Source of the DNA: Candidatus Heimdallarchaeota archaeon
GTDB taxonomy: Archaea > Asgardarchaeota > Heimdallarchaeia > Heimdallarchaeales > Heimdallarchaeaceae
Direction of reading: 5' to 3'
Length of the DNA: 46,223 bases
Assembly: GCA_021399395.1 (NCBI GenBank)
Contig: JAAFKJ010000026.1
Location: forward strand, 1 to 46,223
Part shown: one piece after another, positions 1 to 46,223 of the stretch
Position numbering within the stretch: the first letter of the stretch is position 1
Layout: each line of letters starts with the position of its first letter
The notes under the pieces: generated by a model
Told to the model about the DNA's origin: nothing
The model's input: only the letters and a program-made list of their open reading frames with translations
Database searches by the model: none
Made by a program: the position numbers and the translations under genes

Positions 1-89
1 GAAGCATTATAAAATATTGCTATTTGTTGATTTTCTGGAAGCATTATAAAATATTGCTATTTGTTGATTTTCTGGAAGCATTGTAAAAT
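1..89. repeat. 37-bp tandem direct repeat, about 2.4 copies visible (may extend left of the window)
   Basis: GAAGCATTATAAAATATTGCTATTTGTTGATTTTCTG is exact at 1-37 and 38-74, with a partial degenerate copy at 75-89; no spacers. Confidence 0.9.
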
Positions 90-144
90 TATATCCAGAT
101 GATGAAATATATAAAGGGGATAAGAAGAACATAATCTGATTACA

Positions 145-978
145 ATGGTTAAGATAACTTTTGTTAAAATTGGAAATATAACGCTAACAACATTAATCGA
201 TATAATGTTAGATGAGCGAGCAAGTCGAGCTGATATTGAAGCAACCGTAATTAGTTCTTCAACAAAAATGAAACTTTCAGCAGCTGAAAGAATCTTTCCC
301 CTTATAGATCAAGTTGAAACAGATTTAATGGTAATGATTTCTCCTAATGCTAATGATAAAGGACCTCAATCGGTAATTGACAGATATAAAGAAAAATATC
401 CTTTGATCGTCGTTTCTGATACAGCTGATAAAGAAGTACGAGCTAAATGGAAAGAAGAAGGAGTTGGCTACATCATTGCTCCATTTGATCCAATGATCGG
501 TGCAAAGAGAGACTTTCTAGATACAACAGAAATGTGTTTGTTCAATGGTCACATAATTACCGCATTCAGCGCTTGTGGTGTATTCGCATACATTACCGCT
601 TTGTTTGATGGAGTTATCGATCAACTCAAAGCTGGTGAAAAACCAACCTTACCTCTAAAGAATATGTCAAGCATTGGTGTAGTTACAAGTGTTGCATTCG
701 GTAACGAATACTCTAGACCAAAAGCATTAGCAGCATTGAATATTCTAAAAGATGCAGGCAATGTAAACGTCAATGGATGCTTTGTGGAAAAGGATAAAGA
801 AAAAGCACTTATCAAAGTAGCAGGGGCTCATGAAATGGTTCGTCAAGCTGCACTATTAGCAGATGAAATCAGAGAACTTGAAAAAGCTTCCAATCATCTA
901 GTAAGAACTCCTCATGGAAAAGAAGGAGAATTATTGCACAAAATCCACTTCTTTGATGAAGCACACGAAAAAAAATAG
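145..978 (+). CDS. mtd: F420-dependent methylenetetrahydromethanopterin dehydrogenase
   Basis: N-terminal VKIGN...DIMLDERASRADI, ISPNA, DPMIGAKRDFLD.TEM.LFN, AHEM and RTPH motifs typical of Mtd; 277 aa. Confidence 0.9.
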   Translation: MVKITFVKIGNITLTTLIDIMLDERASRADIEATVISSSTKMKLSAAERIFPLIDQVETDLMVMISPNANDKGPQSVIDRYKEKYPLIVVSDTADKEVRAKWKEEGVGYIIAPFDPMIGAKRDFLDTTEMCLFNGHIITAFSACGVFAYITALFDGVIDQLKAGEKPTLPLKNMSSIGVVTSVAFGNEYSRPKALAALNILKDAGNVNVNGCFVEKDKEKALIKVAGAHEMVRQAALLADEIRELEKASNHLVRTPHGKEGELLHKIHFFDEAHEKK

Positions 979-1046
979 GTAACTCTTGAGTTACTTTTTT
1001 CTTATTTTCTCGATAGTTTTTTATTTATTAAATTTATGAGTTTCTT

Positions 1047-1694
1047 ATGCATATTGCATTAATCATTTTTTTAGTCATTATTGGTATCCCTATAGCTTGG
1101 TTTATACTTGGACTTACATTGATCAGACTCATTCGCAAAATCTATCCCTTTCCAATACCCCACTTCGTTGTTAATCTCATAGACAACCCTATACGAAGAA
1201 AATACATCCAGAATCCTGATGAAATTGCTGAAAGGATGGGATTAAAACCAGGTGATAGAGTTTTGGAAGTTGGTCCAGGTAAAGGAAGTTATACAAAAGC
1301 AGTTGCGGAAAGAATATTACCTGAAGGGAAAGTGTATGCGATTGACATTCAACAACCCATATTGGACAGATTAGAAAAACGTTTGAAAGAGGAAAATATC
1401 ACCAACATTATACCAAAACTTGATGATGCGTACAACCTTTCATTCGAAGATGATTCTATTGATATAATCTTTGCTATTGCATGTCTACCTGAAATTCCAA
1501 AACAAGTAGAAGTGTTAGAAGAATTTAAGAGAGTGCTAAAACCTGGTGGGATAATCTCTCTCTGTGAGTTATTTATTGATCCCGATTATCCTTTAAGAAA
1601 AACCGAAAAAAAGTGGGCTAAAAAAGCAGGTTTGGTTTTGAAAGAAGAATATGGTAACTGGTTTGCTTATCAGCTCAATTTCACTAAAAAATAA
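1047..1694 (+). CDS. Class I SAM-dependent methyltransferase with N-terminal TM helix
   Basis: VLEVGPGKG motif I, AIDIQ, LSFEDDSID, RVLKPGG. Confidence 0.85.
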   Translation: MHIALIIFLVIIGIPIAWFILGLTLIRLIRKIYPFPIPHFVVNLIDNPIRRKYIQNPDEIAERMGLKPGDRVLEVGPGKGSYTKAVAERILPEGKVYAIDIQQPILDRLEKRLKEENITNIIPKLDDAYNLSFEDDSIDIIFAIACLPEIPKQVEVLEEFKRVLKPGGIISLCELFIDPDYPLRKTEKKWAKKAGLVLKEEYGNWFAYQLNFTKK

Positions 1695-1695
1695 T

Positions 1696-2226
1696 CTACA
1701 TAGCAGCAGCTGTACTTGTTGATGCAGCGGCTGCTCCTTGTTGTGCTCTAATTATTGTGTCGAGAATTACACTTGCTAGTATAGCAACTGCTGGTTCTAT
1801 ATTATCATAAACCTCAACCAAATATTCAGAATTGATTAATCTGATGTATCTCTGAAAATAGAAAGCTACATTACCATAGTTGTCAACGAATTCAAATGAA
1901 GATCCCCTAACTCTAGCACCCATATACCGTTTAGTTCCAATTTGAATTTCAATTTGAGAACTACAACAGCTGGTAGCATAATCAAAGGTAGCATATCTAA
2001 TGTCATTTTTGAACATCCTATATATTCCTGACCAAACTGCAATTTTCTTAGCAGATAATTCTTCTTTCCCGCTATTATCTTTCATATAGAAGTGAGGTTT
2101 GAAAGATCCTTCTCTATGAATCTCAAATACAGTTGAATCTGTTGACAGGTCTACTATCTCATATCTTGTTTTGAATAATGATATATCTGGATAAATTGCA
2201 AATCCAAAAGGATCAGCTTGGTTCAT
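1696..2226 (-). CDS. LURP-one/scramblase (tubby C-terminal-like) family protein
   Basis: Repeated beta-hairpin pattern ending in a hydrophobic helix (PAVAILASVILD) and an Ala/Ser tail; ATG at 2226 preferred over TTG at 2244. Confidence 0.5.
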   Translation of the reverse strand: MNQADPFGFAIYPDISLFKTRYEIVDLSTDSTVFEIHREGSFKPHFYMKDNSGKEELSAKKIAVWSGIYRMFKNDIRYATFDYATSCCSSQIEIQIGTKRYMGARVRGSSFEFVDNYGNVAFYFQRYIRLINSEYLVEVYDNIEPAVAILASVILDTIIRAQQGAAAASTSTAAAM

Positions 2227-2281
2227 TTGAGTAAAAATGAGCAAAAACAGTTATAAAACTATGTAAATAAAAAAATGAAAA

Positions 2282-3577
2282 CTAGGGATAAACCCTGTTT
2301 CGTGTTCTTGGAAAAGGAAGAGTTTCTTGTATGGTATCTAGTCCACACAACCACCAGGTTAGTCTTTCAGCACCCAGTCCAAATCCTGAATGAGGAACTG
2401 AGCCATACTTCCTCAGATCGACATACCAGGAATAATCTTCGATTTCCCATCCCTCTTCCTGAATGCGTCTAACTAAGGTGTCAAGAACATCTTCTCTTTG
2501 ACCACCAGTGATAAGCTCACCGAATCCTTCTGGAGCCATCAAATCAGCTGAATAACACCATTTAGGATCATCTTCATGAAGTTTGACATAGAATGGCTTG
2601 TGTTTGGAAGGATAATCTCTAACAAAGAAGGGCTCACCAATAATGTTTGAAAGAGCTCTTTCCTCTTCAGTTTTCATGTCATCATCCCACTGTAGATCAA
2701 ATCCATTCTCGTTCAAGGTATCAATTGCTTCTTTATAGCTAACTTTTTTGAAAGGAGCTTTGATTGATTCAAGTACTGAAGTATCTCTCTTCAATTCACG
2801 AAATTCCTTCTCATTATGTTCAAGAACATATTGAACGATATAAGCTACCATATCTTCTTGTATCTTCATGTTGCCTTCGAAATCTACAAAAGCTTCTTCA
2901 CCTTCGATATGCCAGAATTCGTTGACATGTCTCTTAGTTCTCATCTTCTCTGCACGGAAACTAGGTGTAATCGCATAGACTTTCTCTAAGCTGTAAATGA
3001 GAGCTTCAAGGTAAAGCTGAATGCTCTGACTAAGGTAAGCTGTTGAATCGAAATACTTCAAGCTGAATAGAGTAGATCCACCTTCACAAGCTGAACCTGT
3101 GAGTATAGGTGGGGTGGTCTCATAGAAATCGTTCTCAAAGAACCATTCTCTAGAAGCTCGAAGAACTGATGCTTTAACTTTCCAAACATTTGTAGACTGA
3201 AAGCTTCTTACAAATAGGTGAGTGTTATCAAGCATGAATTCCTTGCTTTTATCTTTGGCAATAGGGAAGATTTCTCCTTTATGCATTAACTTGAAATCTG
3301 TTAATTTAACTTCAACATTATTTACTGCCCTATTATCCTCTACAGGATTACCTTCAACTATAATATAATTCTCAATAGCAGCTTCATTTAACATTTTCCA
3401 AGCTTCTGGATTGAGATTGTCTTCTTGTCCGATGCATTGGATGATGCCTGAAGCATCACGTAAAACGACAAAGATCTTATCTTTCATTTTACGGATTCGA
3501 TAGATCCATCCTCGGATTGTAACTGAATCTTCCGAGGGAATTACTTCTGCTGCACGTGTGAAAGTTTGTTCGGGCAT
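2282..3577 (-). CDS. asnS: Asparagine--tRNA ligase
   Basis: OB-fold RGWIYRIR..FVVLRD; motif 2 FRAEK..RHVNEFWHIE; GELITGGQRE; motif 3 PHSGFGLGAER; likely start MPEQ at 3577. Confidence 0.88.
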   Translation of the reverse strand: MPEQTFTRAAEVIPSEDSVTIRGWIYRIRKMKDKIFVVLRDASGIIQCIGQEDNLNPEAWKMLNEAAIENYIIVEGNPVEDNRAVNNVEVKLTDFKLMHKGEIFPIAKDKSKEFMLDNTHLFVRSFQSTNVWKVKASVLRASREWFFENDFYETTPPILTGSACEGGSTLFSLKYFDSTAYLSQSIQLYLEALIYSLEKVYAITPSFRAEKMRTKRHVNEFWHIEGEEAFVDFEGNMKIQEDMVAYIVQYVLEHNEKEFRELKRDTSVLESIKAPFKKVSYKEAIDTLNENGFDLQWDDDMKTEEERALSNIIGEPFFVRDYPSKHKPFYVKLHEDDPKWCYSADLMAPEGFGELITGGQREDVLDTLVRRIQEEGWEIEDYSWYVDLRKYGSVPHSGFGLGAERLTWWLCGLDTIQETLPFPRTRNRVYP

Positions 3578-3686
3578 GAGTTCTCTTGAAGACTCACATA
3601 AAAAAATGTTAGGGTTACGAAGAAAAATCATTCTTCAAGTAGTATCAACCATATCCTTTTAAAATATTTATTTGAACGAAGGTTCA

Positions 3687-5204
3687 ATGAAAAGGGAGAC
3701 CCAAACTCTATTTGGATTAATGTTATCAAGTTTTATTGTTAACCTTGGGTTTGGGGCGATTATGCCTTTTTTGTCATTATATGCAAATCATTTCTTTGAA
3801 CCTTGGGATTGGGGATTTACAACTGTTGGTGTAGTGACTCAGATTGGTCTCTTAACTTCAGCAATGATGATCTCTCGAGCTTTTCTTGCTCCTTTCTTTG
3901 GTAAAATGAGTGATAAAGCAGGACGAAAACCTGTTATTGTCGTTGGTCTAACTATGTATGTTTTTCTAACATTTGGTTTTGGTTTAGCAAGAGCTTTCTG
4001 GTCGCTCTTTCTAGTTAGATTTTTCCAAGGAATTGCTTCTGCCCTCGTTTGGCCTGTTGCTGAATCAGCTGTGGTAGATATTTCCCCTAATGATAAGAGA
4101 GGAAGAAACATAGGTTGGTTTATGCTTTCAATGACTCTTGGGTGGAGTGTGGGTCCATTTATGGGTGGAGGGCTCTTCGCCTTAGTTGAATCTCTTATTG
4201 GTTTAGATTTAGTAAAATTTGCAGGAATGTCTTTATTAGCTCTACCTGCAGCTGTTGGAAGTGGTAGTTTCAATTTATTTGATACTCTACACAACAACCT
4301 TTTTCCTACAATTGACTTAGTTGGAAATGCAGAGGTTTTATCATTCCAGATCACTTTTTTCCTGATGGGAGGATTATCTCTTCTAGCTGTTATACTCTTC
4401 AATTTTCTTGTTATAGACCCTAAAACAAAGAAAGCAAAAATGAGTCTGAAAGAATTATGGATTGCAATTTTAGAAGTTATCAAATCTTTCTTCAAAATCA
4501 GGATTGGGATTCCTGCATTCTTTAAACCATCTTTCTGGAAAGAAAGAACGGTTAGCTTACGTGCATTGTTTGTCATGGCATTTTCAAATGGTTTCAGTTT
4601 CGCGATGATTTTCCCAATATTATCACTCTTTCTAGCACAATTTTATGGGATGAGTACGGAATTAATCGGAACTGTCTTTGGGATAGCTGGTATTGCAGGA
4701 GTTACATTTAATCCTATAGGTGGATATTTAGCGGACAAATCAAGTAAAAAACTGTTAGTTATTGTTTCTGGTGTCGTTTCTGCTCTTCTTCTAGCTACTC
4801 TAGGATTCCAGATGGTATTGTGGGTGTTGATTGCATTATTCATCACAAGGCAGATGTTTCAACAGATTAACATGCCTGCTTTTCGAGCATTACAAGCTGA
4901 TCTTGTTAAACCTGAAACAAGAGGACTAGAATTTGGTAATGTACAACTCTTTCATAATTTTGGTTCTGTTTTCGGTCCGATTCTTGGAGGAATCCTTTAT
5001 GATGTTTTTAGTAAAGTGTCATGGTCTATTGGGACTGTAACTGTCTTTGGTGTAGAAATAATTATGATAATAACATCTTCTATCATGATATTTGCAGTAA
5101 TTATTGTAGGCATATTTGTGAAGAAAGAAGATATGGTTCTAAACGGTTTACCAAGTGTTGTTAATGTTAGAGAACAACCTATTATTCTAGCTGAACAAGA
5201 TTAA
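3687..5204 (+). CDS. MFS transporter (DHA1-like)
   Basis: Motif A GKMSDKAGRK and GYLADKSSKK, RFFQG, about 12 or more hydrophobic segments. Confidence 0.88.
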   Translation: MKRETQTLFGLMLSSFIVNLGFGAIMPFLSLYANHFFEPWDWGFTTVGVVTQIGLLTSAMMISRAFLAPFFGKMSDKAGRKPVIVVGLTMYVFLTFGFGLARAFWSLFLVRFFQGIASALVWPVAESAVVDISPNDKRGRNIGWFMLSMTLGWSVGPFMGGGLFALVESLIGLDLVKFAGMSLLALPAAVGSGSFNLFDTLHNNLFPTIDLVGNAEVLSFQITFFLMGGLSLLAVILFNFLVIDPKTKKAKMSLKELWIAILEVIKSFFKIRIGIPAFFKPSFWKERTVSLRALFVMAFSNGFSFAMIFPILSLFLAQFYGMSTELIGTVFGIAGIAGVTFNPIGGYLADKSSKKLLVIVSGVVSALLLATLGFQMVLWVLIALFITRQMFQQINMPAFRALQADLVKPETRGLEFGNVQLFHNFGSVFGPILGGILYDVFSKVSWSIGTVTVFGVEIIMIITSSIMIFAVIIVGIFVKKEDMVLNGLPSVVNVREQPIILAEQD

Positions 5205-5275
5205 AATTAGCCTGGATTATCTTTGACCTTGAGTTAAAATTATATACTCTTGAATTATTCCCATAATGAAATATC

Positions 5276-6034
5276 ATGTGTAGACTCTTTCTCAGAATTG
5301 GTAAGGAAGTTAATGAACAAGTCTATTCTGAGTTTATAGGTTCTTGTTCTGATTATGTTGGAGGAGCTAAACTTGATGTTCATGAAAGAAACGAAACCAA
5401 GCTAGAACAGCATTCTGATGGTTTTGGGTATGGTTATGTTAAAGATGATCATTTTGAATTAAGAAGATTTAGAGAACCCATCTATGAACGTAATCCCGTT
5501 GATGAATGGAAAAAAATTGAAACTGACGTTTTATTTATTCATGCAAGAAAAGCACCACCAAACATTACTGTTAATATCAAGAATAACCATCCATTCTATT
5601 GGTATAATGGTGACGAATATGTATTCGGTCACAACGGTACGATTAAGAATAAAATCAATGAATATGATGATCGAAAATTCTTTTTGAAAGGTAGTACAGA
5701 TTCTGAGAAATACTTCTACTCCTTACTCACTGCTATGGCAGAAAAAGAATGGGCACCCGATAAACAGATGATTGACAAATTACTCGAAAACTGGGATTAT
5801 ACCTCGGCAAATTTCATCTTGGCATCGCCTAAGAAAGCTTGGGTTGGAGTGTTCTATAGAAAGGATCCTCTCTACTTTACAATGAAGCTCTACAAAACTG
5901 ATGACTCTATTGTTGTTAGTTCAAGTGCAATTCCCTCATTAGGTTCTCCTACTGAAAGACTTAGACATGGATCTTTAGTTGAAATCGATATAGCGAGCAA
6001 TAATTACTATTACCTAAGTGAATTCAGATTTTAA
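5276..6034 (+). CDS. Class II (Ntn) glutamine amidotransferase, YafJ/EgtC-like
   Basis: N-terminal MCRL, HSDGFG, HARKA, NNHPF, FGHNGT, TDSE. Confidence 0.88.
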   Translation: MCRLFLRIGKEVNEQVYSEFIGSCSDYVGGAKLDVHERNETKLEQHSDGFGYGYVKDDHFELRRFREPIYERNPVDEWKKIETDVLFIHARKAPPNITVNIKNNHPFYWYNGDEYVFGHNGTIKNKINEYDDRKFFLKGSTDSEKYFYSLLTAMAEKEWAPDKQMIDKLLENWDYTSANFILASPKKAWVGVFYRKDPLYFTMKLYKTDDSIVVSSSAIPSLGSPTERLRHGSLVEIDIASNNYYYLSEFRF

Positions 6035-6050
6035 CTAGGATAGGATAAAA

Positions 6051-6638
6051 GTGTCTAACACTGAATCTGAAGAACATAAAGAGTCTCATCGTGAAAAGAG
6101 AAAAAGAAGCTTTAGCCACAGACTTAAGATTTTTTCAATGAAATTTCTAGCACATCATCCAGCCTGCTATAAATTTGATAACCACATCTTCAAACTAGGC
6201 TCTCTCATGTTATGTGTTGGATGCACAAGTGTAATTCTAGGATTCATCTTATACACAATTGTCTTCTTTTCGTTTTTTGGATTCTTCAGAGGTTTACCTA
6301 TTCTAAGTGGTATAATAGCCGCTTTTGGTGTAGGTATGGCACTAATACAAGTTTTCCTTAAACCAAAAAATAAATGGTTAAAGTCGTTTTTCCGGTTGTG
6401 TCTAGGTATAGGTTTAGGTGCTTATACAAACATAATCGTACTTGCTGCAGATTTATTCAATGTAATTGGAAACTATATCATCCTTGTACAAATTACTCTT
6501 TTTGTTTTGCTGATTCCTGGAATTTATCTTTACAACATACTCAGAGGAGACTCTCCATATCTAGAATGCAAAGAGTGTGAAGAGAAATTCATAGAACCCA
6601 CTTGTGACTACAATGTAGTATCGAATCATAAGGCATGA
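6051..6638 (+). CDS. Membrane protein with Cys/His motifs (DUF2085-like)
   Basis: HHPAC...H...LCVGC, about 4 TM segments, C-terminal CKEC...C. Confidence 0.55.
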   Translation: MSNTESEEHKESHREKRKRSFSHRLKIFSMKFLAHHPACYKFDNHIFKLGSLMLCVGCTSVILGFILYTIVFFSFFGFFRGLPILSGIIAAFGVGMALIQVFLKPKNKWLKSFFRLCLGIGLGAYTNIIVLAADLFNVIGNYIILVQITLFVLLIPGIYLYNILRGDSPYLECKECEEKFIEPTCDYNVVSNHKA

Positions 6639-6644
6639 GAAATT

Positions 6645-7067
6645 TTATTCAGAGTCAGTTTCTATTTCAAGTGACTCTTGTATCTCTATTTGGTATCCCT
6701 CTGGATCGTTGAAAACAAATGCTTTGATTTTGAGTTCATTGTTGACAAACATTTCAGATAAACAGTCCACGTTAGCTTCCTTACAGTACTCATAGAACGC
6801 ATCCACATCTGGTACTCTCAGACAGATTTGTACAGGTTTAATCTCATTCCACTTATGCATCCCTTTAGTCTCATCAACTATACCCACATATCCTGCTTCC
6901 GATATTCTATAGATTTTGCAGAATCCTTGGTCAATTTCTATTGGGAATCCAAGAAAGTTTCCATAAAAATCAATTCCTTTCTGTAAATCTCTATAATAGA
7001 TAAAGGTAATGAGTTTGTTAGCTTTATTATCGATTAAATCGGGTCGTTTCATATATTTCACTTTCAA
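6645..7067 (-). CDS. VOC/glyoxalase family protein
   Basis: ITFIYYRDL...FY..LG and F.DPEGYQIEIQ; true start may be at MKRP. Confidence 0.85.
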   Translation of the reverse strand: MKVKYMKRPDLIDNKANKLITFIYYRDLQKGIDFYGNFLGFPIEIDQGFCKIYRISEAGYVGIVDETKGMHKWNEIKPVQICLRVPDVDAFYEYCKEANVDCLSEMFVNNELKIKAFVFNDPEGYQIEIQESLEIETDSE

Positions 7068-7181
7068 AATTTATACTATTAGCTGATGTAAATATCCTTA
7101 GTTAGAACTTATTAAGATTGTTGAAAAATAGAAAAAGCGAGAGCATGTAACTCTCAATGATTTTGTTTAAGATTGGTCTTG

Positions 7182-7676
7182 TTAATTTGGTATTAGCAAT
7201 GTTGCTTCGAAATAATTAACGATGATATTACCATAGATTAAACCCATAAGTTTCATGCCTTCAAAATCTTCAAAACCTTGCATGGAATAGTGACCGGTAA
7301 GTTCTCCATTAATGACTCTTATGCATTTTCTTCCATAAAAGTAACCAGAAAGTTCACCCCAGGTAAAATACATATAGCTTTCTCCGTTAACTATCGCTTT
7401 TCCAATTGTATCATCTATTACGTGGAAAAAGGACTCAGTATAACCTGATATCTCCTCGTCCTCTATGGTTCCTGCTAACCAATGGATATCATAGTAGTCT
7501 TTCATATGTACTATTCCACCTGTGATGGTTATTGTATATGTAGGCGGTTGTGCTAACCATTCCATAGCATAAAACTCTAGTTTCTGTGCTGGTGCAGCTT
7601 GGCTAAGCGCAGGCATAAGGCATAATCCAAATATTAAAACTGAAGCAAAAACAAGAACGTATTTACTTTTTTTCAT
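7182..7676 (-). CDS. Secreted hypothetical protein (beta-rich)
   Basis: Signal peptide MKKSKY + hydrophobic stretch + SQA; GGTGA Shine-Dalgarno at 7681-7685. Confidence 0.7.
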   Translation of the reverse strand: MKKSKYVLVFASVLIFGLCLMPALSQAAPAQKLEFYAMEWLAQPPTYTITITGGIVHMKDYYDIHWLAGTIEDEEISGYTESFFHVIDDTIGKAIVNGESYMYFTWGELSGYFYGRKCIRVINGELTGHYSMQGFEDFEGMKLMGLIYGNIIVNYFEATLLIPN

Positions 7677-7689
7677 TTACTCACCTTAT

Positions 7690-7718
7690 ATGTAACCTTG
7701 AAGTTACATTATATGTAA
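7690..7718. promoter_or_regulatory. Candidate operator (overlapping TGTAA/TTACA inverted repeats)
   Basis: ATGTAAC-N6-GTTACAT (7690-7709) and TTACAT-N3-ATGTAA (7704-7718), just upstream of the 7676 start. Confidence 0.4.
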
Positions 7719-8071
7719 TTTATTTGTCACATAAAAACATTGTCCAAAAAAGATAATGAAATAAGAACATAATATTTGAATTCATGCTACTCATCTAATA
7801 AGGTCCTATTCAGAATTTTGGCATGTAAGGCATATAAACGTCTGTTAAACGATTAGTATCGGGAAAAACGATTGATGGCCTTACTTGTTCCATTTAAACC
7901 CCCTCCCTTCTTGGAAACGTCTCTATCCAAGAAGAAGACCTTAACAACAAGGTTATTTTCAATCGGGGAATCAGTGGATTTTTTATGGTATTAGACATAT
8001 TGTTATTTAAAAAAGGAAACAAATATGTTTTTAAGATTTAATTTGAAAAAATAAAGTGTGAAGGACTATTT

Positions 8072-9655
8072 CTAATCCTTCTTTAATCTCTTTGCTAAAG
8101 CAGGAACCATTAAACTCAGTAAAAGAATTAAACTTCCTATCAATCCTGCAAAGAAGCTATTTTCATCAGTAGGTGTAGTTGTTTGTGTAGTTGTTTCTTC
8201 TTCTACTGTTTTTAGAAGTGTAATGACTAATTCATTATTATTCTCAGAAACTTCATCTACTTCAGAGTCATAATCGAGCTCAAAAGAAAATGTTCTTTGA
8301 TCAAATCCACCTAAAGACCAAGTATAAGAAAGAGTAAATGTTTCATCTACATCTAATGGAGGAATGCTTAGGATTTGTACAGCATCTAAATCCGTGTAAG
8401 CTGCTGTTGTTGTAGTTGTAATATTTTCTTCTCCAGTATTTGTTATGACTATATCCATCTCTAGAAAATCGTTTGAACCTTGAGTGAATATGAGTGGCAT
8501 TGTTTCAAAACTTAGATCTGGTTTTGTTTCAGGATTAATGTAAAATTGATCAATGAAAGAATAGTCAGGTCTGAATGCTCGTACATGAAACTTCTCATCT
8601 GATATATCAAAGTACAAGAAGTTATATGTACTCTCAATATATATTGATTCATTTAGTTCTTGACTTGGAAGCGGAGTATTTAACCTGCTTCCCGCTCCCC
8701 CGGATATTATGTAAGTTACGTTATCACTCAATAGTCTTTCATAACCATGTTCATGTCCTGTAAAAACTAGATCAACTTCGTATTGCTCAAAAATTGGCGT
8801 GAAAGTTTCATTTACTTCTTTATACCAATCATCATCTTCGAAATTTCTAGGAAATGATGAAAACGGTGGTCTATGCATCATCACAACTGTCCAAGTTGCA
8901 TTTTCATTCGCTTCAAGATCTTCTACTAACCATGCTGCTTGATCCACATAATCTCCTCCTAAAAGTTCATACCCTTCATAATATGTGTGGAGTGAAATAA
9001 GATGTACTGGACCATAATCTATTGAAAAATACTCTTCATTACCAGGTAAAGCCCACATAGTATAATAGTTTGAATGGTTTTTCTCATGATTACCCATAGT
9101 TGTAATTGTAGGTGTATCTCTAACAATTTCTGCATAATTATTGAACCAGATATAATATTCATCATCCTCAGCTGCTTCCTCTACAAAATCTCCAGAAAAC
9201 ATCATAAAGTCAAGAGGTAATCTCGATACTTGATCAGCAACCCATTTACATTCAGGAGTGTCACCTTGAGAATCTCCTAAACCTATGAACTGAGTTGTAC
9301 TTCCATGATGACCTGTAGTAAAAGAGTAATCATCGCTCCAAGTAATTCCATTTCCGACCCGATAATGATAAGTTGTTGCTGGGGTTAGTCCAGTTAACTC
9401 TACATGATGCCAAATACCGCTGTCTCCTCCTTCTTCTCCAGTATAAGTTGTATTCAATCCGTATTGTACTATGGAATCTGTTTCTGCTGTTGTTCTCCAA
9501 CTCATAGTCATAGTAGTTGCTGTATCATGTTGCCATGAGAGATGAAGGCTGAAAGCTCTTAATTCATCTGCTGCTTGAGGAAAATAACTACTTGCTATAG
9601 GTAGAAGAAATAACAAAAGCATAACTGTTGTAAGACTAATTTTTTTTATGTTCAT
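8072..9655 (-). CDS. Secreted, membrane-anchored purple acid phosphatase-type metallophosphoesterase (FN3 + MPP + CARDB)
   Basis: HHVELTGLTPATTYHYRVG, GDSQ, SGDF, GNHE, GHEHGYER; CARDB-like EVSENNN; Thr-rich linker and C-terminal TM. Confidence 0.88.
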   Translation of the reverse strand: MNIKKISLTTVMLLLFLLPIASSYFPQAADELRAFSLHLSWQHDTATTMTMSWRTTAETDSIVQYGLNTTYTGEEGGDSGIWHHVELTGLTPATTYHYRVGNGITWSDDYSFTTGHHGSTTQFIGLGDSQGDTPECKWVADQVSRLPLDFMMFSGDFVEEAAEDDEYYIWFNNYAEIVRDTPTITTMGNHEKNHSNYYTMWALPGNEEYFSIDYGPVHLISLHTYYEGYELLGGDYVDQAAWLVEDLEANENATWTVVMMHRPPFSSFPRNFEDDDWYKEVNETFTPIFEQYEVDLVFTGHEHGYERLLSDNVTYIISGGAGSRLNTPLPSQELNESIYIESTYNFLYFDISDEKFHVRAFRPDYSFIDQFYINPETKPDLSFETMPLIFTQGSNDFLEMDIVITNTGEENITTTTTAAYTDLDAVQILSIPPLDVDETFTLSYTWSLGGFDQRTFSFELDYDSEVDEVSENNNELVITLLKTVEEETTTQTTTPTDENSFFAGLIGSLILLLSLMVPALAKRLKKD

Positions 9656-9751
9656 TATGTAAACAATTGTAATCGAATTTTAAAGTTTACTGAATAGAGA
9701 AAAAGTATAAGGAAATGAAATAAGAAAATTGAAATTAAGAATAAAAGTAAT

Positions 9752-9925
9752 TTATTTTCCAGCTTCTTTTGCCATTGCAGCAGCTGATAGCTTTCTTCTT
9801 ATTCGTCTAGTGGATATCTCGTTGCTAGTTCTTCTAATAGCCCAGAAGACTAAACCTGTAACTAATCCAATTATTCCCATTGTCAAAAACACACTTACTA
9901 TTTCTGGTATAAATGTGGGAGCCAT
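9752..9925 (-). CDS. Small single-TM protein, 57 aa (absent from the ORF track)
   Basis: MAPTFIPEIVSVFLTMGIIGLVTGLVFWAIRRTSNEISTRRIRRKLSAAAMAKEAGK*; AGGTG SD 7 nt upstream; TM segment followed by a basic tail. Confidence 0.7.
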   Translation of the reverse strand: MAPTFIPEIVSVFLTMGIIGLVTGLVFWAIRRTSNEISTRRIRRKLSAAAMAKEAGK

Positions 9926-9998
9926 CTTTTAACACCTACATGAAGTGATTCTCATACATTTTTAAATGTATGGTTCGGTTGTCTGTGTTCTCCCGACT

Positions 9999-10745
9999 TT
10001 AATGAACAAAACTAATTTCCTTTGATTCTTCAATGGTTACTGTCAATTCTTCATTCTCATTATAAAGTATAAGAAGTCCATCATTTCCAATACCCTTACA
10101 CTTATAGGTTTTTGAATTGAAGATGTGTTTCTTTGAATGATTCAGTAGGTTAGTATTATAATCTGAAACAAGATTGGAAATCTGATCGAACATCACTTCT
10201 TCTAGATAGTGGAAAAGGTTTTCTGACAGTTTTTGTCTTAACTCATTTAAGTTAAGCTCAAGATTCAAAGCTTCGAACAAACTAGTTGCTTTAATTTCCT
10301 TTACATCAGCTAAATCTTCTTTAGATGAATTGACATTAAGACCTATCCCAATTAAAAGATGATTCCTACTTTTAGTTAAGATTTCAAGTAGAATGCCACC
10401 AATTTTTTGGTTCTCCAAGTAAATGTCATTTGGCCATTTTATTTCAACATCTATACCACAGAATTCTTTGAGCGTTTTTAGAATGCTCAGAGCTACAGCA
10501 TAATGAATAAATCTCATCTTTTTTGGCTCTAGTAACTCATCAATGACAAATACATACGTTCCATAAAATCCTCCTTTAGGAGAACACCATGTTGAATCAT
10601 CTCTTCCTCTACCAATTGTTTGTTTTTCTGCGAGAATGAGTAGTGGAGTATCTTGGTTCTCACTAATGTGATCCAATACAACATCCATAGTTGATGAAAC
10701 AGAATTATACCTTATAATCCGTAACTTCTCATTATCAAAATTCAC
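9999..10745 (-). CDS. birA: Biotin--protein ligase (no HTH domain)
   Basis: SSTMD, QTIGRGR...W.SP.GG, IKWPNDI, KIGGIL, IGIGLNV; GTG start at 10745 avoids overlap with the divergent gene. Confidence 0.88.
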   Translation of the reverse strand: MNFDNEKLRIIRYNSVSSTMDVVLDHISENQDTPLLILAEKQTIGRGRDDSTWCSPKGGFYGTYVFVIDELLEPKKMRFIHYAVALSILKTLKEFCGIDVEIKWPNDIYLENQKIGGILLEILTKSRNHLLIGIGLNVNSSKEDLADVKEIKATSLFEALNLELNLNELRQKLSENLFHYLEEVMFDQISNLVSDYNTNLLNHSKKHIFNSKTYKCKGIGNDGLLILYNENEELTVTIEESKEISFVH

Positions 10746-10847
10746 AATAAACACTCTACAGCTGATGATTGATATATCTATGCCATGTGCTTTAAAATTT
10801 TTTAGGATACAAGGAAAAGCTATTTTTATAAGACAATTAAAGGTATT

Positions 10848-12425
10848 ATGATGCCTTCGGAAAAAGAACACATTCCTGAATCTAATAATGATAAATACAT
10901 AGATTTAGAGAAAATGAGAAAACATAGCAAAGAAAGTGGAGGAAGTGAGAAGATAGCTATTCAACATGAGAAAGGAAAGCTTACAGCAAGAGAAAGAATT
11001 ACTATTCTTGTGGATGAAGATTCTTTTCATGAAATTGGTGATTTTGTTACACATCAATCAACTAAATTTGAGATGTCCAGTAATCGACCAATGGGAGATG
11101 GAGTTATAACTGGCTATGCAACAATCAATGAAAGACCTGTGTATGTGTATAGTCAGGATTTCACTGTATTTGGAGGAAGTTTAGGAAGGGCTCAGGCAAC
11201 TAAAATTTGTAAAATAATGGATCTAGCTGTTCAAACAGGGTCTCCTATCATAGGTATTTTAGATTCAGGTGGTGCAAGAATACAAGAAGGAGTAGCTTCT
11301 CTAGCTGGTTATGGAGATATTTTTTATAGAAACTCTCAAGCGTCAGGGGTAATTCCGCAGATATCAGTGATCTTAGGGCCTTGTGCAGGAGGAGCTGTTT
11401 ATTCTCCTGCTTTAACAGATTTTATCCTTATGAATAAGAAAAACTCATTTATGTTTGTCACTGGACCAGAAGTTGTTAAAGCTGTTACTGGTGAAGAAGT
11501 CTCTTTTTATGATTTAGGTGGAAGTGAAGTTCATACCGAAAAAACTGGTGTCTGTCATCTAGTAGGAGAAACAGAAGAACAAACATTACAATTAGTTAAA
11601 AATTTAGTATCATATATCCCCTCAAATAATCTTGATGATTCACCAATCTCTGCAGACTCAATCAAGGAAACTAACCAACTTCTATTGAGAGAGATCTTAC
11701 CTCAACAATCAGATGAACCCTATGATATGAAGGACATCATCAATACGATAATTGATTCTAACAGTTTCCTAGAATTACAAGAGAAATGGGCTAGAAACAT
11801 CGTTATTGGGTTTTCAAGAATACAAGGATCTACAATTGGAATAATAGCCAATCAACCATTATTTTTAGGAGGTGCTATTGATTTCAATGCAGCTGATAAA
11901 GCTTCTAGATTCATTAGATTTTGTGATTCATTCAACATACCTCTTCTGACTTTGGTTGATGTGCCAGGATTCCTTCCAGGAATAAAACAAGAGCATGAGG
12001 GATTAATCAGGCATGGAGCCAAACTTCTTTTTGCCTATTCAGAAGCCACAGTACCAAAGATCTCTGTGATTGTTCGAAAAGCATATGGGGGGGCTTACAT
12101 TGTAATGAGTTCCAAACATTTGGGGACTGATTTGAATCTAGCTTGGCCTACAGCTGAAGTCGCCGTTATGGGTCTAGACGGTGCAAGTAGAATACTTCAC
12201 AAAAACAGACTTAATACTGAAAATAATAAAGATGAAGCTCTTGATAGTTTTGTTGAAGAATACAAGAAGGAATTTGTTAATCCTTACCAGGCAGCTGAAT
12301 TGGGTTATATTGACAAAGTTATCTTTCCTGAAGAAACTAGAAAAGAAATTATCTCAATACTGGAGGTTCTTCAAAATAAGAGAGAGCAATCTCCAAGAAG
12401 AAAACACGGAATCTCTCCAGTTTAA
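10848..12425 (+). CDS. pccB: Acyl-CoA carboxylase carboxyltransferase subunit (PccB/AccD single-chain type), copy 1
   Basis: GKLTARERI, DFTVFGGSLG, DSGGARIQEG, GPCAGGAVYSPALTD, DVPGFLPG, RKAYGGAY, KHG. Confidence 0.92.
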   Translation: MMPSEKEHIPESNNDKYIDLEKMRKHSKESGGSEKIAIQHEKGKLTARERITILVDEDSFHEIGDFVTHQSTKFEMSSNRPMGDGVITGYATINERPVYVYSQDFTVFGGSLGRAQATKICKIMDLAVQTGSPIIGILDSGGARIQEGVASLAGYGDIFYRNSQASGVIPQISVILGPCAGGAVYSPALTDFILMNKKNSFMFVTGPEVVKAVTGEEVSFYDLGGSEVHTEKTGVCHLVGETEEQTLQLVKNLVSYIPSNNLDDSPISADSIKETNQLLLREILPQQSDEPYDMKDIINTIIDSNSFLELQEKWARNIVIGFSRIQGSTIGIIANQPLFLGGAIDFNAADKASRFIRFCDSFNIPLLTLVDVPGFLPGIKQEHEGLIRHGAKLLFAYSEATVPKISVIVRKAYGGAYIVMSSKHLGTDLNLAWPTAEVAVMGLDGASRILHKNRLNTENNKDEALDSFVEEYKKEFVNPYQAAELGYIDKVIFPEETRKEIISILEVLQNKREQSPRRKHGISPV

Positions 12426-12427
12426 CT

Positions 12428-13936
12428 CTATTTTTTATTGTGACCTTGATGTTTTTCAAGTCTATTTATCTCTCTCCATCTACTCTTTTTCTTAGATATC
12501 TTAGTGAGATTTTTATGTACAAGCTTCTTGTTCCCATTAAGAAAACTATCAGTTGTGATTAATGCGGCGAGTTTCAGTTTCTGATGTTGGTCGATCAATT
12601 TCTTCATTCGATTTTCATTTAAGAACAAGTTTGTAATCTCACCCTCTCGAAATTCTGGTGACTTTAGAATTGCTTTGTGCAGATAAATGTTAGTAATAAC
12701 CCCATCTATCTTTAATTCCTTCAACATATTTAGTGATTTTTCAATAGTTTTTTCTCTAGTTGTGCTTTTAACAACTAGCTTACCAACTAGAGAATCATAC
12801 TTGTTTGGAACCAAATAGTTTGGATAGATGAAAGTGTCGAATCGAACATTTTCTTCTACTGGAACTGTGAGATTTGTAATTATACCTGTTTGTGGATAGA
12901 AACCATTGAATGGATTTTCAGCATTTATTCGAAATTCTATAACATGACCATCAAAGATTACTTCTTCTTGTGTGTAGCTCAGCACTTCATTATTAGCGAT
13001 TCTTAATTGCTCAATGACAAGATCTATTCCCGTAATCATTTCGGTTACTGGATGTTCAACTTGGATTCTTGAGTTGATTTCATTGAAGAACAATTGATTG
13101 TTTTTCCAGAGAAACTCTACTGTTCCAATATTTGTATAGGATAAAGATTTAACTAGTGAACAAACCTTCTGGCCAAGGCTATCTATAATCTCTTTTGAGA
13201 GGAAGGAAGGTGCTTCTTCTATAATTTTTTGATGAGCACGTTGGATTGAACACTCTCTATCACCAAGATGTATGATGTTATCGTGATTGTCAGCTAAGAA
13301 CTGTATTTCAATATGTCTGGGACCTTCCAAGTACTTCTCAAGATATACGGCATTATCACCGAATATTTTTTCTGCAACGGACTGGCATTCAATAAAACTT
13401 CTTTCCAAATCTTCATTCTTTTTAACAACCTCTATTCCTCTTCCTCCCGCTCCATATACTGCTTTAATGATAACGGGATAACCTATAGTATCTGCTGCTT
13501 TTTCAGCTTCAGAAATAGAATATATTACACTAGAAGAACCGGGGATAACTTGAAGACCAATTTCTTTTGCACTTTTTTTTGCTTCAAATTTATTGCTCAG
13601 TCTTTTTAGAACAGATGCTTTAGGTCCAACAAAAATCAGATCATTCTTTTCTACTTGTACTGCAAAATTTGCATTTTCACTAAGAAATCCGTAACCTGGA
13701 TGAATACCATCAGATTGAGATTGGATAGCAATATCTATGATTTTTTCAATATTCAGATAAGTCTCTTGAACTGAACCATTTCCTAAACAGAATGCTTCAT
13801 CTGCCATTTTGACATGAAGTGAAGATGTGTCAATATCAGAGAAGATAGCAACTGTTTGGATATTTAAAAATCGGCATGCTCTTATTATTCTTACAGCAAT
13901 TTCTCCACGATTAGCTATAAGGATTTTTTTAAGCAT
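12428..13936 (-). CDS. accC: Biotin carboxylase subunit, copy 1
   Basis: ILIANRGEIAVR, IHPGYGFLSEN, GAGGRG, RHIEIQ, RECSIQR, RIQVEHPVTE, RINAE, YDSL. Confidence 0.92.
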   Translation of the reverse strand: MLKKILIANRGEIAVRIIRACRFLNIQTVAIFSDIDTSSLHVKMADEAFCLGNGSVQETYLNIEKIIDIAIQSQSDGIHPGYGFLSENANFAVQVEKNDLIFVGPKASVLKRLSNKFEAKKSAKEIGLQVIPGSSSVIYSISEAEKAADTIGYPVIIKAVYGAGGRGIEVVKKNEDLERSFIECQSVAEKIFGDNAVYLEKYLEGPRHIEIQFLADNHDNIIHLGDRECSIQRAHQKIIEEAPSFLSKEIIDSLGQKVCSLVKSLSYTNIGTVEFLWKNNQLFFNEINSRIQVEHPVTEMITGIDLVIEQLRIANNEVLSYTQEEVIFDGHVIEFRINAENPFNGFYPQTGIITNLTVPVEENVRFDTFIYPNYLVPNKYDSLVGKLVVKSTTREKTIEKSLNMLKELKIDGVITNIYLHKAILKSPEFREGEITNLFLNENRMKKLIDQHQKLKLAALITTDSFLNGNKKLVHKNLTKISKKKSRWREINRLEKHQGHNKK

Positions 13937-13957
13937 TTGAGAATATTTCAGAAGATG

Positions 13958-13967
13958 TTTATTAAAT
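13958..13967 (-). promoter_or_regulatory. Archaeal TATA box of biotin carboxylase 1 (likely leaderless transcript)
   Basis: ATTTAATAAA on the minus strand ending about 22 nt before ATG 13936; same spacing as at the paralog. Confidence 0.5.
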
Positions 13968-14106
13968 TCTTTTATATTTCATACTTTGAAGATAATAGAC
14001 CGCATTCTATTGGGTAGAATTTAAAGTTTGTTTCATTATATGAGTAAAGAATTTTTGGTCATGAAAAGAGATGTCGTTTTTATTCGACTTGTAAGATACT
14101 AGTTTA

Positions 14107-15684
14107 ATGTATCAAAGACCTGAGAATCTAAATGAGATTCAAGAAAATAATATATTTAGTACTCTTCATGATAGAAGGAGAAGGAGTAAAGAGGGAGGAG
14201 GTAAAAAGCGAATTGAGAATCAACACAAGAAAGGAAAATTAACTGCTCGTGAAAGGATTGAGCTATTGGTTGATGAAAATTCATTTAACGAAATAGATTC
14301 ATTTGTAACTCACCAGTCTACAAAATTTGATATGGCAGGCACTAAACCTTATGGTGATGGTGTTGTTACTGGTCATGCGAAAATCTCAGGCAGAACTATT
14401 TACGTTTATAGTCAAGATTTTACAGTTTTTGGTGGGAGTCTAGGAAGAGCTCAAGCAACAAAAATATGCAAAGTGATGGATCTCGCAATTAAAACTGGAA
14501 ATCCTATAATTGGTTTGTTAGATTCTGGTGGTGCTAGAATACAAGAAGGAGTGGCTTCTCTAGCTGGTTATGGAGATATCTTTTACAGAAATACACAAGC
14601 ATCTGGTGTTATTCCGCAGATTTCTGTTATCTTAGGACCATGTGCAGGTGGTGCTGTCTACTCTCCTGCCTTAACTGACTTTGTTCTCATGAACAAAGAG
14701 AATTCATTTATGTTTGTTACAGGTCCAGAAGTAGTTAAGGCTGTAACTGGTGAGGAAATTTCTTTCTATGATCTAGGAGGAAGTAATGTTCATAGTAGTA
14801 TAACTGGAGTATGCCATCTAGTTGGAGAAACTGAAGAAGATACATTAGATTTAGTTAGAAAATTAATGGCTTATCTTCCATCAAATAACCTAAATGATAC
14901 TCCTTCAGATCAGCATCTGCTTGATGTAAATACTCAGCAGAATTTAAGAGAACTCATTCCCGCAGAAGAAGATGAACCTTATGATATGAAAAGCATCTTA
15001 GGGATTATAGTTGATTCAGATAGTTTCCTTGAGCTACAAGAAGATTGGGCAAAGAATATAATAATAGGATTTTCTCGATTGAATGGTAGCACAGTTGGTA
15101 TAGTAGCAAACCAACCCTTGTATCTGGGAGGAGCTATTGATTTTAATGCGGCTGATAAAGCATCAAGATTCATAAGATTTTGTGATTCATTTAATATTCC
15201 GATTCTAACATTCGTTGATGTGCCAGGATTCCTTCCTGGAATAAAGCAAGAACATGAAGGAATTATAAGACACGGCGCAAAACTTCTATTTGCCTATTCA
15301 GAAGCTACTGTTCCGAAGATTTCTGTGATTGTTCGAAAAGCCTATGGGGGGGCTTACATTGTAATGAGTTCCAAACATTTGGGGACTGATGTAAACTTAG
15401 CTTGGCCTACAGCTCAGATAGCTGTAATGGGATCCGAAGGGGCATGTAGGATACTCTATCGCAGTAAATTGATAGGGGTTGATAATCCAGAACAAATCTT
15501 AAAAGAATTCACTGAAAAATTCAAGGAAGAATTCGCTAATCCTTACCAAGCAGCTGAATTAGGTTATGTTGACAAAGTCATTTTTCCAGAGGAGACGAGA
15601 AACGAAATAATTGTCTCTCTCAGTATTTTGAGGAATAAAAGAGAACAAACACCCAGGAGGAAACATGGAATTTTTCCAGTTTAG
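14107..15684 (+). CDS. pccB: Acyl-CoA carboxylase carboxyltransferase subunit, copy 2
   Basis: Same motif set and same length (525 aa) as copy 1; ends 9 nt before the megasynthase start. Confidence 0.92.
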   Translation: MYQRPENLNEIQENNIFSTLHDRRRRSKEGGGKKRIENQHKKGKLTARERIELLVDENSFNEIDSFVTHQSTKFDMAGTKPYGDGVVTGHAKISGRTIYVYSQDFTVFGGSLGRAQATKICKVMDLAIKTGNPIIGLLDSGGARIQEGVASLAGYGDIFYRNTQASGVIPQISVILGPCAGGAVYSPALTDFVLMNKENSFMFVTGPEVVKAVTGEEISFYDLGGSNVHSSITGVCHLVGETEEDTLDLVRKLMAYLPSNNLNDTPSDQHLLDVNTQQNLRELIPAEEDEPYDMKSILGIIVDSDSFLELQEDWAKNIIIGFSRLNGSTVGIVANQPLYLGGAIDFNAADKASRFIRFCDSFNIPILTFVDVPGFLPGIKQEHEGIIRHGAKLLFAYSEATVPKISVIVRKAYGGAYIVMSSKHLGTDVNLAWPTAQIAVMGSEGACRILYRSKLIGVDNPEQILKEFTEKFKEEFANPYQAAELGYVDKVIFPEETRNEIIVSLSILRNKREQTPRRKHGIFPV

Positions 15685-15693
15685 GTGATTTGA

Positions 15694-18600
15694 ATGAAAA
15701 CAAGAAGACAAATAATAAACGAGATAGACCCAACTAGAATCATTTGGGGATATTCTCCTAAAGGTATAAGCAATCCACAATTATCTATTGAACTTTCCCA
15801 GAAAGGTGGAGTAGGTCTAGTAGATCTTGAAGGGTTAGATGAACAATCAATTTCAAACATTTTAGAAACTTGTAGTAAAAAAATTCCAAAAGAAAATATT
15901 TGGGGTATAAAACTTTCAGATGTTTCTCAGATTGAAGTGGTAAATAAGATGGAGCATATTCCTATTTTGATAATTCCTAAAAAAATCGAAATAGAGCAGT
16001 TAATGAGTCTAACTTGTGAGTATGATTGGCTTATTGCCGAAGTACGTAATGTAAGTGAAGCACAAGAGAAAACTGAATGGGCTGATTTCTTCCTTGTGAA
16101 AGGTTTTGAATCTGGAGGAAGTATCGGTGAAAAGTCATCTTTTATTCTAATTCAAGAATTTAACGAAGTAGGTTACCCATTCATTATACAAGGTGGAATC
16201 GGTGTTTATAACATAATCAGTGCTCTAATTGGTGGTGCTTTAGGAGTAGTACTTGAAGAACAACTTTTACTACTTCCTGAATGTCCTCTTACAGCTGAAA
16301 CTAAAAAATATCTTGCTTCTCTTGATGAAAATGACACATACATCATCGGTGAAAGTTTTGATAGAAAATTTAGAATAACGGGAAAGATTGCAAACAAATG
16401 GATAAGAGAATTCAAAACAATCGAAAAAACTACAACACAAGATAACTTTCAAGAACTCTCTCAAAAGATAGAGGAAGTTTCTAGAACATCTGCTTTTCTT
16501 GCAGATCAGGAAATAAAAAATTCTTTTATTCCTCTTGGTGTAGGATTGAGGTTTGCAAGTTTTATATCAGACAAATTCGGTGACTTAACCGCTTTCCTGA
16601 GCGGTGTTAAACAGATTATAAGAACCCAAATGGTAAATCTTTCAGACAATTGGTCATTTTCAGAAGAAAACGAATTTGCTATAAGTCTTGGGATCAAACT
16701 TCCAATTATCCAGGGACCAATGGCAAACATAACTGATTCAGCTGATTTTGCTTTACAGGTTTTTAATGAGGGTGCACTTCCAGTTTTAGCCTTCGGAGGA
16801 TTGTTGAAAGAAGAAGCAGAAATTTTATTCAAAGAATTACATGAGAAGTATCCAAAAAGTGCTCCTTATGCTGGAGGAATCATCGGTTTAGAAGTCATGA
16901 AAGAAAGACGAGACGCGCATATCTCATTGATTCAAGAAAACAAAACACCATTATGTTTGGTAGCAGCAGGATCAATACAGTTAGCATCAAGAATTCAGAA
17001 AGCTGGGACAAAAGTTATACTTCACACACCTGCTTTATCCTTCTTCAAAGATGCGATTCAAAATAAAATTGAATATTTGATTTTAGAAGGAAGCGAATGT
17101 GGAGGACACATTGGAATATTAACTTCATTCACTCTTTGGGAATCAATAATTCAGTATGTTGAAAGAGAGAAGAGTAATATCTCTGACAAATTAAAGATTG
17201 TATTTGCTGGAGGGATAAGTGATGATAGAAGTACAGCTATGCTAGCTGGAATGGTATCAAATCATCTTGATTATATCTCCCCAGGAATTCAAATGGGGAC
17301 TGCTTACCTACTTACTGAAGAAATTGTTAAGTGCAAAGCTTTAACCTCAATATATCAAGAACATGTTCTAAATTCTTCTGAAACAAAAGTGATAGGAACA
17401 ACAGTAAATACCAGAGCTAGAGCTATTCCTTCTGAGTTTGTTGAAACGACATTGAAACTAGAATTGGAAAGAATCAGAGAAGGTATGTCTATCCATGATA
17501 GAAAGAAAGTATATGAGAAAGACAATTTAGGCGCTTTACGAATTGCAGGTAAAGCTGAAATTTGGAATGAGAAGTATAAACCTGGAGGAGCTTCTACCCA
17601 ATTTGTTTCAGCAAGCAAGAAGATTCAAGAGAGTAAAGGCTGTTATATGGCAGGCGAGCTTATAGGTCTTAAAAGAAACATTCTGAGAATTAGAGACTTA
17701 CATCATGATGTTGTTAAGTCAGGAAAAATTTATGCCACGCAACAAATTGCTGAACTTGAAAAGATTCATCTCGATGCAGTGACTTCAGATGTCCAGATCA
17801 AAGAGTCTATTTCACTTCCTATAAAGAATAGAGTAGCAATAGTCGGGATGGGATGTATTCTTCCAGATGCTGAAAATATTAGCCAATTCTGGACCAATAT
17901 TATACAGAAAAAATATTCAATCACTGAAATCTCTGACGAAAGATGGAAAGCCTCACTGCATTTTGATGAAGATAAAACAGCTGAGAACAAAACCTATTCA
18001 AAGATTGGTTCATTTATCAAAGAATACAATTTTGATTCAATTAGATATCGCATTCCACCAAAAATAGCTGAAAGAATGGATGATGTTCAAAAATGGTCAT
18101 TAGATTCAGCGAGACAAGCTCTAGAAGATGCTGGAATTCCGACTGATGGCAAATTAAAATTACCTATTGCAGTAATTGTGGGAAACTCTTTGGGGGGTGA
18201 AATTCAACGAAATACCAACAAGTTATTCTTTGTACCAGAATTCATTGAAGAAATAAAAACAAACATAGTATTTCAAGAATTAACTGAAGAAAAACAAAAG
18301 AATATGATCAACCATCTATTAGATTTTTCAAAAAAGCACTATCCATCTATTACTGAAGATTCGATGCCAGGTGAATTATCAAATATAATTGCTGGAAGAA
18401 TAGCAAATGTGTTCAATTTGATAGGTAAATCTATGACAACAGATGCTGCTTGTGCATCTAGTGTGGCAGCGATTGATACAGCTGTAAATTCATTACTCTC
18501 GGGGGAAATTAATGTTGTTTTAACAGGAGGAGCTGATAGATCTATGGATGTTGCTACCTATGTTAAATTCAGTAAAATTGGTGCTTTATCTGGGACAGGA

Positions 18601-21600
18601 ACTAGACCTTTTGATGAAAATGCAGATGGATTTGTTATGGGCGAAGGAGCTGGATTTATTGTCCTAAAGCGACTGGAAGATGCACTGACTGATGGTAATA
18701 AGATTTACGCAGTAATTTCTTCTATCGGTTCATCTTCTGATGGTAAAGGAAAGGGAATAACTGCACCAAATCCAGAAGGTCAAAAACGAGCTATAGAAAG
18801 AGCAATGGAAAAAGCGCAAATTGATACAAATGAAGTTGATTACATTGAAGCACATGGTACTTCAACAGTAGTTGGGGATGCAGTTGAACTTCAAGTTCTA
18901 GAGGGAATTTTTAAAGACAGAACAAGTGATCACAAATTAAATGTGAGTTCAATAAAGAGTCAAATAGGTCATCTAAAGAGTGCATCTGGTATTGCATCAA
19001 TAATTAAAGCTTCATTGGCACTTTATCATAAGAAACTACCTCCATCAATAAATGTGGAAAAACCAAATCCAAATATTGATTGGAATAATTCTAAGTTAAG
19101 AATAAACACAGAAGTTTCAGAGTGGAACTCCTCTTCATCTGTTGTAGCCAGAGTTGGTGTATCTGCATTTGGCTTTGGTGGTGCTAATTACCATGCTATA
19201 TTGGAAGAATTTAATCCAGCAAAAATACAATATGAAAAGAAACCACAATTATCAATATCTGAAAATATCCAAGAGGAAATTGACCAATCACAAATTTCTC
19301 TTCAGAGCATAAAACCCAAACTATGTTACATGTTTACTGGTCAGGGAAGTCAATATCTTGGAATGGCTAAACAGCTATATGAAAACTCAGAAATTGTTAA
19401 GGAATACTTTGAAAAAGCTGAACAAATCTGGTATGGTTATTACACTTATAGCTTCAAAGAAATTGTTTTTGGTTCAGAAAAACTCTCTAATGAATCAAAT
19501 AAGAAGAGACTAACTGATACAAAGTTTACCCAACCAGCGATTTTCGTTGTAGATGTCTCTATTGCTAGCTTGTTAGCAGAAGAAGGAATCGAACCAAATA
19601 TAGTCGCAGGCCATAGTTTGGGTGAGTATGCGGCTTTAGTTATAGCAGGAGCACTTTCTTTCGAAGATGGGTTAAAAGCAGTCATTGAACGTGGAAGATC
19701 TATGAGTCGAGCTGGGAATTCTGTACCAGGTGCAATGGCAGCTATACTTGCACCGATTAACCAAGTTCATGAAATCGTGAAAGGAGTGAAAAATTGTTAT
19801 GTCACTGTCGCAAATTACAACTCTAAAAACCAAACAGTTGTTTCTGGTGAAATAGAAGGAATTGAGCAAGTATTAGAAATTTCTAAACAGAAAGGAATTA
19901 CTGCTAAGCGATTAAATGTATCAACTGCATTTCATTCAAAGATTGTTAAATCTGTTGAAGAAGAGATGGAAAAAGTACTTTCTAGAATAGAATTTAATGA
20001 ACCAAAGATCCCAGTTTATAGTAATGCTACAGGAAAAGTTTATCCACCAAAACCAGAAGAAATAAGAAAATTACTTGTTCAACAAATTAGTTCATCAGTT
20101 CTTTGGGTTAACGAAATTCAAAATATCTACAATGCAGGAGCGAGATTCTTTGTAGAGATAGGTCCGAAAAAGGCTTTATTCTCATTTGTTAAAGATATTC
20201 TGCAAGATAAAACAGATATCTCGGCATTTACTACATTGATACCAAAACAAAACGAAATTGAAACAGTAGAAACTACGGTGAATCAGATACGACAGTTTAT
20301 TGATCCTGCTTCTCTAGCTGATTTAGACCCACAATTCAAGAAAATTAAAACAGAACAAGAAATAGTATTTCCTGGAGAAATAGCTGTTTCACCAGATTCT
20401 GATTTTCAAAGTTTTGTTAGAAATAATAGTAATTATCTTGAAAATATTTTGAAATCTGGGTATGAACTTTATTCTAATTATTTAGGAGAAAATGAAGAAG
20501 TCAAATCAGCTAAATCTGTAGCTCCAGTTAGACATCAGCTGATAGGAGTGACAGGAGTTGGAGTTGGTTTTCCAGGAAAAAGTAGAAATGTTTTTGATGA
20601 TGGGAATATCGATGCAATTCTCTCAGGGGAGAATCTCATTGATTCAATAAGAGAAGATATTCGACAAAACATGTTAGACAAGAATATCAATCGTCTTGTT
20701 AAATCTCCAGAAGGAATAGCTTCATTTGAAGAAATTGATGAATTAACAAAAGTAATTAATTTAGCTGGTCAATTGGGGAATTTCGATCCTGTTGGAGATT
20801 TTAAATTAGATGAAAAACTTTTGAGTTCTCTTGACATAACCTTTCAATTAGCAATCTGTGCAGGTTTAGAAGCTTTAAATAATGCAGGTATCCCATTAGT
20901 GAAATCTTCTTTCAGAACTTCTACTGGAAAAGTTCTAGAAGGCGACTGGGCATTACCTGAACCTCTTCAAGATGAAACTGGTATAATATTTGCTTCTGCT
21001 TTTCCAGGATATGATAATCTTGTCAAGGAAATACAAGAACAAACTAACTCAGATAATGATAAGAAATTTAGCAGAAATTTCTTATTCAAAATTTTATCAA
21101 TGGGTCATTCTCAATTTGCTCAGTTGATTAAAGCGAAAGGACCTAATACACAGATTAATGCTGCATGTGCCTCTACTACTCAAGCGATTGGTATTGCAGA
21201 AGACTGGATTCGAATTGGTCGATGTAATAGAGTTATTGTAATAGCAGCTGATGATGCATCTAGTGAAAATTTGCTCCCATGGCTTGGATCTGGATTTCTA
21301 GCTGCTGGAGGTGTAACAACTGAAGAAAAAGTTGAAAATGCCGCGCTCCCATTTGGTAAAAACAGACATGGTCTGATAATAGGATCTGCTGCAGCTGCTC
21401 TGATACTTGAGAATGAAGATGCCTATAATATGAGAGGAGTTAAACCCATTGTTGACCTGATTGGTTCATCATTTTTGAATAGTGGATTTCATGGTTCAAG
21501 ATTGGATGTTCAACATATTTCCAAAGCTTTCCAAAACTTTGTGGAAAAGATTGAAGAGCAATACCATATTCCAAGAAAGAGTTTAGCAGAAGAAGGAATG

Positions 21601-24600
21601 TTTGTTTCTCATGAAACTTATACTCCAGCAAGAGGAGGAAGTGCTGAATCTGAAATTGAAGCACTGAAAAGCGTTTTTGGAAAAGACGCTTGCAAAATTA
21701 CTATAGTAAATACAAAAGGTTTTACTGGACATGCAATGGGAGCAGGAATTGAAGAATGTGTTGCTATTAAATCAATGGAGAAAGGTAGAATTCCGCCTAT
21801 AGCAAATATTGCTAAAATAGATCCTTTGTTCTCTGAATTACGGTTTTCTGAAGGAGAAAATCGTAGGGTAAAATACGCAATTCGATTAGCAGCTGGATTT
21901 GGATCTCAAGTAGCATTCACTGCTTTTAGGCTTAATACCTTTGAAGATAGGTATGATTTGATTCTTCATGATGAATGGTTATCTGGATTAGGTGGTAATA
22001 TGGGTAGAACTTTTTTGGATGGAAGAGTCTTGAAAATGACAACAAAATCTAAATTGGAGATTTCCACATCAGCAAAATCCAAATCCCATGATATCGCTAA
22101 GAACTTAGTATCTACAGATATTTTACCAAGTGTTATCTCAATAATCTCAGAAATCACTGGATATGAGACAAATCTGATCGAAGCTGAAATGCATCTAGAA
22201 GAAGATCTAGGAATTGACACAGTTAAACAAGCTGAGATTTTTGGAATTCTTCGGGAAAAGTGGGATTTAGAATTAGATGATACAGTAAGTCTTGCAGAAT
22301 TTACAACACCTCAAAAAATTGCTATATATGTTCAAAGCAATGTTGGTGAGATAGGTTCTTCTGAACCAGTAGACCCCCCTAATTTGATGGAAACTTCTGA
22401 AGATTTGAACAGAAAAATCAGAGAGGTTATATCAGAAACCACAGGATATGAACAAAATCTAATAGAATTTGATATGGATCTAGAGGAAGATCTCGGTATA
22501 GATACAATAAAACAAGCTGAAATCTTTGGAGATATAAGAGAGATATATGATCTCCCCATTGATGAATCAATAAGTTTAGCAGAATTCAGAACAATCAATG
22601 ACATAGCCGGGTATGTCCACCGATATGTTGGAGATGTACCATCTATTACTTCTGAAATTTCAGAAAGTGTTGAAGAATTACCTAGAACTGAGAAGGAGCA
22701 AGACCTTGAAGACACTGTCAGAATTGATAAACTGATTACGGTTCCTATTCCTTTGGATAAGAGCAAAGCTGATAAAGTAAACTTAACTGAGCTTTCTACT
22801 TTAGTAATTGATATCAATTCCTCATTAGGTGAGGAGTTAGCAAGTTCTCTAAAAGAAAGAAAAGCGAATTATAAGATCTGTAAGTTGTTAAAAGAAAAAT
22901 CGGAATTAGAAGAAACAAATTTTGATCTATTTATCCTGTTGTTACCAGATCCAATCTCAGAACCTGGTTTGATTGACCAAGAAATCTACACTAAGATATT
23001 TACATTGTTTCAGTCACTAGAACTGAACTCAAATCAGAGAATTATTGCAGTATCAAAAGAAAATTATTTTGGTTTAAGAAAAGATGCAAATCCTATCTCT
23101 GGAGGAATTTCTGGTTTTGTGAAAACAATAGGTATAGAGTTTGAAATGGCCTATAAGCACATTTATTCTGAGAACATAAAATACATTATTCAAGAGTTGG
23201 AATATTGGGATACAAATGTTGAAATTGCATATGAAAAGAAAAATAGATTTACACTCGCAAATCTGGATATAAGTGACTATCTTACTCAATCTTCAAAAAT
23301 TCATGTTAAAGGCAGCGATTTACTACTTGTTACTGGGGGAGGTAGAGGAATTACCTTCAAATGTTTAGAAGCACTCTGCACAATTGTAAAATCCAAGGTA
23401 GCTATTTTTGGTATAGAAGACATTTCTAATGTTGATTCGGAAGCTCTTCTCTTATCTCCTGAAGAATTAGAGGAAAGAAAGCAGAAACTGATAGAAGAAC
23501 TGAAAGAAACTGAAGAGAAAGTCACTCCAGTTCTTATTGACAGACATTGGAATAATTTCTTATTCGGACTTGAAGTAGTAAGGAATCTTGAAATTTTAAG
23601 AAAGAAGAAGATAAAAGTCGAATATAGAAGAGTTGATGTTACAAATACAAAAGATGTAGAAGAAGCTATAAGAGATATTGAAAGTCATTTCGAGACCTCT
23701 GTTAGTCACATCATTCATGGAGCCGGTCTAGAGGAATCCAAGTCATTTAAAAAGAAGAAACTTGACTTTTCGAGTCTCATTGTTTCAGTAAAGGTTGAAG
23801 GTATTTGGAATATACTCAACTCAATTGATACAAAGAAACTGAAACGAGTAGTATGTTTTACATCAATTGCAGGTAGATATGGTAATAGAGGACAAGTAGA
23901 CTATTCATTCGCTAATGGGTACCTTTCAAGGCTTTGTTGGAAGTTGAATCAACAAGGAGTTTCAGCTGTAGCCTGTGATTGGTCAGCATGGGGAGGTGTA
24001 GGAATGGCAACAAGAGGGTCTATTATGGATATATTAACCTCTCAAGGTATAAATCCTATTCCTGTGCAAGAAGGTACAGAGAGTTTTGTCAAACTCTTCT
24101 TAAACACAATTGGAGATGAAGTAATCGTATCATGTGGTCTTGGACCTTTTGAAAAGATGTCTGAAATCAAATCAAAAATCAAAGAAAGTAAATATCCCTT
24201 AATTGAGAGTTTGGAGTATTATGATTCAACTTTCTTTACCAGAAAAGCAATTAATTCAGAGAATGACCTATATCTAAATGATCATCAAATACAACAAACA
24301 CCGATATTTCCAGGTGTGATGGGATTAGAATTTTTTGCAGAAACTTTTGAAATACTATCATCACAAAAACCTGTTAGTTTTTCAAACGTAGAATTTAATA
24401 CTGCTCTAAAGATTCAACAATCTCAAACAAAGGAGATTTATGTTGAATACAAATCCGATATAGGGAAAATGAAATTAAAATCAGATTTCATCGCAAAGAT
24501 TGATCCAAGTAAAAGAAGAGAAATTGAGCATTTTACAATAAATGTTGATGTTTCTACAAGGAGAAAGAAAGCAAAGAAATCAGAAAATGAAATTCGCGAA

Positions 24601-25773
24601 TCTGATATCAATCTCTTATCAAAAGAGGATATATATTCGTTCTTCTTCCATGGAGAGAGTTTTCAAGTATTAGAGAAATTAATTAATCTAGATGGAAAGA
24701 AAGCTATTTCGCAGATAGAAATTCCTGACAAAAATCTTTTCTCTGATAAAAGGAGTAAAACTACTCTGAACCCTCTTGCAATTGAAGCAGCATTACAGAC
24801 AGCGGGATTATATGACTACATTGTCAATAGCAAAACTTCTTTGCCATCAAAAATAGAGACAATAACCTTCTACAATAATAAAAAACCAAAATATATTGTT
24901 TCAATATTCACTGGAATTAATACAACTCATAGTACATTTGATGTAGAAATATTAGATGAAAAAAGAAACATAATCGCTAAACTAGACGGCTTGGGGATGA
25001 TACATACTCAACTCAACTTCAAGGAAGAATCAGAAATTAAAGATAAACTTCAGGAAACTTTCCGATACTGGGAAATCACTAACTCACTAAACCATGATAA
25101 TTTCAGAATAATTCCAGTCCGAATAGTAGCTTCTCTTCTTTCAACTAATCCCAAAACTGTTTTGTCTTCCTTGACATCTAAAGAAAAAGAACGATTTGAT
25201 ACATTCAAGAACGAGAAACGAAGAATTGAGTATCTTTCTGGTGTCATTGCATCTAAGGAACTCTATTCTCTTCTAGTTAATAAAGAGAACAAACCTAAAG
25301 AAATTGAGATTAGAAAAGAAAAGAAAGGTCGACCATACTTTTATGATCTTAAGAAGGATGAACCAAGTAATTTACATCTTTCAATAACTCATTCTGGAGA
25401 ATTTGCTATTGCAGCTGTTGGTCAATCACCTATTGGAATTGATATCGAAAAAATAGAAGAAAGAAGTGAGTCTTTCTACAAAGAAGCTTTCACAGAAAAA
25501 GAAAGAAATGAGATCTCATCAGATGCTGAAAAAGGAACAATATATTGGACAATTAAAGAAGCAATAACTAAAGCACTTGGTGAAGGTTTACACCTTAATC
25601 TACATGATATCGAAATTTCAGAAAACCAAGAAAAATCCTCTTACACGATTGGATTCTCTTCTAAGGTAGCTGATACTGTACCGTATGATGCTGATTCATT
25701 TGAGATAACGAACAAGAGTTTCCAGAATTATACGATTACATATTGTGAGATTCGACAGGAGGATAAAAAATGA
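15694..25773 (+). CDS. Single-chain type I FAS/PKS megasynthase: ER*-ER-KS-AT-KS-ACP-ACP-KR-DH-PPTase
   Basis: FabK/PfaD-like IIQGPMA, EGSECGGH, AGGI, GIQMGT; KS1 DAACASS/EAHGTST/GHLK; AT GQGSQ/GHSLG/AFHS; KS2 NAACAS/SHETYT/GHAMG; two LEEDLGIDT.KQAE ACPs; KR VTGGGRGI/HGAG/GQVDYSFAN; DH DHQIQQTPIFPG; Sfp-type PPTase GRP/SITHS/GIDIE/WTIKEAITKALG; GGTGA SD at 15684-15688. Confidence 0.93.
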   Translation: MKTRRQIINEIDPTRIIWGYSPKGISNPQLSIELSQKGGVGLVDLEGLDEQSISNILETCSKKIPKENIWGIKLSDVSQIEVVNKMEHIPILIIPKKIEIEQLMSLTCEYDWLIAEVRNVSEAQEKTEWADFFLVKGFESGGSIGEKSSFILIQEFNEVGYPFIIQGGIGVYNIISALIGGALGVVLEEQLLLLPECPLTAETKKYLASLDENDTYIIGESFDRKFRITGKIANKWIREFKTIEKTTTQDNFQELSQKIEEVSRTSAFLADQEIKNSFIPLGVGLRFASFISDKFGDLTAFLSGVKQIIRTQMVNLSDNWSFSEENEFAISLGIKLPIIQGPMANITDSADFALQVFNEGALPVLAFGGLLKEEAEILFKELHEKYPKSAPYAGGIIGLEVMKERRDAHISLIQENKTPLCLVAAGSIQLASRIQKAGTKVILHTPALSFFKDAIQNKIEYLILEGSECGGHIGILTSFTLWESIIQYVEREKSNISDKLKIVFAGGISDDRSTAMLAGMVSNHLDYISPGIQMGTAYLLTEEIVKCKALTSIYQEHVLNSSETKVIGTTVNTRARAIPSEFVETTLKLELERIREGMSIHDRKKVYEKDNLGALRIAGKAEIWNEKYKPGGASTQFVSASKKIQESKGCYMAGELIGLKRNILRIRDLHHDVVKSGKIYATQQIAELEKIHLDAVTSDVQIKESISLPIKNRVAIVGMGCILPDAENISQFWTNIIQKKYSITEISDERWKASLHFDEDKTAENKTYSKIGSFIKEYNFDSIRYRIPPKIAERMDDVQKWSLDSARQALEDAGIPTDGKLKLPIAVIVGNSLGGEIQRNTNKLFFVPEFIEEIKTNIVFQELTEEKQKNMINHLLDFSKKHYPSITEDSMPGELSNIIAGRIANVFNLIGKSMTTDAACASSVAAIDTAVNSLLSGEINVVLTGGADRSMDVATYVKFSKIGALSGTGTRPFDENADGFVMGEGAGFIVLKRLEDALTDGNKIYAVISSIGSSSDGKGKGITAPNPEGQKRAIERAMEKAQIDTNEVDYIEAHGTSTVVGDAVELQVLEGIFKDRTSDHKLNVSSIKSQIGHLKSASGIASIIKASLALYHKKLPPSINVEKPNPNIDWNNSKLRINTEVSEWNSSSSVVARVGVSAFGFGGANYHAILEEFNPAKIQYEKKPQLSISENIQEEIDQSQISLQSIKPKLCYMFTGQGSQYLGMAKQLYENSEIVKEYFEKAEQIWYGYYTYSFKEIVFGSEKLSNESNKKRLTDTKFTQPAIFVVDVSIASLLAEEGIEPNIVAGHSLGEYAALVIAGALSFEDGLKAVIERGRSMSRAGNSVPGAMAAILAPINQVHEIVKGVKNCYVTVANYNSKNQTVVSGEIEGIEQVLEISKQKGITAKRLNVSTAFHSKIVKSVEEEMEKVLSRIEFNEPKIPVYSNATGKVYPPKPEEIRKLLVQQISSSVLWVNEIQNIYNAGARFFVEIGPKKALFSFVKDILQDKTDISAFTTLIPKQNEIETVETTVNQIRQFIDPASLADLDPQFKKIKTEQEIVFPGEIAVSPDSDFQSFVRNNSNYLENILKSGYELYSNYLGENEEVKSAKSVAPVRHQLIGVTGVGVGFPGKSRNVFDDGNIDAILSGENLIDSIREDIRQNMLDKNINRLVKSPEGIASFEEIDELTKVINLAGQLGNFDPVGDFKLDEKLLSSLDITFQLAICAGLEALNNAGIPLVKSSFRTSTGKVLEGDWALPEPLQDETGIIFASAFPGYDNLVKEIQEQTNSDNDKKFSRNFLFKILSMGHSQFAQLIKAKGPNTQINAACASTTQAIGIAEDWIRIGRCNRVIVIAADDASSENLLPWLGSGFLAAGGVTTEEKVENAALPFGKNRHGLIIGSAAAALILENEDAYNMRGVKPIVDLIGSSFLNSGFHGSRLDVQHISKAFQNFVEKIEEQYHIPRKSLAEEGMFVSHETYTPARGGSAESEIEALKSVFGKDACKITIVNTKGFTGHAMGAGIEECVAIKSMEKGRIPPIANIAKIDPLFSELRFSEGENRRVKYAIRLAAGFGSQVAFTAFRLNTFEDRYDLILHDEWLSGLGGNMGRTFLDGRVLKMTTKSKLEISTSAKSKSHDIAKNLVSTDILPSVISIISEITGYETNLIEAEMHLEEDLGIDTVKQAEIFGILREKWDLELDDTVSLAEFTTPQKIAIYVQSNVGEIGSSEPVDPPNLMETSEDLNRKIREVISETTGYEQNLIEFDMDLEEDLGIDTIKQAEIFGDIREIYDLPIDESISLAEFRTINDIAGYVHRYVGDVPSITSEISESVEELPRTEKEQDLEDTVRIDKLITVPIPLDKSKADKVNLTELSTLVIDINSSLGEELASSLKERKANYKICKLLKEKSELEETNFDLFILLLPDPISEPGLIDQEIYTKIFTLFQSLELNSNQRIIAVSKENYFGLRKDANPISGGISGFVKTIGIEFEMAYKHIYSENIKYIIQELEYWDTNVEIAYEKKNRFTLANLDISDYLTQSSKIHVKGSDLLLVTGGGRGITFKCLEALCTIVKSKVAIFGIEDISNVDSEALLLSPEELEERKQKLIEELKETEEKVTPVLIDRHWNNFLFGLEVVRNLEILRKKKIKVEYRRVDVTNTKDVEEAIRDIESHFETSVSHIIHGAGLEESKSFKKKKLDFSSLIVSVKVEGIWNILNSIDTKKLKRVVCFTSIAGRYGNRGQVDYSFANGYLSRLCWKLNQQGVSAVACDWSAWGGVGMATRGSIMDILTSQGINPIPVQEGTESFVKLFLNTIGDEVIVSCGLGPFEKMSEIKSKIKESKYPLIESLEYYDSTFFTRKAINSENDLYLNDHQIQQTPIFPGVMGLEFFAETFEILSSQKPVSFSNVEFNTALKIQQSQTKEIYVEYKSDIGKMKLKSDFIAKIDPSKRREIEHFTINVDVSTRRKKAKKSENEIRESDINLLSKEDIYSFFFHGESFQVLEKLINLDGKKAISQIEIPDKNLFSDKRSKTTLNPLAIEAALQTAGLYDYIVNSKTSLPSKIETITFYNNKKPKYIVSIFTGINTTHSTFDVEILDEKRNIIAKLDGLGMIHTQLNFKEESEIKDKLQETFRYWEITNSLNHDNFRIIPVRIVASLLSTNPKTVLSSLTSKEKERFDTFKNEKRRIEYLSGVIASKELYSLLVNKENKPKEIEIRKEKKGRPYFYDLKKDEPSNLHLSITHSGEFAIAAVGQSPIGIDIEKIEERSESFYKEAFTEKERNEISSDAEKGTIYWTIKEAITKALGEGLHLNLHDIEISENQEKSSYTIGFSSKVADTVPYDADSFEITNKSFQNYTITYCEIRQEDKK

Positions 25774-26534
25774 AAATAGAGCACTCTGATATTAATTTCA
25801 GAGAAGAAACAATTAATGGAGTTCTTTATCTTCCAGAAGATAAGAATCCTTCCCCTTTGATAGTTCATCTAAACGGGATGCCAGGGTTAGAACCAGAGAA
25901 AGAAGGTGAAAGATTTGCTAGAGACATGGTGGATAATGGGTTCGCTTACTATGCTTTCGATTATACGGGAGTTCGAAATAGTACAGGAACATTTGAGTAT
26001 TATTATTCTCAAGAAAATATCAATCAAGTAATCTCCTATCTTGTCCATCATCCTAAAATTGATCCTACACAGATTGCTCTAATAGGAGAAAGTTTTGGGG
26101 GAGCGATGGCTATATCACACACAGCGCGGGATCCAAGAGTTAAGTGTTTAGCCATAAGATCTCCTGTATATGATACAGATAAAGTTGCAAAGTTGAAAAT
26201 CTTTGACGGTTTATCCCAACTATGGAAAAGAAGTAAACAGATGAGGTTTCCAGAGGTTCATTTGAAGAAATGGTTCAAAGAACAAACATCTCAATACAAT
26301 CCCTCGAAACTCATTTCAAAAATCAGCTGCCCAATCCGATTTATAATAGGAACAAGTGATGAGATCCTAGCTGTAGACCAAATAGAGGAATTTTATGGAA
26401 AACTCTCCCCAGATATTGACAAAGAAATGAAAGTAGTTGAAAAAGCCAATCATAATTTCTCGAACGAGAAACACTTTGAAATTATGAAAACATATGTAAT
26501 AGACTTTTTCAGAGAAGTACTCACAGCGAATTAA
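25770..26534 (+). CDS. Alpha/beta hydrolase (candidate thioesterase)
   Basis: GESFGG nucleophile elbow, GTSD acid, ANHNF His; ATGA overlap with the megasynthase stop; GGAGG SD. Confidence 0.85.
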   Translation: MKIEHSDINFREETINGVLYLPEDKNPSPLIVHLNGMPGLEPEKEGERFARDMVDNGFAYYAFDYTGVRNSTGTFEYYYSQENINQVISYLVHHPKIDPTQIALIGESFGGAMAISHTARDPRVKCLAIRSPVYDTDKVAKLKIFDGLSQLWKRSKQMRFPEVHLKKWFKEQTSQYNPSKLISKISCPIRFIIGTSDEILAVDQIEEFYGKLSPDIDKEMKVVEKANHNFSNEKHFEIMKTYVIDFFREVLTAN

Positions 26535-27010
26535 GGTTGAATAATTAGAAGATGCTGATCTTGCACAACATTATCATTTTCTTTCACTGAAATTTTGAGA
26601 ATTTTCCCTGAACTGGGGGCAAAGATCCTATTTCTCATTTTCATAGCTTCAAGTATCAGAAGTTCTTGATCTTTTGATACCTCTTCTCCTTCTGTCACTA
26701 AAATTTTAGTTATCTTTCCTGGGATTGGAGCTGAGATTTTTATGTCTTTTTTTTCAATTTCACTTGATTTGGTGCTTAATACAGGTATGTAAGGTTTGAT
26801 TGTAAATTGCGTCTTCTCTCCATTGACAAAAAACTCATCGTTTGAAACTTCCACTGTGAAAGTGTGCCCATCAACATCTACCTTGTAAATAGAATTTATA
26901 CCTTGTTTGACTTCAGCTGAGAAAACTTCTTCATCTATGCAAATGTCACCGTTAGGAAGAATTTCAACAATATATTCTCTATCTCTAAACATGACTTTTT
27001 TCTTAGACAA
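26531..27010 (-). CDS. accB: Biotin carboxyl carrier protein
   Basis: APIPGKI..V..G..V, ILEAMKM.N biotinylation motif; TTG start at 27010 with AGGTG SD just after the BC2 stop (alternative ATG at 26992). Confidence 0.9.
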   Translation of the reverse strand: MSKKKVMFRDREYIVEILPNGDICIDEEVFSAEVKQGINSIYKVDVDGHTFTVEVSNDEFFVNGEKTQFTIKPYIPVLSTKSSEIEKKDIKISAPIPGKITKILVTEGEEVSKDQELLILEAMKMRNRIFAPSSGKILKISVKENDNVVQDQHLLIIQP

Positions 27011-27024
27011 ATATGACACCTGTG

Positions 27025-28527
27025 TTATCGATAACCATTTTGCTGTTCTAATTTGTTTTGTTCTCTCCATCTATTATAATCTTCTCTACTTCTTTGAATA
27101 TTGGAGATATCATAATCTTGTTTCTGCTTGTGAATTGTATTGGCAATAAGTAAAGCTACAAGTTTTAGTTTTTCGTAGTGATTGAGTATCTGGTTTATTT
27201 TTGTTCTTTCCAAAAAATCAGTTGTTATTTGTCTATGTTGAAACTCTTCTGTTTCAATAATTGCTTTATGAAGAGATATATTTGTGGTTAATCCTGATAT
27301 AGCTAGTTCATTTAAAGCTAAGCGGGATTTTTGTATTGCATCCTCTCTATTTTCTCCTCTAATAATTAGTTTACCAATGAGAGAGTCATATTGGTTTGGG
27401 AGATTGTAATTGGGATAAATGAAGGTGTCAAATCTTACATCATTCCCACCAGGTATATTCAAACTTAGAATTTTACCAGTTTGAGGATAAAATGCCTTTA
27501 ATGGGTCTTCAGCATTAATCCTAAATTCTAATGCATGACCTGAGAACTTGATATCTTTTTGAGAATAAGATAGTTCTTCATTGTTAGCTACTCTCAACTG
27601 TTGAACTACCAGATCTATTCCGGTAATCATCTCTGTGACAGGATGCTCTACTTGAATTCTAGGATTTATCTCGTTGAAATACAATTTTCTATCTTTCCAA
27701 AGAAATTCAGCTGTTCCAGCGTTTCTATATGAGAGTTTTTTAGCTAAATTACAAATCTTTTCACCAAGACTATTTCTCCTTCTTGCTGATATGAACGAAG
27801 GAGCTTCTTCGATAATCTTCTGATAGGATCTTTGAATTGAACATTCTCGATCTCCAATATGGATAACATTACCAAAGTTATCTGCTAAAAATTGAATCTC
27901 GACATGTCTAGGGGCATGAATGTATTTCTCAATGAAAACCTCACTGCTTCCAAAGAATTTGCTAGCTATTGTTTGACAACCCATCAGACTTATTTCTAAA
28001 GCATCTGGATTTTCAACAATTTCCATCCCTCTTCCCCCTCCACCGTAAGCTGCCTTGATGATAATTGGATAACCTATCTTATTGGTTATTTGCTCAGCTT
28101 CAGAAACTGAATTAATGTAACCTGATGAACCTGGAACTGTCAGAATTCCTGCTTCCTTAGCCATCTTCTTGGCTTCAATTTTATTTCCTAATCTGTGAAG
28201 AATTGAAGGAGACGGACCAACAAAAATCAATCCATTTTTTTCAACCTCTTCTGCGAAAATTGCGCTCTCACTAAGAAATCCATATCCTGGATGAATGGCA
28301 TCAGACTGAGATTTAAGAGCTATCTCAATGATTTTTTCAATATTTAGATATGTGTCTTGTACATCCCCACTACCTAAGCAGAATGCTTCATCCGCCATCT
28401 TAATATGGAGAGAAGTAGAATCAATATCAGAAAAAATAGCTACCGTTTTGAAATTAAGAAGTCGACAGGCTCTTATGATTCTGATAGCTATCTCTCCGCG
28501 GTTAGCTATAAGGATAGTACTGAGCAT
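27025..28527 (-). CDS. accC: Biotin carboxylase subunit, copy 2
   Basis: ILIANRGEIAIR, IHPGYGFLSE, GGGGRGM, NPRIQVEHPVTE, YDSLIGK. Confidence 0.92.
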   Translation of the reverse strand: MLSTILIANRGEIAIRIIRACRLLNFKTVAIFSDIDSTSLHIKMADEAFCLGSGDVQDTYLNIEKIIEIALKSQSDAIHPGYGFLSESAIFAEEVEKNGLIFVGPSPSILHRLGNKIEAKKMAKEAGILTVPGSSGYINSVSEAEQITNKIGYPIIIKAAYGGGGRGMEIVENPDALEISLMGCQTIASKFFGSSEVFIEKYIHAPRHVEIQFLADNFGNVIHIGDRECSIQRSYQKIIEEAPSFISARRRNSLGEKICNLAKKLSYRNAGTAEFLWKDRKLYFNEINPRIQVEHPVTEMITGIDLVVQQLRVANNEELSYSQKDIKFSGHALEFRINAEDPLKAFYPQTGKILSLNIPGGNDVRFDTFIYPNYNLPNQYDSLIGKLIIRGENREDAIQKSRLALNELAISGLTTNISLHKAIIETEEFQHRQITTDFLERTKINQILNHYEKLKLVALLIANTIHKQKQDYDISNIQRSREDYNRWREQNKLEQQNGYR

Positions 28528-28548
28528 AAAGGATTAATTCCTTGGACA

Positions 28549-28558
28549 TTTATATAAA
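28549..28558 (-). promoter_or_regulatory. Archaeal TATA box of the BC2-BCCP operon
   Basis: TTTATATAAA ending about 22 nt upstream of ATG 28527. Confidence 0.6.
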
Positions 28559-28617
28559 GGCTCTTTTATTTTATCACAAAAAAACATTAAGAAAAAACGA
28601 ATTAATTTGATAAATGT

Positions 28618-29844
28618 CTAAAGAAAGTTAATTGTTTTGTCAGTAGTCACAAATGATGCATCGAGCATGTTGCTCCATCTTTCAGACATCCTGGTGAAAG
28701 AAGCTTCAGATTCATTATCAAAATTTTGATTTTCTTCTAACTGAAGATTGAATAATTGTAGGATTTTTTCCTTTTTAAAATAATTTGCTTCAAGTCTTCC
28801 AAAGAATTTACCTTCATATAACAAAGGAAAAACATAGTAACCCCATCTTCGATCTTTGGGTATTTTATACACTTCCCAAATATATTCAAAATCAAAAACT
28901 TTGAGTGTTAAATCTCTATCCCATATTAGAGGATCAAGTGGTGCAATAGCTCTCATTTCATTGTCATATGATTGCTCTAGAAACTCTCTCCAACGCGCAG
29001 GAACACCACAGTAAATGTTTTCATCTTCAATCTTCACAATCTCTGGTTTGTTTTCAACATCTCCTTCAAACCATTTTGGAGATAAACGTTTTTTCTTACC
29101 AAATGTCAATCCTTTATCTTTTGAGTGAGTCACTTTTCCTAGATTGATTAGAGGATAAGATTTCTGTCTGAGTAGGAATTTTTTATAATTAATTTCTTCC
29201 ATTGTCAGACTGCTTTCTTTTAGCATCTCAGTGTTGAAGTAATTCTCAACTAACCCATAAGTTTTCCTCCAATGCTCATCTCTTTCATGAATAACTACCT
29301 TACCTAGAAGCCAAAGAAGTTCTAAAGACATTCCTGCAAGATTGCTTGTTTTCCAGAAAGTCAATTCGGGTTTAATCTTTGCCATATCCTTTAAATCTGC
29401 AGCTTTAGAAGGTCCATTTACATCCAGGAAATCTGTTGCTTCTTTTAGAAATCCTGCCATGCTTTCTTCCATTTTTTCGATACTTGCTTGATAGTATTTA
29501 TGTAAGAACTCCTTTTTCATCTGAGGAAAGAAAATAGAAAAATAACTCTTTGAAATTGCCATCAGATTTGGGAAATAAGATTCGAATACTTGTCTCTGTG
29601 GATAAGCCAGTTTCTGAAAGGCATTAATTTTGTATTTAGGTATTCTTGAAGCAAAGAAAATATCATGATTTCGTCCCGCTGGGTTTAATGGATCTAACTG
29701 AACAGTTGCTTGATCATGAAAAACCTGTAATATATCATTTTCATCATCACCTTGCCACTTGTGCATGTGAGTTCCTACAATTGCAATCTGCTGAAAATCG
29801 CTTTTAGGAACTTCAGTTATAATTTTATTTGCCATATTTCCCAC
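28618..29844 (-). CDS. YcaQ-like (HTH_42) winged-helix DNA crosslink glycosylase family protein
   Basis: VQLDPL..GRNHD..SR, PLDPLIWDR, FEYIWEVY.P..RRWGYYV.PLL..F.GR. Confidence 0.85.
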   Translation of the reverse strand: MGNMANKIITEVPKSDFQQIAIVGTHMHKWQGDDENDILQVFHDQATVQLDPLNPAGRNHDIFFASRIPKYKINAFQKLAYPQRQVFESYFPNLMAISKSYFSIFFPQMKKEFLHKYYQASIEKMEESMAGFLKEATDFLDVNGPSKAADLKDMAKIKPELTFWKTSNLAGMSLELLWLLGKVVIHERDEHWRKTYGLVENYFNTEMLKESSLTMEEINYKKFLLRQKSYPLINLGKVTHSKDKGLTFGKKKRLSPKWFEGDVENKPEIVKIEDENIYCGVPARWREFLEQSYDNEMRAIAPLDPLIWDRDLTLKVFDFEYIWEVYKIPKDRRWGYYVFPLLYEGKFFGRLEANYFKKEKILQLFNLQLEENQNFDNESEASFTRMSERWSNMLDASFVTTDKTINFL

Positions 29845-29976
29845 AGTAGAGCTATATTTAGTGATTCAAAGATTTGTTTTAAGTATATAAAATAAATGAA
29901 AGAAAAGGTAATAGCTTTGAGTTGATATGCTCTTCCAGAATCAAAATTCTTTTTAATACAATAGCTGACTGACTGT

Positions 29977-31665
29977 GTGAATGGAATTCAAAATGAGAAT
30001 GTCTCTCTAAATCTGAAAACTGAAACCAGGGATTCAACTCAAAGTGATATTTCAAAACCGAGAAGATATGTTACGTTAGATTTTCTTAGAGGATTAGCAA
30101 TTCTCGGAATGATTTCTATTCATCTTCTAACTAGAATAATGGATTTAAGCTGGACGTATGAATTAGAAGAAGTACCAGTTTTCTTTATTATCCTAACAAT
30201 AATTCTAGTTTTTCTTGGTTCATGGCGAGGTCTTTTTGTTCTTATATCGGGTATTGGCCACATGATCGCTATGCAAAGAGCGCGAAAAAAGGGTGTACCT
30301 CTTGGAAGAATCGTTTTTAGACAAGTAACAAATGGTATTTTTTTGTTAATGTTTGCTATGCTTACTGAGGGTATTATCGGGTATGATGGGTGGCTAAATA
30401 GAAGCATCCTTAATGGGAGTTTATTGGACATAGATTATTTTCTTGGCAGGTTAAATCATTTCCATACAATTCATTCAATAGCTTGGTGTTTGATAATAAA
30501 TGGAATATTATATGGTATTTTGATGTGGAAGACCAATTATAAAAAAATCACTCAAAACGTTATCATATATTCTCTTCTCGCAATTCTCGTTTTCTCAGTT
30601 ACTACTCCAATCTGGAATAGTCTCTATAATATAAATCCAGACAACAATCATTATTTTACTAATTGGTTAACACAAGATTTCTGGTATGCTGTCAAAGCAT
30701 TCTTCGCTGCACCGTTAGGGGGAAGTCCTCAACCTCTCTTTCCATACATATCAACACTTTTTGTTGGAAATGTAATTGGGTTATATCTCGAGCAAGAAAA
30801 TCCACCAAAAAAACTGCCAGCAATTGGTATGATGATTGGTGGTGCTATAATTATCATTGGAATCATATATGGTTTGGTATTAAATGCTCAATTTGAGGAT
30901 TGGTTACCTTTACGTTATCCAGAGAGATTAACGAAATTGAATGTTTGGCAACCATGGTATCTTTTCGGTTTGGGTGGTCAATTGATATTCTTTATGCTGA
31001 TGATAAGGTTTGTAGAATATCGAGGAAAAGCAGAAAGTTTTGCCAAACGAACAGCTTTTGTCAGAAGATTGGGAATTATTCCTTTTACCATTTACGCTTT
31101 TCAATGGATAGAATTATTACCCCAGTGGATTATTTCTGGACTTATTTTTGGACTTGGATGGTCTGATTATGATAAAGTAAGCCCACTGATCTATTTGTTG
31201 ATTTTAGCCTATGTAATTGGACAGTGGTATGTTGTAACATTAGCTTGGGAGAAAATAAAGTATATAGGTTCTCTTGAATGGCTAATTAGTAGAATTACAC
31301 TTGGAATATCAAAAATAGGAAAACGTATGAAGAACGGAGCCACTCCTATACGCATGGGAACAAGTAAAAGGAATATGCGAGATCTTGTACATAATGTTGA
31401 CTGGATAAATCTTTCACATGTACATGATAAAGAAGAAAGCATTAAAAGAGAAAAGAGGTTATTAGTTACTTCATCTGTTTTAGGGATTATTTTCTTCCCA
31501 CTTATTCCCGCAAGTATTTACCTTCTGAGCAAGAAACGAATAAAAAAACCTCGAACAAAAGGAGATTGGTTCTATATGAAAATCCTGATGGTTATATCAT
31601 ATTCAGTAGTACAATTCTTAGGCATTTCAATTTACCTCTTGAATCTGAAAGGATTAGCAATCTGA
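29977..31665 (+). CDS. Polytopic membrane protein, HGSNAT/DUF1624-DUF418 acyltransferase-like
   Basis: RYVTLDFLRGLAILGMI, LFVLISG, PLFPY, G..PFTIY, GSLEWL; many TM segments. Confidence 0.6.
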   Translation: MNGIQNENVSLNLKTETRDSTQSDISKPRRYVTLDFLRGLAILGMISIHLLTRIMDLSWTYELEEVPVFFIILTIILVFLGSWRGLFVLISGIGHMIAMQRARKKGVPLGRIVFRQVTNGIFLLMFAMLTEGIIGYDGWLNRSILNGSLLDIDYFLGRLNHFHTIHSIAWCLIINGILYGILMWKTNYKKITQNVIIYSLLAILVFSVTTPIWNSLYNINPDNNHYFTNWLTQDFWYAVKAFFAAPLGGSPQPLFPYISTLFVGNVIGLYLEQENPPKKLPAIGMMIGGAIIIIGIIYGLVLNAQFEDWLPLRYPERLTKLNVWQPWYLFGLGGQLIFFMLMIRFVEYRGKAESFAKRTAFVRRLGIIPFTIYAFQWIELLPQWIISGLIFGLGWSDYDKVSPLIYLLILAYVIGQWYVVTLAWEKIKYIGSLEWLISRITLGISKIGKRMKNGATPIRMGTSKRNMRDLVHNVDWINLSHVHDKEESIKREKRLLVTSSVLGIIFFPLIPASIYLLSKKRIKKPRTKGDWFYMKILMVISYSVVQFLGISIYLLNLKGLAI

Positions 31666-31681
31666 TGTTTACTAACGAAGT

Positions 31682-32929
31682 TCATGAAGATAGAAACATG
31701 TCTAGTTTAGTCTGCTTCTTATTATAATCATACATTTTTGATTTGTTCTTCCAGTATTTAACAGGATATTGGAAATAATTTGGAAGTAGCTCAAATGCTT
31801 GATCAATAGTGTCAACTGAAATGTGTTTATTCCTCATTGCACCTCGAACACCAACTCTGATGACCCAAACACCTAGTGGAAAACGATATTCATCAGATAT
31901 TTCTCTAAGAACAATCACTTGTGCTTGTCTCTGAATCTTCATGAGATACTCTGTAACTGCTAATCGAGCTGCATAATAAGCACCTGTTACATTGGAAGCA
32001 TATTCAGTACGACCGTCATACCATTCATAATCACCAACGCCAATATTTACATTGCTAGGATTCATGAAAGCTCCCTGGAACCATACCTCTATCATCTCAT
32101 ACGACCATACATCTGGTACGAGCATTATAACAAATCGATTACCAAAGAAAACATTGGAAAAAATCCTTATTTCCCCCAACTCTTGAAATTTCTTTGTAAT
32201 CTCAGCATTTTGCTTTGAAATTATGTCATCAACTGCAGCTATACTCCATCTAGTAGGAACTAGCTTTCTGTTATCCTTTCGACCTAGCATACCAGCTGAA
32301 AAAACTCTAGTAATAGTATGTACATCTAGTTTCTCTTTTCCTAAAGTATTTACTGCATCAGCTGCGATTAAATCGGTATCATAGTAGGCTTTCTCTATCG
32401 CAGTTATTGGCGATTGATTCTCTGTTAAATCTAATTTCTTAATAGGTACAATTGGACCATAAGGTGCCATTCTTTCATCTAAAGCAATTCTTGGAATAAT
32501 CTTCTTCTCCAGAGTAACCTCTACATCTATTGCCTTCTTACCAAGAAGCATCTCTTGACTTTTTTGAATGATATCGGAATCTAATGGACGTTTAACATCA
32601 ATTTTAGATCTTGTTCGTAAGAGAGATATTCTCATCTTGACAATATCTTCTTGGGTCTTATTCTCCCAATTATTTGCATTATCAATATACTCGGACCCTA
32701 ACCTGTTAACAGTTAACATAGGACCAGCATTAATTTTCGGGTAACCTGTCCACCCTACAAAGAACGCAGGTGGTGTAAAGGAATCATCCAGGTTTTCAAT
32801 CTTAGGTTGCTCAATACTATATTTCTGAGACCATTGGTTTAATAGAGGACAACTTCTTCTACCACATAACATTCTGGAAGTCTTACAAACAACACAGAGC
32901 TCAAAATTTATGGGAGATTCTTCCACCAT
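31682..32929 (-). CDS. nreA: Archaeal DNA repair protein NreA
   Basis: C..CK..LCG...CP Zn motif, FVG..GYP, RKLVPTRWSI.AVD, GAYYAARL, PLGVWVIR, C-terminal PIP box QTKLDMF. Confidence 0.9.
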   Translation of the reverse strand: MVEESPINFELCVVCKTSRMLCGRRSCPLLNQWSQKYSIEQPKIENLDDSFTPPAFFVGWTGYPKINAGPMLTVNRLGSEYIDNANNWENKTQEDIVKMRISLLRTRSKIDVKRPLDSDIIQKSQEMLLGKKAIDVEVTLEKKIIPRIALDERMAPYGPIVPIKKLDLTENQSPITAIEKAYYDTDLIAADAVNTLGKEKLDVHTITRVFSAGMLGRKDNRKLVPTRWSIAAVDDIISKQNAEITKKFQELGEIRIFSNVFFGNRFVIMLVPDVWSYEMIEVWFQGAFMNPSNVNIGVGDYEWYDGRTEYASNVTGAYYAARLAVTEYLMKIQRQAQVIVLREISDEYRFPLGVWVIRVGVRGAMRNKHISVDTIDQAFELLPNYFQYPVKYWKNKSKMYDYNKKQTKLDMFLSS

Positions 32930-33044
32930 AGTATCATGCCATTCATCACTTTTTAATATTAAAAGCTGATGATGAATGAATCAGAAATTTCTATATATTG
33001 AAAAACAAAAGGATTTTTATATTTTGCAAAGTAAACTATAAGAT

Positions 33045-33629
33045 ATGAGTTATTTGGAAGAAGAAATCGGGCAAGAAGATAAACTTATCAAAGGTTCTGA
33101 GAATGGAGATTTCGGTCTAAAACTACTTTTTCTCGGATTAGCTCAAACTGGTAAATCGTCAATTATCCAAGTTATTTTCGAAAATAGATCTCCTGAAACT
33201 ACTAAAGAAATCCAAGCTACTCTCGGGGTTAGAAGAAAATTGCTAGAATTTTCTAACCTTTCACTCAATGTTTATGATGTTGGAGGTCAGATTACTTATC
33301 TAGAAGAAGCTTTCATAGATCTAAGAGAAAGCATATTTTCCCACATAAAAATACTATTTTTTGTCATTGATGCTTCAAAATATCATGATTTCAATTTAGC
33401 CAAAAGTTATTTTGATAGGGCAATCAAAAACCTAAGTGAATATAGCCCTGATGCAAGCTTAGTTATTCTATCTCATAAAAGCGACTTAATCCCAAAGGAA
33501 GAACGAGCTAAAGCTGTTGAAGTAATCTCTGACTTGTTTGAGATTGAAATATATCCAAATGTGGAGATTTTCGAAACGTCAATCTTTGAGCAATCATTAT
33601 CTGATGCGATTAAGGAAACTATAAAGTAA
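33045..33629 (+). CDS. Small GTPase, Rag/Gtr1-like
   Basis: KLLFLGLAQTGKSSI..VIF, ATLGV, YDVGGQ, HKSDL (Rag-type HKxD G4), ETSIF. Confidence 0.75.
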   Translation: MSYLEEEIGQEDKLIKGSENGDFGLKLLFLGLAQTGKSSIIQVIFENRSPETTKEIQATLGVRRKLLEFSNLSLNVYDVGGQITYLEEAFIDLRESIFSHIKILFFVIDASKYHDFNLAKSYFDRAIKNLSEYSPDASLVILSHKSDLIPKEERAKAVEVISDLFEIEIYPNVEIFETSIFEQSLSDAIKETIK

Positions 33630-33660
33630 AAGGAAGTAAAGAAGAAAATCGATTCATTTT

Positions 33661-34683
33661 CTACTTGTACTTCTTATTCTTCATTGAAAAAACAATCAAA
33701 CCTAAACAACTTAGACTAAGTATAGAGGAAATAATTCTGGTTTCTGATTTCTCCGTGTCTAGAACTGTATTAATTGTTATAGCATTAGGTTCCATAACAG
33801 AATTTCCAAACCAATCAGTAATTGAAATATCAAAGGAATAAATACCATGTTCTGTAAAACTGATTATTCCAGAGAATGAAAACCCATCAGTTGTTTGTTT
33901 AAACGTTACTCCTTTGAAGAACGTGCTTTGATTGTCTGAAATCTTATAAATCCAAATTATAACATTTTGAACTAGAGTGTCATCATCTGTTTCCACTGTC
34001 ACGTTATATTCTAGGTCCCCTGCATAATCTACATTTAAATCAACAAAAGAAGGTGGAACTTCTTCATAATAACCTAATACCTCAGCTATCGCAGGAACTA
34101 ATTCATGTTGAAAAAGCCCTTGAACAGTTACAAATGGTTCATCAATGACAAGTGTTGAATCAATATAAGTTCCCCCTGCAGCTTCTATCTCTGGAGCAAG
34201 TTCATCGTAAGCTGTTAGTGATGTTCCATTGATGATATCAGCAAAAACAAAGAGATTAGCACCTCCACAAACAGAGGTCATTAGAACACCCGCATTGAAG
34301 AGATTTTGAATAAGGGTGATGGCTTCTGCACTGTTTTCTCCTTCTACAATTCTTCTTCCTGCCCAGCCACCTGCCATGAAGAAAACGTCATAGTCGCTAG
34401 CATTAACTTCAGAAACAGAGATATCTCTATAAATTGTCTGACTTGATAATATTACAGAATCAACAAAACCTGTATATGTGATGTGGCAGCCTAGACCAGC
34501 TAGATGATTTGTAACATCAAACAACTCGGCAGCTATTATTTCTGGATGAATGATTGTTAAAACCTTTATACCGTACATTGGTTCACTAGATACTGTCTCA
34601 ATATTATTAGATTGTAAAGTTAAAACTATAAGAATAAGTAGAAGTGGGGAAAGAAATTTCCTGAATTTGTGCATATAAATCAC
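33661..34683 (-). CDS. Secreted, membrane-anchored DJ-1/PfpI family protein
   Basis: Signal peptide, YDVFFMAGG, SVCGGA nucleophile elbow, Ig-like region, C-terminal TM plus basic tail. Confidence 0.75.
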   Translation of the reverse strand: MIYMHKFRKFLSPLLLILIVLTLQSNNIETVSSEPMYGIKVLTIIHPEIIAAELFDVTNHLAGLGCHITYTGFVDSVILSSQTIYRDISVSEVNASDYDVFFMAGGWAGRRIVEGENSAEAITLIQNLFNAGVLMTSVCGGANLFVFADIINGTSLTAYDELAPEIEAAGGTYIDSTLVIDEPFVTVQGLFQHELVPAIAEVLGYYEEVPPSFVDLNVDYAGDLEYNVTVETDDDTLVQNVIIWIYKISDNQSTFFKGVTFKQTTDGFSFSGIISFTEHGIYSFDISITDWFGNSVMEPNAITINTVLDTEKSETRIISSILSLSCLGLIVFSMKNKKYK

Positions 34684-34777
34684 TTAATCCTCATTCATAT
34701 GCACTTATGTTGTTTATGGGGGATTTCTGCTCATATTATTGATACTAATAATAAGATAATAAAAAAAAAGAAAAAAA

Positions 34778-36658
34778 TTATTTCTTTATTCTTCTGAAGT
34801 AGTATAAGCCTGCTAGGAAAGGTAGTAGAAGAATTGAAAATACGAAACCATACTGTCGTTGAAATTCTGAAATAATTGGAGGTACAGAAGGTTCTCCCAA
34901 AGGATAAGGATCTGTATCAAATCCCACAGTATAAGGTCCAGTACCGCTCCAGTCACTATAGTAATTACCTTCATTTAGAAGAGGGTCATACCAATAGTTG
35001 TTGTAGCCATAATCATCGCTATATGCTTGATAGTCTCCGTCGATATTATTGTATTGAAAAGTGTTATGATGAATGGTGTTGTATCGAGAATTTGTAAGAT
35101 AAATACCATAATCTTCGTTCTCTTGGAACAAGTTAGAAGCTATTTCTGAATAATCAGTTCCAACTATTTCTATCCCATATCCTTCGTATTTGTAAAAAGT
35201 ATTACCACTAACATATGCATAGCCAACATCATTTAAAACTAAACCATAGTTCATCTCAGCATAAAGCACAATTCCCGAGTTATCACAGAAGTTATTAATT
35301 ACGCTTGGTGAGAGGCATTCTTTCAATTCAATATCTGTTCTTGAAGTAAGTTCGAAGCTGTTTGATATAATGATTGGATCGTTTGATTGGTAGCAATATA
35401 GAGAGTACGTGCTCCTTAGGAATGTATTGTCTCCTACAGTTGCATAATCAGAATTATCTAAGAATAAACCACGAAAGTAGCTATCTTCGAAGTGATTGTA
35501 TGTCACTCCGCTATATAGAGAATCTTTGATGAATACAGCTTGTTTTCCTATTCTTCTGAAATAATTAGAAGAAATATGTGTATCTGGACTTTCTAGAACA
35601 AAAATTGCTCCGTATGGCAGATCGTGAAAATCTTGATTTGATATGAGTGAATTTGTACAATTTAATAGAAAGATTTGTCCATAGGTAGGATAAGATAGTA
35701 CTAGATCCTCTTCATGTTTGAAGTAGCCTAATAGTTTAGTATTGACTGTGTTACCTTTGATTGTGTATGACAAATATCCTGCAAGAGTAAACTGATATAG
35801 AAAAAGACCAGACTTATCAAAAGTGTTGTTTTCAATTGTACTCCCATCAGAAAAAGCAACGTACATACCATACATTGTGCTATCACTACAGATGTTATCT
35901 ACAACTATGCATGATCCAGATGAATGAATAAATATCTCTCTATAATTATTTGAACTGCAGAGATTTTTACTTATTGTAGAAGAATTTGAAGATTGTACTT
36001 TTATACCATAATCGTTGTTGATACACGTATTGTTATGGATGATTGATAAGTAACCATAGTCTACATAAATGCCATATAGCTGACCATTCAAACAAGTGTT
36101 GTTCGCTATATAATTTGAATTTGCATTTGATGAAGATATTCCGTGAGTATATCGATAACCTCCTTCTAAATCCGTATTAATGTAATTATTTGTAACATTA
36201 ATTTGCTCAGAAGCTATTATATCGATACCGTAACTATAAGTGTTGTAACAGATGTTGTTGGTAATTATAGACGTGTTTGGTGCTACACTGTTGAGACGTA
36301 TTCCATTAGAATATTCTGAAATATAGCAGTCTCTTATAATGAAATAAACAGTTGTTTCTCTTATTCTTATTCCACTTCCCGTTCCTGATGTAATGTTGTA
36401 GTTTTCAATAATATAAGGGTCATCAATTGCACCTGTTCCTGGAAAACTGAAACTAGCAAAGTGGGTATCATTGTCAACGATAATTGCTTCTCGTTCAACA
36501 TAATTTGCTTTGACAGGTACTGAAGTAGAATTGTTCGAAAGCTTAGCATGGGTTATTGGAGTCTGAAATGTAATGATTGAGGTTAAGAGTAGTGGGCATA
36601 GAATTATACAAAAGAATTTCAATTTAATGAATTTTGTAATTTTAGCCATATTTTTCAC
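34778..36658 (-). CDS. Cell-surface right-handed beta-helix (NosD/CASH) protein
   Basis: GTG..DDPYIIEN, many GI.....N.I..N repeats, GNYYSD, D.YPL, C-terminal SEF + TM + basic tail. Confidence 0.85.
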   Translation of the reverse strand: MKNMAKITKFIKLKFFCIILCPLLLTSIITFQTPITHAKLSNNSTSVPVKANYVEREAIIVDNDTHFASFSFPGTGAIDDPYIIENYNITSGTGSGIRIRETTVYFIIRDCYISEYSNGIRLNSVAPNTSIITNNICYNTYSYGIDIIASEQINVTNNYINTDLEGGYRYTHGISSSNANSNYIANNTCLNGQLYGIYVDYGYLSIIHNNTCINNDYGIKVQSSNSSTISKNLCSSNNYREIFIHSSGSCIVVDNICSDSTMYGMYVAFSDGSTIENNTFDKSGLFLYQFTLAGYLSYTIKGNTVNTKLLGYFKHEEDLVLSYPTYGQIFLLNCTNSLISNQDFHDLPYGAIFVLESPDTHISSNYFRRIGKQAVFIKDSLYSGVTYNHFEDSYFRGLFLDNSDYATVGDNTFLRSTYSLYCYQSNDPIIISNSFELTSRTDIELKECLSPSVINNFCDNSGIVLYAEMNYGLVLNDVGYAYVSGNTFYKYEGYGIEIVGTDYSEIASNLFQENEDYGIYLTNSRYNTIHHNTFQYNNIDGDYQAYSDDYGYNNYWYDPLLNEGNYYSDWSGTGPYTVGFDTDPYPLGEPSVPPIISEFQRQYGFVFSILLLPFLAGLYYFRRIKK

Positions 36659-36765
36659 CTATTAGTGAATCATGTACAATCAAATCTAGATTTAATAAAC
36701 TTTATCCAAAAATCAATGTTTAGGTTACAATAATCCTAAAATAGTCTTTCTTCATATCTTTGGTT

Positions 36766-37176
36766 ATGCCAAGTAAACCTACATATCCCATGACATTTTT
36801 AAGAACTAATGATCTAGCTGAGACTAGGATTTTTTATGAACAAATCCTGAATTTTCCAGTCGCTTTGGAGCAGAGTGGTTGTATTATTTTCCGTATAGGA
36901 AATTATGGTTATTGGGGTTTTTGTGAGACAGATAAAGAAATCTCAGATCCAGGACAAGTGTGTCTAACAGTCGTTGTAGAAAAGAGAAAGGAAGTAGATG
37001 AATGGCATGAATATTTGATTAGTAATAATGTCAAACTATATCGAGCTCCCCAAGAAACTTCTCAATATAAAATTTACAATAGCTTCTATTTTGACCCTAC
37101 AGGCTATACTTTAGAAATTCAGGCTTTCGATAAAGAAGGGCAACCAATTGGTCATGAAGATTTCAACAGAAATTAG
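36766..37176 (+). CDS. VOC/glyoxalase family protein
   Basis: TFLRTNDL..T..FY..IL, FDPTGYTLEIQ; paralog-like to 6645-7067. Confidence 0.85.
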   Translation: MPSKPTYPMTFLRTNDLAETRIFYEQILNFPVALEQSGCIIFRIGNYGYWGFCETDKEISDPGQVCLTVVVEKRKEVDEWHEYLISNNVKLYRAPQETSQYKIYNSFYFDPTGYTLEIQAFDKEGQPIGHEDFNRN

Positions 37177-37292
37177 TAATGTAATAATTGCTAAGAGGGT
37201 TCACAGATATCCAAATTATTCCTTGAGCTTATTTCATGTGTTATGGAATAGATTTAAAACAGTCTTTTTTCCCTTTATTTCAAGGTGTAATT

Positions 37293-39479
37293 ATGGTTGT
37301 TAAGGAATTCAAATATGACGTTCCTATATTAGATAAAGGATACGCAAACAAATCTCTATACATTAATCTTGATACTTACGAAATAAGAATAGATGATGTA
37401 ACTGAAGAGATGAAAGAGAAATTCATTGGTGGTAAAGGTTTCGATCTTTATATGATGTGGAAATACTTACCAAAGGATAAAAGAACAAAATGGGATGATC
37501 CAGAAAATGTTCTTTGTATCGCAGCAGGTGCTTTGGGCGGAACAACTAACTTTCCTGGCTCTGGGAAAAGCATAGTAACAGCTGTTTCTCCCTTAACAGA
37601 TATCATCATCGACTCAAATGTTGGTGGTTATTTTGGTCCATATCTAAAATACTCGGGATTCGATGTTCTAACTATTCAAGGAAAATCAGATAAGGAAATT
37701 TATATTTACATTGATGGAGAGGAAGGAAGAATAGTTATCGAAGAGGCAGAGGACTTATCATCTGAAACCTACCAGTTAGGGACTATTCTAACAGACAAAT
37801 ACTGCGGAGAAGAAAAATTCAAACGAGATGTTTCTGTCGTTTCCGCTGGTCCAGGAGCAGAGAACACCCGTTGGGGTTGTCTGAATTTTAGTTATTATGA
37901 CCCCCGAAGAGGATATGTAAGATTCAAACAAGCTGGACGTGGAGGAACAGGTACTGTTTTCCGAAATAAAAAACTCAAAGCTCTTGTTGTTAAGAAACTA
38001 AAGGTAGTCACTAGAGGTAACAATCCAGCTGATCCTGAAGCTCTAAAAGAAATCGGTAAAAAACATACTCAAGAAATGATACAACTTGATCCTAAACAGA
38101 ATGAAATGAGGATGGTTGGTACAACTCATCTTGTTCCAATAATGAATGACTATGACTTATTACCAACTAAGAATTTCAAATATGGAAGCGACCCTCAAGC
38201 TGATAAAATTGGTTCTGAAGTCTATCGTAATATATTTGAAAAAGGCCCCGACCCTTGTTGGAAAGGTTGTGCAGTTGGTTGTACACACGGTGTAAAGGAA
38301 TTTGTTCCAAAGACAGGACCATACAAAGGACAGAAAGTTACTGTTGATGGACCAGAATACGAAACTCTAGGTGGAGTAGGTTCTAATTGGTATGTTTGGG
38401 ATCCTCATGATGTAATTGAAACCAACTTCTATTGTGATAATTATGGTTTAGATACTATCGGTGTCGGGACAGGAATAGCTTTTGTTATGGAATGTTATGA
38501 AAATGGAATTCTAGACAAAGAGAAGACTGGAGGTTTAGAATTAAATTGGGGAAATCAAGCTGCTGCAATTGAGCTTGTTCATCAAATGGCTAGAGGAGAA
38601 GGTTTTGGTGTCATTGTAGGGCAAGGAGTAAAGAGGATGAAGAAATACTTTGCTGAGAACTTTGGAGCTGATATTAACTTCCTAAACGATATTGGGATGG
38701 AATCAAAAGGTTTGGAATTCAGTGAATATATGACAAAAGAGTCTCTAGCTCAACAAGGAGGATATGGTTTCGCACTCAAAGGCGCACAGCATGATGAAGC
38801 ATGGTTGATCTTTGAAGACATGGTCAGAGGAAATCTTCCAACATTTGAAAAGAAAGCAGAAGCATTACATTGGTTCCCAATGTGGAGGACTTCGTTTGGA
38901 TTACTTGGTCTCTGTAAGCTTCCTTGGAATGATATTGTCCCAGAAGATAATCGAGAATATGCAGAAGGAAAGATACGCAAAGACGGTAATTATGTTCCAG
39001 ATGATCTAGCAGATCCTGCAAAAATTCCAGAACATGTTCAGAATTATGTTCAATACTATGTCGCTGTCACTGGAAGAGAAATTGACTCTGTAGAATATAT
39101 CAGAATGAGTGAAAGAGTATATAATTTTCAGAGAGCTTTGAATCTATTGTTAATTCCTGAAGGAACAACTTACAGAGAAATGGATACTATCCCTTACAGA
39201 GCTATGGGTCCTGTTACAGAAGAAGAATATCTTTCAAGAGAACAAGAGTATTACCTTAAACAGCTCAAAAATGATCTTAACCTAGATCCTGAAGGAATGA
39301 GCGTTAAAGAGAAAATGAGTGCCATTCGCAAACATCGTGAAGAATCTTATGATAAACTGAAAGAGACTGTTTATGAACGAAGAGGGTGGACTAGCAATGG
39401 TGTTCCAACTGTCAAGAAAATGAAACAGCTAGGGATGGATTTTCCTGATATCATAGAACTACTGGAAAAAAATAAATAA
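37293..39479 (+). CDS. aor: Aldehyde:ferredoxin oxidoreductase family (tungstopterin) protein
   Basis: FIGGKG, SPLT..DSNVGG, AGPGAE, AGRGG.G, C..GC..GC, GPEYET, CD.YGLDTI, RRGW..NGVP; GGTG SD before ATG 37293. Confidence 0.88.
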   Translation: MVVKEFKYDVPILDKGYANKSLYINLDTYEIRIDDVTEEMKEKFIGGKGFDLYMMWKYLPKDKRTKWDDPENVLCIAAGALGGTTNFPGSGKSIVTAVSPLTDIIIDSNVGGYFGPYLKYSGFDVLTIQGKSDKEIYIYIDGEEGRIVIEEAEDLSSETYQLGTILTDKYCGEEKFKRDVSVVSAGPGAENTRWGCLNFSYYDPRRGYVRFKQAGRGGTGTVFRNKKLKALVVKKLKVVTRGNNPADPEALKEIGKKHTQEMIQLDPKQNEMRMVGTTHLVPIMNDYDLLPTKNFKYGSDPQADKIGSEVYRNIFEKGPDPCWKGCAVGCTHGVKEFVPKTGPYKGQKVTVDGPEYETLGGVGSNWYVWDPHDVIETNFYCDNYGLDTIGVGTGIAFVMECYENGILDKEKTGGLELNWGNQAAAIELVHQMARGEGFGVIVGQGVKRMKKYFAENFGADINFLNDIGMESKGLEFSEYMTKESLAQQGGYGFALKGAQHDEAWLIFEDMVRGNLPTFEKKAEALHWFPMWRTSFGLLGLCKLPWNDIVPEDNREYAEGKIRKDGNYVPDDLADPAKIPEHVQNYVQYYVAVTGREIDSVEYIRMSERVYNFQRALNLLLIPEGTTYREMDTIPYRAMGPVTEEEYLSREQEYYLKQLKNDLNLDPEGMSVKEKMSAIRKHREESYDKLKETVYERRGWTSNGVPTVKKMKQLGMDFPDIIELLEKNK

Positions 39480-39665
39480 CTTTCCTTCTCTTCACTTCTT
39501 TTTTCTTTTTAGTTTCTTAGTCAATTTCTAGGTTATTCACAGAAAAACATGAACGTTTTTCACCAATATTCAGTAGTATTCAACACGCTTAATTTGATAA
39601 TATTTCCGCGGATTATTCTACTAGGACTAACCTAAACGTTAAATACTTCGTTCATAGTATTATTT

Positions 39666-39717
39666 GAACAGTACTGTATTAGGGGTTCGCTAACAGCAAA
39701 CGCAACAGTAACTGTTC
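39666..39717 (+). promoter_or_regulatory. Candidate structured 5' leader of the Arf-like GTPase gene
   Basis: GAACAGTACTGT (39666-77) pairs with ACAGTA-a-CTGTTC (39705-17), enclosing a TTAG/CTAA hairpin; TTAAATA TATA-like element near 39639. Confidence 0.45.
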
Positions 39718-39739
39718 TCTTAGTGAAAGGGGTCAGAAA

Positions 39740-40294
39740 ATGAGTATGTTTGCATCTTTGTTTTCAAGAACAAAGCAGGAAAAAAAAGCCAAAGTTTTAA
39801 TTCTAGGTTTAGCTGCAGCTGGAAAAACTACACTAACAAAGTATTTACGTTATGGGGAGTTTCAAAGTGATACTATACCTACAATAGGTCAAAATATCGA
39901 TTCTTTAGAGTATGAAGGTTGGAAAATAACCACTATTGATGTTGCAGGACAACAAGACTTCCGATTCTTATGGGATGCACACTATCCCGGTACTTCCGCA
40001 GTGATTTTCGTTATAGACGCAGCTGATCTTGAAACCTTACCTGAAGCTCGTGATATTCTCAAGAAACATGTCTTCAATAATCCTCAATTGTCAGAAGCAC
40101 CAGTACTGGTTATAGCAAATAAACAAGATTTAGATGGGGCAGTTGAAGCACCATTACTTATTCAACTCCTTGGATTACATTTAGAGATGCAAGATAGAAC
40201 TTTTGCAGTGTTTGACGCTAGCATACTATATGGAAGCGGAATTGTTGAAGCTTTTACTTGGGTAGTGAATCAACTAGAAATGGATAAAAAATAA
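39740..40294 (+). CDS. Arf/Sar-family-like small GTPase
   Basis: Amphipathic N-terminus MSMFASLFSR, GLAAAGKTT, PTIG.N, DVAGQ..FR.LW..Y, ANKQDL. Confidence 0.88.
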   Translation: MSMFASLFSRTKQEKKAKVLILGLAAAGKTTLTKYLRYGEFQSDTIPTIGQNIDSLEYEGWKITTIDVAGQQDFRFLWDAHYPGTSAVIFVIDAADLETLPEARDILKKHVFNNPQLSEAPVLVIANKQDLDGAVEAPLLIQLLGLHLEMQDRTFAVFDASILYGSGIVEAFTWVVNQLEMDKK

Positions 40295-40375
40295 TCTTGA
40301 GAAAGAATCCAATCTAGAACCTTTTTCTTTTGTATAAATTTATTAAAGCTTAAGTTATTTGTTCAATAACTAAGA

Positions 40376-42562
40376 GTGATATTCATGTTTGATTATAAAA
40401 CTAGAGGGAAAGAAAATTTAACTGTTATCGTCTTCATCTCGATTATACTGAGCATATTGCTATCAGGCAGTTTTGTAAGTGCTTCTAATCATCAATATCC
40501 TTCAACCTTCTTACCAGAAACTCTTCAGATAGATGTTGGTAAGTACGACTTTGAACTACTACAAGATCTTGATGACTCTGTAGAAATGGAAAGTTTGATT
40601 CTATCAATCATTCTTGGACAGTATGATGCCTATAATCTAGTAGGTGTAACATATTCTGTTGTCAAAAATGGTTCAGTTCTCTTAACTGGCGGATATGGTG
40701 CTAGCAATTTCTATTACCTTACTCCTGTTGATCCCATAACTACTCTTTTCCGAGTTGGGTCAATTTCCAAGACTTTCATAGCTATTTCTATACTTCAACT
40801 GATGGAAGATGGTTTAATAGCCCTAGATACAGATGTAAATAATTATCTAACTGCTTTTCAAATAGTAGATACGTATGAGGAACCTATAACCATTCGACAT
40901 TTACTAACTCATACAGCTGGATTTGAGGAAACTGTGTCTCAATCAGTATTTGAATCAGCTTTAGAGATGCCTGATTTAGAAGAAACACTCACTACTGATG
41001 CACCTCAAAGAGTGAACCCTCCTGGAGAAGTTGTTTCCTATTCAAACTATGGCTTTACATTACTGGGGTACATAATTCAAGAATTAACAGCCTTACCTTT
41101 CGAACAGTATGTACAGATGGAGATTCTAGATCCATTTGGAATGAACCATACTTCATTTGAACAACCCTTACCTGTTCCTTTAGTATCGGATATGGCTACA
41201 GGATATGACGAAGGTCGAGTGGAAGGGTATTATGAATATCTATCAATTAGTCCAGCTGCAGCATTAACTTCATCCGCAGGTGATATGGCAAAATTCATGA
41301 TTGCAATGTTGAACAATGCTTCTTACAATGGAAATCAGATTCTAGAAAATTCAACGGTTGAACTTATGCAATCAGAACAGTTCACTACTCATCCAGATCT
41401 ACCTGGTATGTGTTTTGGGTTATATGAAATGAACACAAATGGGGAGTACATTATAGGACATGGTGGAGATACTATCTTCTTTCATAGTCGAATGATGCTT
41501 TTTCCAGAACATGATCTGGGTGTATTTATAACGTACAATAACCGAGAAGGTGGGATAGCTAAATATGACTTTTCTACTCAATTCATAGATCATTACTTCC
41601 CTTATCATATTGATGAGATCGTTCCGATGGATAATTATGATAAAAAATTAGACCAATTTACTGGATTCTATCTGTCCTCCAGAAGGCATTATTCTAGCGC
41701 TTCTGGTATTCCTAAAGACCTTTGGATGAGAATTGCAGGATTAGAAATCTATTCAACTGGGCAGTATCTGAAATTTGTAGGTGCTAGTATAGAATTTGTT
41801 CAAATTGCTCCCAATTATTTTGTTGAAAGAACTGGTGATTATGATTTTACTATAATTTTCTTTAAGGATGATAAAGGTCGAATTACTCACTTCCACTCTG
41901 ATATTGTTGGCCCAACTTCAACCTATGAGAAACTAAACTTTATCTATCGCAATATAGATATTTTCAATTCAGTGATAATAGCCTTCGCTGTGATCTTTCT
42001 TATCTCCTTAGCTTATTGGGGAGCGAAAGGCTTAAACAACTTTCTCACCAAATCTGAGAGTATCAGAAGTCTAGATACAATAATTAAGTGGTGGACACTC
42101 GGTATCCCAGTAACATTTATCCCATATGCATACTACATTGATGTAAGAACTGAAACAATTATTTTTCTAGAAAAGGAAGTGCCTGCTATTTTTGGAAGCA
42201 CGTATATCTTGCTTCTGTTTACTTTAGTATTTACAGCTGGTCTAGTGATATTTTCTGTTATCTCTTGGACAAGTTTCAGACCAAGTAGTATCAAAGCTAG
42301 AAAGGAACTACAGATAGAAGAAAATGATATCGGTGAAGAAACAGAAGAACAAATCGTAGAAGAAGTTGTTGAAGAAATAGATGAAAATATCCCTGAGGAA
42401 CCTATTGAAGTTAGCAAATTCTCTGAAATTGTGCAGAAAATTCTAACTGTAATTCGTACTTTCCAACCTTTATTCAAACGACTACATTACAGTCTTCTAG
42501 CAATCTTATCTATTGCTTTAGTATCTTTATTTGCTTCCTGGAATCTTTTAGATTTATTTTGA
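40376..42562 (+). CDS. Beta-lactamase-fold serine hydrolase (AmpC/peptidase S12-like), membrane-anchored
   Basis: FRVGSISK (SxxK), LLTHTAG, YSN, GHGG; signal peptide; about 4 C-terminal TM segments with an acidic loop. Confidence 0.85.
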   Translation: MIFMFDYKTRGKENLTVIVFISIILSILLSGSFVSASNHQYPSTFLPETLQIDVGKYDFELLQDLDDSVEMESLILSIILGQYDAYNLVGVTYSVVKNGSVLLTGGYGASNFYYLTPVDPITTLFRVGSISKTFIAISILQLMEDGLIALDTDVNNYLTAFQIVDTYEEPITIRHLLTHTAGFEETVSQSVFESALEMPDLEETLTTDAPQRVNPPGEVVSYSNYGFTLLGYIIQELTALPFEQYVQMEILDPFGMNHTSFEQPLPVPLVSDMATGYDEGRVEGYYEYLSISPAAALTSSAGDMAKFMIAMLNNASYNGNQILENSTVELMQSEQFTTHPDLPGMCFGLYEMNTNGEYIIGHGGDTIFFHSRMMLFPEHDLGVFITYNNREGGIAKYDFSTQFIDHYFPYHIDEIVPMDNYDKKLDQFTGFYLSSRRHYSSASGIPKDLWMRIAGLEIYSTGQYLKFVGASIEFVQIAPNYFVERTGDYDFTIIFFKDDKGRITHFHSDIVGPTSTYEKLNFIYRNIDIFNSVIIAFAVIFLISLAYWGAKGLNNFLTKSESIRSLDTIIKWWTLGIPVTFIPYAYYIDVRTETIIFLEKEVPAIFGSTYILLLFTLVFTAGLVIFSVISWTSFRPSSIKARKELQIEENDIGEETEEQIVEEVVEEIDENIPEEPIEVSKFSEIVQKILTVIRTFQPLFKRLHYSLLAILSIALVSLFASWNLLDLF

Positions 42563-43378
42563 ATCTAATGTTTCCTTTTTCATTTTTTCATAATATTCTC
42601 TCATGTTTTTCGCATATTCTTCTGGAAAGATTCCTAAAGCTTGGAATTTGTCTTTCAAATATCGATCAAAATACTCAAAAATCGCATCCATTCCATCGAA
42701 TAAGCTCTTCTGCGTAAGCTCAGAGAGTAAAGTTTTGTTTAAGATTGCCAATCTCTCCTTATCTAGCTTTTTCTCCAGCCTCCGATAGTTTTCTTGCTTC
42801 CTTTGAGCAAATGAATCTTCGAACTTTACCAAATACTTCCTATAATAATCAATACAATCTAGAGCATCCCAAAATTCCCCTCTACAAATTTTGCCAACAG
42901 TATAACTGATACCCATCTGATAGTGCTTAGCTCTATGAGTTAAATCAGCTATATCTACTTCCCATTTCATCTTTCTAGATTCTTCCATCATCCTCTCTAA
43001 ATGACCTTCTGGATCATAGAGAATATCAAAATATATTTTATCTGGACGAGGTTCAGCAGGAACAAGATTGTAAGCAAAATCTACCTTAACTTCTTCCTCC
43101 TCGTAGAATACTACATATACAAAAGGAAAACCTGACATTGACTCAGCTTTAAATTTGCCGATTTTTTTAGCTGCTTCTAATCTATCATTTCTAAAACTGT
43201 TTAAGTCCTCTTCGGTGTTGAAGTAGATGCTAAGATCTATATCTGAATATTCATCAGCTGTTTGAGAACCACCAATATATAAGCCAACAACTCTTGAATC
43301 TGCTATGACAACTTCTGTTGCTCTATCAATTAGATCTTGGTGCTTAGGGAGATTTTTGAATTTCTCAATAGAATACAT
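42554..43378 (-). CDS. Pol-beta superfamily nucleotidyltransferase (aminoglycoside/lincosamide NTase-like)
   Basis: GGS...DEYSDIDL, KVDF, ILYDPEG, RGE.W.A. Confidence 0.75.
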   Translation of the reverse strand: MYSIEKFKNLPKHQDLIDRATEVVIADSRVVGLYIGGSQTADEYSDIDLSIYFNTEEDLNSFRNDRLEAAKKIGKFKAESMSGFPFVYVVFYEEEEVKVDFAYNLVPAEPRPDKIYFDILYDPEGHLERMMEESRKMKWEVDIADLTHRAKHYQMGISYTVGKICRGEFWDALDCIDYYRKYLVKFEDSFAQRKQENYRRLEKKLDKERLAILNKTLLSELTQKSLFDGMDAIFEYFDRYLKDKFQALGIFPEEYAKNMREYYEKMKKETLDSK

Positions 43379-43423
43379 ACTCTTTATTTCTGAGAATATT
43401 AAATAAATCTTTCAATATTGGAT

Positions 43424-43500
43424 TGAAGAGATTCTCTTGAGTAAGTTCTGAGAATAGGGCTTTTTGAGCACAGCTTTTCTTTCTTCATCAGTTTTTCTAA
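43424..43500 (-). pseudogene. Frameshifted fragment paralogous to the adjacent nucleotidyltransferase
   Basis: Minus strand reads LEK/DEERKAVLK/KALFSELTQENLFN, against LEKKLDKERLAILNKTLLSELTQKSLFD in 42554-43378. Confidence 0.6.
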
Positions 43501-43579
43501 AAAAATTACAAATCACTCTGAGGACTAACTTCACTTTGTTAATACAATAATTTTAAAAACTCTCTAAATTATCACATAT

Positions 43580-44092
43580 ATGAAAAAATGGCTTAAAATT
43601 TTTCTAATAATTTTCATTCCTGTAATGTTAGGTATACTCTCTTTCGGAGGAACAATACTTTATTCCTATTTACAAATTGACTATTCAATTGGAGAAACAA
43701 CTGTAGCTTTCGATATCACTCCAGATTTTGTTGAAGGGTATGTAGGGTTTGTTGAACTTACTACACCAGCAGAAATTCAGAACAAAGGATTGTACTCAAT
43801 TCGAGATCTCACAATTACAATTAGCGTTTACGGTGCTAATTTTAGTAATGTTGCTCTTGATGGAGAATTACTCGCGAGTGGAGTGAATGAACTTGGTGAT
43901 GTGGTTAAAGGACAAGTTTGGGACGACGATATAATTGTAGAAATCACTAATCTAATCGTTTTATTAGCCATTTATGACGGTGATTTTGATATACAAATAG
44001 CCATCAGTCTAAATGTTGATTTTGGATTTCTCATTCCTATTAACATTCAAATTGCCGTTGCTGTTCCTTGGGATGCTCCTTTCACCTTCTAA
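43580..44092 (+). CDS. Membrane-anchored hypothetical protein (LEA_2-like beta sandwich)
   Basis: N-terminal TM, I.N.G.YSI.DL.I.I pattern, acidic composition. Confidence 0.55.
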   Translation: MKKWLKIFLIIFIPVMLGILSFGGTILYSYLQIDYSIGETTVAFDITPDFVEGYVGFVELTTPAEIQNKGLYSIRDLTITISVYGANFSNVALDGELLASGVNELGDVVKGQVWDDDIIVEITNLIVLLAIYDGDFDIQIAISLNVDFGFLIPINIQIAVAVPWDAPFTF

Positions 44093-44172
44093 TCTTTTTT
44101 TCTTTTTCAGAGGAGAAGTCTATTGACTATTGATTAAAAAAATTCTAGATTAGTAAATTTATCTCAAATATA

Positions 44173-44553
44173 TCAAATAGCTGGCAATGCACGCATTATT
44201 AGAATAACAATCACTGCTGCAATGGAGAGTATAAGATAAATACTGCCTGATATAACTAGAAGTTTGGAATGAGGTTCTTCCTCCTCTTTACTGATTAATT
44301 TTTGAATTTTTTTCAATCCAAGTATAACTGAAGAAATTGCTAGCACACCACTAATTATAGGAGGTATTATGGCTGTAATTTCAATAGGAATAGAGCCTCC
44401 AAGTTCAATAAATCCATAAATAAACAAACCAATTATAATAGCTGAATAGATAAAGAAATAGAGTAAGTTAAAGATTTTTAGTCTTTTGTTCTCATCAAGC
44501 GAAGGTGATTTAGAAATTACACTTTCTTCACCAGATTGATCGGGATTTGTCAT
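44173..44553 (-). CDS. Hypothetical 3-TM membrane protein
   Basis: Three hydrophobic segments; fills the gap between neighbours. Confidence 0.65.
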   Translation of the reverse strand: MTNPDQSGEESVISKSPSLDENKRLKIFNLLYFFIYSAIIIGLFIYGFIELGGSIPIEITAIIPPIISGVLAISSVILGLKKIQKLISKEEEEPHSKLLVISGSIYLILSIAAVIVILIMRALPAI

Positions 44554-44657
44554 AATATAGCAATTTTCTCCTAAATTACTTAAGCCTTGCTCACCAAAAC
44601 AATCTACCAGTGAGAAAATTTAATATCTATTGAATTATCATTTTCTTGTAGATAATA

Positions 44658-45764
44658 ATGAAAAATGATGTGACCATAGCATTAGACGAACTGTATAATT
44701 TCATGAAAGAAGTATTCATAGGTTTGGGTTATCCAGAGGAGCAAGCTAAAATTAGTGCTGAAATATTAATTGAAGCTGACCTCAGAGGTATCACTTCTCA
44801 TGGTGTTCAGAGATTGAAATATTATTTTGTTAGAGTCAAAGCTGAACAACATCTTGTTGCTGATTATGAGATACTCAAAGATGAAGCTGCTACAGCTGTT
44901 ATTGATGGCAACCATGGTAATGGTCATTTCATCTCTTACAAAGCAATGGAGATGGCTATTGAAAAAGCTAAGAAGTATGGTATTGGAATGGTGGTTGTTC
45001 GTAACAGTACTCATTATGGTATAGCTGGTTATTATCCTCTAATGGCAATAAAGAAGGGTTGCTTGGGAATCACTGGAACTAATGCAAGACCAGCTGTTGC
45101 GCCAACTTTTGGAGGAGAACCAATGTTAGGTACCAATCCCTTGACCTTCGGTTTTCCAACTGATGAAGAATTCCCATTTGTACTAGATTGTGCAACTTCT
45201 ATTATTCAGAGAGGTAAGGTGGAACTAGCTGCAAGAGATGGAACTCCCCTTCAGGAAGGTGTTGTCATTGACAGAGAAACAGGTAACTCCCGTACTGATG
45301 CAGCTCAACTGTTGAAAGATTTCGTGGAAAACAAAGCCGCCTTACTCGCTCTAGGAGGTGCAGGCGAGGAATTATCTGGGCACAAGGGATATGGTTATTC
45401 TGCTGTTGTAGAGATTCTTTCTGCTGCTCTACAAAATGGTGTTTTTCTCAAGGATTTATCTGGTCTTGACGAAGATGGAAACAAAGCTCATTTTAGAGTA
45501 GGTCACTTCTTCATAGCAATTGATCCTTCCTTCTTCTTAGGTCTTGAAACGTTCAAGAAAGTAGCAGGTAATATCTGTAGAGGATTACGTAATTCTGATA
45601 AATTACCAGATGCAATTCGCATCTATACAGCAGGAGAAAAAGAATTCGATGCTGAAAAAAAAGTGAGAGAAAACGGTGTTCCTCTGAGTAAGAGTATCCA
45701 AGAAGATCTAATTTTCATGAGAGATGAACTCAACTTAACAACATACAAGTTTGGTTTTGAGTAA
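44658..45764 (+). CDS. Ldh_2 family oxidoreductase (malate/L-lactate/sulfolactate dehydrogenase-like)
   Basis: ADLRGITSHG, DGNHGNG, RNSTHYG, LGTNPL, LDCATS, GHKGYG, YTAGEKE. Confidence 0.88.
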   Translation: MKNDVTIALDELYNFMKEVFIGLGYPEEQAKISAEILIEADLRGITSHGVQRLKYYFVRVKAEQHLVADYEILKDEAATAVIDGNHGNGHFISYKAMEMAIEKAKKYGIGMVVVRNSTHYGIAGYYPLMAIKKGCLGITGTNARPAVAPTFGGEPMLGTNPLTFGFPTDEEFPFVLDCATSIIQRGKVELAARDGTPLQEGVVIDRETGNSRTDAAQLLKDFVENKAALLALGGAGEELSGHKGYGYSAVVEILSAALQNGVFLKDLSGLDEDGNKAHFRVGHFFIAIDPSFFLGLETFKKVAGNICRGLRNSDKLPDAIRIYTAGEKEFDAEKKVRENGVPLSKSIQEDLIFMRDELNLTTYKFGFE

Positions 45765-45795
45765 AAAATAAGAATTGGAAATCTTCCAATTTTTT

Positions 45796-46223
45796 TCAAT
45801 CATGCACAATTTCCTCAGGAGGAACAAATGGAAAGACTTGTCGAACGATGTCACTTGCTTTATTAAATTGTGCAACATTTCCATCAAATTTGCTAAGTGA
45901 TTCCTGAAACATCTCGCAGAAGTTTTCTGTAAAATGCTTTGCAGCTGTTTGGAGTATCCAAGCATCACTGTCACTGATTATCAAAGTTGCAATGCTTCTA
46001 TCTTCATTTTCAACTATAATCATTTTCTTATCTCTGAAGCTAACTTTTCTTAAATCAGTTTTAGCACCCGTGGTTTCAGAGATTAGAGATTTCAAAGCGG
46101 TAATTGTTCCAGTAACTAAAATGTCTTGATGATTTATAGTGCCTTCTTCTCGACCTATACTAACAGAATAGAGTAGCAGACCAGCATCATTGAATATGAG
46201 TATCTTGTTAATTTTAGCAGGTA
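45796..46223 (-). CDS. C-terminal part of a longin-like domain protein (5'-truncated by the window edge)
   Basis: Frame is open to the window end: PAKINKILIFNDAGLLLYS...DILVTGTITALKSLISE...F..MF...L..FDGNV.QF......VF. Confidence 0.7.
   Translation of the reverse strand, partial: PAKINKILIFNDAGLLLYSVSIGREEGTINHQDILVTGTITALKSLISETTGAKTDLRKVSFRDKKMIIVENEDRSIATLIISDSDAWILQTAAKHFTENFCEMFQESLSKFDGNVAQFNKASDIVRQVFPFVPPEEIVHD

What the first reader, a model, noticed from the sequence alone, without database searches (positions are those of the whole stretch)
9999..28527. Self-contained type I fatty acid/polyketide synthesis locus in an Asgard-like archaeon
Seen: birA, two carboxyltransferases, two biotin carboxylases, a BCCP, a 3,359-aa megasynthase and a coupled hydrolase are contiguous, and flanked by archaeal genes (mtd, nreA, asnS, aor) and eukaryote-signature genes. 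Established: archaea build isoprenoid ether lipids and generally lack ACP-dependent FAS; acyl-CoA carboxylase supplies malonyl-CoA to FAS/PKS. Inference: the locus encodes every step (biotinylation, extender supply, carrier priming, condensation, full reduction, release) for de novo acyl-chain synthesis. That bears directly on the lipid divide and on how the eukaryotic host lineage gained fatty acids. The product (saturated fatty acid, PUFA-like or long-chain polyketide lipid) cannot be read from the sequence.
Basis: partly seen in the sequence, partly recalled or inferred. Interest (0 to 1): 0.96.

Follow-up and report, generated by a model that had tools for sequence, protein, structure and literature searches.

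The report
Asgard archaeal fatty-acid megasynthase gene cassette
A Heimdall-type Asgard archaeon carries a conserved gene cassette for making fatty-acid-like chains, in a lineage where the first enzyme of normal archaeal membrane-lipid synthesis could not be found, which bears on how the ancestors of eukaryotes came to have bacterial-type membranes.

Summary
Window 9999-28527 holds BirA, two carboxyltransferases, two biotin carboxylases, a BCCP, a 3,359-aa megasynthase and a translationally coupled serine hydrolase, between archaeal and Asgard-signature genes. It is not a chimera: GC and depth are flat, contigs from two studies bridge both junctions, and the cassette recurs in 39 of 41 related genomes, two of them closed.

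The megasynthase reads 2x FabK-like ER, KS, AT, FabF-like KS, 2 ACP, KR, DH, Sfp-type PPTase. It is a PfaA-like "secondary lipid synthase" variant, not a PUFA synthase and not a eukaryote-type FAS.

New points:
- Carrier domains of the whole family carry Thr where the pantetheine-bearing Ser should be (342 Thr to 8 Ser).
- In 151 Asgard genomes, only 3 of 23 synthase-bearing genomes have a GGGPS match, against 118 of 128 others. G1PDH is kept in 45 of 47 genomes of the order.
- The same genomes hold PlsY, a FakA-like kinase and many DegV proteins. PlsC occurs in two families. FabA/FabZ was found in none of 47.
- PlsY adjoins the cassette in a sister genus.

Most likely this is the lineage's acyl-chain source feeding an acyl-phosphate/PlsY route. 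Product and destination are inferred.

The parts
9999..10871 (-). Biotin-protein ligase (BirA-type, no repressor domain seen)
   Evidence: Pfam BPL_LplA_LipB 74 bits. TIGR00121 131.9 bits, cut-off 83.1. Conserved next to the carboxyltransferase in G001, G014, G005, G109, G043 and G141.
10848..12425 (+). Carboxyltransferase CT1 (12S/PccB-type), extra paralogue
   Evidence: Carboxyl_trans 609 bits. 75% identical to CT2. A second CT in the locus was seen only in G001 among the loci compared.
12428..13936 (-). Biotin carboxylase BC1, extra paralogue
   Evidence: Biotin_carb_N, CPSase_L_D2 and Biotin_carb_C. 61% identical to BC2.
14107..15684 (+). Carboxyltransferase CT2, the copy conserved directly upstream of the megasynthase
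   Evidence: Carboxyl_trans 611 bits. Orthologue directly upstream of the megasynthase in every cassette compared. 9-nt spacer with a GGTGA site before the megasynthase ATG.
15694..25773 (+). 3,359-aa iterative type I megasynthase (P0001)
   Evidence: Best NCBIfam family is PfaA TIGR02813, 854.9 bits, below the cut-off of 1010.1.
15694..16653 (+). First FabK/NMO-like TIM-barrel domain (aa 1-320), weak match
   Evidence: PDB FabK-type enoyl-ACP reductases, E 1e-7 to 6e-6.
16681..17553 (+). Second FabK/NMO-like enoyl reductase domain (aa ~330-620)
   Evidence: Pfam NMO 82 bits. TIGR03151 FabK 108.6 bits. PDB FabK 7l00 E 3e-15.
17827..19251 (+). KS1, PKS-type ketosynthase (aa 712-1186) with Cys920, His1054, His1093
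   Evidence: ketoacyl-synt 258.7 bits, Ketoacyl-synt_C 153 bits, KAsynt_C_assoc. Motifs found. Nearest single-module solved structure is CurL, 389 bits.
19327..20265 (+). Acyltransferase (aa 1212-1524), FabD-like, GHSLGE Ser1308 and TAFHS motif
   Evidence: Acyl_transf_1 172 bits. TIGR00128 FabD 238.9 bits, cut-off 260.9. Motifs found. Reading these motifs as malonyl-specific is from memory.
20689..21948 (+). KS2, FabF-like second ketosynthase (aa ~1666-2085) that keeps Cys1825 and two His
   Evidence: PDB FabF E 6e-24. The alignment puts NAACAS, SHETYTP and FTGH on the FabF Cys-His-His. Motifs found.
22126..22617 (+). Two tandem carrier domains (aa ~2145-2308) with Thr2176 and Thr2271 at the pantetheine site
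   Evidence: PP-binding 43.9 bits. The Thr aligns with the modified Ser of PigH and AcpM carriers. 342 Thr to 8 Ser across the family.
23311..24003 (+). Ketoreductase (aa ~2540-2770), GGGRGIT at 2548 and Tyr2737 (YxxxN)
   Evidence: Pfam KR 94 bits. Motifs found. PDB PKS KR domains.
24238..24996 (+). PKS-type double-hotdog dehydratase (aa 2849-3101), His2864
   Evidence: PKS_DH_N 34 bits and PS-DH 33 bits. Motif found.
25156..25665 (+). Sfp-type 4'-phosphopantetheinyl transferase domain (aa 3155-3324)
   Evidence: ACPS 63.9 bits and AASDHPPT_N. PDB Sfp E 3e-9. SITHS, GIDIE and WTIKEA motifs. A family-built HMM finds no other PPTase of this kind in G000.
25770..26534 (+). Alpha/beta serine hydrolase, candidate chain-releasing thioesterase
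   Evidence: Hydrolase_4, Peptidase_S9, DLH and BAAT_C. Ser108, Asp197 and His228 are invariant in 6 orthologues. The ATGA overlap with the megasynthase stop has an AGGAGG site upstream. Always follows the megasynthase.
26531..27070 (-). Biotin carboxyl carrier protein
   Evidence: Biotin_lipoyl 62 bits. EAMKM biotinylation motif. Conserved in the cassette.
27025..28527 (-). Biotin carboxylase BC2, the conserved copy
   Evidence: NF006367 597.6 bits, cut-off 597. Orthologues 55-85% identical in all cassettes compared.

Best explanation
**What it is.** The locus is a conserved cassette with four parts:
- a biotin-dependent acyl-CoA carboxylase (BC, BCCP and a 12S-type CT) with its own biotin ligase;
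- an iterative, fully reducing, PfaA-like type I megasynthase;
- an in-cis PPTase that primes the two carrier domains;
- a translationally coupled serine hydrolase.

**Proposed mechanism.**
1. The carboxylase makes malonyl-CoA.
2. The FabD-like AT loads malonyl onto the two carrier domains.
3. KS1 and the FabF-like KS2 elongate the chain.
4. KR, DH and the FabK-like ER reduce each round. This gives a long, largely saturated chain, possibly hydroxy or trans-enoyl.
5. The hydrolase releases the chain as free acid.
6. A stand-alone FakA-N-like kinase with DegV (FakB-like) proteins converts the acid to acyl-phosphate.
7. PlsY paralogues use the acyl-phosphate to acylate glycerol phosphate.

In this Heimdall-type order the synthase would therefore be the main source of acyl chains for lipids.

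**Shown here:** gene and domain content, catalytic motifs, conservation, genomic linkage and phyletic pattern.

**Inferred:** carboxylase substrate, product, release step, kinase function and lipid destination.
For: **Domains and motifs.** All catalytic motifs are intact.

**Operon signals.** CT2, the megasynthase and the hydrolase are joined by a 9-nt spacer and an ATGA overlap.

**Conservation.**
- The megasynthase is found in 39 of 41 related genomes, and in 23 of 24 of the genus.
- The order BirA-CT-MEGA-ABH-BCCP-BC is kept in G001, G014, G005, G043, G109 (a closed genome) and G141 (another family).
- BC and CT are still linked to the megasynthase in the sister family f3.

**Not a chimera.** GC is flat. 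Depth is 12-14x throughout. Contigs of runs X1 and X3, from two studies, bridge both junctions.

**A closed carrier system.** The only PP-binding domain found in G000 is in the megasynthase. No FabA/FabZ was found in 47 of 47 genomes of the order.

**Downstream genes in G000.**
- Three PlsY ORFs, one above the TIGR00023 cut-off.
- Twelve DegV ORFs.
- Two Dak2 proteins that match the FakA/YloV N-terminal kinase part at 202-250 bits and DhaL at only 28 bits. No DhaK was found.

**Linkage.**
- PlsY lies directly upstream of BirA in G109 and G065.
- The FakA-like gene lies about 1.3 kb from PlsY in three f5 genomes.
- A DegV gene lies 2.7 kb from PlsY_a in G000.

**Phyletic pattern in 151 Asgard genomes.**

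| Gene | Synthase-bearing (n = 23) | Others (n = 128) |
|---|---|---|
| PlsY | 21 | 20 |
| FakA-like | 19 | 4 |
| DegV at E <= 1e-60 | 19 | 1 |
| GGGPS | 3 | 118 |

**Within the order.** One of 47 genomes has a strong GGGPS match, while G1PDH is found in 45 of 47. The lack of GGGPS is therefore not an effect of incomplete genomes.

**Precedent.** Shulse and Allen proposed that a pfa-like synthase may act as the core FAS in Desulfobacterium autotrophicum, which lacks fabA and fabZ (PMC3098273, passages).
Against: - There are no lipid, protein or RNA data for this lineage.
- Both carrier domains have Thr at the pantetheine site. E. coli ACP S36T cannot be modified (PMC3340395, passages). Canonical priming is therefore unproven.
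- The pattern is not strict:
  - f26 has the synthase but no PlsY, FakA-like or strong DegV match.
  - f5 and 15 of 25 f13 genomes have PlsY without the synthase.
  - f20 lacks a GGGPS match without having the synthase.
  - G141 and G022 have both the synthase and GGGPS.
- G1PDH, CarS-like and a DGGGPS-like UbiA next to a FAD oxidoreductase persist in G000. Isoprenoid lipids are therefore not excluded.
- No PlsC was found in the window's family, 0 of 31. No PlsX was found.
- Carboxyltransferase homologues are widespread in Asgard genomes without the synthase, 78 of 151.
- The hydrolase resembles generic esterases only.
- The one cultured Lokiarchaeon showed only archaeal lipids. This is stated in PMC13400652 (passage). 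That lineage differs from this one.
- Related genomes are not independent samples.
Confidence: 0.6

Rival explanations
1. The cassette makes a specialised "secondary lipid" or polyketide, not bulk membrane acyl chains. Examples would be a long-chain hydroxy or polyene alkyl product for an envelope layer, storage or signalling. On this reading the PlsY, FakA-like and DegV genes handle scavenged fatty acids.
For: - The family belongs to the pfa-like secondary lipid synthases, most of whose products are unknown (PMC3098273, passages).
- antiSMASH-type surveys file it as a PKS cluster (PMC7472256, passages).
- f26 has the synthase without PlsY. f5 and f13 have PlsY without the synthase.
- G1PDH, CarS-like and a DGGGPS-like gene persist.
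- KS1-AT is closest to PKS modules among solved structures.
Against: - The gene is core-like, found in 39 of 41 related genomes.
- It has a dedicated carboxylase and biotin ligase in the cassette.
- No other ACP, FabA/FabZ or type II FAS dehydratase was found in the order.
- PlsY sits in the locus in one genus.
- Its distribution mirrors the lack of GGGPS.
Confidence: 0.25
2. It is a polyunsaturated fatty acid (PUFA) synthase of the Pfa type, making EPA- or DHA-like chains.
For: - The best NCBIfam family is PfaA TIGR02813, 854.9 bits.
- It has tandem carrier domains, a PfaD-like ER and a PfaE-like PPTase.
- Heimdallarchaeota KS domains were nearest to PUFA KS domains in NaPDoS (PMC7472256, passages).
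Against: - The score is below the curated cut-off of 1010.1.
- No FabA-like dehydratase/isomerase domain is present in the protein, in G000 or in any of 47 genomes of the order.
- No separate PfaB or PfaC genes lie in the cassette.
- There are only two carrier domains.
Confidence: 0.05
3. The carrier domains are not pantetheinylated at all because Thr replaces Ser. The protein then works by another chemistry, for example on CoA-bound intermediates or with a different prosthetic group, or it is inactive.
For: - Thr aligns with the modified Ser of solved carriers.
- ACP S36T cannot be modified in E. coli (PMC3340395, passages).
Against: - Thr is conserved in 342 of 350 carrier motifs from 118 of the 120 proteins examined, archaeal and bacterial. 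This is selection, not decay.
- An intact Sfp-type PPTase is fused in 66 of 120 family members.
- All other catalytic motifs are intact.
Confidence: 0.07
4. The locus is a bacterial insert created by mis-assembly or mis-binning.
For: The nearest non-Asgard relatives are bacterial: Desulfobacterales, Desulfomonilaceae and Spirochaetes.
Against: - GC is flat.
- Depth is uniform, and contigs from two studies bridge both junctions.
- The same neighbours (PAP, AlkZ, Nre, RagA-like) flank the cassette in other genomes.
- The cassette is present in two closed single-contig genomes.
Confidence: 0.01

Closest known systems
Pfa PUFA synthase (PfaA KS-MAT-ACPn-KR-DH, PfaD ER, PfaE PPTase) of marine Gammaproteobacteria
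   Same: - Best-scoring curated family, TIGR02813.
- Same KS, AT, tandem carrier, KR, PKS-type DH order.
- FabK/NMO-type ER and Sfp-type PPTase.
   Different: - Below the curated cut-off.
- ER and PPTase are fused into the same polypeptide.
- A second Cys-bearing FabF-like KS is inserted between AT and the carriers.
- No PfaB, no PfaC and no FabA-like dehydratase/isomerase.
- Carriers have Thr, not Ser.
"Type R" and "Type S" secondary lipid synthases of Shulse and Allen 2011 (PMC3098273; passages read). Type R occurs in Acidobacteria, Elusimicrobia and Chloroflexi. Type S occurs in Desulfobacterium autotrophicum.
   Same: - Type R is described as KS-MAT-CLF-ACP(3-6)-KR plus a PPTase gene, with an ACC gene inside the cluster in one genome.
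- Type S was proposed as a possible core FAS in an organism lacking fabA and fabZ.
- Both points parallel this cassette.
   Different: - Here DH, ER and PPTase are fused in.
- The "CLF" position keeps the catalytic Cys.
- The host is archaeal.
- Sequence relationship to the Type R and Type S organisms was not tested, because no reference sequences were in hand.
Uncharacterised type I PKS proteins of about 3,800-4,000 aa in Desulfobacter, Desulfobacula, Desulfospira and Desulforegula, and PPTase-fused forms of about 3,550 aa in Desulfomonilaceae
   Same: - Same family at 30-33% identity, with the same N-terminal NMO-type ER, KS and AT, and DLGIDTVK Thr-carriers.
- The Desulfomonilaceae forms fall inside the Asgard-containing clade of the KS-AT tree.
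   Different: - The Desulfobacterales forms have 3-6 carriers.
- Most of them (23 of 28 listed rows) carry no PPTase domain. Many carry a C-terminal NAD-epimerase/3-beta-HSD-type domain in the precomputed Pfam lists.
- They form a separate deep clade.
Fungal and CMN-bacterial type I FAS
   Same: FMN-type TIM-barrel enoyl reductase and a C-terminal in-cis PPTase.
   Different: - Different domain order.
- No MPT and no FAS-specific Pfam domains were found.
- KS-AT and DH are PKS-type.
FakA/FakB fatty-acid kinase plus PlsY pathway of Firmicutes
   Same: - DegV/FakB-like proteins: TIGR00762 218 bits and FakB1 129 bits.
- A FakA-N-like kinase domain.
- PlsY above the TIGR00023 cut-off.
- The FakA-like gene lies next to PlsY in f5 genomes.
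   Different: - The kinase is only the N-terminal third of FakA, 218-228 aa.
- There are 12 DegV paralogues.
- No PlsX. No PlsC in the window's family.
- The host keeps G1PDH.

Membership tests
PfaA, polyketide-type PUFA synthase (NCBIfam TIGR02813) | Score at or above the curated cut-off | tested here: not met
   854.9 bits in 4 stretches against a cut-off of 1010.1.
PfaA, polyketide-type PUFA synthase | KS-MAT-tandem ACP-KR-DH order | tested here: met
   The order is present, with an extra FabF-like KS between AT and the carriers.
Pfa PUFA synthase system | Partner with KS-CLF and FabA-like dehydratase/isomerase domains (PfaC) | tested here: not met
   PF07977 gave no match in G000 or in any of 47 genomes of the order. 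No such gene lies in the cassettes compared.
Pfa PUFA synthase system | Carrier domains with the pantetheine Ser. The LGIDSIK form of the motif is recalled from memory. | tested here: not met
   DLGIDT(V/I)K in both domains. The Thr aligns with the Ser of PigH and AcpM.
Type R-like secondary lipid synthase (Shulse and Allen 2011) | KS-MAT-(KS-like/CLF)-tandem ACP-KR with an associated PPTase | tested here: met
   for the architecture. The definition comes from PMC3098273 passages. Sequence kinship to Type R members was not tested.
Animal-type FAS I | KS-MAT-DH-ER(MDR)-KR-ACP-TE order | tested here: not met
   The ER is FabK/NMO-type and N-terminal. There is no MDR-type ER and no TE domain.
Fungal or CMN FAS I | FAS-specific domains and order (AT-ER-DH-MPT / ACP-KR-KS-PPT) | tested here: not met
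   Only the FMN-type ER and the terminal PPTase are shared. The other domains are PKS-type and the order differs.
Three-subunit biotin-dependent acyl-CoA carboxylase (BC + BCCP + 12S CT) | All three subunits, with the biotinyl-Lys motif and a biotin ligase | tested here: met
   EAMKM motif in the BCCP.
Acetyl-CoA carboxylase specifically | Acetyl-CoA as substrate | not testable with these tools
   The CTs score best on the mmdA subfamily, below its cut-off. Specificity is inferred from the FabD-like AT.
FakAB-PlsY acyl-phosphate pathway | FakB/DegV binder, FakA kinase and PlsY | tested here: inconclusive
   DegV is met. PlsY_a is above its cut-off. The kinase is only an N-terminal FakA-like domain, far below the full-length cut-off.
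Canonical archaeal ether-lipid pathway | GGGPS (PcrB family) | tested here: not met
   - No match in G000.
- 1 strong match in 47 genomes of the order.
- 118 of the 128 genomes without the synthase have a match.
- G1PDH and CarS-like are present.

The most novel reading that the evidence does not exclude
In this Heimdall-type order the first ether-forming step of archaeal lipid synthesis (GGGPS) has been replaced by an ester-forming step. The chain of steps would be:
1. The megasynthase makes fatty acids.
2. The FakA-like kinase with DegV proteins turns them into acyl-phosphates.
3. PlsY attaches the acyl group to glycerol phosphate. The backbone may be the G1P that the retained G1PDH supplies, since bacterial PlsY accepts both stereoforms (PMC13400652, abstract).
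4. The second chain comes from PlsC in families f3 and f4, or from the retained DGGGPS-like prenyltransferase in the window's family.

These archaea would then carry acyl-ester or mixed acyl/isoprenoid membranes. That would be a living intermediate of the archaeal-to-bacterial membrane transition in the class nearest to eukaryotes.

A second novelty rides along: phosphopantetheine carried on Thr by a dedicated fused PPTase.
Probability: 0.3. Interest if true: 0.97.

Novelty: new variant of a known kind. Interest (0 to 1): 0.88.

Why it matters
Eukaryotes have bacterial-type fatty-acyl ester membranes, although their host lineage was an Asgard archaeon. How and when the switch happened is a long-standing open question.

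**What was already known.**
- Scattered PlsY and PlsC genes in Asgard genomes (PMC6737245 and PMC6431249, passages).
- An unexplained PKS in one Heimdallarchaeota genome (PMC7472256, passages).

**What this work adds.** A whole Heimdall-type order carries a complete acyl-chain factory with its own malonyl-CoA supply, together with PlsY, FakA-like and DegV genes (and PlsC in two families). No type II FAS dehydratase (FabA/FabZ) and no GGGPS could be detected in that order.

**Why that helps.** It names a specific lineage, specific genes and specific lipids to look for, so the question becomes directly testable.

**The Thr-carrier feature.** It is shared with cultivable Desulfobacter relatives. 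It is a separate, easily testable biochemical oddity.

Tried and rejected

- No RNA holder was listed for the megasynthase, so nothing can be said about expression.
There is therefore no fold comparison for the hydrolase or the N-terminal domain.
- Rfam and tRNA scans of the window found nothing.

**Leads that did not hold**
- The "1 TGA inside" flag for the megasynthase in G023, G008 and G012 was checked on G023. There the TGA is the terminal stop, not selenocysteine.
- The carboxyltransferase does not mark the synthase. Homologues occur in 78 of 151 Asgard genomes, many without the synthase.
- It was not resolved whether the single strong GGGPS match in the order (G022, contig C45) is native. 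GC is 0.305 against 0.327 for that genome's synthase locus. Only one neighbouring ORF has a weak G000 homologue.
- The weak PcrB-like ORFs of genus g3 and the G022 GGGPS have no tblastn match in G000.
- The KS-AT tree does not show the direction of transfer. The Asgard lineages and the Desulfomonilaceae group form an unresolved polytomy, and the tree is unrooted (FastTree only, 100 of 120 rows, 20 dropped for partial coverage).

**Paper searches with no hit or no relevant text**
- Heimdallarchaeota + "fatty acid synthase": 0 papers.
- "Asgard archaea" + PfaA: 0 papers.
- Four-term search for Thr in place of Ser in carrier proteins: 0 papers.
- The motif GIDTVK: 0 papers.
- Desulfobacula toluolica + "polyketide synthase": nothing relevant.
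- The main text of Eme et al. 2023 (PMC10307638) holds none of lipid, fatty acid, GGGP, polyketide or ether.

**What I could not see**
Table S3 of PMC7472256 and Table S8 of PMC6737245 may bear on prior knowledge of this cluster and of GGGPS in Heimdallarchaeota.
- The symbols of Table 1 of PMC6431249 were lost in the text, and that table may bear on the same point.
- Subscription journals were not searched.

Full report
**1. The observation**

The ORF list and the Pfam and NCBIfam scans confirm the eight genes at the stated coordinates:

| Gene | Coordinates | Strand |
|---|---|---|
| BirA | 9999-10871 | - |
| Carboxyltransferase CT1 | 10848-12425 | + |
| Biotin carboxylase BC1 | 12428-13936 | - |
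| Carboxyltransferase CT2 | 14107-15684 | + |
| Megasynthase, 3,359 aa | 15694-25773 | + |
| Alpha/beta hydrolase | 25770-26534 | + |
| BCCP | 26531-27070 | - |
| Biotin carboxylase BC2 | 27025-28527 | - |

- The BCCP carries the EAMKM biotinylation motif.
- CT2, the megasynthase and the hydrolase look like one operon. Nine bases with a GGTGA site separate CT2 from the megasynthase ATG.
- The hydrolase ATG overlaps the megasynthase stop as ATGA, behind an AGGAGG site.
- The flanks hold Mtd, a class II Asp/Asn-type tRNA synthetase, Nre, AOR, and Gtr1/RagA-like and Arf-like small GTPases.
- No Rfam family or tRNA lies in the window.

**2. Not an artefact**

- GC is 0.32-0.37 in every 2-kb window, with no step at the locus.
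- Six public runs from two studies (sediment and cold-seep metagenomes) hold the megasynthase sequence.
- In run X1 a 6.5-kb contig and a 12.8-kb contig run across the PAP|BirA and BC2|AlkZ junctions at an even depth of 12-14x. X1 may be the window's own sample.
- In run X3, from the other study, contigs of 590 and 1,394 bases bridge the same two junctions.
- The megasynthase is found in 39 of 41 related genomes, 23 of 24 of the genus, and in all four families of the order.
- The neighbours PAP-BirA-CT-megasynthase-hydrolase-BCCP-BC-AlkZ-Nre-RagA recur in G001, G014 and G005.
- The six-gene core BirA-CT-megasynthase-hydrolase-BCCP-BC recurs in G043, in the closed single-contig genome G109, and on a 17.5-kb contig of G141 from another family.
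- In the sister family f3 (G026, G030), BC and CT still precede a megasynthase that lacks the N-terminal reductase part.
- Sources name the nearest homologues and relatives Candidatus Heimdallarchaeaceae or Heimdallarchaeota.
- The extra BC1-CT1 pair of the window was seen otherwise only in G001. BC1 is 61% identical to BC2, and CT1 is 75% identical to CT2.

**3. Anatomy of the megasynthase**

| Domain | Residues | Evidence |
|---|---|---|
| FabK/NMO-like TIM barrel 1 | 1-320 | Weak, E 1e-7 |
| FabK/NMO-like TIM barrel 2 | ~330-620 | E 3e-15; TIGR03151 108.6 bits |
| KS1, PKS-type | 712-1186 | Cys920, His1054, His1093 |
| AT, FabD-like | 1212-1524 | GHSLGE, TAFHS; TIGR00128 238.9 bits, cut-off 260.9 |
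| KS2, FabF-like | ~1666-2085 | Keeps Cys-His-His in alignment with FabF |
| Two carrier domains | ~2145-2308 | |
| KR | ~2540-2770 | GGGRGIT, Tyr2737 |
| DH, PKS-type | 2849-3101 | His2864 |
| PPTase, Sfp-type | 3155-3324 | SITHS, GIDIE, WTIKEA |

- The best curated family is PfaA (TIGR02813), at 854.9 bits. This is under the cut-off of 1010.1.
- Among solved structures KS1-AT is nearest to PKS modules, with CurL at 389 bits. The top row, 7zma, scores through two KS stretches.
- No FabA-like dehydratase/isomerase is present in the protein, in the genome or in any of the 47 genomes of the order. It is therefore not a PUFA synthase in the Pfa sense.
- With KR, DH and ER all intact, a largely saturated chain is the simplest product. 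This is inference.
- The hydrolase is a generic serine esterase by sequence. Its GESFGG Ser108, Asp197 and His228 are invariant in six orthologues. Its thioesterase role rests on position and coupling only.

**4. An unexpected feature: Thr-carriers**

- Both carrier domains read DLGIDT(V/I)K. In alignments with the tandem carriers of PigH and with AcpM, the Thr sits exactly on the Ser that bears phosphopantetheine.
- Across the 120 family members returned, Asgard and bacterial, 342 of 350 such motifs have Thr and 8 have Ser. The motifs come from 118 proteins, because 2 truncated ones have none.
- E. coli ACP S36T is used as a form that cannot be pantetheinylated (PMC3340395, passages).
- Sixty-six of the 120 proteins carry the fused PPTase motif.
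- In G000, HMMs built from the family's PPTase and carrier parts find only the megasynthase. Pfam PP-binding finds nothing else either.
- Family-wide conservation argues for function. Whether the fused PPTase loads Thr is open.
- My searches found no paper on this.

**5. Relatives and origin**

- Full-length homologues at 46-74% identity come from Heimdallarchaeaceae, Heimdallarchaeota, Promethearchaeota, Hodarchaeota and Kariarchaeaceae genomes.
- The next relatives, at 30-33% identity, are uncharacterised type I PKS proteins of Desulfobacter, Desulfobacula, Desulfospira, Desulforegula, Desulfomonilaceae and a Spirochaete.
- A FastTree of KS1-AT was built from 100 of the 120 rows. Twenty were dropped for covering under 700 residues.
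- The tree separates a Desulfobacterales/Spirochaete clade of 24 rows from a clade of 76 rows. The second clade holds every Asgard-labelled row plus a Desulfomonilaceae group of 7, in an unresolved polytomy.
- The direction of transfer cannot be read from this tree.
- The architecture matches the "Type R" secondary lipid synthases: KS-MAT-CLF-ACP(3-6)-KR plus a PPTase gene, once with an ACC gene in the cluster.
- It also recalls "Type S" of Desulfobacterium autotrophicum. That synthase was proposed as a possible core FAS in an organism lacking fabA and fabZ (PMC3098273, passages).
- A PKS in a Heimdallarchaeota genome with PUFA-like KS domains was reported in 2020 (PMC7472256, passages).

**6. 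Genome context in G000 (81.8% complete)**

Found:
- Three PlsY ORFs. PlsY_a scores 159 bits on TIGR00023, cut-off 137.
- Twelve DegV ORFs.
- Two stand-alone Dak2 proteins of 218 and 228 aa. They match the N-terminal kinase part of YloV and FakA at 144-250 bits, but DhaL at only 28 bits.
- G1P dehydrogenase above its equivalog cut-off, 447.7 against 413 bits.
- A CarS-like gene.
- A UbiA protein whose best, sub-threshold, hits are DGGGP synthases. It lies next to a FAD oxidoreductase.
- A MenA-like gene.

Not found:
- PlsC, PlsX, DhaK and FabA/FabZ.
- GGGPS, either with PF01884 or by tblastn with the PcrB-like ORFs of relatives.

**7. Phyletic pattern**

In one fixed sample of 151 Asgard genomes, 23 hold the synthase: f1 12/13, f2 1/1, f3 4/4, f4 1/1, f6 1/1, f26 2/2 and f13 1/25.

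| Gene | All 151 | Synthase-bearing (23) | Others (128) |
|---|---|---|---|
| GGGPS | 121 | 3 (G022 and G141 strong, G026 weak) | 118 |
| PlsY | 41 | 21 | 20 |
| FakA-N-like | 23 | 19 | 4 |
| DegV at E <= 1e-60 | 20 | 19 | 1 |
| CarS-like | 140 | not split | not split |
| Carboxyltransferase | 78 | not split | not split |

In all 47 genomes held for the order:

| Gene | Result |
|---|---|
| GGGPS | 1 strong match (G022), 4 weak partial matches at 28-49 bits (genus g3) |
| G1PDH | 45 of 47 |
| FabA/FabZ | 0 of 47 |
| PlsC | 0 of 31 in f1, 0 of 1 in f2, 3 of 3 in f4, 11 of 12 in f3 |

- Because G1PDH is found almost everywhere in the order, incompleteness does not explain the missing GGGPS.
- The two closed genomes G065 and G109 have the synthase and three PlsY ORFs each, and no GGGPS match.

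Linkage:
- PlsY lies directly upstream of BirA in G109 and G065.
- The FakA-like gene lies about 1.3 kb from PlsY in three f5 genomes.
- A DegV gene lies 2.7 kb from PlsY_a in G000.

Exceptions:
- f26 has the synthase without PlsY, FakA-like or strong DegV matches.
- f5 and many f13 genomes have PlsY without the synthase.
- f20 lacks a GGGPS match without having the synthase.
- G141 and G022 have both the synthase and GGGPS.

Related genomes are not independent, so I give counts and no test.

**8. Reading**

Most likely (0.6) the cassette is the lineage's acyl-chain factory. The carboxylase supplies malonyl-CoA. The megasynthase builds a long reduced chain on its own carriers. The hydrolase frees it. 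The FakA-like kinase with DegV proteins and PlsY pass it to glycerol phosphate.

- **Shown:** gene content, motifs, conservation, linkage and distribution.
- **Inferred:** substrate, product, release and destination.

Rivals:
- a specialised secondary lipid or polyketide (0.25);
- a non-canonical or inactive carrier chemistry (0.07);
- a PUFA synthase (0.05);
- a chimera (0.01, refuted).

The boldest reading the data allow (0.3) is that PlsY has taken the place of GGGPS. This would give acyl-ester or mixed acyl/isoprenoid lipids, perhaps on G1P, since bacterial PlsY and PlsC accept both stereoforms (PMC13400652, abstract and passages).

**9. Prior knowledge and limits**

- PlsY and PlsC in Asgard genomes are known (PMC6737245, PMC6431249 and PMC9385802, passages).
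- The only lipid analysis of a cultured Lokiarchaeon showed archaeal lipids. This is stated in PMC13400652 (passage).
- My ten searches of the open-access library found no paper that describes this cassette, its link to missing GGGPS, or Thr-carriers.
- Subscription papers and supplements were not visible.
- No structure prediction could be run, and no RNA holder was listed.
- Non-detection with one Pfam model is not proof of absence of the function.

Noticed in passing
window 22126-22617 and proteins P0002-P0120: Thr replaces the pantetheine-accepting Ser in 342 of 350 carrier motifs of the whole family. This includes cultivable Desulfobacter, Desulfobacula and Desulfospira species.
   Followed up: partly
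window 10848-13936: There is an extra carboxyltransferase and biotin carboxylase pair (CT1, BC1), but only one BCCP. It is shared only with G001 among the loci compared. It is 75% and 61% identical to the conserved copies. A second substrate specificity is possible.
   Followed up: partly
G000 contigs C174, C84, C40, C56, C54, C24, C200, C18, C119: G000 has twelve DegV (FakB-like) paralogues, two of them in tandem on C174. G153 has 14 at the strict threshold.
   Followed up: partly
G065:C1:485125-489556: In one closed genome the KS-AT query matches twice in tandem, in adjacent open frames of 1,510 and 2,729 aa. This suggests a split or partly duplicated megasynthase.
   Followed up: no
G030:C8:519559-520914: A stand-alone 499-aa ORF matches the KS2 region of the megasynthase at 45% identity, away from the cassette.
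   Followed up: no
L017-L019 (G030:C7, G026:C21): Family f3 megasynthases of about 3,240-3,310 aa lack the N-terminal reductase part and have four carrier domains. No reductase was seen next to them, so their product may differ.
   Followed up: no
window 29977-31665: A 562-aa membrane protein has a weak Acyl_transf_3 match of 25 bits, below the cut-off of 31. It lies beside the locus but has no counterpart at that place in G001.
   Followed up: partly
window 8072-9655: A purple-acid-phosphatase-like protein with a CARDB domain is the conserved neighbour of BirA in G001, G014 and G005.
   Followed up: no
G000:C75:29805-32755 (L045:805-3755): A Ras-family GTPase is followed by a 784-aa HEAT-repeat protein and preceded by an Rce1-like CAAX protease. 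All three lie near the DGGGPS-like UbiA gene.
   Followed up: no
G022:C62:58233-60293: In one genome of the genus, G1P dehydrogenase and a DegV gene are direct divergent neighbours.
   Followed up: no
phylum sample, family f13: The PlsY matches in f13 lie in open frames of about 400-425 aa, roughly twice the usual length. This suggests a fused form.
   Followed up: no

What the first reader, a model, noticed from the sequence alone, without database searches (positions are those of the whole stretch)
15694..25773. Unusual all-in-one architecture ER*-ER-KS-AT-KS-ACP2-KR-DH-PPTase
Approximate domain positions: ER-like 15694-16620, ER 16690-17720, KS1 17830-19210 (C920/H1054/H1093), AT 19320-20250 (S1308, AFHS), KS2 20540-21930, ACPs 22130-22330 and 22410-22630, KR 22720-24150 (Y2737), double hot-dog DH 24190-25010 (H2864), PPTase 25170-25770. 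The order matches neither animal FAS, fungal/CMN FAS nor the multi-gene PfaABCDE system. It reads like PfaD + PfaA + a second KS + PfaE compressed into one chain. A flavin TIM-barrel ER and a fused C-terminal PPTase are also properties of fungal FAS, which may be convergence.
Basis: partly seen in the sequence, partly recalled or inferred. Interest (0 to 1): 0.86.

Follow-up and report, generated by a model that had tools for sequence, protein, structure and literature searches.

The report
Asgard archaeal all-in-one fatty-acid synthase
A Heimdall-group Asgard archaeon encodes, in one 3359-residue protein flanked by malonyl-CoA-making genes, every activity needed to build fatty acids, which matters because archaea are thought not to make them this way, and its carrier domains bear a threonine where all known ones bear a serine.

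Summary

The host is a Heimdallarchaeaceae-type Asgard archaeon. The gene sits in a conserved locus with biotin ligase, acyl-CoA carboxylase subunits and an alpha/beta hydrolase.

The architecture is not rare: 54 of 120 listed homologue clusters share the order, including bacterial Desulfomonilaceae. Its core (KS-MAT-'CLF'-ACPn-KR plus PPTase) was catalogued in 2011 as 'Type R/S secondary lipid synthase', product unknown.

New points:
- KS2 keeps Cys-His-His in all homologues covered, so it is not a chain-length factor.
- ER* never has the catalytic His.
- Relatives get their ER from three unrelated enzyme families, which argues for full reduction.
- Both carriers have Thr where the phosphopantetheinylated Ser normally sits. 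This is a family hallmark (340 of 347 motif instances).

Best reading: a self-priming iterative fatty-acyl synthase of the Pfa-like family. I found no paper describing it in archaea. Product, release step and Thr modification are untested.

The parts
15694..25773 (+). Megasynthase ORF, 3359 aa (P0001)
15694..16653 (+). ER*: NMO/FabK-like TIM-barrel pseudo-enzyme (aa 1-320). Ser143 sits where the active ER has His472.
   Evidence: Pfam NMO 40.5 bits; FabK model 41.8 bits. The AF2 model shows alternating strand/helix units, pLDDT 92. The His-equivalent position is never His in 38 of 38 homologues covered.
16666..17763 (+). ER: FMN-type enoyl reductase domain (aa 325-690), His472
   Evidence: FabK TIGR03151 77.8 bits. 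phmmer alignment to FabK 7l00 keeps the flavin-site and Gly-Gly-His-Ile-Gly stretches. Foldseek top hits are FabK/TM0800, TM 0.83-0.88 normalised to the target. His472 is kept in 37 of 37.
17827..19251 (+). KS1: PKS/PfaA-type ketosynthase with C-terminal extension (aa 712-1186); C920, H1054, H1093
19327..20265 (+). AT: malonyl-type acyltransferase (aa 1212-1524); S1308, R1333, H1414
   Evidence: Pfam 178 bits; FabD TIGR00128 238.9 bits, cut-off 260.9. S, R and H are kept in 100/100, 100/100 and 99/99.
20542..21927 (+). KS2: FabF-like second ketosynthase (aa 1617-2078) with intact C1825, H1973, H2013. The 2011 catalogue calls this domain 'CLF'.
   Evidence: FabF model 145.5 bits. phmmer alignment to FabF 1ox0 puts Cys/His/His on the catalytic residues. 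Kept in 96/96, 92/92 and 92/92.
22126..22332 (+). ACP1 (about aa 2145-2213), attachment-site residue Thr2176 (codon ACA at 22219-22221)
22411..22617 (+). ACP2 (aa 2240-2308), attachment-site residue Thr2271 (codon ACA at 22504-22506)
23170..24096 (+). KR (aa 2493-2801, catalytic part 2631-2767); K2700, S2724, Y2737, N2741
   Evidence: Pfam KR 100 bits; match to PfaA positions 1943-2253; residues kept in 69/70, 70/70, 70/70 and 68/70
24235..24996 (+). DH: PKS-type double hot-dog (aa 2848-3101); H2864, E3031, Q3035
   Evidence: PKS_DH_N 38 bits and PS-DH 37.5 bits. H is kept in 69/70; E in 63/69 with D in the other 6; Q in 69/69.
25156..25746 (+). PPTase: Sfp-type phosphopantetheinyl transferase (aa 3155-3351)
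   Evidence: ACPS 73.1 bits and AASDHPPT_N 31.3 bits. Alignment to Sfp 1qr0/4mrt has an identical eight-residue metal-site stretch. H, D, K and E are kept in 31/31; the second acidic residue in 30/31.
14107..15684 (+). Acyl-CoA carboxylase carboxyltransferase, 9 nt upstream of the synthase
   Evidence: Carboxyl_trans 610.7 bits. The same gene sits immediately upstream in Asgard loci L001, L003 and L004.
25770..26534 (+). Alpha/beta hydrolase (254 aa); its start overlaps the synthase stop by 4 nt. Candidate chain-releasing thioesterase (inferred).
   Evidence: Pfam Hydrolase_4 59 bits and BAAT_C 35.9 bits. Nucleophile-elbow Ser, Asp and His are visible. A homologue sits at the same place in L001 and L003. 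The closest solved structures are generic esterases.
26531..27070 (-). Biotin carboxyl carrier protein
   Evidence: Biotin_lipoyl 62 bits; same place in L001 and L003
27025..28527 (-). Biotin carboxylase
   Evidence: NF006367 597.6 bits, cut-off 597; same place in L001
10848..12425 (+). Second carboxyltransferase, 75% identical to the one at 14107-15684
12428..13936 (-). Second biotin carboxylase, 61% identical to the one at 27025-28527
9999..10871 (-). Biotin-protein ligase BirA
   Evidence: TIGR00121 131.9 bits, cut-off 83.1; same position in L001, L003 and L004

Best explanation
This is a self-contained, iterative, fully reducing type I fatty-acyl synthase. It belongs to the Pfa-like ('Type R/S secondary lipid synthase') family and is carried by a Heimdallarchaeaceae-type Asgard archaeon.

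Proposed working:
1. The neighbouring biotin ligase and acyl-CoA carboxylase (carboxyltransferase, biotin carboxylase, BCCP) make malonyl-CoA.
2. The C-terminal Sfp-type PPTase domain converts the two tandem carrier domains to the holo form in cis. In this family the attachment residue is a threonine (inferred).
3. The AT loads malonyl units.
4. KS1 (PKS-type) and KS2 (FabF-type), both catalytically equipped and probably paired as a KS/CLF-like heterodimer, do the condensations. They possibly divide the work by chain length (inferred).
5. KR, DH and the FMN-type ER complete each cycle. ER* is an inactive partner barrel that packs on ER.
6. The translationally coupled alpha/beta hydrolase releases or transfers the finished chain (inferred).

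Shown here: the domains, their catalytic residues, the gene context and its conservation, and the family distribution.

Inferred: the product (saturated or largely saturated fatty acyl chains), the release step, modification on Thr, and the physiological use of the product.
For: Domains and order.

Catalytic residues over up to 105 homologues:
- KS1 Cys 101/102.
- AT Ser 100/100.
- KS2 Cys 96/96, His 92/92, His 92/92.
- KR Tyr 70/70.
- DH His 69/70.
- ER His 37/37.
- PPTase Asp 31/31.

Host:
- The window holds Nre, Gtr1/RagA-like and Arf-like GTPases and an H4MPT dehydrogenase.
- For its AsnRS, all 13 organism-bearing names among the 41 hits of 68% identity or more are Heimdallarchaeota/-aceae/-um (12) or 'Asgard group' (1).
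- G+C is even across the locus.

Context:
- BirA | carboxyltransferase | synthase | hydrolase | BCCP | biotin carboxylase.
- The carboxyltransferase is immediately upstream in 4 of 4 Asgard contigs with upstream flank (window, L001, L003, L004).
- The hydrolase is immediately downstream in 3 of 3 with downstream flank.
- L003 is a complete genome.

Full reduction: relatives whose synthase lacks the fused ER have a different reductase gene directly upstream.
- FabI-type SDR in Poseidoniales (L044).
- Acyl-CoA dehydrogenase in Chloroploca (L017) and Anaeromyxobacter (L020).

A PPTase is always fused or is the next gene (L044, L017, L051, L020).

ER*-ER: AF2 model with pLDDT 92.2 and pTM 0.93; FabK-like fold.

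KS1-KS2 pairing:
- Complex prediction score 0.73, best of 3 controls 0.01.
- The mark was reached by 116 of 157 solved complexes and 2 of 215 mismatched pairs.
- Runs agree in at least 80% of contacts; partner pLDDT at least 82.
- The interface lies on the strands next to both active-site Cys.
- KS dimers and KS/CLF pairs are solved, so this pass may only reflect that likeness. It does not tell a heterodimer from two homodimers.

Literature: Shulse & Allen (PMC3098273, passages) suggested that the Type S synthase is the core FAS of Desulfobacterium autotrophicum, which lacks fabA/fabZ.
Against: - There is no thioesterase or reductase release domain. The hydrolase's role rests on position only, and its nearest solved relatives are generic esterases.
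- The PfaA model scores below its cut-off, and no member of this subfamily that I could find has a known product.
- I know of no precedent for the Thr at the carrier site, so non-modified, inactive carriers cannot be excluded by sequence.
- As far as I recall (not checked here), cultured Asgard archaea were reported with isoprenoid ether lipids only. The product may therefore be minor, conditional, or not a membrane lipid.
- In PUFA synthases an ER is present yet the product is unsaturated, so an ER does not prove a saturated product.
- Assignment to 'Type R/S' is by architecture and by the taxa of relatives, not by comparison with the genomes named in the paper.
- The family tree is unrooted and was built by the quick method, so nothing is shown about who gave the gene to whom.
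Confidence: 0.7

Rival explanations
1. It is a 'secondary lipid' or polyketide synthase. The ER acts only in some cycles, as in PUFA or heterocyst-glycolipid synthases. The product would be a long, partly unsaturated or hydroxylated chain for a specialised lipid, not a general fatty acid.
For: The best full-length model is PfaA. The nearest carrier domains outside the family are PfaA-type tandem ACPs: 49 of the 144 newly stored representatives carry only the Ser form of the motif. Tandem carriers are a mark of Pfa synthases (PMC3098273, passage). Two different KS domains could serve different chain lengths, as I recall for PUFA synthases.
Against: There are no FabA-like DH/isomerase domains and no PfaC-like gene in the window. 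PfaA scores below its cut-off. The ER function is conserved across relatives by three non-homologous enzymes. The tight link with acyl-CoA carboxylase genes also occurs in Chloroploca and Elusimicrobiota.
Confidence: 0.22
2. The carriers cannot be phosphopantetheinylated because Thr replaces Ser, so the protein is an inactive relic or does something that needs no carrier-bound intermediates.
For: Thr2176 and Thr2271 align with the modified Ser of solved carriers. From recall, a Ser-to-Thr change at this site in E. coli ACP blocks modification.
Against: The Thr form is conserved in 340 of 347 motif instances in 120 homologues. It is also present in 60 of 80 genome loci from many phyla. This goes together with intact catalytic residues in every domain and an always-adjacent or fused PPTase. 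In one protein, Ser and Thr carriers stand side by side: L003 reads S, T, S. A relic would not be kept like this.
Confidence: 0.05
3. The gene is bacterial DNA wrongly joined to an archaeal contig, or a very recent transfer with no role in the archaeon.
For: Close architecture twins exist in Desulfomonilaceae. Some homologues carry bacterial MAG labels.
Against: Asgard-type genes lie on both sides of the locus in the same 46-kb window. G+C is even. The same locus layout occurs in three other Asgard contigs, including a complete chromosome. The window's protein sits in a fully supported clade of 14 Asgard sequences (SH-aLRT 100).
Confidence: 0.03

Closest known systems
'Type R' and 'Type S' secondary lipid synthases (Shulse & Allen 2011, PMC3098273; passages read)
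   Same: Both have a pfaA-like chain with KS-MAT-second KS ('CLF')-tandem ACPs-KR, an associated PPTase, and sometimes an adjacent acetyl-CoA carboxylase gene. Relatives in Elusimicrobiota, Chloroflexota and Acidobacteriota cluster with the window's family. The product is unknown.
   Different: Here ER*, ER and the PPTase are fused into the same chain and the host is an archaeon. The paper calls the second KS a chain-length factor, but it keeps Cys-His-His. The paper's text holds neither 'threonine' nor 'archaea'.
PUFA synthase PfaA/PfaD/PfaE (TIGR02813)
   Same: PfaA is the best-scoring full-length model. Shared features are the KS-AT...ACPn-KR-DH order, an FMN-type ER of the FabK/PfaD kind, an Sfp-type PPTase, and closely related tandem carrier domains.
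   Different: The score of 854.9 bits is below the cut-off of 1010.1. There is no PfaB or PfaC and there are no FabA-like dehydratases. A second active KS lies between AT and the ACPs. The carriers have Thr instead of Ser. Everything is in one chain.
Enediyne polyketide synthase PKSE (architecture recalled, not tested here)
   Same: Iterative KS-AT-ACP-KR-DH chain ending in a fused Sfp-type PPTase that primes its own carrier.
   Different: As I recall, PKSE has no ER and no second KS, has one carrier, and makes a polyene. No enediyne accessory genes are seen in the window.
Fungal and CMN-bacterial type I FAS
   Same: FMN-dependent TIM-barrel ER. Foldseek lists yeast and Candida FAS chains at ranks 45-48. 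In fungi, as I recall, a PPTase is fused at a C-terminus.
   Different: The domain order is entirely different. The KS, AT and DH here match PKS/Pfa-type models. The PPTase is Sfp-type.
FabK (enoyl-ACP reductase II)
   Same: The ER domain has the FabK fold (TM 0.83-0.88 normalised to the target) and aligned flavin-site and His motifs.
   Different: It scores only 77.8 bits against a cut-off of 453. It is fused to a second, His-less copy (ER*) and to the synthase.

Membership tests
Type R/S secondary lipid synthase (PMC3098273) | pfaA homologue with the order KS-MAT-'CLF'-ACP(n)-KR | tested here: met
   Order KS1-AT-KS2-ACP2-KR(-DH)
Type R/S secondary lipid synthase (PMC3098273) | PPTase associated with the synthase | tested here: met
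   Fused at the C-terminus. It is the next gene in L017, L020, L044 and L051.
Type R/S secondary lipid synthase (PMC3098273) | Proximal KS groups with the Type R/S reference KS domains in a tree | not tested
I only saw grouping with relatives from the same phyla.
PUFA synthase PfaA (TIGR02813) | Score at or above the curated cut-off | tested here: not met
   854.9 bits against 1010.1
PUFA synthase system | PfaC-type KS-CLF with FabA-like DH pair, and PfaB | tested here: not met
   No such domains in the ORF or in the other ORFs of 150 aa or more in the window
Carrier proteins (PP-binding, PF00550) | Conserved Ser as the phosphopantetheine attachment site | tested here: not met
   Thr2176 and Thr2271 align with that Ser. 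The HMM itself is matched at 53.5 bits.
Chain-length factor (CLF / KS-beta) | Loss of the active-site Cys (definition recalled) | tested here: not met
   KS2 has Cys1825, His1973 and His2013, kept in 96/96, 92/92 and 92/92
Animal FAS | Order KS-MAT-DH-ER(MDR)-KR-ACP-TE (recalled) | tested here: not met
   Different order, NMO-type ER, no TE domain
Sfp-type PPTase | Two-lobed PPTase with metal-binding acidic residues and the Lys-Glu helix | tested here: met
   AASDHPPT_N plus ACPS; alignment to Sfp; residues kept in 30-31 of 31
FabK (TIGR03151) | Equivalog score; FMN TIM barrel with catalytic His | tested here: inconclusive
   77.8 bits, far below the cut-off of 453, but the fold and motifs match
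Enediyne PKSE | KS-AT-ACP-KR-DH-PPTase without ER; enediyne cassette genes (recalled) | not tested
   No PKSE reference was compared. An ER and a second KS are present.

The most novel reading that the evidence does not exclude
A large, cross-domain family of megasynthases uses threonine as the phosphopantetheine attachment residue of its carrier domains. The family is found in Asgard, Poseidoniales and Thermoplasmatota archaea and in at least six bacterial phyla. The carriers would be served by dedicated PPTases that are fused or encoded next door. This would be the first natural O-phosphopantetheinyl-threonine carriers. In Asgard archaea the same enzyme, with its own malonyl-CoA supply, would give the closest archaeal relatives of eukaryotes an ACP-dependent route to fatty acids. 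Current accounts of the 'lipid divide' say archaea lack such a route.
Probability: 0.5. Interest if true: 0.9.

Novelty: new variant of a known kind. Interest (0 to 1): 0.78.

Why it matters
How a fatty-acid, ester-lipid membrane arose in a lineage descended from isoprenoid-ether archaea is an open problem of eukaryogenesis.

A 2024 preprint on archaeal fatty-acid synthesis (10.1101/2024.07.05.601840, passages) states that archaea seem to encode neither a FAS I nor a complete FAS II, and mostly lack ACP and ACP synthase. A 2026 review (PMC13037920, passages) and a 2019 genome study (PMC6737245, passages) discuss bacterial-type lipid genes in Lokiarchaeales and Marine Group II. The passages I read do not name a synthase.

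This locus is a concrete, clonable candidate: one ORF that brings its own carriers, PPTase and ER, next to its malonyl-CoA supply. It is conserved in several Asgard clades, including complete genomes. That makes the question testable by expression and by lipid labelling in the cultured strains that carry a homologue.

Separately, the Thr-for-Ser carrier site, if modified, would widen the chemistry of a textbook post-translational modification. It would also define a simple sequence mark that separates this family from PUFA synthases.

Tried and rejected
1. C-terminal reductase. I first read the PF01073/PF01370 entries of the Desulfobacterales homologues as a C-terminal release reductase. One search shows that the PF01073 match of P0098 lies inside the KR (aa 3422-3537), and that the protein ends with the DH. 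The idea was dropped.

2. Biotin/lipoate ligase. I considered that the ligase-family gene (9999-10871) might be an octanoyl/lipoyl transferase, which would point to lipoate synthesis as the role. NCBIfam makes it BirA (131.9 bits, cut-off 83.1). Dropped.

3. Myristoylation of the window's Arf-like GTPase. Its N-terminus has no Gly at position 2. Dropped.

The 80 loci therefore sample the wider family, not the Asgard members exhaustively. Counts of taxa from that call are not a census.

5. Literature (10 of 10 searches used):
- 'Asgard' with 'fatty acid synth' and 'megasynthase': 0 papers.
- 'Asgard' with 'polyketide synthase': 23 papers, 21 listed, mostly biosynthetic-gene-cluster surveys or unrelated. 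I read passages of four of them.
- 'Asgard' with 'fatty acid synthase': 14 papers. I read passages of one of them.
- The three carrier-motif strings: 0 papers.
- Follow-ups of 'Type R': 8 papers, none characterising it by their titles.
- 'phosphopantetheinylat' with 'threonine': 71 papers. Of the 15 listed, none is about a Thr attachment site by title or abstract start.
- One search timed out.
- The Elusimicrobium genome paper (PMC2681670) is not held.
- Villanueva et al. 2017 was not seen.
- Supplements were not opened.
- Subscription journals are outside the library, so 'not in print' holds only for these searches.

Full report
OBSERVATION

The window holds one uninterrupted ORF at 15694-25773 on the + strand, 3359 aa, in DNA of about 34% G+C.

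- Two NMO/FabK-type TIM barrels: aa 97-251 (40.5 bits) and aa 406-587 (55.4 bits).
- A PKS-type KS: aa 712-1186.
- An AT: aa 1212-1526.
- A second, divergent KS: aa 1617-2039.
- Two carrier domains.
- A KR: aa 2631-2767.
- A PKS-type double hot-dog DH: aa 2848-3101.
- A two-lobed Sfp-type PPTase: aa 3155-3351.

WHOSE GENE IT IS

The rest of the window is archaeal and specifically Asgard-like:
- Nre at 31682-32929.
- A Gtr1/RagA-like GTPase at 33045-33629.
- An Arf-family GTPase at 39740-40294.
- A methylene-H4MPT dehydrogenase at 145-978.
- An aldehyde:ferredoxin oxidoreductase.

The asparaginyl-tRNA synthetase at 2282-3631 has 41 database hits of 68-94% identity. All 13 of those that carry an organism name are Heimdallarchaeota/-aceae/-um (12) or 'Asgard group' (1). 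G+C does not change across the synthase.

GENE CONTEXT

The synthase is the middle of a compact locus:
- BirA biotin ligase: 9999-10871 (-), 131.9 bits.
- A carboxyltransferase/biotin-carboxylase pair: 10848-13936.
- A second carboxyltransferase: 14107-15684 (+), ending 9 nt before the synthase start.
- The synthase.
- A 254-aa alpha/beta hydrolase whose start overlaps the synthase stop by 4 nt: 25770-26534.
- Convergently, a biotin carboxylase and BCCP: 28527-26531 (-).

The two carboxyltransferases are 75% identical and the two biotin carboxylases 61%.

The same layout recurs in other Asgard contigs. BirA and the carboxyltransferase are upstream in L001, L003 and L004. The hydrolase and BCCP are downstream in L001 and L003. 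L003 is the complete chromosome of Ca. Heimdallarchaeum aukensis.

So the gene is linked to its own malonyl-CoA supply. The link also holds in distant relatives: Chloroploca L017 has PPTase, carboxyltransferase, biotin carboxylase and BCCP downstream, and the Elusimicrobiota locus L051 has PPTase and carboxyltransferase downstream.

HOW COMMON THE ARCHITECTURE IS

A word-seeded search over the whole length gave 613 proteins with E <= 0.001 among 7996 scored candidates; 120 were listed.

I mapped the nine domain pieces of the window's protein onto those 120 by BLAST:
- 54 have exactly ER*-ER-KS1-AT-KS2-ACP-KR-DH-PPT.
- 5 more have that order with the DH missed at my threshold.
- About 37 are a bacterial form with an extra KS and no PPTase (Desulfobacter, Desulfobacula, Desulfospira and others).
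- The rest are truncated or lack the N-terminal reductases.

Named members of the identical-order group are Heimdallarchaeaceae, Promethearchaeota/Lokiarchaeum and Hodarchaeota, but also bacterial Desulfomonilaceae (P0089).

It sampled a still wider family lacking the fused reductases:
- Bacteria: Elusimicrobiota, Chloroflexota, Actinomycetota, Myxococcota, Acidobacteriota.
- Archaea: Poseidoniales (Marine Group II) and other Thermoplasmatota.

A quick maximum-likelihood tree of the KS1-AT-KS2 region was built from 82 rows and 1516 columns (LG+G4, SH-aLRT only, unrooted). It puts the window in a fully supported clade of 14 Asgard sequences. Two further Asgard clades appear: Kariarchaeaceae-type without ER, and a second Heimdall group. 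Separate clades hold the other phyla. Without an outgroup it says nothing about donors.

WHAT IS KNOWN

Shulse & Allen 2011 (PMC3098273; passages read) catalogued pfa-like clusters:
- 'Type R' is one pfaA homologue, KS-MAT-CLF-ACP(3-6)-KR, followed by a PPTase gene. It occurs in Koribacter, Solibacter, Elusimicrobium and Roseiflexus, once with an acetyl-CoA carboxylase gene in between.
- 'Type S' is the single case of Desulfobacterium autotrophicum. They suggest it is the organism's core FAS because fabA and fabZ are missing.
- Products are unknown. The text contains neither 'archaea' nor 'threonine'.

I place the window's protein in this kind by architecture and by the phyla of its relatives. 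I could not compare it with the paper's own sequences.

My searches found no paper describing such a synthase in Asgard archaea. A 2024 preprint states that archaea seem to have neither FAS I nor complete FAS II and mostly no ACP or ACP synthase. Reviews discuss bacterial-type lipid genes in Lokiarchaeales and Marine Group II without naming a synthase in the passages I read. Gene-cluster surveys mention PKS clusters in Asgardarchaeota only generically.

NEW POINTS FROM THE SEQUENCE

(a) KS2 is not a chain-length factor.
- It aligns with FabF over about 320 residues, with Cys1825, His1973 and His2013 on the catalytic triad.
- These are kept in 96 of 96, 92 of 92 and 92 of 92 homologues covered.
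- A complex prediction of KS1 (705-1190) with KS2 (1612-2085) passed. The score was 0.73 and the best of 3 controls 0.01. The mark was reached by 116 of 157 solved complexes and 2 of 215 mismatched pairs. Runs agree in at least 80% of contacts, and the partner's pLDDT is at least 82.
- The interface lies on the segments next to both active-site cysteines. KS homodimers and KS/CLF heterodimers are solved, so the pass may be memory of those. It shows that a KS/CLF-like pairing is plausible, not that it is preferred over homodimers.

(b) ER* is a pseudo-enzyme.
- Where the active ER has His472 (37 of 37), ER* has Ser143. The homologues have nine different residues there, never His (0 of 38).
- The AF2 model of aa 1-700 is confident as one body (pLDDT 92.2, pTM 0.93).
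- Its best structural matches are FabK and TM0800 (TM 0.83-0.88 normalised to the target).
- I infer that ER* is the structural partner of ER in an intramolecular pseudo-dimer. FabK's dimeric state is from recall, and I could not compare interfaces.

(c) The reductase is replaceable but always present.
- Poseidoniales have a FabI-type SDR gene directly upstream of an ER-less synthase.
- Chloroploca and Anaeromyxobacter have an acyl-CoA dehydrogenase there.
- Asgard archaea and Desulfobacterota have the fused FMN type.
- Non-orthologous replacement of the same step is good evidence that enoyl reduction, and hence a reduced acyl chain, matters to the family.

(d) The carriers have threonine at the attachment site.
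- Both read D-L-G-I-D-T-(V/I)-K-Q-A-E, with ACA codons.
- phmmer aligns that Thr with the modified Ser of the PigH carriers and of AcpM.
- Over the 120 homologues, 340 of 347 motif instances have Thr. The 7 with Ser lie in three proteins.
- Over the 80 genome loci, 58 have the motif, with 172 Thr and 2 Ser, both Ser in L003. Two more loci have a Thr variant that my pattern missed. By the match ranges, the other 20 end before the carrier region.
- An exhaustive phmmer search with the carrier pair found 4458 representatives at E <= 1e-3, 2279 at 1e-10 and 474 at 1e-30.
- Of the 144 best hits newly stored, 89 carry only the Thr form and 49 only the Ser form. The Ser form's commonest version ends I-K-R-V-E, which from recall is the PfaA carrier motif. 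One carries both, 3 have no match, and 2 have Ser plus a stray match.
- Among those with room for KS-AT-KS2 upstream, the KS2 signature accompanies the Thr form in 26 of 28 and the Ser form in 1 of 6.
- The Thr site is therefore a family hallmark that goes with KS2 and with a fused or adjacent PPTase.
- Ser and Thr carriers coexist in one chain served by one PPTase (L003: S, T, S). That argues the Thr is a working attachment site rather than a dead one.
- I know of no precedent. The three motif strings occur in no paper of the library. The 15 listed of 71 papers holding 'phosphopantetheinylat' and 'threonine' do not concern this, by title or abstract start.

MECHANISM

- Shown: all domains and catalytic residues, the operon-like coupling, and the conservation.
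- Inferred: self-priming on Thr by the fused Sfp-like PPTase (its alignment to Sfp is); malonyl loading (FabD model 238.9 bits); condensations shared by two active KS domains; a full KR-DH-ER cycle; release by the coupled alpha/beta hydrolase.
- The hydrolase's nucleophile-elbow Ser, Asp and His are visible, but its solved relatives are generic esterases.
- The end use of the product is unknown.

RIVALS

- A partly reduced 'secondary lipid' is the main rival. It is not excluded.
- Dead carriers are contradicted by conservation.
- A binning artefact or very recent transfer is contradicted by context and conservation.

VERDICT

The finding is real. The architecture is not rare and its core is catalogued but uncharacterised. 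Its presence as a complete, self-supplied synthase locus in Asgard archaea (and in Poseidoniales), together with the Thr carrier site, makes it well worth experimental follow-up.

Noticed in passing
window 10848-13936: An extra carboxyltransferase/biotin-carboxylase pair lies between BirA and the main carboxyltransferase. It is 75% and 61% identical to the copies at 14107-15684 and 27025-28527. L001 has no such extra pair, so this may be a local duplication or a second substrate specificity.
   Followed up: partly
window 33045-33629 and 39740-40294: Two eukaryote-type small GTPases: Gtr1/RagA-like (122.6 bits) and Arf-family (146.6 bits). The Arf-like protein starts with an amphipathic-looking stretch without Gly at position 2.
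   Followed up: partly
L003 8001-20541 (Ca. Heimdallarchaeum aukensis, CP084166): The synthase is in two ORFs in different frames (1506 aa and 2653 aa, 58 nt apart), split after the AT. Its three carriers read Ser, Thr, Ser. This is either a real split or a frameshift. A Csm6 HEPN gene lies just downstream.
   Followed up: no
P0098 and relatives (Desulfobacterales): The bacterial long form has an additional KS between ER and KS1 and no PPTase. In 6-7 sequences the residues aligned with KS1 His1054/His1093 are Phe/Tyr, so one of their KS domains may be non-catalytic.
   Followed up: no
P0043, P0047; L049, L036: Records labelled Bathyarchaeia, Zixibacteria, Salipiger bermudensis and Enterobacterales fall inside Asgard or Poseidoniales clades, or next to a Myxococcota sequence, in the tree. 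These are probably mis-binned MAG contigs.
   Followed up: no
window 29977-31665: A 562-aa membrane protein with a weak Acyl_transf_3 match (25.2 bits, below the cut-off of 31) lies 1.4 kb beyond the carboxylase genes. A link to the synthase's product is possible but unsupported.
   Followed up: no
window 31682-32929; 145-978; 37236-39479: Nre (277.7 + 119.8 bits), a methylene-H4MPT dehydrogenase (283 bits) and an aldehyde:ferredoxin oxidoreductase: ordinary archaeal genes that help place the host.
   Followed up: partly
window 22332-22817 (-): A 161-aa ORF on the opposite strand lies inside the synthase's ACP-to-KR stretch (22332-22817). It is most likely a chance ORF.
   Followed up: no
window 1696-2244, 6051-6638, 7182-7676, 42554-43378, 43580-44092: Five ORFs of 164-274 aa have no Pfam match at E <= 0.001. 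Two of them also have no NCBIfam match.
   Followed up: no

What the first reader, a model, noticed from the sequence alone, without database searches (positions are those of the whole stretch)
22130..22630. Both ACP domains have threonine at the phosphopantetheine site (GIDT, not GIDS)
Seen: ACP1 LEEDLGIDTVKQAE (ACA at 22219, T2176) and ACP2 LEEDLGIDTIKQAE (ACA at 22504, T2271). Established: carrier proteins are primed on a near-invariant Ser (Pfa-type LGIDSIK). The same change in two otherwise diverged copies argues against sequencing error or decay, and all other catalytic motifs look intact. I saw no Ser-type ACP elsewhere in the window. Inference: the in-cis PPTase may prime Thr, which would be a non-canonical modification and could explain why a dedicated PPTase is fused.
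Basis: partly seen in the sequence, partly recalled or inferred. Interest (0 to 1): 0.86.

Follow-up and report, generated by a model that had tools for sequence, protein, structure and literature searches.

The report
Threonine-site carrier domains, archaeal megasynthase
Both carrier domains of a giant fatty-acid/polyketide-type synthase in a Heimdall (Asgard) archaeon have threonine where studied carrier proteins have the serine that holds their cofactor arm; this is the rule in a large, unstudied enzyme family that usually carries its own priming enzyme.

Summary
Codons ACA at 22219-22221 (T2176) and 22504-22506 (T2271) sit at the phosphopantetheine position of two genuine PP-binding domains in a 3359-aa ER-KS-AT-KS'-ACP-ACP-KR-DH-PPTase protein (15694-25773, +).

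It is neither error nor decay. Contigs from four other runs are identical. All 36 sites in the window plus 17 Heimdallarchaeota loci are Thr, written with three synonymous codons.

Thr is a clade trait. In 257 related proteins, 783 of 1066 ACP domains have Thr (motif DLGIDTVKQAE) and 273 have Ser (mostly Pfa-type DLGIDSIKRVE). On a 986-tip tree there were only 10 Ser/Thr switches.

This genome's only detected carrier domains with a hydroxyl residue at the site and its only detected PPTase lie in this protein. Relatives without a fused PPTase had one in the cluster in 20 of 20 loci that could be judged.

Best reading (about 0.7): Thr is the real attachment site, primed by the system's own Sfp-type PPTase. 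The fusion is not explained by Thr alone: Thr types occur without fusion, and Ser and mixed Ser/Thr types occur with it.

Ten literature searches found no report of Thr-linked phosphopantetheine. No experiment exists.

The parts
15694..25773 (+). 3359-aa megasynthase ORF: ER(NMO)-KS-AT-KS'-ACP1-ACP2-KR-DH-PPTase
   Evidence: ORF list and translation; Pfam domains; motifs DAACASS@917, EAHGT@1052, GHSLGE@1306, AACAS@1823, GGGRG@2548, YSFAN@2737, HQIQQTPIFP@2864, ITHSG@3231, GIDIE@3248, WTIKEAITK@3285
16684..17475 (+). enoyl-reductase-like NMO/FabK-type domain (residues about 331-594)
   Evidence: PF03060 82 bits; TIGR03151 FabK stretch 331-594
17827..19059 (+). ketosynthase 1 (residues 712-1122), Cys-His-His present
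   Evidence: PF00109 and PF02801; motifs
19327..20265 (+). acyltransferase (residues 1212-1524), GHSLGE and AFHS
   Evidence: PF00698 172 bits
20641..21993 (+). second KS-like domain (residues about 1650-2100), keeps Cys (AACAS), SHE and GHAMG
   Evidence: second stretches of PF00109/PF02801, PF08545 hit 1821-1857
22126..22353 (+). ACP1 (residues 2145-2220)
   Evidence: PF00550 24.6 bits, cut-off 20.8; hmmsearch envelope
22219..22221 (+). ACA = Thr2176 at the phosphopantetheine position of ACP1
   Evidence: identical in contigs of other runs
22408..22641 (+). ACP2 (residues 2239-2316)
   Evidence: PF00550 35.2 bits; AlphaFold2 model pLDDT 84.2; matches to solved ACPs
22504..22506 (+). ACA = Thr2271 at the phosphopantetheine position of ACP2; first residue of helix II in the model
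23314..23994 (+). ketoreductase (residues about 2541-2767)
   Evidence: PF08659 94 bits; GGGRG@2548, YSFAN@2737
24238..24996 (+). PKS-type dehydratase (residues 2849-3101)
   Evidence: PF21089 and PF14765; His motif @2864
25114..25770 (+). C-terminal Sfp-type PPTase domain (residues 3141-3359)
   Evidence: PF01648 63.9 bits, PF22624 25.6 bits; best solved relative Sfp 1QR0/4MRT, E 3.7e-10; catalytic residues invariant in 10 orthologs; only PF01648 match in the genome
25770..26534 (+). alpha/beta-hydrolase (254 aa), start overlaps the megasynthase stop; candidate chain-releasing thioesterase (inferred)
   Evidence: Pfam hydrolase families including BAAT_C; found just downstream of the megasynthase in all 13 Heimdallarchaeota loci that reach that far and are at least 55% identical (L003-L005, L007, L008, L010-L016); not matched in the two distant loci L018 and L019
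14107..15684 (+). carboxyltransferase subunit (acyl-CoA carboxylase) directly upstream
   Evidence: PF01039 610.7 bits; syntenic
10848..12425 (+). second carboxyltransferase copy
   Evidence: PF01039 609.2 bits
12428..13936 (-). biotin carboxylase copy 1
   Evidence: PF02786, PF00289, PF02785
26531..27070 (-). biotin carboxyl carrier protein
   Evidence: PF00364; syntenic
27025..28527 (-). biotin carboxylase copy 2
   Evidence: PF02786, PF00289, PF02785; syntenic
9999..10871 (-). biotin/lipoate protein ligase family
   Evidence: PF03099 74.3 bits

Best explanation
Thr2176 and Thr2271 are the working phosphopantetheine attachment sites of a distinct 'Thr-type' class of carrier domains (signature E-x-D-L-G-[IV]-D-T-[VI]-K-Q-[AV]-E). 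Proposed mechanism, inferred throughout: the C-terminal Sfp-type PPTase domain binds CoA and Mg2+ through the conserved Asp/Glu of GIDIE and the Glu/Lys of WTIKEAITK, docks helix II of each apo-ACP, and transfers 4'-phosphopantetheine to the Thr hydroxyl. The holo-ACPs then serve an iterative, fully reducing KS/AT/KR/DH/ER cycle. The flanking biotin-dependent carboxylase supplies malonyl-CoA, and the translationally coupled alpha/beta-hydrolase releases the product. The likely product is a fatty acid or a similar reduced chain. Shown here: the sequence features, their conservation, gene linkage, the fold and a predicted docking pose. Not shown: the modification itself, the product, and why Thr is preferred.
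For: (1) The Thr is at the canonical site. It aligns to the D-S Ser of solved ACPs and is the first residue of helix II in a pLDDT-84 model with an ACP fold.
(2) Selection acts on the amino acid. 36 of 36 Heimdallarchaeota sites are Thr with 3 codons. 146 of 146 sites in 80 soil/peat metagenome loci are Thr with all 4 codons. Ser is one base change away.
(3) It is a clade trait. Of 1066 ACP domains in 257 proteins, 783 are Thr, 273 Ser and 10 other; 190 proteins are all-Thr. With the site column masked, a 986-tip tree needs 10 Ser/Thr changes against 203 on average in 50 shuffles.
(4) No other position in Thr-type domains holds Ser in more than 24% of sequences, so there is no alternative attachment Ser.
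(5) Helix II co-varies with the site. Thr goes with +1 Val 93%, +3 Gln 98% and +4 Ala 85%; Ser goes with Ile 94%, Arg/Lys 90% and Val 80%. Thr+Gln occurs 770 times and Thr+Arg/Lys 0 times.
(6) In this 81.8%-complete genome the only PF00550 and the only PF01648 matches lie in this ORF. The one stand-alone ACP-like ORF has Glu at the site.
(7) The PPTase is maintained. Its His, Asp-x-Glu, Trp and Lys-Glu-Ala..Lys are invariant in 10 orthologs and 98-100% conserved in 100 Thr-linked PPTases.
(8) A PPTase of the same clade accompanies Thr-type synthases: 68 of 111 Thr-only long proteins have it fused. It lies in the cluster in 20 of 20 judgeable loci of an unfused subgroup. It is on the same contig in 27 of 31 sampled Asgard genomes that have a PP-binding match in a frame of 800 aa or more (my reading; one of the 27, G192, is an NRPS-like Ser-type system).
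(9) Complex model of PPTase domain + CoA + Mg + ACP2: ipSAE 0.81, best of 3 controls 0.49. That mark was reached by 58 of 80 solved complexes and 2 of 110 mismatched pairs. The runs agree in at least 98% of contacts and the partner pLDDT is at least 85. The Thr (ACP position 36) touches the catalytic Glu (PPTase position 149), and the +1 and +4 residues touch PPTase 112, 121, 124, 125 and 145. A like complex (Sfp-PCP, 4MRT) is solved, so this pass may reflect that likeness.
(10) Ser and Thr ACPs coexist in orthologs with the same fused PPTase: G074 is Ser-Thr-Ser, and P0004, P0044 and P0059 have Ser first and then Thr.
Against: There is no biochemical evidence anywhere for phosphopantetheine on Thr; none of 10 literature searches found a report. 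In the best-studied case the same substitution destroys function: E. coli ACP(S36T) 'cannot be post-translationally modified by 4'-PP' and does not complement (PMC3340395, passages read). I found no residue in the Thr-linked PPTases that would explain acceptance of Thr; their catalytic motifs look like those of Sfp. In mixed Ser/Thr proteins the Thr copies could be the inactive ones. The genome is only 81.8% complete, so a Ser-ACP or a second PPTase on missing DNA cannot be excluded for this organism. The homolog sets are biased: one search picks candidates by shared 5-residue words, and ranks by summed score, which favours multi-ACP proteins. The complex model resembles a solved complex, and its calibration held no ligands.
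Confidence: 0.7

Rival explanations
1. The Thr-ACPs are not primed. They are structural or regulatory pseudo-carriers, and the chemistry runs on another carrier (an undetected Ser-ACP, or CoA thioesters as proposed for ACP-independent archaeal fatty-acid synthesis; that proposal is recalled, not read here).
For: E. coli ACP(S36T) is not modified. The genome is 81.8% complete. Some relatives mix Ser and Thr ACPs, so Ser copies could carry the load there.
Against: 190 of 257 proteins have only Thr-type ACPs, including all 17 Heimdallarchaeota loci. The motif around the Thr is 95-100% conserved, which a dead domain would not need. An intact, conserved PPTase with no other detectable substrate is kept fused or adjacent. 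The stand-alone ACP-like ORFs of this genus have Lys or Glu at the site.
Confidence: 0.14
2. Thr is primed, but the choice of Thr is a frozen accident of the clade founder. Any Sfp-type PPTase would prime it, Thr gives no advantage, and no special ACP-PPTase co-adaptation exists.
For: PPTase catalytic motifs are ordinary. Ser re-appears within the clade (14 Ser+Gln domains; P0069 and P0166 all-Ser with fused PPTase; G074 Ser-Thr-Ser), so Ser is tolerated.
Against: Ser is one base change away, yet Thr holds in 770 of 784 domains with the +3 Gln signature, across archaea and several bacterial phyla (names), with all four codons. Helix-II contact residues co-vary with the site. A dedicated PPTase travels with the system even in what appear to be bacteria (organisms unnamed), which would be expected to have their own AcpS (inference).
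Confidence: 0.12
3. The Thr carries a different modification, or the domains act without a prosthetic group.
For: None specific; the chemistry is simply untested.
Against: KS, AT, KR, DH and ER domains with intact motifs need a thiol-tethered substrate (established enzymology). A PPTase is the only linked modifying enzyme.
Confidence: 0.03
4. Sequencing or assembly error, or a decaying pseudogene.
For: None.
Against: Identical contigs in four other runs; one uninterrupted 3359-codon frame; 36 of 36 sites Thr in the window plus 17 related loci.
Confidence: 0.01

Closest known systems
PUFA synthase PfaA with its tandem ACPs and discrete Sfp-type PPTase PfaE (architecture recalled from knowledge; the Ser motif was seen here in relatives)
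   Same: KS-AT-(ACP)n-KR-DH order. Tandem ACP repeats with the shared frame TGY...LE.DLG[IV]D-x-[IV]K..E. The best NCBIfam hit is TIGR02813 omega_3_PfaA, E 1.2e-256. Ser-type relatives with DLGIDSIKRVE are the nearest other class.
   Different: Thr instead of Ser, with a changed helix II (TVKQAE against SIKRVE). The score of 854.9 is below the family cut-off of 1010.1. ER, a second KS and the PPTase are fused into one chain. There are only two ACPs. I saw no FabA-type dehydratase in the Pfam hits.
Enediyne polyketide synthase PKSE (CalE8/SgcE type: KS-AT-ACP-KR-DH-PPTase; architecture recalled; only the CalE8 ACP abstract was seen, in the listing)
   Same: An iterative type I synthase ending in an in-cis Sfp-type PPTase that primes its own ACP.
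   Different: PKSE ACPs use Ser (recalled). PKSE has no ER and no second KS. It makes polyenes, not fully reduced chains.
Sfp of Bacillus subtilis (1QR0; Sfp-PCP complex 4MRT)
   Same: Best solved relative of the PPTase domain (E 3.7e-10). Shared motifs are H-S-G, P-I-G-I-D-I-E-K and W-x-x-K-E-[SA]-x-x-K. The predicted docking through ACP helix II resembles that complex.
   Different: Sfp's characterised substrates carry Ser. This domain is fused, and its only detectable substrates carry Thr.
E. coli AcpP S36T mutant
   Same: The same Ser-to-Thr change at the same position.
   Different: It is an engineered change in a Ser-type scaffold with AcpS and is reported unmodifiable and non-functional (PMC3340395, passages; used as an apo control in 10.1101/2025.06.16.659903, passages). 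Here the change is natural, conserved and accompanied by helix-II changes and its own PPTase.

Membership tests
Carrier protein / PP-binding domain (PF00550) | Profile match above the curated cut-off | tested here: met
   ACP1 24.6 bits and ACP2 35.2 bits against a cut-off of 20.8
Carrier protein / PP-binding domain (PF00550) | Four-helix ACP fold with the attachment residue at the N-terminus of helix II | tested here: met
   AlphaFold2 model pLDDT 84.2, helices 2-15, 36-50 and 66-77, with Thr at position 36; solved ACPs matched at TM 0.72-0.83
Carrier protein / PP-binding domain (PF00550) | Conserved Ser (D-S) as the phosphopantetheine acceptor | tested here: not met
   Thr in both domains and in 783 of 1066 related domains
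Carrier protein / PP-binding domain (PF00550) | Actually carries 4'-phosphopantetheine | not testable with these tools
   Needs mass spectrometry of expressed protein
Sfp-type (group II) PPTase | PF01648 match above cut-off, plus the N-terminal half-domain | tested here: inconclusive
   PF01648 63.9 bits against 25 is met; PF22624 AASDHPPT_N 25.6 bits is just under its cut-off of 27. The alignment to Sfp covers both halves, residues 15-175 of Sfp.
Sfp-type (group II) PPTase | Catalytic His, Asp-x-Glu and Trp/Phe-x-x-Lys-Glu-x-x-x-Lys motifs | tested here: met
   ITHSG@3231, GIDIE@3248, WTIKEAITK@3285; invariant in orthologs; 98-100% in 100 Thr-linked PPTases
PfaA subfamily (TIGR02813) | Whole-protein score above the curated cut-off | tested here: not met
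   854.9 bits against a cut-off of 1010.1
Iterative fully reducing type I FAS/PKS | KS, AT, KR, DH, ER and ACP domains with catalytic motifs in one system | tested here: met
   Pfam domains and motifs; iterative use and product were not tested

The most novel reading that the evidence does not exclude
O-(4'-phosphopantetheinyl)-threonine is a real, widespread, previously unrecognised protein modification. It would define an orthogonal carrier/PPTase pair that travels with its own acetyl-CoA carboxylase as a self-contained acyl-chain factory. That cassette would give Heimdall/Loki-type Asgard archaea and Thermoplasmatota, which otherwise mostly lack ACP and PPTase, a bacterial/eukaryote-style route to fatty acyl chains.
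Probability: 0.6. Interest if true: 0.9.

Novelty: new variant of a known kind. Interest (0 to 1): 0.82.

Why it matters
The Ser acceptor is treated as universal for carrier proteins of fatty-acid, polyketide and non-ribosomal peptide synthesis. Motif definitions, annotation rules and engineering practice (Ser-to-Ala or Ser-to-Thr as 'dead' controls) rest on it. A large natural clade that uses Thr would add a new post-translational modification and show that PPTase chemistry is broader than assumed. It could also provide an orthogonal ACP/PPTase pair for synthetic biology.

The host matters too. A complete ACC + megasynthase + hydrolase locus is conserved in Heimdallarchaeota, the archaeal group named among the closest relatives of eukaryotes. 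That makes testable the question of whether such archaea can make fatty acyl chains, which bears on the origin of eukaryotic membranes.

The claim can be tested directly with a small expressed didomain. One named source organism with Thr-type ACPs is Desulforegula conservatrix (P0092).

Tried and rejected
Literature: ten full-text searches covered Thr-linked phosphopantetheine, the motif strings (LGIDT, GIDTVK, DLGIDTVKQ, GIDTIK), Asgard/archaeal PKS/FAS/PfaA, and Ser-to-Thr carrier mutants. None found a report of a Thr acceptor. Only the S36T negative case and a note of a Heimdallarchaeota PKS with PUFA-like KS (PMC7472256, passages) were relevant. Subscription journals and supplementary files were not searchable, so a prior report cannot be excluded.

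One search failed on an input rule and was re-sent.

The search for related loci on genome contigs with the two window ACPs chose less conserved patterns. It returned only 17 Heimdallarchaeota loci, so it gave no cross-phylum genome survey.

I looked for a PPTase residue specific to Thr-linked enzymes. None was evident. Only two all-Ser fused proteins were available for contrast; both have Ala where 99% of the Thr-linked ones have Gly before the catalytic Asp, and two proteins are too few to interpret.

Stand-alone small PPTases of other Asgard families (five genomes, ten stretches fetched) are not next to a megasynthase. In eight sampled genomes (G005, G016, G055, G062, G136, G139, G167, G172) they lie about 2 kb from small PP-binding ORFs. 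The four that I read have WDSM, that is Ser. This is a separate system.

Stand-alone PF00550-like ORFs of this genus (22-32 bits) are not Ser-ACPs; the site is Lys or Glu.

Expression: no RNA holder listed.

I considered recoding or an alternative genetic code. I rejected it because Thr is written with three or four different codons in different lineages.
Full report
WHAT IS THERE

The window holds one uninterrupted ORF of 3359 codons (15694-25773, +). Pfam finds an NMO/FabK-type enoyl reductase, ketosynthase, acyltransferase, a second KS-like domain, PP-binding, KR, PKS-type DH and a C-terminal ACPS-family PPTase. The best NCBIfam model is PfaA of PUFA synthases, but the score is below its cut-off: 854.9 against 1010.1 bits.

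Scanned separately, both carrier stretches pass the PF00550 cut-off of 20.8 bits, at 24.6 and 35.2. They share 45 of 70 aligned residues.

The residue at the phosphopantetheine position is Thr in both: ACA at 22219-22221 (T2176) and ACA at 22504-22506 (T2271). HMMER alignments to solved ACPs place this Thr on the Ser of their D-S motif. An AlphaFold2 model of ACP2 (mean pLDDT 84.2) begins helix II exactly at the Thr and superposes on solved ACPs at TM 0.72-0.83 over the rows listed.

The catalytic motifs of KS1, AT, KS2, KR, DH and PPTase are all present.

NOT AN ARTEFACT

Contigs of four other public runs from two studies (labelled sediment and cold-seep metagenomes) cover the stretch with no differences. 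Three of them cover both Thr codons.

Seventeen loci from Heimdallarchaeota genome records carry the same gene (38-74% protein identity). All 36 ACP sites, window included, are Thr, written ACT 23 times, ACA 8 times and ACC 5 times. Synonymous change with no amino-acid change is the signature of selection on the residue.

A CLADE TRAIT

A word-seeded search with the ACP region found 356 proteins. In the best 120, a profile built from the two window ACPs found 475 ACP domains: 438 Thr, 29 Ser and 8 other. 104 proteins were all-Thr.

An exhaustive HMMER scan of 1.84 billion cluster representatives with ACP2 gave 4316 hits at E <= 0.001 and 2224 at E <= 1e-10. The best 150 added 137 new proteins. 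Over all 257 proteins there are 1066 ACP domains: 783 Thr, 273 Ser and 10 other. 190 proteins are all-Thr, 51 all-Ser and 16 mixed.

Both samples are biased. The first picks candidates by shared words. The second ranks by summed score, which favours multi-ACP proteins. The ratio of Thr to Ser is therefore not a census. The existence of a large Thr class is not in doubt.

Source names on Thr-type proteins include Heimdallarchaeaceae, Lokiarchaeota/Promethearchaeia, Thermoplasmatota, Elusimicrobia, Myxococcota, Clostridia, Alphaproteobacteria and Desulforegula conservatrix.

The Thr class has its own helix II. Thr goes with +1 Val (93%), +3 Gln (98%) and +4 Ala (85%). Ser goes with Ile (94%), Arg/Lys (90%) and Val (80%). 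Thr+Gln occurs 770 times, Ser+Gln 14, Ser+Arg/Lys 246 and Thr+Arg/Lys 0.

With the site column masked, a tree of 986 distinct ACP domains needs only 10 Ser/Thr changes, against a mean of 203 (minimum 193) in 50 label shuffles. Related sequences share labels, so this shows clustering, not a probability.

No other column of the Thr-type domains holds Ser in more than 24% of sequences. There is no hidden alternative acceptor.

THE PRIMING ENZYME

The C-terminal domain is Sfp-like; its best solved relatives are 1QR0 and 4MRT at E 3.7e-10. Its His, Asp-x-Glu, Trp and Lys-Glu-Ala..Lys residues are invariant in ten Heimdallarchaeota orthologs and 98-100% conserved in 100 PPTases linked to Thr-type synthases.

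In the window's own assembly (2.8 Mb, 81.8% complete) the only PF00550 match and the only PF01648 match are in this ORF. Genomes of the same genus have a small PF00550-like ORF. In this genome its counterpart (G000:C149:9321-9566) reads ELKMNE where D-L-G-x-D-S would be, so it has neither Ser nor Thr. The PPTase therefore has no other visible substrate, and the Thr-ACPs have no other visible PPTase.

Fusion is not obligatory. Of 111 Thr-only proteins among the 120 long homologs, 68 have the fused domain and 43 do not; some of the 43 are contig-end fragments.

For one unfused subgroup I fetched 80 metagenome loci. Of these, 29 held a full-length match. In 20 of the 29 a 242-338-codon open frame matches the fused-domain profile at E about 1e-34 to 1e-42. 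In 19 it lies 5.4-5.8 kb downstream, after an 1886-aa single-chain acetyl-CoA carboxylase; in one it is immediately adjacent. The other 9 loci end less than 5.6 kb downstream and cannot be judged. All 146 ACP sites in these 80 loci are Thr, written with all four codons.

In a sample of 201 Asgard genomes, PF01648 was found in 61 and PF00550 in 48. By my reading of those tables, 31 genomes have a PP-binding match in an open frame of 800 aa or more. In 27 of them the PPTase match is on the same contig. One of those 27, G192, is an NRPS-like Ser-type system. The other four are at contig ends or split across contigs.

So what accompanies Thr-type ACPs is a dedicated PPTase of one clade, fused or adjacent, together with a dedicated carboxylase.

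SER AND THR SIDE BY SIDE

Ser re-appears inside the Thr clade. P0004, P0044 and P0059 have Ser in the first ACP and Thr in the rest. P0069 and P0166 are all-Ser. All five have the fused PPTase. In a sister genus of the window's own family, the orthologous 3519-aa protein (52% identity over the first 2395 aligned residues) reads Ser-Thr-Ser.

This argues that one PPTase serves both residues. It also shows that Thr does not by itself explain the fusion. It leaves open that in mixed proteins the Thr copies are idle, but that cannot hold for the 190 all-Thr proteins.

DOCKING MODEL

The model contained the PPTase domain, CoA, Mg and ACP2, each protein given with an alignment of orthologs. The scores were 0.81, 0.81 and 0.80, and the best of three controls scored 0.49. 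That mark was reached by 58 of 80 solved complexes and 2 of 110 mismatched pairs. The runs agree in at least 98% of contacts, and the partner pLDDT is at least 85.

The Thr (ACP position 36) touches the Glu of K-E-A (PPTase position 149). The +1 and +4 helix-II residues, which are the ones that co-vary with Ser or Thr, touch PPTase 112, 121, 124, 125 and 145.

A like complex (Sfp-PCP) is solved, the calibration held no ligands, and I supplied my own alignments. The pass therefore shows likeness to the known docking mode, not that priming occurs.

AGAINST

The only experimental precedent points the other way. E. coli ACP(S36T) is reported as not modifiable and non-functional (PMC3340395, passages read), and it is used as an apo control in 10.1101/2025.06.16.659903 (passages read). 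I found nothing in the PPTase sequence that explains acceptance of Thr. The genome is incomplete.

WHAT IT PROBABLY DOES

The gene sits in a conserved block: carboxyltransferase, megasynthase, then an alpha/beta-hydrolase whose start overlaps the megasynthase stop. Biotin carboxyl carrier protein and biotin carboxylase lie on the other strand, and a biotin ligase lies upstream. The window carries extra copies of the carboxyltransferase and the carboxylase.

The carboxyltransferase-megasynthase pair is present wherever the 17 Heimdallarchaeota loci extend that far. The hydrolase, BCCP and carboxylase follow in the loci at 55% identity or more that reach that far, but were not matched downstream in the two most distant loci, L018 and L019.

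The domain set is complete for iterative, fully reducing chain synthesis from malonyl-CoA. A fatty acid or similar reduced chain released by the hydrolase is the most likely product. This is inference; nothing here tests it.

COMPARISON AND NOVELTY

The system works like a PUFA-synthase/PKSE-type megasynthase with an in-cis Sfp-type PPTase (architectures recalled from knowledge). It meets the fold and profile criteria of carrier domains but fails their defining Ser. It falls below the PfaA family cut-off.

Ten full-text searches found no mention of a Thr acceptor or of this motif. Subscription papers and supplementary files were not searchable.

I therefore rate it a new variant of a known kind. 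If the modification is confirmed it would be a new post-translational modification in a large enzyme family.

VERDICT

Confidence is about 0.7 that Thr is the functional attachment site primed by the system's own PPTase. Interest is 0.82.

Noticed in passing
window 9999-15684 and 25770-28527: The megasynthase is embedded in a full biotin-dependent carboxylase set: two carboxyltransferases, two biotin carboxylases, BCCP and a biotin ligase. A translationally coupled alpha/beta-hydrolase follows it. The single-copy version of this block recurs in most of the 17 Heimdallarchaeota loci. This looks like a self-contained acyl-chain synthesis locus in an Asgard archaeon.
   Followed up: partly
L160 (G074:C1:563000-581000), ORF 4378-14934: The orthologous 3519-aa megasynthase of a sister genus in the same family has three ACPs reading Ser-Thr-Ser (DLGIDSIKAAE / DLGIDTVKQAE / DLGVDSIKIAE) with the same fused PPTase. 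L161 (G003) reads Thr-Thr-Thr.
   Followed up: partly
L079 1498-1749 (G000:C149:9321-9566) and L059-L070: A conserved 82-101-aa ACP-like ORF of this genus scores weakly on PF00550 but has Glu or Lys at the attachment position (ELKMNE in this genome). Here it lies next to a luciferase-like monooxygenase gene. Function unknown.
   Followed up: partly
L118 2543-26557 (metagenome contig): Thr-type synthases of a soil/peat subgroup sit in a cluster. In order: WS/DGAT acyltransferase, Fe-S/CCG protein, ETF alpha-like protein, acyl-CoA dehydrogenase, the synthase, an 1886-aa single-chain acetyl-CoA carboxylase with the eukaryote-type ACC_central domain, a stand-alone PPTase and a GMC oxidoreductase. 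This suggests wax-ester or storage-lipid synthesis.
   Followed up: partly
L025 860-3393, L029, L071, L075 (other Asgard families): Small stand-alone PPTases (about 150-190 aa) lie about 2 kb from small PP-binding ORFs in eight sampled Loki-type genomes. The four ACPs that I read have a WDSM (Ser) motif. This is a separate Ser-type carrier system with no megasynthase nearby.
   Followed up: partly
L030 (G192:C21:39494-42685): A 2141-aa frame in another Asgard family has an NRPS-like carrier motif (ELGGNS, Ser) with a 263-aa PPTase frame on the same contig.
   Followed up: no
window 33045-33629 and 39740-40294: Gtr1/RagA-like and Arf-like small GTPases (eukaryote-signature proteins), together with archaeal Nre (31682-32929), methylene-H4MPT dehydrogenase (145-978) and aldehyde:ferredoxin oxidoreductase (37236-39479), fit an Asgard archaeal origin of the window.
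   Followed up: no
window 15694-16680 (residues 1-330): The first 330 residues, ahead of the FabK-like ER core, give only a second weak NMO stretch. Their role (a second half-barrel or a separate domain) was not examined.
   Followed up: no
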